A DNA stretch of 31,471 nucleotides, taken from contig NC_057752.1 of the NCBI RefSeq assembly GCF_004010195.1, positions 7,755,651-7,787,121 of the forward strand. Reading direction: 5' to 3'. A program made the translations under genes and the position numbers. A model generated the notes under the pieces. It did not search any database, was not told the DNA's origin, and saw nothing but the letters and a program-made list of their open reading frames with translations. The stretch's first letter is position 1. Every line of letters starts with the position of its first letter. Source of the DNA: Chiloscyllium plagiosum (lineage: Eukaryota). Below are positions 1 to 31,471 of the stretch, one piece after another.

Positions 1-63
1 GCCGTAAAGCGCTTTGGGATATCCTGAGATTATGAAAGACACTACAGAAATGCAGCTTTTTTT
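1..63 (+). mobile_element. 3' tail of a SacSINE1-like DeuSINE (truncated by window start)
   Basis: gtaaagcgctttgggatatcctgag...gaaagacactacagaaatgcagctttt resembles the DeuSINE/SacSINE1 3' tail. A related tail occurs at 8150-8180. Confidence 0.6.
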
Positions 64-796
64 AACCTATCTGTAAATGTAGAAAATGTTATGGTATTTT
101 GATACTTTGAACACACTGCCTGTTTGTTTGTTGTCTTTCCCTGAGTTTTCATTGTTAATACGATAAAGGAACTCCTTCACCCTGACTGTGTGGTTATGAT
201 GAGGAATTCCACACAAAACATTCATCTTTCATGCTATGGCCGCCCTGAATCTGCAGCATTTCTTTTTGGTTTTTTTTCCCACTTGATGTTTTATGGACCA
301 TGGATTTGAATGAATTCATGTTTGAATTCTTAGAAATAGAATAGATCATTGTTAACAATGTTCATCCCCATGGCCCGGCTGATTGCATTATTTTATACTG
401 GATATTAAAATATTGTGCCAGCAGAACAGACTAAAATTAAAGTTTTTTGTTTTTATTTTAGACCAGAGATTATAAGCAATATGTCCAAATAGTTGCTCTA
501 CATGTCAACTCTTTAATTCTTGGCATTAAATGACTATTCAAACCCTGGGGATTGTAAACAACTATCGATTGTTCCACCAGCTTTCTGAGCAATCTTTCAC
601 TAGTGCTACCTCAGCAGTCAATATTTGGACAATATGAGACAGTTCTATTTGATTTAAGCCAGATTGGAATTTTCCTGTTTAGTAGTCCAAGTGAATCCAA
701 GCAGTTTTCTTTAAGCATTCCCCTTTTAACCATTCTATGAAAATACACTGCAGAGTAAGTAGGGTTTCACATACTGGAACATTTAGTTTTGTTATG

Positions 797-849
797 AGAG
801 GTTGCAAGAACAGAGAAATTGGATTAAACAACTGCAATGTGGAATTAGC
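797..849 (+). repeat. 53-bp dispersed direct repeat, copy 1 (copy 2 at 2019-2071)
   Basis: agaggttgcaagaacagagaaattgga(t/g)taaacaactgcaatgtggaattagc, 52/53 identical, 1222 bp apart. Confidence 0.95.
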
Positions 850-1262
850 CCTGGCTAAGAGGATATAAATCAGAAGAAAGAACTCTGGCTAATCTTTCCT
901 AATGAAAGCACATCCTAGGTTAGATCAGCAAAAGCCTCATAAACTTGGAATTGTACCTGGGACTTCCTGCTTTGTTGCTCGTTGCTTTAGCAATCTACTC
1001 TATTAGAGGAATTGCTTTGATGTGTTCACAATGATACAGTGGGAAAAGAGCTTTAACATGTAACTGAGAATATTTCTTGGCAAAACCTGATTTCATTCAT
1101 TTAATAATCTCAGCTATTGTTTATCATACTTGGATTACTTCTCATTAGTGTATAGGGGAACTGTTTAAATGACAGTTACTAGAAATGTCACGAAATAGTG
1201 AAGGAGTTGGGGTAGGGTTGGCTAACCCTATCGCAGGAGTTTTATTTTTCTCTATAACCAAT

Positions 1263-1432
1263 AAGAACAGCTTGCATGTATATAACACGTTTAACATAGT
1301 AAGAGATCAGAAAACACTTCGTAACAGCATAATCAGACAAAATTGACACTCAGTTAATGTAGGACACAAAAGCTTTGTCTAAAAGTTAGGTTTAAAGGAG
1401 GAGGGAAACACAGAGATTTAGGGAGGAGACTG
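1263..1432 (-). mobile_element. Old L2/CR1-group LINE 3' fragment (tail shared with the DeuSINE)
   Basis: cttgcatgtatataacacgtttaac...cagacaaaattgacac...ttaaaggaggag...gatttagggagg is the reverse complement of a LINE 3' end ending tatatacatgcaag. Confidence 0.5.
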
Positions 1433-1500
1433 CATATGGCTTTTTTTTATATTAGTGACATCTTCTGGCCTTGACACCAAACAGGATCTAATATGCATAC

Positions 1501-1600
1501 AAAAACAAAATACAGTGGATGAGAAATACTCAGCAGATTTGTCAGAATCTGTGGAGAGAAAAACACAATTAATGTTTCAGGTTTATGACCTTTCATCGAG
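1501..1600 (-). mobile_element. Decayed PLE pLTR end with degenerate hammerhead motif
   Basis: Minus strand reads ctcgatga-aaggtc-ataa-acct-gaaac-att, followed by ttctctccacagattctgacaaatctgctgagtatttc. Homologous to 6536-6660. Confidence 0.65.
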
Positions 1601-1894
1601 TGTGCATACCTTTTCACTCTATCTTTTAGCAGGAACATTTACTATATGTATGAGAGAAAAATATTCACATTCACAGACTACTCCACTGAGCTTTCCCACT
1701 GATTCATGCTCTTGATTATGACTTTTTTACAAAAGGTCATACAAGTACCAAGAAGCTTAAAATTAGAATGACATTGAATTTACAGCACAGCAACTAGTGA
1801 TTTGGCTCAGCTGCTCTATATGTTGGTGTTTATGATGTACATAAGCTTCCTCACACTCTCCTTTATCTAACCATATCAATAGAATCAATACTGA

Positions 1895-2132
1895 ATTATA
1901 AAGAGGAAGGTTTTCAGCAATTTGTTTTCCCTGAAGAGTTTAGACTATGGCATACCGTACTGCAAGTAGCTATAATATTAACTCCTTCACAATTGGATAA
2001 ATATCTAAAGAAAGCATAAGAGGTTGCAAGAACAGAGAAATTGGAGTAAACAACTGCAATGTGGAATTAGCACAGACATGGTCACAACAGGTCAAATGGC
2101 CTTTTCCTATGTTGAAATTCTAACAATTCTAT
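1895..2132 (+). mobile_element. Old CR1 LINE 3' end
   Basis: ttggataaatatcta...ggtcaaatggccttttcctatgttgaaattctaacaattctatg is a typical CR1 3' UTR with an attctatg tail. Contains copy 2 of the 53-bp repeat. Confidence 0.6.
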
Positions 2133-4206
2133 GGTAAATCCTGTCGATAAATAATATTAATGACTAGACTCTGTTGGTGTTGTAATAGGCAGGACACACA
2201 AAATGTTTGTTCATTAAAATCAAGGTGGTGTGCAAATTCTGTGCACTTTGTGTAATATTCACATGATGTTTCAGTACTGAATGGTGATATCCATATTAAA
2301 CTTGTGGTATATGACAACAGAGGTTTTCATATGTTTGTGTGCAAATATATCAAAATGTTCACAGATTGCAATGGTAATTAGAGGTCAGATTGTCTTAGAC
2401 AATCAATATGATTTGTTTCTCTGTAACACAAGACATACCGTCATTCTGCAGTAGTGAGAGTTTGTCAGTTACAAATCTTCTTAATTATCAGCATAATTTG
2501 AGCTGCTGTCTAATATCAATACCCTTCTATGACAAGAACTCAGTTTAACCAGTCTGCAGTAAATAATAATAATTCTGTATGAAATCATTTGCCTCAGAAA
2601 TTAATGGGTCAGATTTGACTGCCTACCTGTGCCATGGATTGTGTATCTGTCCCGGTGCCAACTCCTCTGCCACGTATATTGTTAGCCAATCTAGGTTACC
2701 TTAGATATTATTTTCCATCAAGGAGATAAAGTATGAGAGCAGAGGAAGTTGTGCCAGTGTTATTTACGTATCTTTCATCTGTGAATATGTTTTGTAAATA
2801 TTGTATACACTGGCAAAAGTAGTGAGCCCCAGCATGGGGGCAGAGTTCACATGTGAGGCATATTCCATTGTCAGTTTTTACATTGAATACTGTTCAGTGA
2901 AGTCTTGCCACAGTAATAGAATACAATGAGCCAGCTTACAGCTTTATATAACTCAAAGGATTAATTAAGAGGGCTTTGAGTAGCAATGCAATGATAATGA
3001 CCAAGAAATTAGAGCATAACATGAATCCATATTCAAGTTTCAATGCCATTTTTATGCTGGTTATGATTTTTAAATCTACATTAAATTGAATGTGAATAAA
3101 GATCCTATTAGAAATGTGTCCCATGAGAGTTGCCTTAAACAATTATGACAGCAATTTTTAAACGTTGCAAAATGAAGAGATGAAAGTGAAAGGTCTTTAA
3201 TACAGAACATCATCAAGGTTTGAAGACAAGATAGAATGAGAAGTATGGATTTTGTAATGCCAGACTCATGTTTTAAAAGCCTGAAAATTGAAGGAAGAAG
3301 AGATGAGGGAAATGAAGAGTTCCATGTTTTGAGGATCTAAGAAGAAAGTGGCCTGACATCCGCACATTGAGCATAAAATGAAAATAAGGAGCACGTGAGA
3401 CAGTTTATTTGTAGTTCAGAAGAAACAATACAGGAAGGTTTAGAGTCTCTTAGGCCATTATGGAATAGAATAAAGAAAAGTATATAATGGTGAGACCTGT
3501 AAGCTCGAGGTTTTTGTTTTGTCCGTTGGTGCAGTGTAGCAAGAAAGGTGCCTAAAGACCTTCATCCTGATATGCAATCATTATTTAATATCCTAGTTCG
3601 AAACAATTCAGTTAGGCAATGTAGTCTGATGCCACCTGACATGTCCTTAGGTACTCTGGATAAATTCTTGGATGCAGGTAAAGAAAATTGCTGCATCTTC
3701 TAGTCATCTTTCACCTTAACAAGCGCAAACAAGGCAATGTGTGGGATAGTTTTCTTTATGTATAGCTCTGAAGAACAGCATAATGCCTCTTTTAAGCTGC
3801 ACGATTGATCATGTGTTGAGAAAGTGAAGAAGGGGTAAATCAACAATTGGTGTTGACAGTTGATGTCTTGGGACCTGTCAAGGGTAGACTCAGGGACACA
3901 TCATATTAGAAAGTGAGGCCCCAGACAGTGCTGAATGTTCCTGCCAAGCACTGAGCAGCAACATTGTATTGCAGAAATCATATCTTAAAATTAGTCTTTT
4001 GCACTATGTATTTGTTTAGAAAACAAATACTATGCAGCTTGACAAACCCTTATGTAATTTACTTGTCCATTCAGGTGTATTTAAATTCATGGCAATTTAG
4101 TTCAAGTCGAGTATAAAAAGCCTTGTACGAAAAGGTGTAAAGGAATTTAGGTATAAGCTGAATTCCTGAATACTGCACCTGCTATTGTACTGAGCCAAAC
4201 TAATAG

Positions 4207-4291
4207 GGGTGGCATGGTGGCTGTGTGGGAGTTTGCACGTTCTCCGTGTGTCTGCGTGGGCTTCCTCCCACAATCCAAAGATGTGCAGGTC
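4207..4291 (+). mobile_element. HE1 (V-SINE) fragment, internally deleted, running into the gap
   Basis: gggtggcatggtggct is joined directly to the V-domain gtgtgggagtttgcacgttctcc...tccaaagatgtgcaggt. It lacks the tRNA-like segment present in 6715-7044. Confidence 0.85.
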
Positions 4292-4791
4292 NNNNNNNNN
4301 NNNNNNNNNNNNNNNNNNNNNNNNNNNNNNNNNNNNNNNNNNNNNNNNNNNNNNNNNNNNNNNNNNNNNNNNNNNNNNNNNNNNNNNNNNNNNNNNNNNN
4401 NNNNNNNNNNNNNNNNNNNNNNNNNNNNNNNNNNNNNNNNNNNNNNNNNNNNNNNNNNNNNNNNNNNNNNNNNNNNNNNNNNNNNNNNNNNNNNNNNNNN
4501 NNNNNNNNNNNNNNNNNNNNNNNNNNNNNNNNNNNNNNNNNNNNNNNNNNNNNNNNNNNNNNNNNNNNNNNNNNNNNNNNNNNNNNNNNNNNNNNNNNNN
4601 NNNNNNNNNNNNNNNNNNNNNNNNNNNNNNNNNNNNNNNNNNNNNNNNNNNNNNNNNNNNNNNNNNNNNNNNNNNNNNNNNNNNNNNNNNNNNNNNNNNN
4701 NNNNNNNNNNNNNNNNNNNNNNNNNNNNNNNNNNNNNNNNNNNNNNNNNNNNNNNNNNNNNNNNNNNNNNNNNNNNNNNNNNNNNNNNNNN
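4292..4791. other. Assembly gap (500 N)
   Basis: Run of exactly 500 N. Confidence 1.
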
Positions 4792-4993
4792 CCCCCACAA
4801 CCACCCACCTCCTTACTCCTACACTTCCTATCCACCACCACAGAAGTCAGTCTTGAATGCAGCATATTCCTGACTGTGTGTTATTGGATTTATTCCAATC
4901 CACCAAACATATTCCGGATTATATCATGTCATACTGTGTGACACATCCTACCCCAGGTATTCTCTCACGTGTCACACCTTTCACTCAGTGTAA

Positions 4994-5453
4994 TCATAGA
5001 GTCACTCAGACAAACAGCATAGAAACAGGCCCTTCAGCCCACCATGTCTGTGCTGACCAACAGACACCAAACTAAACTAATCCCATTTACTTGCACTTGG
5101 TCCAGAGCCTATTATACTCTGGCAATTTGGTCTTAGAAATGCCAGCCATGGGGAAGAGATTCTCACAATCTACACTGTCCGTGCCTCTCATAATTTTGTA
5201 CATGTCAGTCAGAACCCCCTCAGCCTTCTCTGCTCCAGGGAAAACAAATCCAGCCTATCCAGTCTCTCCTCATAACTGAGACTTTCCATTCCAGGCAACT
5301 TCCTGGTGAATGTCCTCTGCCTCTCCTCCAGTTCAATCACATTCTTCCTATAGTATGGTGACCAGAACTGTGCTCTGTAGCCTAACCAATGTCTTATAAA
5401 ATTGTAACAAGACGTCCTTGCTCCTATATTCCACTCCCCAGCTAAACAAGGCC
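4994..5453 (-). mobile_element. CR1 LINE 3' fragment
   Basis: Reverse complement gives CR1 ORF2 C-terminal remnants (QFWSPYYRK, SYEERLDRLDLFSLEQRRL) and a 3' UTR ...gggcctgtttctatgctgt...gactctatg. Confidence 0.88.
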
Positions 5454-5454
5454 T

Positions 5455-5615
5455 TCATCCCATTTTCTGGATCACTCTGCCTTTATTCCTGATGAAGGGC
5501 TTTTGCCCGAAACGTCGATTTTGCCTGTCCTCGGATGCTGCCTGAATTGCTGTGCTCTTCCAGCACCACTGATCCAGAATCTGGTTTCCAGCATCTGCAG
5601 TCATTGTTTTTACCA
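5455..5615 (+). mobile_element. PLE pLTR 3'-end fragment (non-autonomous)
   Basis: Homologous to the pLTR at 31360-31450: attcctgatgaagggc...gcccgaaacgtcg...ggatgctgcctga..tgctgtgct.ttccagca, plus a terminal tail ccagcatctgcagtc. Confidence 0.85.
5485..5520 (+). ncRNA. Minimal type I hammerhead ribozyme motif, intact core
   Basis: CUGAUGA (5489-5495), extra A, stem II GGGC-UUUU-GCCC, GAAAC, GUC cleavage triplet (5514-5516), self-complementary ACGU stem III. Stem I is weak (AUUC/GAUU). Confidence 0.75.
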
Positions 5616-6056
5616 CAATGTTACAAAGAGTCGATTTTATTTTTATATATTTACTTTGCACAAAAAATATTATTTCGCACCAAAATTATCATCTAACCTT
5701 CAAAGATTTATTTGCTATTATACATTGGCACCTATTATTTAAATTCTCTCAGGTTCATTGTACACAGATTTTCTGTTCCAGCATATAAACTTCTGTGGCA
5801 GCCTGAGGATTTGCAGTATTGCTGTTGTGATTTTGTAGATGTCTCATAGGATTGTGAAAACTGTTTTAAGAAGCCTTCTTGGATCATCTGTAAATTCCAG
5901 AGGGTTTGTACTAAAACACTAGGACAATTTCAAAGCGCTGTGGCCGTTTTGGTATGAGCAATAACTCATTTAAGGATTTCATGGAAGATGGAATTTTATT
6001 ACAGCTAAATTTGGAGCAATCCACTTTTACTTATGAACCTGGGTGGAACATTCACA

Positions 6057-6392
6057 GGTGGTGTGATAATGGTAATATCACTGGACAAGTTACCCAGAGG
6101 CCTAGGTAAATGCTCTAAGGATGTAGGCTCATTTTCCACCATAGTAGGTAGTGAAATTTGAATTCAGTGAATGAAATCTGTAATTAAACGCTAACTTAAT
6201 ATGACTATGAAAACATCTGATTCACAAATGCCCTTTAGGGAAGGGCATCCTTACCTGGTCTGGATTACATACGACTCCAGACCTATGTGGTTGATTCTGA
6301 ACTTCCCTGTAAATAGCTTGGCCAGCTGTTCAGTTCAAGGGCAATTGGGGATGGGCAAAAACGATTGGCGAGCCAATGTTGCCCACATGTTG
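6057..6392 (+). mobile_element. tRNA-derived SINE (same family as 21334-21632)
   Basis: Degenerate tRNA-like head, body ...tttgaattca...gccctttagggaagg...tgtggttgattctgaac, and tail tcaagggcaattggggatgggcaa...gcccacat shared with the LINE at 11612-11925. Confidence 0.7.
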
Positions 6393-6535
6393 ATCTGTAA
6401 CTTCATTTCACACAGCAGCTTACGCTGCGTTTGGGTTGATGATACTCTGATCACACACCACCAAAAGAGAGTTCGGATTAGATGTGCGTGTACAACTTTC
6501 TTCTAATGATTCAATTTAAAATTGAACTTTTGAAA

Positions 6536-6660
6536 TTCTGAAGAAGTTATATCGGATTTGAAACATTAACTCTCTCTCTGTCTCTCTCTCTCTCTCTCCA
6601 CAGATGCTGCAAGACCTGCTGAGTTTCTCTACCACTTTCTGTTTTGGTTCCAGATCTCAG
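6536..6660 (+). mobile_element. Decayed PLE pLTR end with degenerate hammerhead and an expanded (CT)n tract
   Basis: ctgaagaa...gaaacatta, (CT)n at 6570-6598, then ccacagatgctgcaagacctgctgagtttctctaccactttctgttttggttccagat. Confidence 0.7.
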
Positions 6661-6714
6661 GTGGCATGGTAGCACTTGGGCATATTTCAGCACATGGGGC
6701 ACAGATTTAATTTT

Positions 6715-7044
6715 GGGCGGCATGTTGACTCAGTGGTTAGCACTGCTGCCTCACAGCGCCAGGGACCTGTGTTTGATTCCAGCCTCGGGCAACTGTCTGT
6801 GTGGAATTTGCACATTCTCCCTGTGTCTTGCGTGGGTTTCCTCCGGGTGCTCTGGTTTCACCCCACAGTCCAAAGATGTGCAGGTTAGGTGGATTGGCCA
6901 TGCAAAATTACCCATAGTGTTTAGGGATGTGTAGGTTAGGCGCATTAGTCAGGAGAACAGGTCTGGGTGGGTTACTCTTTGGAGGGTCGGTGTGGACTGG
7001 TTGGGCCAAATGGCCTGTTTCCAAACTGTAGGGATTCTATGATT
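6715..7044 (+). mobile_element. HE1 SINE (V-SINE superfamily), near full length
   Basis: tRNA-like head (tgactcagtgg A-box, gtttgattcc B-box), V-domain (tgtgtggaatttgcacattctccc...gggtttcctccgggtgctctggtttc...ccacagtccaaagatgtgc), CR1-derived tail gggccaaatggcctgtttcc..ctgtagggattctatgatt. Confidence 0.92.
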
Positions 7045-7108
7045 TCCAGCATTGCAGGATTTTGCTTTTATTACAATAGCCTGAATGATTGTTTGATCTC
7101 ACTGATAA

Positions 7109-7312
<204 letters not shown>

Positions 7313-8327
7313 GTAGAGGCACCTTTGTGTTATTTTGCAGACCAACCAGGGAAGAATGTGTTTAGTGTCGATCAGAAGGTCAAATGGAACACAGAATTAG
7401 CAAACCCCCAAGATCCTAACTGTTCAGTTGTTCAGTAGATAAATCAAAGATTCTTTTGCAATTTTATTTCTTGCTTCAAAATAACTTTTTCTTCATTTTA
7501 GTGTATCAAGCTATTAACAATGTGAGAGCAGTATGTAAAATACTGTGATAAGCAAAAGCACTGGCGCTAAACAACTGTATATAAAAATCCAGAGGGTTAA
7601 ATAATGATGAACACCAATTAACTAACATGGCACAATCTGACTTTATGGCAGGTATGTGTGCCAGAAGCATATCTGACATTAACTTTAATTAAATTTCAAC
7701 CCAATAGTATGCTTTATATAATTTGACAGGTAAAGCTCCATTATTTAACCTAAAAAACAAAAGTTCCAAATCCTGATACTGCATCTTAATTTTTTTTCCT
7801 GCTTTATACAAGTAACCTATTCCACTGGATGATGTCATGTTTATATCAGCAGTGGAAAGAGCCTGGCTGTCAATTAACCCATGATATCATCAGTGGTGAT
7901 ATTGTCCACTGAGATTATGGGCAGCAATATAAACTTGGTAAAAAATTGCCAGGCTCAATCTGCCTGTTCTAATAGTTCAGGTGGATGTTAAAGAACCTAT
8001 GGCACTACTTTCTCCCTTAGCTAGCAACCTGAATAAACTATTGACGGGCCAATCATCTCATTTCTATTTTTGGGATCTTGCTTGCGCAAAATGGCTGCTG
8101 CATTCGCCTATGTAACAACAATCACTGCACTTCAAAGAAGCTCATTGTGATAAGGCGCTATGTTCATGCAAGTCTCTTTTCTCTTGCCTAATTTGAATGG
8201 TGCTGTTTTTCTACGTATTAACCATCTATATTCCCAGCAATTACCAAGATGAAATTTATGAAATATTTGTTCTTTTTGCTGGCTGCACCCTGTTGCTAAT
8301 ATCACTTTAATTTGCAAAATAAATAAA
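7313..8327 (+). other. Probable 3' UTR of the C1QL gene, end uncertain
   Basis: Follows the stop codon and is AU-rich. Candidate poly(A) signals are ATTAAA 7688-7693 and AATAAA at 8032, 8318/8322, 8580 and 10134. Confidence 0.45.
7950..8180 (+). mobile_element. SacSINE1-like DeuSINE fragment
   Basis: Deu-domain-like caggtggatgttaaagaacctatggcacta and tttttgggatcttgcttgcgcaaaatggctgc...acaacaatcactgcacttcaaa, with tail aaggcgctat...atgcaagtct. Confidence 0.72.
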
Positions 8328-9496
8328 AGGTCCAAGAGTTAGCATAAAAATATAAGCGTGAAAATGTTTACTTTCAACATTATTTAGGTAGGAGTTTCAC
8401 CTCCTGCAGTTCACCAGTCCTAGTCTTACCTTTATCATAAACTGGCACAGTCCTGTTAGCAGACCATCACTTCCACTCTTCTAGGTGTTGTGAAGTCTTA
8501 TCATGGAAGTCAGCTTCCGTTTATCAGTAAGATGATTTGCCTTTATCCTTGACAACATTGTATGCCTTGTCAGTGAACCAATAAACAAAGGAAGGTTCCA
8601 ATAGAAAGAAGAAATATAAGAGTATATATTCTTGATCAGCATTGCTCTCATGCAATTAAAATGTTTGTCTGAAATTACTGTGTGCTTTTTTAAAATTCAA
8701 TTGCACACACAAATTTCAGTATTAACATAATAAGTATGTGTATCAAAATATTTATAGGACATTTGTAACTCTGCATGAGAATCTTAATCTTACTAAACCT
8801 GGCTGAAGTTAGAATTTGGCAGAATCTGGTGATACCAAAATTCTGCAACAAACACAGGAGGTCTTTTAAGTGTTTTTTTCTGCTTGGAATTGCTGTACAA
8901 TTGGTCACTGACAGAATGAACATTGTTAATTACTCACCAGAAAGATGAGCAGTTCTGTAATTCTGAGTGACTTACAGATGTTTTGCCTGTATAAATTACC
9001 CAGAAAACCACACAGATCTGCAAAATCATTGAATGGGACTCCATAAATGAGAATGCTAAAAATGCTTAACTTGTTGACTAGTGCATTCAAGTTCTCAAAA
9101 TTGATTTTGACCTTGTTTCCCATGTTTGCACACATTTATGAATATTGCAGTTGAAATTCCTTATGATTAAATTATTAGTTTCTTCTAATCTTGAGTATGC
9201 ACCCCATGGAGCGCAAGGTTAATAGTGATTAATTCTATGAAAAATACAGTAGACTAGAACATCACCAGCCTGAGGCTGTGTGTGATATCTGATGGTCCTT
9301 ACATGAATTCAAAATCTTCTCTTAACCTAGTTTTAGCACTGTGTCAAATTAAGTTAGAGTTTTAGGGGCCCCCTTGCAAATTCTGCACAGATAGACATTC
9401 AAAATGGCTAAAAATGCTAATTATTTAACACAAGAATTAATAATAAGATGATACCTTCATGTAAATAGGGCTAATGTAATTGAACTGAAAGGAAAT

Positions 9497-9875
9497 GAAG
9501 AAGGATGACAGATGACTTGATAGAGGTGTACAAGATGATGAGAGGCGTAGATAGAGTGGATAGCCTGAGACTTTTTCCCAGGCCAGAAATGGCTATCAAG
9601 AGGGGACACAATGTTAAGGTAATTGGAGGAAAGTTTAAGGGAAATGTCAAAGGTAGGTTCTTTACACAGTGAGTGGTGGGTGTGTGGAATGCACTGCTAG
9701 CAGTGGTAGTAGAGTCAGATACATTAGGGACATTTAAGCGAATCTTGGATAGACACATGGATGATAGTAAAATGAAGGGATTGTAGGTTAGTTTGACCTT
9801 ACAGTAGGATAAGAGGTCGGCATAACATCGAGGGTTGAAGGGCCTGTATTGTGCTGTACTGTTTTATGTTCTATG
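9497..9875 (+). mobile_element. CR1 LINE 3' fragment
   Basis: Translates to RRMTDDLIEVYKMMRGVDRVD..LFP...RGHNVKV...RFFTQ*VVGVWNAL...TFKRILDRHM, followed by 3' UTR gaagggcctgtattgtgctgtactgttttatgttctatg. Confidence 0.92.
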
Positions 9876-10999
9876 AAACAAATTTGCCATGCATGTTAAG
9901 TAGACTGGTTTGTACTATGCGCATATCACACATAATAGCATATGCATTGTTCGGTATTTATTACAGAAGTAGTGCTTTGCACAGGATTCAGATGAATCTA
10001 CAGTTGAATCCAGTTTTTTCTGCCAATAAATTCCCAGTTCTTGAATAACATCCCCTTTTTGATGGAGGCTGGTCATCTCACCTGCTTTTTCGTGTTTTAG
10101 AAGCTGGTGATGTACCAAATTCATCCCAAAATGAATAAACTTTCAGCTCTTATTTATTCTTGTATAAATGGGCTGATGTTGTCAGTCACTTCTAATCTGC
10201 ATGAGTACTCGCTGCAAGTACGCTAAGTAAAATTAGTTTGGAAAGTCTGAACCCAGGTAAATTTTTCTAATGAAAACTTTTCTTTGCCTAAGTGATAATG
10301 AATTTGTCTGGGAAAATGATCTAAGGAGAAATAACTTGGTCACAGAAAGTGGCAGGACAATATAAGGGATTCTATGGAGTAGGTACATGACAGTTATTTC
10401 TGCTTTAGTCGTTTTTAACGCCTCCAAGCTTCCCTGCTCCAATGCAGCATGCAAGTTGATATTTATTCCTCAGGTCAACCCCATCACATTGACTTCTGAA
10501 GAAATCAACAATAATATGATACTAAGTAACTTCGCATCAATAATAGCCTGCATACTTTCACTGGAAGGAGAGTAATGTGGGTGGACTTCGGCTGATGTCA
10601 GGATTGCTTTATTTATTATGGATCTCACAGCCAAACAGCTTACTAGCGCATAATGTTTAGAAGAACGATCATGTAGGATGTGGTACTGGAGGTGATTGCC
10701 TCCAGTATACCTTTGATATGCACATAAAAATAAGTTAGTAACAGAATTATATCCCAACTTTACAACAAATACTGTTCATTGTACACAGCATAAAAAAGGT
10801 CTGCAGTCACACATATAGCACAAGTGTAGATGGAAGGTGGACACCATTTACGCAGGAAATGTGTATGACTTATGTAGTTTACTATCCATTTGAGATACCG
10901 GATAAATGTATATTAGCTCCCTCACTGTCAAATCAGCTGGCTCCTCTCAGAAAATATTGTCTTCTCTATTAGCAATGTTTTCCTGCTATCAAGAATCAC

Positions 11000-11605
11000 C
11001 TCAGTTCAGGTTTTAGCTTGAGTTCAATTTGTGGGTTCAAGTTCCAATCCAGTAGTTGAGTACCTGATAGGCTGTCATTCTGGTGCAGTATTGAGGGAGC
11101 GATGCAATGTCAGAGATTTCATTTTCAAACCAAGTTGGTGAGCCAGTTCTGTTCAAATGAATGCTAAAGTTTCAGTGGCCATCATTCTCCCAGTCAACTA
11201 TGCGAAAGTGAGTACTGCAGATGCTCGAGATTAGAGTCTAGATTAGAGTGGTGCTGGAAAAGCACAGCAGATCAGGCAACATTCGAGGAGCAGGAAAATC
11301 GATGTTTTGGGCAGGATCCCTTCATCAGGAAGGGCTTTGTTACCCTTCCTGATGAAGGGCTTCTGCCCGAAATGTCGATTTTCCAGCTCCTCAGATACTG
11401 CCTGACCTGCTGTGCTTTACTAGTACCACTCTAATTGACTTCATTCTCCTAGTGCCTTAGCTGATTCTCTTTCCTCAAACAACACACCAAAAGCAGATTA
11501 GCTTGTGAATAATTTCATTGAATTTTGTGGGATTTAGTGTGTGAAATGGCTGCCATAACTGTCTACATAACAGTCACTTTACTTCAAAATAATGTATATG
11601 AAGCA
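11000..11605 (+). mobile_element. SacSINE1-like DeuSINE interrupted by a PLE-derived fold-back element
   Basis: B-box-like ggttcaagttcc (11034-11045) and gtgcagtattgagggag. After the insertion it continues cctcaaacaac..aaaagcagatta...tttgtgggat...aaatggctgcc...acttcaaaa. Confidence 0.65.
11198..11440. mobile_element. Palindromic non-autonomous PLE derivative with two back-to-back hammerhead motifs
   Basis: Arms 11235-11334 and 11343-11440 are reverse complements around an 8-nt loop, and each carries ctgatgaaggg..gccc(g/a)aaa. Flanked by tcattctcc(c/t)agt at 11182-11194 and 11441-11453. Confidence 0.88.
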
Positions 11606-11611
11606 CTTTTT

Positions 11612-11925
11612 TCTTTAATGGGATGTGAGTTTCACTAGCATACCTGCCATTTATTGCCCATCCCTAATTGCCCTTGAGAAGATGGTGGTGAATCATCATT
11701 TTGATCACTGCAGTCCATCTAGTGTAGGTAGACCCACATGCTGTTAGGAAAACATCTCCAAGATTTTGACTCATTGACAGTGAAGGAACAGCAACATAGT
11801 TCTAAGTCATGTTGATGTATGGCTTGGAGGAGAACTTGCAGGTGGCAGTGTTCCCATGTATCTGCTGCTGTTGCCCTTCTCGGTGGAGGGGAGAGGGTTC
11901 AAGGTTTGGAAGATAGTACTGAAAT
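11612..11925 (-). mobile_element. CR1-group LINE 3' fragment (same family as 28752-29344)
   Basis: catttattgcccatccctaattgcccttgagaagatggtggtg...gaacttgcaggtggcagtgttcccatgtatctgctgc aligns by eye with 28770-28990. Confidence 0.78.
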
Positions 11926-12944
11926 GGCATGAGAAATATAATAAGACATTTTGATATTACAAGTTCTCTTACACATTAAACAATATTTTAATATCTCATC
12001 TAAATAGTGCATCTATTTGTATTGCCAGCAGCCACAAAGATCAATTTAAAAGGTCTTTGTACTTTAGAATAAAACCAGTAACAAGTATTCTATGGGTATC
12101 AGAGCAAACATGATTGTCAGAAGCCAGGCAGGCAAATTTGCTCTTGTAGGTTCCTCCAGTCATTTCTGGTCTTTATCTTATGTGTTTTGACAATGGGTTG
12201 AAGTTTCCCTTGACACAGCTGGAAGAAGTGCAGACTTCCCCGAGATTCTTGGCCAAAATACCTCCTTCCATCATCATGAGATGATTGGGTCATGCATCTA
12301 GTATTTTGGCTGTGAAATCTTTCTGTGCGCAAAGTGGCTGCTGCTGCATTTACCTTTCTGTGAAATTTTTTTGGAAACATTTCTGAGATAAGACAACATA
12401 TAAATGAAAGAACATTTAATTTTTCTCTAAAACAGTAGCTTCTTCACAGATGCTATATAGTTTATAGCATGTATATGTTTCAGTCAAATGTAAACATGCA
12501 CTCACCATACAGAATGAATATATATTTTACTTAATGTGCACTCTTCAGTGAATTCCTGATATGACCCAAGAGTCAATTATCAGCCACCTGTCCTGCGACC
12601 CCAGGCAGGCTTGCTTTTCAATGTTCTTCAACAATTGCCATTCTCAGCCTGTTCCACTGTGGAATATTGACACCGTTAATTTTAGCGACATTCCCACTCA
12701 TTTTCTTTGCTCTCCAGCAAGAGGAAGCAAACGTAAGCTAGTAGGGTATGACAGCAAACACACAGAATAACAAAAGAGCTGCATTCAAAATACCTCCCAT
12801 CCTCTCTAAAAGAGTGCTTTGGAGACCATTTGAAAGTGGGCCATGAATAAGGCAATGCTTAACATTGAGTAATATCAATAACTGTAAATTGTGATAGTGG
12901 CTCACATTAGCTTTTAACTTTATTTAACTGACTAAATCAAAGAT

Positions 12945-13095
12945 ATCAGTGATGAAGCTGTGTAGGGTGTTGGTTAGGCCACAGATGTGTCAGTTCTGAT
13001 TCTGGGACATGACTAGGTAGGGTGCTTGATGACTGGTATGGACATGATGGGCTGAAGGGCCTCTTTCTGTTCTGTAATACTCTGATTATGACTCA
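12945..13095 (+). mobile_element. Short deleted CR1 remnant
   Basis: KLCRVLVRPQ-like segment followed by the CR1 3' UTR gatgggctgaagggcctctttctgttctgta. Confidence 0.6.
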
Positions 13096-13781
13096 ATGAC
13101 ACCAGACAATGCATTACAAGATTTTACAAAGGATATCATTAAATGTTAAAATAAAGCAAAGATTAAATTATTACATTGTAATTCACCTTGGACTGTCTAA
13201 GAACTAGAGTTTCTTTTATGTTAGTGACTTAGATTTCAGAAATATTATACTTTTTAATGATCATTTTATCATTATATTGGTGACACACCACTGATGTAGG
13301 ATCAGGATTCTGGCATTTTTTTTGTATGGTGAACCATATAAAATGCATACTGGTCACCAGGTGATACAAAGCTCTTGCCATTGGTCTTGGCGCCTTCTTC
13401 AAATTGTGTATTGCTAAACTTCCAGCTTCATTATTCCACAGTGAAGCAGCAAATTAATCACACACGTTGATTAAAGTCCACAGTTTCTGCAAGTGATTGA
13501 TTTGTGGGATTTTGTTGTTCTGCTTGGATCACCAGAACTAGCTCCCCTGTGAACAGAGATGGTCATTAGTAAGCAGAGCAGCTTGAGGAGGAATGTATCT
13601 CACATAGCACAACGTGAACAAAGTATTGTAAATTGTCACTGCAGCAAATGTACTCTAACCACAGGAGGGGTGCTGGCCAATGTACTCTAGACTGGTGACA
13701 TGATAACTGAACCATTTTGTACTTTGAACAAACAAGTGGAATTAACACGAAGAAATTAGAAAGGCGTCTGTTTCTGAGAGT

Positions 13782-14085
13782 TATAAAATCATGCAATACA
13801 GAAGGAGATTATTTGGTCCGTCATATCTGTGCAACCTTTTTGAAAAAGCTATAGACTAACTTTTGCTTTTTTCCCCCACAACCCTGCAAATTATTTCCCC
13901 TTCAAGTATAGCCAGCTCTGTTTTCCGAGTTAAGACTGAATCGGCTTGCACCATTTTATAACAACTTACTGCCTAAAACAAATTCCCTTCATTGCCCATC
14001 TGGTTCTTTTGCCAACAGCATAAATCAGTGCTGTTTGACTTCCTGTCAATGAAAACAATTTCTGCCCGTCTAGTTATCAAAACTA
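13782..14085 (-). mobile_element. Old CR1 LINE 3' fragment
   Basis: aatacagaaggagattatttggtcc...ccccacaaccctgcaaattatttccccttcaagta is a reverse-complement CR1 3' UTR. Confidence 0.6.
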
Positions 14086-14616
14086 AAGGAGGCAGGATTC
14101 TATCAGCATTCCCAGTTTGCTCTTTGGGGTAGGCTATTATTTATGTTTTGAATATATGATTTATAATCCACTGTACAATTTAAAGAAGAAAAGTATGTAT
14201 GAAAAAGAAACGTTTGGCAAAATGTCTCTTTGCTTGGGGAGCTAGCAGATCTGGCAAAGCTGTGTTTTTAACCCAATAAGATCAAGTGCATATGAAATGT
14301 TTCAACAGAATGAATACCATTGGATACCTTTCAAATCTTCAGTAAAAAACTGATTTAGGCAATGATGTTTCAGCTCATTCCCCGCTGCAAGGCATTGACA
14401 TAGGCACTGCATGACATAAAGTATCAGTGTATTATCACTTATATTTATGTTCCTTTCCATTCAAAATTACAAATGATGTCAGAAAGGTATTTCTACTGGA
14501 AAATGTTCAGGCGAGGGCAATGTTTTGGTTTTTATAAATAGTCTAAGTTTCCAAAACCACATGACAAGTGTTTTAAAACACACTTTCAAAATAATCAATG
14601 TGAAGTGCACTGTGAT

Positions 14617-14872
14617 ATAGAGTCATAGAGATGTACAGCATGGAAACAGACCCTTCGGTCCAACCCGTCCATGCCGACCAGATATCCCAATTCAATCTAG
14701 TCCCACCTGCCAGCACCCGGCCCATATCCCTCCAAACCCTTCCTATTCATATACCCATTCAAATGCCTTTTAAATGTTGCAATCGTACCAGTCTCCACCA
14801 TTTCCTCTGGCAGCTAATTCCATACACGTACCACCCTCTGCGTGAAAAAGTTGCCCCTTAGGTCTCTTTTAT
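14617..14872 (-). mobile_element. Young CR1 (HER1-like) LINE 3' end, 5' truncated
   Basis: atagagtcatagagatgtacagcatggaaacagacccttcggtccaac...ccctctgcgtgaaaaagttgcccc. The reverse complement gives GNFFTQRVVRVWN*LPEEMVETGTIATFKRHL. CpGs are retained. Confidence 0.92.
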
Positions 14873-15284
14873 TTTTTCTTTCCATACTTATTCCTTTAAA
14901 GGGCAGGAACTTCCAAGCAATGGATTTTTCCTTAGATAGTACCCATCTAGCTCAGAGCTATAGTTACAACAGAAAACTTCCTCCTTGTTTTTCAGCATTC
15001 TATAGACAGCGGCATATAAATTAAACTTAGAACCTTCAAAACATTTTTATGCCAACTTTAAATTGTGAACCAACGGTTTTGGTGATTGAATTTTGAAATG
15101 TGAAGAAAATAATGAGTAACTCAAATTAAATCATTGAGTTTTGTTGAATTGATTAATTCTGTAAGGAAAGCTTGAACCACAATCAAAACATTTTACAAAT
15201 AATTAAATGCATGGTCTTTGGCATCAATTGCAAAGAGTTCATTGAATTCATTGAGTCACTTTGGCGATGGCAATTTTGGTTTCA

Positions 15285-16564
15285 TAACCATTTCTCCACA
15301 ACAAATCATCCACTGATTGAAAAATCAATCTGCATCCACTGAATTGGAAATTTCACATTTTTAAAAATTATCTGCTAATACTTCATACATGAATAGCAAA
15401 CCCATGATTTGATGACAAAACCGCATGAAACATCAAGCAGAGCAGCATATATATTTTTGCTTTTGGTGAAGATTTTTTTCTTCATTAATCATCCTCCTAT
15501 TCCATTTGGCACAAAGATGATCCTTGAATGGTGTGTTGGGTACACATCCAAAGATTGTACAATTGATGTCAGAACACCTGCTATAACTGCAATTTGGGTT
15601 TTATTTCTTTGTCGGCATCTCTTGATCTCTTTGCTTATGTAGGATCAGCACACTTACTATACTGATAGGCCACTGAGATGCTTATTCCACACATTATTGA
15701 TCCACTCATCTTCTCTGGGGTGGCATGGTGTCTCAGTGGTTAGCACTGCTGCCTCACAGCACCAGAGACCCAGGTTTGATTCCAGCCTCGGATGACTGTC
15801 TGTGTGGAGTTTACACATCCATGTCTGCGCAGGTCCCCTCTGGGTGCTCTGGTTTCCTTCCAGTCCAAAGAGGAGTAGATTATAAATGGATTGGCTGTGC
15901 TAAATTGCTCATAGTGTCCAGGGATGTGTAGGTTAGGCAAATTAGCCATGAGAAATGCAGGGTTACAGGAATGGAGTGGGTCTGGGTAGGATGCTGTTCA
16001 GAGCATTGGTGTGGACTTGATGGGCAGAATCACCTGCTTTCATAATTTTTCACTCGTAGTGTGGCTGTTGAGCCATGTAAAAAATTATGGGCATTTTATC
16101 TATGTTGCCGATGTAACATAATGGGCAGTTGTGTTTTTGCTCCTAAGAGAAAAATCGCAGGAAACCGGTCAACTATCTTCTGCATTATCTTCTGGTGCAA
16201 CTTCAGACATTTTTGTTCTGTTGCTCTGAAATCTTTGCTGGACTCAGGGTTTGGTTTAGCCCACTTAAGTATTGTTTGTATGCATTGCATTTCTGGTGAT
16301 GATGTAACCATTCTGACTATTTTTGAGGATCCGTTCCAACACTTGCTTCTCAAGACCAGGCCAATAGCTTGTCCCTGTTCTCGTGGTTCATTTGATCTTG
16401 GGCATCTTCTTCAGGATGGATTCCTCCTTCTTCTATTCTCACACCAGCTGTTCTCTAACAGTGAATTCCCTTGCTTTAGCACAGTGATTCAATGAGTTAA
16501 CAAATTTTATGATTTTCAGATTAAAACAAGCTTCATGTGTTATTCTTTTTGCAAGACAGCCAAT
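15285..16564 (-). mobile_element. Fossil pogo-superfamily (POGK/Passer-like) transposase with stops and frameshifts, interrupted by a SINE
   Basis: Minus-strand translation across frameshifts gives KRITHEACFNLKIIKFVNSLNHCAKAREF (Brinker-like DBD), YWPGLEKQVLERILKNSQNGYIITRNA..LKWAK (CENP-B-type HTH) and KHNCPLCYIGNIDKMP (cf. GNMDETP). After the SINE it gives WINNVW, TQIAVIAGVLTSIVQSLDV/NTPFKD (cf. IPGGLTS.LQPLDV..NKPFK), F*KCEISNSVD and DDLLW. Confidence 0.85.
15718..16041 (+). mobile_element. HE1 SINE lacking its 3' tail repeat
   Basis: gggtggcatggtgtctcagtggttagcactgctgcctcacagcacc...ggtttgattccagcctcgg, collinear with 6715-7044. Ends at cacctgcttt. Confidence 0.92.
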
Positions 16565-16899
16565 TTCTGTTTAGTAGTTGCAATGCACATTGTTTCATGT
16601 GGGCATCATAAATTCCCATGCATTTTCTTGGCAATACAGCCCATATCATCTATTTGATTGCATGCATTGTTTTAAAAAGTAAGTATAACCCTAAGTACAT
16701 TGCTGAGCTGAGAAAAATGAATTTGACTGTCCTAAATGTGCACTGGTAAAACAGGGTCATCTTATATACCATGATCTGCAGTAGTTGTGTGTCCATATAA
16801 TTTTTCTGGTTCCCTGACGTTTCTGTTGTTGAACAGTTAGTCACAGATAAACTGTCCATTTGATGGCTTAACTGAGATATAATGTATCTTTAAAAAAAT

Positions 16900-18560
16900 A
16901 CATTAAGTAGATATGTTTGGAATTCCAAAAAAAAGCATTGCTGCAGGAGAAGATGTTTGATCACTTGGGTATTGTAAGGACTGAAGAGCTTGAACCTATA
17001 TCAGGACAGCATACAAAATAAAATTGGTTGATAGGTTGGAGAACATGTGGAGTCAAAAGAATGAATAGTAAATAACAAGTAGAGATTAAGTAGTTACCCA
17101 GATTGGCAAATGATGGAAAGTGATGTTCCACAAGGATCAGCACCGGGCCCGCTGTTCACAATTTTTATTGAATGATTTGGACACAGGCACCAGAAGTACA
17201 ATTTCACAATTTGCAAATGACACCAAACTGGGGACTATAGCAAATACAATAGAGAGTTGTGACAAAATACAAGAATATATCAATAAAATTGCAGAGTTAG
17301 CAAGTGATTGGCAAATTAATTCAATATATATCAGTACAAGGTACTAAATTTTGATCGAGGCCACACACTCCTTGGAAAATAAGTGTCTAAATGGCAGAGA
17401 GAAACAGTGATCTGGAATATAAACATTGAAATCATTAAAAACATGACACTGGTTGTTAAAGCCATTACTAAAACAAAAATTGCTGGCACTCATCTCCAGA
17501 GGGATAGAATTGAAATGCAGAGAAGTTATGTTAATTTTGTATTGAACTTTGGTTGGAACATCCTTGGAGTACTGTGAACAGTTCTGGTTTCCATATTATT
17601 ATAAAAATCACAGTGCAACAGAGGTTTACCAGCATCATCCCAGAGCTGAGATTATGCCTATCAGGAAAAATTGAACTGGCTAGAGAAAAAAAAGACTGAC
17701 AGGTTATTCTGATATAGGACTTTTAAGATTATAGCTTGGATTTTCAGGGAGTCAGGATGACTTGGGATCCCTTTAAAAATGGCAAGCAAGTACTGATTCC
17801 GGGATTTTCAACCCCGTTCCTATGGTTTTCCAATTTTCACCAGGCACTTTTCAGGAGGTGGGCTGGATCAGGTTACAAGCCCACACCCAAGGAGACATGG
17901 AGGGGAAACAGGGCGTGTGTGGGAATGGAGGGAGCATGAGGGGGTGAGGGCTGGAGGGACTTTCTGCTTTGATTATCACTGAAGCACAGCACTGAGTTGG
18001 GTCATTTAAAACAAACTGTCTCACCACCTGACAGCACAAGCAAGTTTTTCCAAGGTTGGCTGGCCCAACTGCAGCCGGCACCTGCCAAATCCTACGTCTA
18101 CCCAACATCTCCAGCATGGCATGAAGATCCCATCCTTGTGGGCACTTTTGCCTGAGGTAGGTGCATCAGCCAGGACATTTTCTGACTCCTGCTGCCCAAC
18201 TCAAGGATGAAACTCCAGCCCTATGAAAGACTTTGATAGGATAGACAAAAGAAAATTATTCCGCTTCCACTTGAGCTACAAATGAACTAGAGGCCATCAA
18301 TAAAAAATAGTCACTGATAAATCCAGGAGGGAATTCAGGATAAACCTCGTCTTGTGAGTTGTTTGGATGGGGAGCTTGCAACCGTAGGGAGCAGTTAAGA
18401 TGTATAGTGTAGATGCAGTTAAAGGGAAGAGAGATAAGAATCTGAAGAAGAAAGGGTAAAACAATGACATGATTAGATTGGATGAAGGGAGAGGGAGGTA
18501 GTTCATGTAGAGCAGAAACACCATAAACACCAAAAAGCCTTCTTCTATTAATGCTACTAT
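16900..18560 (+). mobile_element. Old CR1 LINE ORF2 (RT and C-terminus) remnant, split by a MITE
   Basis: WQMMESDVPQGSAPGPLF..NDLDTGTRSTISQFANDTKLG (cf. GVPQGSVLGP, FADDTKL) and LEYCEQFWFPYY. FKIMKDFDR is restored on removing 17733-18224. Confidence 0.85.
17733..18221. mobile_element. Non-autonomous DNA transposon (MITE), 3-bp TSD, PIF/Harbinger-like
   Basis: TAT is duplicated at 17730-17732 and 18222-18224. Imperfect TIRs agcttggattttc / gaaactccagccc, subterminal inverted ggagtcagga / ttctgactcc, and higher GC than the flanks. Confidence 0.75.
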
Positions 18561-18704
18561 GAATTCCTTCTCAGCTCGAAGTACATCATCCTCTCTCTCT
18601 TATGCTGAAAACAAGATTTATCTTGGCCCTTTATGCAAACCTATTCTTTCCTAGGATCTCAAGAGCTGTAGATTTTTTTTATCCTTTCCTTCCTCCAAAC
18701 TCGG

Positions 18705-19039
18705 TCCCAAAAATCTGGATATCTCAGCTTTAATTATGTTGAACAACAGAGCATCCACAACCCCCTCAGGTGAACCACTCTTAAGAATCACTACCCCCGA
18801 GTGGAGAAATTTCATCTGATCTCAGTCCGAAGTGATCAGCCTCTTATCATGAGACTGTGCTCCATCTCCCCCCATGTTTTAGATTCCCCGGCCAGGGGGT
18901 GATAATCTTAGTATCGACCCTGACAAAACCCTTCAGAATCTTATGTATCAATGAGATTACCTTTCATTCTTCTAAACTCCAGTAATATAGACCCAATGTA
19001 CTCAGTGATCTATCATAGGAGAATCCACTCATCCCAGGA
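18705..19039 (-). mobile_element. CR1 LINE fragment
   Basis: Reverse complement resembles the CR1 ORF2 C-terminus (LGLYYWSLEE.KVISL / YKILKGF / IR*NFSTRG-like segments). Confidence 0.65.
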
Positions 19040-19624
19040 GACGTTTGACAATACAACACCTCTGTTGAAAAGATGGCACTAAGACAAGAATAATAAAAGA
19101 AACTGCTATTAGATTGAAATGATAAGAGATGCTAGTGAAAAGACAGTTGGCTGCACTTGTATTTAATTGAATGAAAAAGGAAATGTTAGTTCCAGCACAT
19201 CCAAGAATGTTTTTAGATCAAAAATATTGCTTTTATTGATTCTTATTCTCTGATTTTTCTTACTTTGTAGCATGTAAAGTGAGGTTGTGTGTCACTATTG
19301 CCAGCCTGTATTTTCCCTGAGATGTGCTGAATGCATCTATTACTCAGCCATGAGCCCAATTAAGCGCAAAATCATCTATTTAGTTTGATTACTGCAGCAA
19401 CATGTTTTTTTTTCCATACATGACAGAATACATACAACTTCATGTATGGAACTCAATAAGCCAACAAATAAGAGTTTCTAAAATCCAATAGAGGGCTTTT
19501 CTCACTTGATCACTTCAGTACATTTACAGTCCCATCAATAGCCAATTTTAAGGAAAAAGGAAAGCAAAATCCTATATTGATAATGGCAAGATTACAGTAA
19601 CCGTAAAGATGGTTTGTTTGAAAT

Positions 19625-19720
19625 AAACCTTAAAATGCTGAGAATCTGAAATAAAGACAAAATGCTTTAAAAAGCAATAGCAGGTCTGACAGCATCCAAA
19701 TAAAATATATGTTTATGTTT
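19625..19720 (-). mobile_element. Highly decayed PLE pLTR terminal fragment
   Basis: aaatgctgagaatctgaaataaagacaaaatgct...agcaggtctgacagcatcc is related to the reverse complement of 6600-6660. Confidence 0.5.
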
Positions 19721-20995
19721 TGTATAGAAAAACATCAAAACAAGAGATTTTAGGGAATCAACTGAATTCTGATACTCAGAATGTTGCACACTGTGACGAA
19801 TAGAAACTGCCTGTTGAAATTGAAACTTTCTACCTATGAATGGTCAAGGATTAAATATATTGAGATTGATCCTTGAACAAGTGGATTTTTTTCCATGCTA
19901 CTATCAATGTCATACTTTAAGATTTATTGCGCTATTAACATGCTTTCTTCTTTCTCTGCACATTTGGTTGAAAACTATGATCATACTTAAAGGGAAAGCA
20001 GCTACTAGCCTTCCCAGAGCTCTTTAATACTCTGCAGTTCCCTGCGTCATTTGATTTGAGAATTTCAGTACAGCTCCCATAATACCCTCAAATATAAAGT
20101 TCCCATTATAGTTTAATTTTCATAATTTCTCCCACACAAGGTAAATATTGTTCAGTGGATGTTTTGCACTGGCTGAGAGCAACTACTGGATACAGTGGAG
20201 ATGCTATTAGCAGATTTGGGCACCACACTATGATTTTGTCTTGTTTGTCACTAAAATTGCATTGAAACCTGTGATGTTCTATATATTTTAATTATTATTT
20301 CAACTGGGTCAAGACTAACCAAATAGTTTTGAATGAAGCATTCCAATCACCAAAGCTCTCCGATGGTAATGGTTGGGTGATACAAATTGGCTAGATATAT
20401 CCTTTCACCCCTGAAATGTGGACTCAACCTCACCACAGACTGATGGGTTTAAACGTCATCGCTATCTGTTGTGCACCAGAGTTTAATGTACTAGGTCCAT
20501 CTTCAAATACTTCCCAGTGGATGTATTATCAGTATTTTAATATTATAATATTATTAATATTTTGGCCATCTTACCAAATTAGCCATTGGGGTTGCTGGTG
20601 AATAAAATGGCACATTGGCACAGGGTGATCTACTCAGGTTAGTACATTGTTGGAACTTCACACAGCAGCTAGCTGTGATAAAGCTGACCCAAGAGTGCTC
20701 TGTGCTGAGAATGGGTGCCAAGAATGGTTTCCTATTGTGAAAATTTATTGGACAAAGGAAAAGCTCTCAGATTGCGATGTTAAGAGCAGTTATGAATAAT
20801 AATGAAGGGTCATCTGCTGACCAAAGGATTGATAAAAATCTCTTCAGCAAAATAATACTGGCACCATTAATTGAAGTGATGCTGCCATTCGATTGCTAAT
20901 CCTTTGGAAGGTGTGTTATTTTCTTTGTGAGAAGGAAACAGGCTAGAACTGCAATCCTGTGATGCTCATGTAATCTAATAATCCATTTTGGTGAA

Positions 20996-21007
20996 AGTTA
21001 CGTAACT
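20996..21007. promoter_or_regulatory. Perfect palindrome matching the PAR-bZIP/NFIL3 (D-box) consensus
   Basis: agttacgtaact contains GTTACGTAAC and lies in a repeat-poor segment rich in TAAT motifs. Confidence 0.3.
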
Positions 21008-21333
21008 GCAGGGATGGACAAGGAGCAGGGGGGAAAAAATTTCCTGAACAAAAAAATGCTGTGAGCTTTCCTCTATAATTAATGACTAACAAAAATGCAT
21101 TTTTGCAAATGCCACATTTTGAAGTTCTGTGTTCTGAGGTTTTCTTTATGGGTCATTAATTACAAAGGAAAACAAATATTTCCCCATTTTGAGAGGTAAT
21201 TTACTGAAGTGTCTCTCTTCTAATATATAAATGGACACTGGTGTCAATATCTATCTTCAAACAGTGTTGAGAGATTGTATTGCCCCAGTGTATGTTATAA
21301 AGCTCTGGCATTGTACCTTGGTGGCTATTTAGT

Positions 21334-21632
21334 GGGGAGGTGATGGCCTATTGGCATTATCACTAAACTATTAATCCAGAGTCCCAGGTAACCTTCTGGG
21401 AACTCAAGTTTGAATCCTGCTATGGCAGACTTGAATTCAATAAAAATCTGGAGTTGGGAGCCTAATGATGACCATGAAACTATTGTCAATTGTTAGGAAA
21501 AACCTAATGTCCCTTAGGGAAGTAGTCCAGACCCACAGCAATGTGGTTGACTCTTAACTACCCTCTGGACACTACTCTCTGGGCAATAAATGCTGGTCCA
21601 ACCAGCAATGCCCACATCCTGTGAATGAATAA
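21334..21632 (+). mobile_element. tRNA-derived SINE (same family as 6057-6392)
   Basis: A-box-like tggcctattgg, B-box-like agtttgaatcc, and tail gggcaataaatgctggtccaaccagcaatgcccacatcctgtgaatgaataa. Confidence 0.78.
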
Positions 21633-22109
21633 TTACTTAGCAATTTATTGAAATAGCAAGATCACATAAGTGCGTCTTTTACTTTAGGACAATTAAATGG
21701 GGAATTGTTAACATTCAGCAAATAAATATTCACCATGCTGTAATTGTCTATCCCACATCCAGTACCAAACAATTTTTCTATACATTGATGTAAAATACTG
21801 AATAGTTTTAATTTAAATGTCATTAAAGTAATTCTTTCACTGACTAGATTCTGAACAATTGCTTCCCCAAACAATTTGATTCTGAAGCCAGTCTCACTTG
21901 CTAACCATTTTCCTTTCCCTTTTAAAAAGAAACACAACTTGTTTCCTTTACTATATTCCACATGCTAATAGAGAATTAACTACTATTTCTGTACTGATTT
22001 TTCCCTCAGCTCATGATACTAAATGCCACTGGGTCACTTGTACTGCGATATTAAATAATTATGCTAAACTGTATTCTAGTTTTCCTCCTACTACTGCTAG
22101 AAACTATTA

Positions 22110-22545
22110 AAATTAGGAAGCACTTCAAAAGTGATGGGCTAATCAAGGACAGTCAGCACAGTAAAAACCAGGTCATGTTTGACTAATTTAAGTCTTTTGA
22201 GGAAATTACCAAATTTATAGATAGGTAAATAATGAGCTGACATATTTGAACTTTGAAAATATTTTATAAAGTAACACATGTAAAACTTGTGAAAATAAGG
22301 CCTATGCTATTAATGGCAAGTGTGGCGTGGATAGAGAAATGGTTTATGGATAGAAAACAGAGCATAGAAGTAATTGGATTTTATGTTGTTAATGGGATGC
22401 TCAAGGGATCTTTGGTGGTACTATCTTGTTCTACATACAGATAAAGGATTTAAAAGTGGCCATACAAGAGGGATCAACAACAAAATCTGATGATACCAAA
22501 TTATTCATTCATAGGATGTGGACATAGCAAATTGTGAGGAATAAC
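22110..22545 (+). mobile_element. Old CR1 RT-domain remnant
   Basis: GLIKDSQH..RSCLTNL..FEEITKFID..KVTH..AWIEKWFMDRKQ..DDTKL. Confidence 0.72.
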
Positions 22546-22559
22546 ATACATGTTATTGG

Positions 22560-23560
22560 TCATTCTCCCTAGATTGTATTTTTAGAGCAATTTAGCTCAA
22601 AATATGTCCCTTTGTTCTAGGTTCCCCAACTCAAGGAATAACTCATTCCTTCTATGTTTCATGCTAATTCTCTCAGTTTTTTTAAACACTGTAACATCCT
22701 TATATTCCAGGGGAGATAACTCAAGTTTACTTAGTTGCTCATTATAATTATTTTTTCATCCCATTTAGTACCTTGATGAATCATTACTGGACTTTCCTCA
22801 GTGGCAGTACATCCATCTTAAGGTGTACTCTGAGAACAGAACACAGTATTCAAATAAGGTCTAACCGGCACTTGATAACTGCAATGGTACCTCCTTGCTT
22901 TTATATTCTGAATCACTTGAGATGATGCCCAGCAATCTATTGGCTTTTTGATCTCCTTCACAGCTCTTAGCAAGTTTTTTTAATGACCACTAGGATACCA
23001 AAGTACTTTGCTTTATCATTTAGATTTTACTCCATTCTTTGCATCCGTAAAGTACTACCTTGCACTTTATTACACCTGCCATTGAACTACTCAAGCATAC
23101 AATTTGTGGTCCTTTTGCAATTTCCTTTTCTTCACATTTCACTATGTCTTCCAGCCCAGTGCCATCTGAACATTTAGATATGCCCTCCTTTATTCCAAAA
23201 CTAAAGGCAAATTTGAAAACCTAGGCCCTCAGTACTGATTTACCTCCCAGTCAGTTTCCTATCCATATAATAAGGCTATCTCCAATTCCATGCTCGTCCG
23301 ATTTAGTTAGCAATACCTTGTGCAGGGGCTTAAAAAAATTCAGTTTAGAACATCTATTTATACTCTTCTAGCCACCATCTGAGTCACTCTGTCAAATTAC
23401 TCCAGTGTTGGTTCGATGTGAGCTATCTGTCACAGAACTATGTTAATTTGCTTTCATCAGCTTATTTTATTCCAAGTACTCATTTACTCTATGTTTGATG
23501 TTGAATTTTAGTATTACTGCCAGTACTGATCTAATTGAATGTTGAGATTCTAGGTTTTCT
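22560..23560 (-). mobile_element. Old CR1 ORF2 remnant
   Basis: Reverse complement contains LLGIISSDSEYKSKEVPLQLSSAG*TLFEYCVLF (cf. YKSKEV.LQLY..LVRP.LEYC). Boundaries are vague. Confidence 0.6.
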
Positions 23561-23774
23561 CCAAAGGCACATCGAATACAAAAAAACTGTGCAAGATATT
23601 GGGGAGGCTGCAAGTGCAGTTTTATGGAGTGGTGAACACCCCATTGTAGGAATGATATTGAAGCAATGGAAACATTACAACATGAATTCATTCTGTTGAT
23701 GCCACGGCTAAAATGTTATGGTTGACTTGAAGATCTAGGCCTGAATTCACTGAATACAGAAGTGAAGGTGAGAG

Positions 23775-24068
23775 TTTATAAAATAGAAGTGTCCTAAATT
23801 ATGAAAGAATTTTCAAGAAAAATTTCATTGCTTGCCTTGTGATAATAAATACAAAAAGGGAGATTAAGGGGTGCAAGGGATTATTAGAATATGGGTTGCA
23901 ATGCCGCAAGTATTGATTGAAGCTGCAATATGATACTTGAAAAAAATTATAATTTGAAGAAAATTGTTAAAACGGGTAAAGGGCAAGAGCAAGAAAATGT
24001 AGAGCTAGCACATACCTGATGGACCAAGTGGCTTCCTTCTGTGCTGAAATTTCTAAGATTCCATGAAC
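23775..24068 (+). mobile_element. Old CR1 3' end
   Basis: Ends gagctagcacatacctgatggaccaagtggcttccttctgtgctgaaatttctaagattccatg. Confidence 0.55.
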
Positions 24069-24996
24069 TCTGCAAAGAACAGAAATTGTAATTTGCCATT
24101 AATCTGTGCGTGAATTTGTCTGATCACCAACTACAACTTCCGCAGTGCAATTTACATCATTTTTGCAAGATTTACATGGATTTTCCTTTAAAGTTCCAGC
24201 GGAAAACTGGTGAAATTTACCTTGTGGACAGAAAGTCATTTTTGTTTTGCTTTCAAATAATTGTATAAAGGCTCAACTTATTGACCTTACATCCAAGATT
24301 AGGGAGATTATCCCTTCTTATTTGCATTTTATTTTCATGGTGTCAAAAACACTGATCCAATGACTGAAGTATAATGTGCGAGAGTATTCATATCTATACA
24401 TGTAATCAGCTTGTATATCTTGTGATGATCTCATGCATAGAATGTTACTGTGTACAGTACTAGATATTCTGTTGCCATGGCTGTAAGGTCAAATTGCAGT
24501 ACAGAATGACAAGTGGCCCTATTCACATGCATGTGATAGTTACATTTAGCTTATTGTCTTGAATTGGTTTAGTCTCATTTTTGAATTAGTTTATTTATAT
24601 TATCTAGTTTACTTGAAATGTATTGCAACTTGTTGGCTTTTTCTGAATTATCAGGTGACAATTCAGGAAACAATTGTAATATCTGATTTGCATAAAACAA
24701 ACAGTCAAATGAATTTTCAGAGACCTTGTACAAATAATCAAAGCCCAAATTTTTGTGGTCCCAGAATCAAAACTGATGTCTGCAAATACTAGTCACCTAA
24801 TTGTAACCTAACATGGAATTCACAGATGTGCAAGTTAACACGTTATTTTGGCAAAATGCTATCTGAAGTTCCAATTCTGTTACTGAGTTGTAGAGTAATC
24901 CTTTTGGAATTCACACACTTGGGATTATAATTAGAAAACAAAGAGACCAATAAATTGCAAGAGGAACAAAAAGTCAATTGCCAACGACTCCATATA

Positions 24997-25742
24997 AGGT
25001 GTTGCATTTTTGGTAAGACAAACCAGGACAGGACTTAACACAGTTAATGGTAGGCCCTAGGGAGTGTTGTCAAACAGAGAGACCTAGGTGTGCAAGTACA
25101 TAGTTCCTTCAAAGTGGTGCCACAGGTAGACAGGGTAATGATCAGAACATTGAGTACAGGAGTTGGAATGCCATGTTACAGCTGTACAAGACATTTGAAA
25201 GGCCACGTTTGGAGGACTGCATACAATTCTAGTCACCCTACTATAGGAAGGATGCTATTAAACTGGAAAGGGTGCAAAAAAAAAGATGCACAATGATGTA
25301 ACTGAGACTGGAAGGTTGGAGTTATAAGGAGAGGCTGGATAGGCTGGAACTTTTTCCCTGAAGCATAGGAGACTGAGGGGTGATCTTAAAGAGGTTTATA
25401 GAATCATGAGGAGTATAGATAAGGTGAGTAGACAAGGTCTTTTCCCTAGAGTTAGGGGAGTCCAAAGCTAGAGGGCCTAGGTGTAAGGTGAGAGGAGAAA
25501 GATTCAAAAGAGATCCGAGGTGGAACTTTTTCACACAGAGAGTGGTGCTTGTATGGAACGAGCTGACAGAAGAAACAGTAGAGGCAGGTACAATTACAAC
25601 ATTTAAATAGGTACATGGATAAGAAAGGTTTAGAGGGATATGGGCCAAATACAGGCAAATGGGACTAGTTCGGTTTGGGAAATCTGGTCTGGATGATTTA
25701 GGCAAAAGGGCCTGTTTCCATGTTGTATGACTCTGACTCTAT
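24997..25742 (+). mobile_element. CR1 LINE 3' fragment (~750 bp)
   Basis: KVLHF, QRDLGVQVH, MLQLYKTFERPRLEDCIQF*SPYYRKD, SYKERLDRL, RRLRGDLKEVYRIM and NFFTQRVVLVWNEL, with tail gggcctgtttccatgttgtatgactctgactctat. Confidence 0.93.
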
Positions 25743-27714
25743 AAATGTCCCACTGTAGACTGTGAGCGTTGAATGTATCAGATGAAGTTCAGTCCCACTG
25801 GTTTCTCATTGTTAGTGCATATGGTATGTAACCTACATGTTGTCATTCCGAGAGTTGAAACAACATTACAATTCTGGTACGTCAATGTTAGATTATAACA
25901 AACAGAAGAATCTATTGAAAATTCAAGGTGTGATAGTTCCAGGAGCTGACATTTAAAGGGGAGTGTTACTTGGGGATAAATAACTACAATATGCAGCAAT
26001 CTTTCTTTTGTCCCGATCCACTGTGTGGGGAGAGATTTTGAAATACATAGTATTTTGCGAGGAAAGATTCTCTATTATTTTCACCAATAATCAGGGTCCA
26101 AGAGATCTACCATGTCAGATACCACTAAAATAAAAGGCTTGCTTAAATCACGTAACTGATGTGTCAATCTCCAATTGTGCTCTTACATTGAGCAAGATAT
26201 GGACTCAATCCCAGATACAGATCCTACAAAATTGATTCTGAGAAGTTCTATGGCATCTTTTAGCCAGCACTTGAACTTTCAGTACTGTAGGGAATGTTGA
26301 AATTTATTTCACATTATTTTTCACATACTCAATAATGTTACCTGATAATTTTCAGAGAAGTGTTTTGAGTATAAAGTAATTAAATATCATAAAATGTGCC
26401 AAGCTGGGTCAGGATATATTGCAAAGATCTTACATGCAGGCTTAAGAAGACCGCAAAAGCATATTCTGAAAAATTTCTGAACTGTTGAGTGCATTAAAAG
26501 GTGTAACACACTAAGCTTAATTCCCGTTTTTTCAACTATTCTGTTTACACTTTATTACAGCACGCTGCCCCCATTAACATGAAACATTTCCATATGGTTG
26601 CTAAGTACTGCTCTGCAAGTTCACCCTTAAAAACAAGATGGGGAAAAGTACCAGACCAAGATTGTAAATTGTGGCAACTGACAGGATGAGTACTTTCCTG
26701 AACACTTGTATACACATTTACTCTGTTATACTCATGCAGATATACACGCACAACATTGTACGTATTACTTCTTTCAGTTGAGAACATGGATATGATTATT
26801 GTTACAGAAAATTTCAAGTGCACAAATTGGCACTTTGGTGAGAGTTTTGGGGCAAGGCAGGAACACCCTGTTTTTAAACTCTGCCAATTTGCTGCCAATG
26901 TTTGTTTATGCTACAGAAAAAAACTGCTGCAATACAAACTTTAGCAATCCAAAGTTTTGTTTCCCTGTTAGTACTTTAAATACTTATTGGAGACTGTGCT
27001 GGTATTTTCGGGGTGAAAGGGAGAAATATATGGTTGCATTGCCAAGTTCTCTCTCCATCTCTATCTCATTCTCTGTTGCTATTTATTGTGTGAGTGCCTT
27101 TTTCTCTTTTACACTTTCCCATTTTGCTCTTTTATACACTGTCTCTGTGGCGCCTGTATTGCATTAACTCCAGGATGAACTTTGCAATGTAGTGAGTTGT
27201 GGTTCTATTCATCCTGCTTTCCTGGCTGAAGGTGGGTTGAGGTGAAAACATGAGGTTTTGAAGAAGGCAAAGTGTTTTTAAAAGTTTGGGGGGAGAGGCG
27301 GGAATATAAGAAAAGAAAGCCTTGTGTGTTAACTATTACTAGTAGGCTTATCTTGGAAACGAATTGAAGTTGGTCTGGCTGAAATTTCCACAACTTCCCA
27401 GATTTATTTATGTAAGTGTTTACAATTAAATGTTAGTGTGATAAACATCATTACCTGCATGATTGTCTGTGGTATTTTTCAATCATTTAAAAATTAAAAT
27501 AATTTTGATATTCAAATGATTTTATTAAGTCTTTGTTCATTATAAATTTGCTTTCTTACGGAAAATATTTCTATGTCATTCAAGATATTATAGTTCAACA
27601 TGGATTCCTGTTGCGTGTATATGAGTGATCTGTCTAATAAAGCACCATTACTTATCTTATTTTCTGCATTCTTATTTAAATGTCCTTTTGCTTGGATTAT
27701 TTCTACTCTGTCTG

Positions 27715-27810
27715 AGAACCAAAACATGTGATGCTGGAAAAGCACAGCTGGTCAGGCAGCATCCGAGGAGCAGGAAAGTTGACATTTCAAGCACAAGCTC
27801 TTCATCATTC
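27715..27810 (-). mobile_element. PLE pLTR end with degenerate hammerhead motif
   Basis: tgctggaaaagcacagctggtcaggcagcatccgaggagcagg. The minus strand reads tgatga-a-gagc-ttgt-gctt-gaaat-gtc. Confidence 0.8.
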
Positions 27811-27961
27811 CTATGATTTTAAAAAGTTCCAAGTGCTGGAAGCCTACAATAAAAAACAGCAGGTGCTGGAAGTGCACAACATTTATATTAATATCTAATA
27901 GGTTAGCATTTCATGTGTAAATCATGATTATACCAAGTCTATTCTATGGATATATAGTATC

Positions 27962-28176
27962 TAAAGTTAAAGTCACCATCATCCGAGATGACTGTTCTCT
28001 CACACAGAGACCGACAACTAGAAGTGAGCTTTAACCAGAGGCTCACCACACCTCAGGTAAAGGTTGATCATGCAGGACCACCATGGTAAACTCAGCCAGT
28101 GCAGGAACTGAGCCTGTACTGTTGGCACCACTCTATGATATTGACCAGCTGTCCAGCCAACTGAGCTAATTAACCC
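27962..28176 (-). mobile_element. tRNA-derived SINE
   Basis: Minus strand begins gggttaattagctcagttggctgga (A-box) ... ggctcagttcc (B-box-like) and ends atggtgactttaacttta. Confidence 0.65.
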
Positions 28177-28435
28177 TCACTGCAAGTATGCATCAAAGTA
28201 TAACACATATAAAACAATATACAAAAGCTGCAAATGTGTAAATCAGAATGTATAATAGACACATTTATAGTGCACATATATTTAAGAATATATAATAGAG
28301 ATCAATATGTACAAAATATAAATAACTACTAATATTCAGATATCAAAATACAATTAGTGAGCCAGTTGGTAACTTCACAAGTAGTTAGGTGTAAGTCTAA
28401 GATACTCCCTAGCAACAAGTGAAGTGGACATTGAT

Positions 28436-28532
28436 TTAGATAACTTCTAATCAATCTGTTCAGGGATGCTATTACACCCTGCTGGAACAGTGGCTCAAAG
28501 GTAGGGACACTACCGCTGCACCAGAAAAGCCC
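28436..28532 (-). mobile_element. Short tRNA-derived SINE remnant
   Basis: Minus strand gggcttttctggtgcagcggtagtgtccctacctttgagcca has an A-box-like head, and the B-box appears deleted. Confidence 0.45.
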
Positions 28533-28751
28533 TGGGCACCCAGTTACAATGAAATCCATAGTTTGCACAAGGTGCTCACAGTTATAGTGTTTGTTGTCTA
28601 CCATCTTTCAAAGGTTCAAGAAATCACTGCATTTGCTGTGCAAGGTTCTGAAATGGTTCACTGTATACCATTGTTTCTGGGGTAGGCTAAAACCTGAGGA
28701 GGGCTTTGTGGCCAAGAGAGCACATCTCTTGAACATTATTAGCAGTTTCTT

Positions 28752-29344
28752 TTTATTCATAGGCTGGGTCAGCATTTGCTGCCTGTCCCTAGTTACCCTT
28801 AAGAAGATGGTGGTGAGTTGTCTTCTTGGTCTGCTGCAGTCCATTTATGTAGGTATAGCAACAATGCTGGGATTTTGACCCAGTGACACTGAAAGAATGA
28901 TGATATATTTCCAAATTAGGATGGTGTGTGGCTCAGAGGGGAACTTGCAGGTGATGGTGTTCCCATGCATCTGCTGCCCTTGTCCTTCTAGATGGGAGGT
29001 TTCTGGGTTTAGAAGATGCTACCAAAGAAGCTTTGATGAGTTTCTGCAGTGTATGTTGTAGATAGTACACATTGATGGTAACATCACTTGTGGAGGGATT
29101 CGATGTTTTTGGATGGAGTTCTAGTCAAGTGGACTGCTTTGTCCTGAATGGTGTTAAGCTTCTTGATTGTTTCTGGAGCTGACCCATCTAGGTAAGTGGG
29201 GAGTATCCCATCACACTCCTGATTTGTGTCTTGCAGATAGTGGATAGGGAGTGTGTTAGTTGTGGCAGAGTTCTTAGCCTCTAACCTGCTCTTGTAGCCA
29301 CTGTACTTAAAACTGGCTAGTCCAGTATCTAGTCATTAATGGTG
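28752..29344 (-). mobile_element. CR1-group LINE 3' fragment
   Basis: Minus translation TVATRAG*RLRTL..LSTICKTQIRSVMGYSPL..IKKLNTIQDKA (cf. YKxxVRxxxEY C-terminal motif). Same family as 11612-11925. Confidence 0.82.
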
Positions 29345-30105
29345 AGATTACAGTTTTATCTTTCTTGAAAAAAAAAGGTTATTATTGTTCAATAAAGTAT
29401 ACTTACCTTATGTCCATTGTAACTCTGGACAACTAGAAAGGGAGTGATGCTTAGAAACATAACTCAATCTCAACTTAACATCTCTGGCCCATACTGTATG
29501 TGCCCAGCTTGTTGTCTCCTGAACAGCAGGCAATCTGCAAGTGGCATGTCTTTTCATCAGCACCAATATTACCCTCTCATACATGCATGTTTGTGTATCT
29601 CAGTGTCACCTTGTGTTTAACATTGAAAATAATTTGCCAAAATCTAACCCATGTAATACTTCAAAGTCTTATAAAAAGAGCCTCGTGATATTCACCCCTC
29701 AATTAGACACAGAACCCTGAGGCCTTTTCATGTTTGTCCAAAAGAATCAATAAAATCTTCAGATGGATAGATCAGCCCTCAGGCTTTGCTGAGCAATATT
29801 CAGCTGGTGCAGCAAATTAACACTTGCATAGCCAAGTGATTACTCATATTCATTCTCTCCAGTTCTGTTCATGAATTATGTTGATGAAGCTAGTTTGTAG
29901 CTCACACATTAACTGCAGAAAATAGATCTCTGTTCTCCCATTGAAAATGTACAAATTCTGAAAGGTAACATTAATACAGGTATAAGGCATGCAGTGCAAA
30001 TGGGAGAAGTGCAGCATCAATAAAAAAGGGGGTGAATAGAGATCAAAGTTGAAACTTTATTGCTGGAACAGCACAGCAGGTCAGGCAGCATCCAGGGAAC
30101 AGGAG

Positions 30106-30141
30106 ATTCGACGTTTCGGGCACAGGCCCTTCTTCAGGAAT
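30106..30141 (-). ncRNA. Minimal type I hammerhead ribozyme motif, intact
   Basis: Minus strand reads AUUC-CUGAAGA-A-GGGC-CUGU-GCCC-GAAAC-GUC-GAAU. Confidence 0.8.
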
Positions 30142-30273
30142 GAGCAGAGAGTGTTCAGCAGGAGAAGATAAAAGGTAGGGAGGAGGGACTTGGAGGAGGG
30201 GAGTTGGAAATGTGATAGGTGGAAAGAGGTCAAGGTGAGGGTGATAGGTCGGAGTAGGATGGAGGCGGAGAGG

Positions 30274-31122
30274 TCAAGAAGAAGACTGCAGGACAGGAAG
30301 GCGGTGCCGGGCCGGAAGGATCCAGCTGAGACAAGGGGGGGGGAGGGGGATGAAGAAACTGGTGAAGTCCAAGTTCATCCCCTGCGGTTGGAGGGTTCCC
30401 AGTCGGAAGATAAGACGCTCCTCCTCCGACCGTCGGGTTGTTGTGGTTTGGCGGTGGATGAGTCCAATGACCTGCATATCCTCGGTGGAGTGGGAGGGGG
30501 AGTTGAAATGCTGTGCTACAGGGTGGTTGGGTTGATTCGTCCGGGTGGCCCAGAGGTGCTCTCTGAATCGCTCCGCAAGTAGGCGGCCTGTCTCCCCAAT
30601 ATAGAGGAGGCCACACCGGCTGCAGCGGATGCAGTAGATGATGTGGGTGGAGGCCCAGAGGTGCTCTCTGAATCGCTCCGCAAGTAGGCGGCCTGTCTCC
30701 CCAATATAGAGGAGGCCACACCGGCTGCAGCGGATGCAGTAGATGATGTGGGTGGAGGCCCAGAGGTGCTCTCTGAATCGCTCCGCAAGTAGGCGGCCTG
30801 TCTCCCCAATATAGAGGAGGCCACACCGGCTGCAGCGGATGCAGTAGATGATGTGGGTGGAGGCCCAGAGGTGCTCTCTGAATCGCTCCGCAAGTAGGCG
30901 GCCTGTCTCCCCAATATAGAGGAGGCCACACCGGCTGCAGCGGATGCAGTAGATGATGTGGGTGGAGGCCCAGAGGTGCTCTCTGAATCGCTCCGCAAGT
31001 AGGCGGACTGTCTCCCCAATATAGAGGAGGCCACACCGGCTGCAGCGGATGCAGTAGATGATGTGGGCGGAGGTGCAGGTGAATCTGTGGCGGATATGGA
31101 AGTTTCCTTTGGGGCCCTCCAA
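30274..31122 (-). CDS. PLE GIY-YIG endonuclease domain fragment (no ATG, N-terminally truncated) with 5 in-frame copies of the GIY-YIG core
   Basis: GPKGNFHIRHRFTCTS, then [HIIYCIRCSRCGLLYIGETGRLLAERFREHLWA]x5, HPVAQHFNSPSH and RRSEEERLIFRLGTLQPQGMN. The conserved Y, YIG, R, EH, E and GxN residues and the Cys/His insert typical of PLE endonucleases are present. Confidence 0.9.
   Translation of the reverse strand: MEGPKGNFHIRHRFTCTSAHIIYCIRCSRCGLLYIGETVRLLAERFREHLWASTHIIYCIRCSRCGLLYIGETGRLLAERFREHLWASTHIIYCIRCSRCGLLYIGETGRLLAERFREHLWASTHIIYCIRCSRCGLLYIGETGRLLAERFREHLWASTHIIYCIRCSRCGLLYIGETGRLLAERFREHLWATRTNQPNHPVAQHFNSPSHSTEDMQVIGLIHRQTTTTRRSEEERLIFRLGTLQPQGMNLDFTSFFIPLPPPCLSWILPARHRLPVLQSSS
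30547..31071. repeat. Tandem repeat, 5 x 105 bp
   Basis: Units start at 30547, 30652, 30757, 30862 and 30967. Units 1-4 are identical, and unit 5 differs at 31007 and 31068. Confidence 0.98.
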
Positions 31123-31369
31123 CCACAGGGGATGAACTTGGACTACACCAGTTTCTTCATCCCCCCTCCCCCCACCTTGTCTCAGCCAAATCCCTCCAGC
31201 CCGGCACCGCCTTCCTGACCTGCAGTCTTCTTCTTGACCTCTCCGCCTCCACCCTACTCCGACCTATCACCCTCACCTTGACCTCTTTCCACCTATCACA
31301 TTTCCAACGCCCCTCCTCCAAGTCCCTCCTCCCTACCTTTTATCTTCTCCTGCTGAACACTCTCTGCTC

Positions 31370-31405
31370 ATTCCTGAAGAAGGGCCTGTGCCCGAAACGT
31401 CGAAT
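31370..31405 (+). ncRNA. Minimal type I hammerhead ribozyme motif, intact
   Basis: Stem I AUUC/GAAU, CUGAAGA (31374-31380), extra A, stem II GGGC-CUGU-GCCC, GAAAC, GUC with predicted cleavage after C31401, palindromic ACGU stem III. Confidence 0.8.
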
Positions 31406-31471
31406 CTCCTGTTCCCTGGATGCTGCCTGACCTGCTGTGCTGTTCCAGCAATAAAGTTTCAACTTTGATAT

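Follow-up and report, generated by a model that had tools for sequence, protein, structure and literature searches.

The eight hammerhead-like motifs in the window (the whole stretch of 31,471 nucleotides that was analysed) are most likely, with a probability of roughly 85%, minimal type I hammerheads lying in the pLTRs of endonuclease-bearing, probably Neptune-type Penelope-like elements (PLEs), left in six insertions that are dead, truncated at the 5' end and unequal in age. An earlier reading of the DNA, made from the sequence alone (the sequence-only reading), had described eight separate copies forming a decay series of PLE termini. All eight of its positions are correct, and its claim of at least two subfamilies is borne out by two sequence families, A with six copies and B with two (1569 and 6538). 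However, the motifs at 11301 and 11349, like those at 30110 and 31374, are each the two arms of one head-to-head insertion, and the series is not a smooth one: identity among the older A copies and the young pair is 79-82%. The assignment to PLE termini holds directly for family A, in which the copy carrying H7 has an endonuclease upstream, while family B is tied to family A via a common 3' block (73-78% over 36-55 nt) and a tail-like end, with no endonuclease link in the window. The order within the element is endonuclease, 3' UTR, hammerhead, an end of ~70 nt and an optional tail of ~30 nt.

Table 1. Insertions, motifs and neighbouring features in the window.
Feature	Position	Strand	Details
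H1, solo ~102-bp family-B terminal stub	1501..1602	-	profile match 1603-1500
H1 hammerhead remnant	1571-1600	-	CUGA box broken; stem II AGGU/ACCU; stem III ACAU; triplet AUU
H2, family-A stub	5470..5614	+	intact core (C3 5489, C17 5516); tail ~5587-5614 at 3' end
H3, family-B stub	6534..6659	+	core letters kept; stem II unpairable; triplet AUU; internal CT microsatellite
C1q-like (C1QL) gene, last coding exon	7133..7312	+	AG acceptor 7131-7132; Pfam C1q E 2e-11
H4, tailed arm of head-to-head insertion	11195..11334	-	G12>A, G16.2>A, C10.4>A
H5, partner arm of H4, without tail	11343..11440	+	C15.2>U
Strongly decayed terminal remnant, hammerhead unrecognisable	19620..19740 (limits approximate)	-	nhmmer E 0.003; blastn E 0.004 to H3
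H6, family-A stub beginning inside core at U4	27712..27807	-	C11.1>U, C15.2>U, G1.1>A; stem II GAGC/GCUU
Possible extra decayed terminal remnant, weak	27850..27920 (limits approximate)	-	nhmmer E 0.03
Main copy, young 5'-truncated PLE	30042..31116	-	endonuclease C-terminus, 3' UTR, intact hammerhead H7
GIY-YIG endonuclease remnant	30274..31116	-	Pfam GIY-YIG; CCHH residues; no RT
Five in-frame 105-nt tandem units of GIY-YIG core	30548..31072	-	units 1-4 identical; unit 5 with two differing sites
Inverted 5'-truncated copy in the same insertion as H7	31115..31469	+	intact hammerhead H8 (C3 31374, C17 31401)

The young insertion provides the most direct view of the element. In H7, stem I pairs 30138-30141 with 30106-30109, C3 and C17 stand at 30137 and 30110, and the tail-less end lies 68 nt beyond the cut site; at the left junction (30042), contigs from two runs match without differences. 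The endonuclease remnant, located 137 nt upstream of the H7 core (30137), is 79-83% identical to the Chiloscyllium RT-EN proteins P0001/P0002. The window copy has no RT because it is 5'-truncated, and among its relatives an RT is found in P0008 (E 8.5e-11) and, weakly, in P0002. Both P0002 (79% identical) and P0008 carry a CX4CxxC linker, just after the position of which the window copy is truncated. A CX2-5CxxC linker between RT and endonuclease is a Neptune motif that Nematis shares (PMC8557442). The clade is probably Neptune-type; Nematis is also compatible, the linker being seen in relatives only. The 105-nt units may be either a real expansion or an assembly product, their junction not being among the joints listed (15 of 38). 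As for the inverted H8 arm, its 355 nt are 96.6% identical to 30042-30395 (12 of 355 positions differ), and its right flank and any target-site duplication (TSD) are unreadable since the window ends 2 nt past 31469. Dating the insertion by arm divergence was set aside as unreliable, because the outer 160 nt hold none of the 12 differences and the inner 195 nt all of them (p about 0.0008 for this post hoc split).

The remaining insertions are shorter. Like H7 and H8, H4 and H5 are inverted truncated partners; their arms (11301/11349) differ at 14 of 93 positions, only H4 is tailed, and the insertion is flanked by a 13-bp TSD with one mismatch (11182-11194, 11441-11453). A second TSD is found at H1, where an exact 7-bp direct repeat adjoins each end (1494-1500, 1603-1609). 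No TSD was found in the flanks of H2 and H6, and the candidate at H3 is doubtful. A tail remnant of H3 (~7041-7069) lies on the far side of an inserted SINE-like element. H1, H2 and H3 probably lie within the intron upstream of the last C1QL exon, whose best PDB match is C1q-like protein 2 (E 3e-33). Regarding relatives elsewhere, among 63 metagenome loci with related endonucleases and at least 400 nt downstream, the same hammerhead build occurs downstream in 22, the other 41 having no strict motif, and 19 of the 22 hammerheads lie 100-134 nt downstream of the endonuclease; the controls gave 0.16% of shuffles and nothing on the antisense strand. In viral contigs the exact family-A pattern had 0 matches; the four loci retrieved there by an endonuclease search were distant and not used.

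The manner in which such stubs arise can be outlined in part from the literature, in which the GIY-YIG domain nicks AT-rich DNA and reverse transcription begins, on uncleaved RNA, at either of two internal RNA sites that lie downstream of the hammerhead, which yields tailed and tail-less ends; unprocessed RNA is reported as the main substrate (PMC11167929). The tail present on H4 and absent from H5, and the constant extension of ~30 nt that loose ends show past 30039, agree with published accounts (PMC8557442 Fig. 2, PMC3846280). Every copy reaches upstream of the cut site, and many begin just 5' of the hammerhead rather than at the cut site. Synthesis would usually halt at or just past the 5' edge of the hammerhead, sometimes followed by a fold-back that would build the mirror arm. 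Weak cleavage of the motif, in dimeric form or aided by protein, may take place while the element is active and in tandem; in dispersed copies it would be passive cargo, transcribed within host RNA and decaying neutrally. A tentative extension holds that the short stubs are run-off ('strong-stop-like') cDNAs whose synthesis begins in the upstream terminal repeat, at its tail sites, and runs off the 5' end of the RNA a few bases before the hammerhead, so that each transcript would offer a ready 100-140-nt product, integrated far more often than the full element. If this were true, the hammerhead would mark the start of the PLE transcript and not a processing site, and shark genomes would owe 10^5 or more hammerhead motifs to this route.

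That the ~100-140-bp units instead constitute a separate non-autonomous SINE-like family, with master copies of its own mobilised in trans by the PLE protein, is unlikely. Contig depth does fall 3.8-7.4-fold in the bin immediately 5' of the hammerhead, loose ends accumulate at 30141, where stem I has its 5' edge, though their agreement is low (0.32-0.40), and H1 is a 102-bp unit flanked by a TSD. However, the 5' ends vary, lying inside the core (H6), 2-6 nt upstream (H1, H4, H5), 19 nt (H2) or hundreds of nt (H7, H8) upstream; an endonuclease-bearing copy ends in a related terminus, and no internal promoter was identified.

The sequence-only reading had proposed a very large genome-wide ribozyme population at about one copy per 4 kb. 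The six insertion events belong to one selected window and provide no genome-wide rate, but the family is indeed very abundant, as 21-44 thousand contigs map to 871 bp and a single one to the flank, a figure that is not a copy number. A population of ribozymes is not supported: five of the eight motifs are damaged in core, stem II or stem III, the inverted pairs are predicted to fold into hairpins, and no result of the analysis shows ribozyme action. Counts of ribozyme motifs in genomes would largely be counts of dead retroelement ends. In polyA RNA, 2615 of 12.96 million reads match the family (strands ~57:43 at the peak bin); 93% of the matching reads continue into unlike sequence and 140 of the 2615 match at 99% identity or more. 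At the cut site, no accumulation of RNA ends was listed, which is a weak test, the sample being 2% of one polyA single-cell run, a design unsuited to capturing cleaved ends.

Core, stem II and an ACGU stem III are all intact in three of the eight motifs (H2, H7 and H8). The full core without a separate helix III is kept in these and in H5, is damaged in H1, H4 and H6, and is present in letters only in H3, which is read as a hammerhead on the strength of homology and position. The extra A between 9 and 10.1 occurs in all six family-A copies, and the 10.1-11.1 pair is G-C in five of them, G.U in H6 and A-U in H1. The traits ascribed to all motifs, namely CUGANGA or a remnant, an extra A, a short stem II and GAAA, do not hold throughout: 11301 has AAAA (G12>A), 6538 (H3) has no pairable stem II, the CUGA box of 1569 (H1) is broken and 27781 (H6) has no C3. 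Likewise, the GUC triplet is confined to the six family-A copies, 1569 and 6538 having AUU, and the palindromic stem III stands as ACGU in H2, H7 and H8 and departs from it by a single CpG-type change in the five remaining copies. Most of the damage is CpG decay. Of 24 CpG positions in the older A copies, four in number, 6 have changed, all in the direction of deamination, whereas all 36 core positions outside CpG are unchanged (Fisher p=0.003), a comparison biased because copies were spotted by their cores; the 36 unchanged positions could reflect selection as well as ascertainment. An automatic CpG tally (7/32 against 24/268) was set aside for its loose column rules in favour of this count.

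Covariation was examined in an alignment of 25 sequences, 20 of them distinct (6 from the window, 19 from metagenomes), with H1 one column off register; H3, which MAFFT misplaced, and H8 were left out, as were three of the 22 metagenome motifs, which have differing stem lengths. Stem II is 96% paired, with changes relative to the commonest pair being one-sided only; the stem is kept mainly by wobble changes, and much of the covariation originally quoted is CpG decay. In stem I, double changes occur at three of the four pairs; these appear to be true compensation, although they amount essentially to one between-family event. Slid controls were 14-46% paired, against 84%.

It is improbable that dispersed intact copies are active ribozymes which cut host transcripts, through intermolecular dimers or protein help, and affect expression, for instance at H2, which lies in sense orientation in the probable C1QL intron. 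The core letters and the self-complementary ACGU are kept in H2, H7 and H8, the family is present in polyA RNA, and cleavage is protein-assisted in an anole element (PMC11167929). On the other hand, predicted stem I pairing is at most 0.06 when 30-60 nt of flank are included and drops to 0 in the inverted insertions, whose arms, on opposite strands, are predicted to fold into long hairpins in which the hammerhead helices are lost; in H2 a U.U pair weakens stem I. None of the copies has an intact partner on its own strand within 4.8 kb in the window, no pile of RNA ends was listed, and a schistosome minimal hammerhead was inactive as a monomer and weak as a dimer (PMC4209133); dimer cleavage is attributed to Lunse et al. 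as cited in a review (PMC6765202).

Minimal hammerheads in PLE ends are already published: they have been described in metazoan PLE pLTRs, fish Neptune elements included (Cervera and de la Pena 2014, PMC4209133), with about 4,000 in coelacanth and 9,000 in Xenopus. The motifs of the window resemble them in the type I core without helix III, the extra nucleotide between 9 and 10.1, the G10.1-C11.1 pair, the palindromic 15.2-16.2 and the short helix I, as well as in being mostly single motifs from truncated PLEs, with opposite-strand pairs and thousands per genome (PMC4209133). They differ in the shark-like host, the NUU triplet of family B, an abundance that may be higher, and a stem II of 4 bp versus 7-8 bp in Schistosoma (PMC4209133). 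The present case extends this published pattern to a shark-like genome; in the open-access literature (subscription papers, Repbase and supplements lying outside that scope) no report of shark PLE hammerheads specifically was found, while a whale shark preprint has Penelope-like elements expanded in introns. As in other endonuclease-bearing PLE insertions, there is 5' truncation, an adjoining inverted truncated copy, a TSD, an optional tail of 30-40 bp on one end and a palindrome at the inverted junction (PMC3846280; PMC8557442, including its Fig. 2), but most units here are cut to the last 100-140 bp, and the five-fold in-frame GIY-YIG repeat is a candidate further difference. In the Poseidon element PAc of the green anole, too, a hammerhead is followed ~100 nt on by two alternative ends and copies derive from uncleaved RNA, with no RNA-seq ends at the cut site in the account given there (Frangieh et al. 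2024, PMC11167929). PAc belongs to another clade, the Zn-finger linker of the relatives pointing here to Neptune or Nematis. The role of PLE hammerheads is presented as still open (PMC8557442, PMC11167929), and a family of this size, which has intact young copies and an accumulation of 5' ends at the edge of the ribozyme, would allow a genome-wide test of selection on the motif and of the start point of the template RNA.

Animal non-LTR retrozymes (PMC7229834; bioRxiv 10.64898/2026.07.22.740005) are also short non-coding units with type I hammerheads and kinship to PLE ends, and the 2026 preprint has PLE-derived ones in its one chondrichthyan. A retrozyme origin, that is tandem hammerhead repeats spread via circular RNA, is nonetheless very improbable here. 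Their units are head-to-tail, and in PMC7229834 they have circular RNAs and hammerheads of canonical form that cleave efficiently, none of which is seen in the window, where the pairs are inverted, the hammerheads minimal, and the sole tandem array codes for endonuclease and has no hammerhead.

Chance matches to a short motif are very improbable overall and, for family A, are refuted: a strict search (CUGANGA, at most one extra nt, GAAA and a stem II of at least 3 bp) recovers four of the eight motifs (5489+, 11349+, 30114-, 31374+), a count reached in 0 of 200 dinucleotide shuffles (mean 0.285 matches, or 0.08 with a stem of at least 4), and copies have 76-96 nt in common, even though two of the four matches are arms of a single insertion and thus not independent, two motifs are strongly decayed, and none of the eight weak Rfam matches in the window at E<=10 is a hammerhead. 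ARAGORN found no tRNA in the window. Besides the eight motifs, nhmmer brought out the two fainter terminal remnants of Table 1, the best match on the reversed window having an E of 0.23.

The eight hammerhead-like motifs of the window (H1 to H8, in window order) belong to six insertions of Penelope-like elements (PLEs) and are real and largely fossil. Extraction of all eight intervals named by the sequence-only reading returned the motif it had described. Scanned on both strands with a strict minimal-hammerhead descriptor, the window yielded four of them (5489+, 11349+, 30114- and 31374+); 200 dinucleotide shuffles of the window gave a mean of 0.285 or 0.08 matches and none reached four. An Rfam search of the window (E<=10) returned no hammerhead, as expected because the motifs are without helix III. 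Members of family A have 76-96 nt in common at ~80% identity, and a 3' block is common to both families (H3 versus H6: 73% over 55 nt, E 2e-6); two weaker remnants are located around 19.7 kb and 27.9 kb. PMC4209133 covers the motif, its extra nucleotide, the palindrome and solo and opposite-strand copies, and reports thousands of such motif copies per vertebrate genome. In the literature searched, of limited coverage, no paper on shark PLE hammerheads was found.

Coordinates of the motifs, insertions and other features in the window
Feature	Position	Strand	Remark
H1	~1569	-	family B
H2	5489	+	family A
H3	6538	+	family B
H4	11301	-	family A
H5	11349	+	family A
H6	27781	-	family A
H7	30110	-	family A
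H8	31374	+	family A
H4/H5 target-site duplication	11182-11194, 11441-11453		13 bp, one mismatch
H4/H5 palindrome centre	11314-11365		short stretch recalling stem II plus its loop in a sense copy
Bases directly 5' of H6	27808-27817		resemble the expected sequence inverted over 6-10 nt
H7/H8 insertion	30042-31469		arms 30042-30395 and 31115-31469
GIY-YIG core repeats	30548-31072		five in frame, 105 nt; four identical
Acceptor-like stretch, H1	1540-1570	-	after cut site
Acceptor-like stretch, H3	6565-6602	+	after cut site
SINE-like element	6660-7040		separates H3 from its tail; similar heads at 4208, 6716, 15719
C1q-like gene, last exon	7133-7312		probable intron upstream holds H2, H3 (sense), H1 (antisense)
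Direct repeat	794-849, 2016-2071		56 nt, 96% identity, 1222 nt apart
Assembly gap	4292-4791		exactly 500 N
Dispersed repeat fragments, alike among themselves	5008-5380, 14627-14870, 25223-25734		presumably LINE 3' ends; H2 directly after one

H4 and H5 are inverted arms of 93 nt each, spaced by 8 nt within their target-site duplication (TSD), a ~30-nt tail being present on H4 and absent from H5; H7 and H8 lie in the 355-nt arms, 96.6% alike, of a single insertion. H1 is a solo unit of 102 bp with a 7-bp duplication adjoining both ends. The candidate TSD of H3 is doubtful, none was found at H2 and H6, and the window terminates 2 nt beyond the H8 arm, before the right flank, where a TSD is thus unreadable. 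H3 is cut off from its tail by the SINE-like element and is therefore the older of these two insertions. Endonuclease-bearing PLEs are documented to insert in just this way, as truncated copies with an inverted partner, a tail on one side only and a TSD (PMC3846280, PMC8557442). The H4 and H5 arms each begin with CCCTTC, complementary to their own GAAGGG; from its sequence, the palindrome centre looks like fold-back priming, and the bases 5' of H6 are possibly a micro mirror arm. The H7 and H8 arms differ at 12 positions, every one of them within the inner 195 nt, and agree throughout the outer 160 nt; this may reflect gene conversion, the use of two templates or an effect of assembly.

A GIY-YIG endonuclease fragment on the minus strand terminates 137 nt before the H7 core; its closest relatives among 14 matches are two Chiloscyllium punctatum proteins (83% and 79%). 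A CX4CxxC linker precedes the endonuclease in the related PLE proteins P0002 (79% identical to the fragment) and P0008 (an RT-EN protein of 902 aa), a linker type that marks the Neptune and Nematis clades (PMC8557442). Of 80 metagenome loci retrieved with an endonuclease alignment, 63 have at least 400 nt downstream; a strict sense hammerhead was found there in 22, at 100-134 nt past the match in 19 of them, with no strict match in the other 41 and no antisense hammerhead in any of the 63 (shuffle control, 0.16%). These hammerheads are like those of the window in their extra A, 4-bp stem II, ACGU and GUC. One metagenome family (L006, L009, L010, L041 and others) carries the same minimal hammerhead ~100-130 nt beyond the endonuclease match; its 10.2/11.2 pair is G.U or A-U and its stem I GCU/AGC. 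Loci L019, L026 and L055 have different stem II forms. With four identical units against arms differing by 3.4%, the GIY-YIG repeat array is either younger than the insertion or assembly-made.

Damage was called against the youngest copy, and three of the eight motifs, from two insertions, are intact. H2 is unchanged from C3 to 1.1 except for loop II and N7, H5 has C15.2>U, H4 has G12>A, G16.2>A and C10.4>A, and H6 is missing C3 and has five further changes. The CUGA box of H1 is broken, stem II of H3 is unpairable, and both have AUU as cut-site triplet. Three CpGs occupy essential positions (11.1/G12, 15.2/16.2 and C17/1.1); in older family-A copies CpG positions are changed in 6/24 cases versus 0/36 for the non-CpG core (p=0.003, subject to ascertainment bias). 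The GCUU proposed as stem II covariation is partly this CpG decay. In an alignment of 20 distinct sequences, where H1 is misregistered, stem II is 96% paired but its changes are one-sided relative to the commonest pair, and double changes are located in stem I, between families; the A-U pairs at 10.1 and 10.4, seen in the single copy H1, truly differ from family A.

In silico folding of the intact copies predicts that stem II forms and gives stem I a probability of at most 0.06 with 30-60 nt of flank; inside the inserted inverted pairs, predicted to fold as long hairpins, both helices would be lost. As the partners of a pair lie on opposite strands, no sense dimer can arise between them. On the same strand, the motifs closest to one another are H2 and H3, 1.0 kb apart with H3 broken, then H6 and H7, 2.3 kb apart with H6 broken, and H3 and H5 at 4.8 kb. 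For a schistosome minimal hammerhead, monomers were inactive and dimers weak (PMC4209133); the anole hammerhead required protein, and insertion in vitro proceeded without the hammerhead (PMC11167929).

Three DNA runs and one RNA run were aligned to 29780-30650 at 80% likeness. The DNA runs gave 43,924, 27,879 and 20,895 contigs, with the flank covered essentially by one contig each, which shows that the PLE family is very large in two organisms, summed contig depth not being copy number. Depth is greatest across the hammerhead and the 3' end; in the bin directly upstream it is 3.8-7.4-fold lower. Loose ends accumulate with low agreement at 30141, the stem I 5' edge (208 reads in run X21, 125 contigs in run X9), to which upstream divergence between subfamilies may contribute; those before 30039 yield a constant tail. 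Of the 40 differences listed out of 200, loop II holds the two that lie from C3 to C17, and stem I holds one, at 1.3, where U.U is the majority form. Two organism A runs match the left junction of the H7/H8 insertion without differences, and one organism B contig from one run tracks the flank to 30045 and then runs on, free of the element, for at least 499 nt; on that single contig, the insertion looks lineage-specific. The RNA data are 2% of a polyA single-cell library. Of 12.96 million records, 2615 aligned, on both strands, and 93% of these continue into unlike sequence, consistent with transcription through embedded copies; the listing names no position at which starts or ends accumulate, and such a library is a poor cleavage test.

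The most likely overall mechanism runs from internal priming to mirror-arm fold-back. Priming downstream of the hammerhead, on uncleaved RNA as template, would yield tailed and tail-less ends; synthesis would usually terminate near the hammerhead 5' edge, and sometimes would fold back and build a mirror arm. Four of the eight motifs (three of the six insertions) start within about 6 nt of C3, H2 starts 19 nt upstream, and H7 and H8 reach far upstream; the cut site is the starting point in none. The 5' boundary may be either an RNA 5' end or a stall at the structure. PLEs can contain introns near the hammerhead. In D. virilis, 46 nt separate the transcript start from a 75-nt intron (PMC2377424) whose end meets helix I (PMC4209133), which places the start close to the hammerhead in that species as well. 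The family-B sequence that follows the cut site resembles a splice acceptor, with TTAAC or TTAAT, a pyrimidine tract, CACAG and then AT; family A is without the AG.

Follow-up and report, generated by a model that had tools for sequence, protein, structure and literature searches.

Within the window, that is, the whole stretch of 31,471 nucleotides of Chiloscyllium plagiosum DNA that was analysed, a 246-bp stub without any open reading frame (ORF) lies inside a repeat and is flanked by two copies of a 13-bp sequence. It consists of two hammerhead-bearing pLTR ends of a Penelope-like element (PLE) set head to head, both of which stop at the hammerhead's upstream edge. The features that one needs to follow the argument are given here in order of position, together with the larger element near the end of the window against which the stub is compared.

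11030..11181, no strand assigned: left part of the host repeat, placed by contig depth at 11080-11119; boundaries approximate.
11182..11194, plus strand: left copy of the probable 13-bp TSD, identical at 13/13 positions to the right-hand 13-mer of organisms B and C.
11195..11234, minus strand: PLE tail of 37-40 nt, on the left arm only, placed by alignment, by homology to 5569-5601 and by contig extents.
11235..11331, minus strand: left arm, a PLE pLTR 3' end from the hammerhead upstream edge, placed by alignments and by contig depth (millions-fold, against 17 in the flanks).
11301..11328, minus strand: left minimal type I hammerhead, decayed (G12A; C15.2-A16.2 mismatch; A-G at the helix II loop end; helix I of 2 bp).
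11332..11345, no strand assigned: non-family centre, comprising a 3-bp extension per arm and an 8-nt loop; nucleotides 1-7 of the centre are the same as the helix II letters after GAA in the copy at 5489.
11346..11440, plus strand: right arm, a PLE pLTR 3' end without tail, placed by alignments and contig depth.
11349..11376, plus strand: right minimal type I hammerhead, decayed (core boxes intact; U15.2-G16.2 wobble; helix I of 2 bp).
11441..11453, plus strand: right copy of the probable 13-bp TSD; organisms B and C have C in place of the T at 11450.
30042..31469, GIY-YIG C-terminus on the minus strand: young PLE, truncated at its 5' end and adjoined by a 355-nt copy in inverse orientation (Pfam PF01541, E = 3.2e-30, a score inflated by 5 tandem stretches).

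Palindrome, Flanking Duplication and Host Repeat

The inverted arms, at 11242-11334 and 11343-11435, are 93 nt long each and 85% complementary (14 mismatches in 93), with 8 nt of loop between them. The CUGAUGA cores start at 11349 on the plus strand and at 11328 on the minus strand, 20 nt apart, and the loop lies 6 nt from each, which agrees with the initial annotation of two inverted pLTR ends joined by an 8-nt loop just upstream of each CUGAUGA. The extra terminal tail, which had been assigned to the left arm only, is seen there in the alignment as well, running from 11234 down to about 11195-11198, that is, 37-40 nt past the point at which the right arm stops. This tail is family sequence, since it matches 5569-5601 and family contigs reach 11196-11199.

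For each strand, the predicted fold is one long hairpin of about 95 bp (-158.7 and -143.4 kcal/mol, with z-scores of -17.7 and -17.4, respectively), and none of 200 shuffles of either strand was as stable. The proposal that a transcript of either strand gives a double-stranded RNA hairpin therefore holds for the predicted fold, provided that the locus is transcribed.

The 13-mers at 11182-11194 and 11441-11453 are identical at 12 of 13 positions, a match reached in none of 6000 random placements when the test was kept free of N; in two runs that included the N gap at 4292-4791 (500 bases), 12 was reached once and twice, respectively, alongside N artefacts. Organisms B and C, in one contig each, carry C at 11450 where the window has T, making their right 13-mer the same as the window's left one (13/13); on this ground, the reading of the right 13-mer as leftover tail sequence was set aside. 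No empty site occurs among the 15 joints listed in the contig alignment, which has a further 323, so we infer the TSD status of the repeat, which had been noted earlier as TSD-like and which is probably a true TSD. A search for TSDs at the copies at 5470, 27728 and 6538 returned only weak candidates of 8-10 nt, which were rejected.

The left flank at 11080-11119 has a contig depth of 16,904-19,283 in run X6, against 17.1, and stands at about 1000 times single-copy depth in both DNA-scale runs (X6 and X14); the host sequence is therefore a repeat. The initial annotation has this repeat as a DeuSINE, a putative label, and there is no second copy of it in the window. A shark DeuSINE, SacSINE1, is named in PMC4824008. 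Elsewhere in the window, a 56-nt direct repeat of 96% identity occupies 794-849 and 2016-2071, 1,222 nt apart.

The Arms Are Ends of a Penelope-Like Element

Four further pLTR ends in the window show 80-83% likeness to the arms. Two of the four belong to a GIY-YIG-coding PLE at 30042-31469, both ends of which match the arms at 80-83% over 71-80 nt. This identifies the arms as pLTR ends from a Penelope-like family. When contigs were aligned to 11020-11619 at 80% likeness, 48,616 matched in run X6 and 53,943 in run X14; contig depth, which is no copy number, reaches the millions over the arms, compared with about 17 (X6) or 10-17 (X14) over the unique flanks. The stub arms are thus the hammerhead-bearing pLTR ends of a high-copy PLE.

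Neither the stub nor 30042-31469 encodes a reverse transcriptase (RT), and no RT-coding parent of the stub's exact subfamily was seen. An Rfam search of the whole window returned no hammerhead and no other credible family (2 hits were sub-threshold); the hammerhead motif was identified by pattern together with its published description.

The element at 30042-31469, whose 355-nt inverted copy has 96.6% identity, carries the same minimal hammerhead type in intact form, with a helix I of 4 bp. The stub had been described as a miniature of it, and the two do belong to one structure class, that of the inverted 5'-truncated copy, but the junction in the larger element lies inside the ORF and its subfamily is a different one, as the 80-83% likeness indicates. 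The ORF of the larger element also contains, at 30544-31073, five near-identical 105-bp tandem units, each with a 35-aa GIY-YIG N-terminal motif in frame, which represent either RT slippage or an assembly artefact.

The window also has single stubs. Those at 5470-5601 and 27716-27812 are non-inverted and belong to the same pLTR family, the 27.7-kb copy starting directly at a damaged hammerhead core. A second, more distant end family is found at 6538-6650 and 1503-1580, with a hammerhead-like core at 6538-6568.

State of the Hammerheads and Age of the Insertion

When inspecting such motifs, one looks for an intact core (G12, A13, A14), a paired 15.2-16.2 position and a helix I of 4-5 bp. G12A and a C-A mismatch are present in the left motif and a U-G wobble in the right one, and helix I is 2 bp long in each arm, where the 30042-31469 copies have 4 bp. 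The stub has no hammerhead partner on the same strand, the nearest plus-strand motif being 5,860 nt away.

Cervera and De la Pena (PMC4209133) describe single minimal hammerheads as failing to cleave in vitro and dimers as cleaving weakly; there would accordingly be little activity in the stub to inhibit. In the system of Frangieh et al. (PMC11167929), hammerhead cleavage depended on protein and was dispensable for insertion in vitro. The earlier suggestion of a working, self-inhibited ribozyme finds no support at this locus, where the minus-strand motif has lost both G12 and its 15.2-16.2 pair and both arms are down to 2 bp of helix I.

The insertion is present in three organisms. Contigs of organism B span both junctions (X14 records 1 and 8, with 4/198 and 3/213 differing letters), as do those of organism C (X17 records 9 and 16, with 5/231 and 7/195). 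This divergence of about 2-3% compares with 15% between the two arms and, if the arms were identical at the start, the insertion would be several times older than the split of the three organisms. Of the 14 arm mismatches, 11 are transitions and 4 fall at CpG, and there is no strand bias in G-U pairs (7 vs 4, p = 0.55), so that the divergence of the arms looks like neutral decay.

An Extremely Short PLE Insertion Unit

The locus is very probably the old remnant of a single insertion, made up of the head-to-head, mutated pLTR ends of a high-copy PLE with a one-sided tail and a 13-bp duplication, and it is likely inert. Its arrangement is that of the PLE insertion unit already described, of which it is an extremely short example. 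The initial annotation had raised the possibility of a distinct kind of element, which is unsupported given how well the stub matches the units described in PMC3846280, PMC8557442 and PMC4209133.

In the examples given by Arkhipova et al. in 2013 (PMC3846280), adjacent inverted pLTRs are typical, with a 31-bp tail on one pLTR, and the inversions are mostly head-to-head, with junction palindromes that were interpreted as self-priming. PLEs are described in PMC8557442 as generally carrying an inverted 5'-truncated copy and a tail of 30-40 bp at one end. The EN+ insertion unit drawn from these two accounts thus has head-to-head inverted pLTRs, a one-sided 30-40-bp tail, a TSD around the unit and a junction palindrome. 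All of these are shared by the stub, which has a pLTR end homologous to those of GIY-YIG PLEs, an inverted 5'-truncated copy, a tail on one side only and the probable TSD. It differs in the length of the duplication (8-10 bp in the rotifer examples, 13 bp here) and in having no ORF.

A similar comparison can be made with the minimal hammerheads of metazoan PLEs. The pairs described in 2014 (PMC4209133) are dual minimal hammerheads on opposite strands, about 100-700 bp apart. The stub has in common with them the CUGAUGA box, an extra base before helix II, G10.1-C11.1, the palindromic 15.2-16.2 positions of the family and the placing of dual motifs on opposite strands. Its cores, however, are only 20 nt apart and decayed, with a helix I of 2 bp and a helix II of 4 bp.

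How such a unit might arise is suggested by the Poseidon PLE protein, which cuts and extends both target strands and for which reverse transcription has two internal start sites, one tail length apart (PMC11167929). Two-strand cutting and two RT start sites would together produce a TSD and one arm with a tail and one without. We propose that the GIY-YIG endonuclease of an autonomous PLE would nick both strands 13 bp apart, and that reverse transcription would proceed from two PLE start sites, one yielding the tail and the other none. Only about 95-135 nt would be copied, as far as the hammerhead upstream edge, where the 3' end of the cDNA may snap back on a 3-nt microhomology and copy a few bases of helix II. 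A second switch would then produce the mirror arm, by fold-back synthesis or by the joining of two cDNAs primed on the two strands, and neutral mutation of the copy would follow.

The snap-back step is suggested by the centre itself. Positions 11332-11345 differ from the family's upstream sequence, both arms share three non-family bases, and the majority letter of the family at 11345 differs from that of the stub (44 contigs, X6). Compared with the helix II letters after GAA, the centre matches over 7 nt in the copy at 5489, 6 in the right arm and 3 in the decayed left arm, which suggests, with moderate confidence, that the snap-back copied helix II of the ribozyme itself. We go no further than this because the minimum-energy fold predicted for the unextended end is something other than the 3-bp hairpin with which the snap-back would begin.

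Head-to-Head Junctions at Other Loci

The depth at the loop centre is 2,770-4,270 in X6 and 822-1,211 in X14, far above single copy, which indicates head-to-head junctions at about this position in other loci as well. These contigs, aligning across the centre, contradict the reading of the stub as a one-off, which the initial annotation had named as grounds for giving up its proposal. One of them, X14 record 7, spans 11252-11388 with 24 differing letters and 3 gaps and is too divergent to be the orthologue.

The annotation had also reasoned that a loop shared across loci would mean a propagating family and unique loops recurrent template switching. The contigs listed lean to recurrent junctions, with at least six loop lengths and many junction points. 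Run X6 has at least six gap classes at 11337-11343 (1, 2, 3 and 5 nt) in 72 contig entries, with a summed depth of about 2,060, or roughly 50-75% of the depth across the loop. There are at least seven loop gap classes in X14 (25 entries, summed depth about 450) and at least one, of 15 nt, in X17. Among the 15 joints listed, 13 join 12 distinct left-arm points (11256-11307) to 11346-11349, bearing in mind that joints at a likeness below 95 or with short sides are often repeat-derived and that contigs break at palindromes. Centres that vary in this way among contigs favour junctions rebuilt at each insertion rather than a propagating family.

The main rival explanation is a non-autonomous, palindromic, MITE-like subfamily of the PLE, copied as a unit by the PLE protein and having a centre common to many loci. 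It would account for a loop depth in X6 so far above the 17 of the flanks, for the share of the depth across the loop, a quarter to two thirds, that is without a listed gap, and for the three non-family bases beside the loop that are common to both arms; moreover, pLTRs by themselves suffice to mobilise captured DNA in trans (PMC3846280). Nevertheless, the loop-length classes of both X6 and X14 and the many other junction points speak against a common centre, and the loop-spanning depth in X6 is only about 0.2% of that in neighbouring arm bins. A shared snap-back route would yield similar centres without common descent, and the one-sided tail marks a fresh insertion unit; we therefore consider this explanation unlikely. 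The same small chance is given to a fuller version, in which a minority of head-to-head stubs would be true 'PLE-MITEs', that is, palindromes of about 250 bp remobilised whole by the Penelope protein, with helix II seeding the fold-back and the hairpin acting as a family-wide silencing trigger.

Metagenome contigs were scanned for the head-to-head pattern, giving six loci, none of them homologous to the stub beyond the pattern. One of the six, L002, folds as a hammerhead on both strands and belongs to an unrelated family, so the form is not peculiar to the stub's lineage. At 454-579 it has perfect 62-bp arms, a 2-nt loop and one intact predicted hammerhead per strand, each with a 7-bp helix II and a palindromic helix III, and the contig ends at the right arm. 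Another locus, L004, has a perfect 100-bp palindrome at 468-567 centred between two CUGAUGA motifs, and no hammerhead core by the pattern used. A scan of viral contigs for the family motif gave no matches.

Transcripts, Editing and Silencing

It is very unlikely that the stub has been retained as a functional source of double-stranded RNA in host transcripts, whether as an ADAR or Dicer substrate or as a self-inhibited ribozyme. The predicted hairpin of about 95 bp is stable on both strands, the insertion is fixed in three organisms, contigs of run X17 (whose RNA status is a guess) lie over both flanks, and small RNAs are known to arise from Penelope copies (PMC3846280). Set against this, all 14 of the arm mismatches are uncompensated and without strand bias, and the ribozyme cores have decayed. 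In the raw RNA run X21, 2,462 reads aligned, of which 7 did so at 99% or more, with a flank depth of 0-1; the aligned reads are mostly family reads from other loci, and this counts weakly against the explanation, about 2% of the run having been read. Rows of A>G and T>C differences were considered as editing and rejected, being mostly paralogue-derived and present in the DNA runs too. Our literature search found no paper on hairpin siRNA specific to head-to-head hammerhead stubs.

The least probable explanation, that local inverted duplication by DNA repair or replication slippage made the palindrome from a single pLTR stub after insertion, could draw on the shared non-family bases of the centre, since one arm end may be templated from the other, but the 13-bp duplication brackets both arms exactly, the right arm stops at the tail start as PLE start sites predict, and similar junctions recur among other contigs.

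Relation to Other Elements and Significance

As a PLE insertion remnant, the stub should be distinguished from two kinds of element that it resembles. Animal non-LTR retrozymes are likewise non-coding, hammerhead-bearing and related to PLE pLTRs, but they are described as tandem repeats in direct orientation that carry canonical type I hammerheads and yield circRNA (PMC7229834; bioRxiv 10.64898/2026.07.22.740005), whereas the stub is inverted, minimal and decayed. Because its hammerheads form an inverted pair, the stub is not a retrozyme, and the initial annotation was right to set it apart from direct tandem ones.

With MITEs and the crocodilian Chompy repeats, the stub shares its shortness, its palindromic form and its flanking duplication. 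It is unlike them in that its arms are retroelement pLTRs, its ends are asymmetric and its centre is inconstant among copies. A link of Chompy repeats to Penelope is putative, the literature searched giving no confirmation of it in print. Nor did that literature contain a description of shark stubs as small as this one or of palindromic PLEs that move as a unit.

Taken as a single locus, the stub is of little importance. Taken together, stubs of this kind are fossils left by an unresolved PLE insertion reaction, and their junctions, clustered at the hammerhead edge, and their centres derived from helix II are countable genome-wide and could separate fold-back from two-strand priming. A subfamily of them that truly moved as a unit would amount to a MITE counterpart derived from a retroelement.
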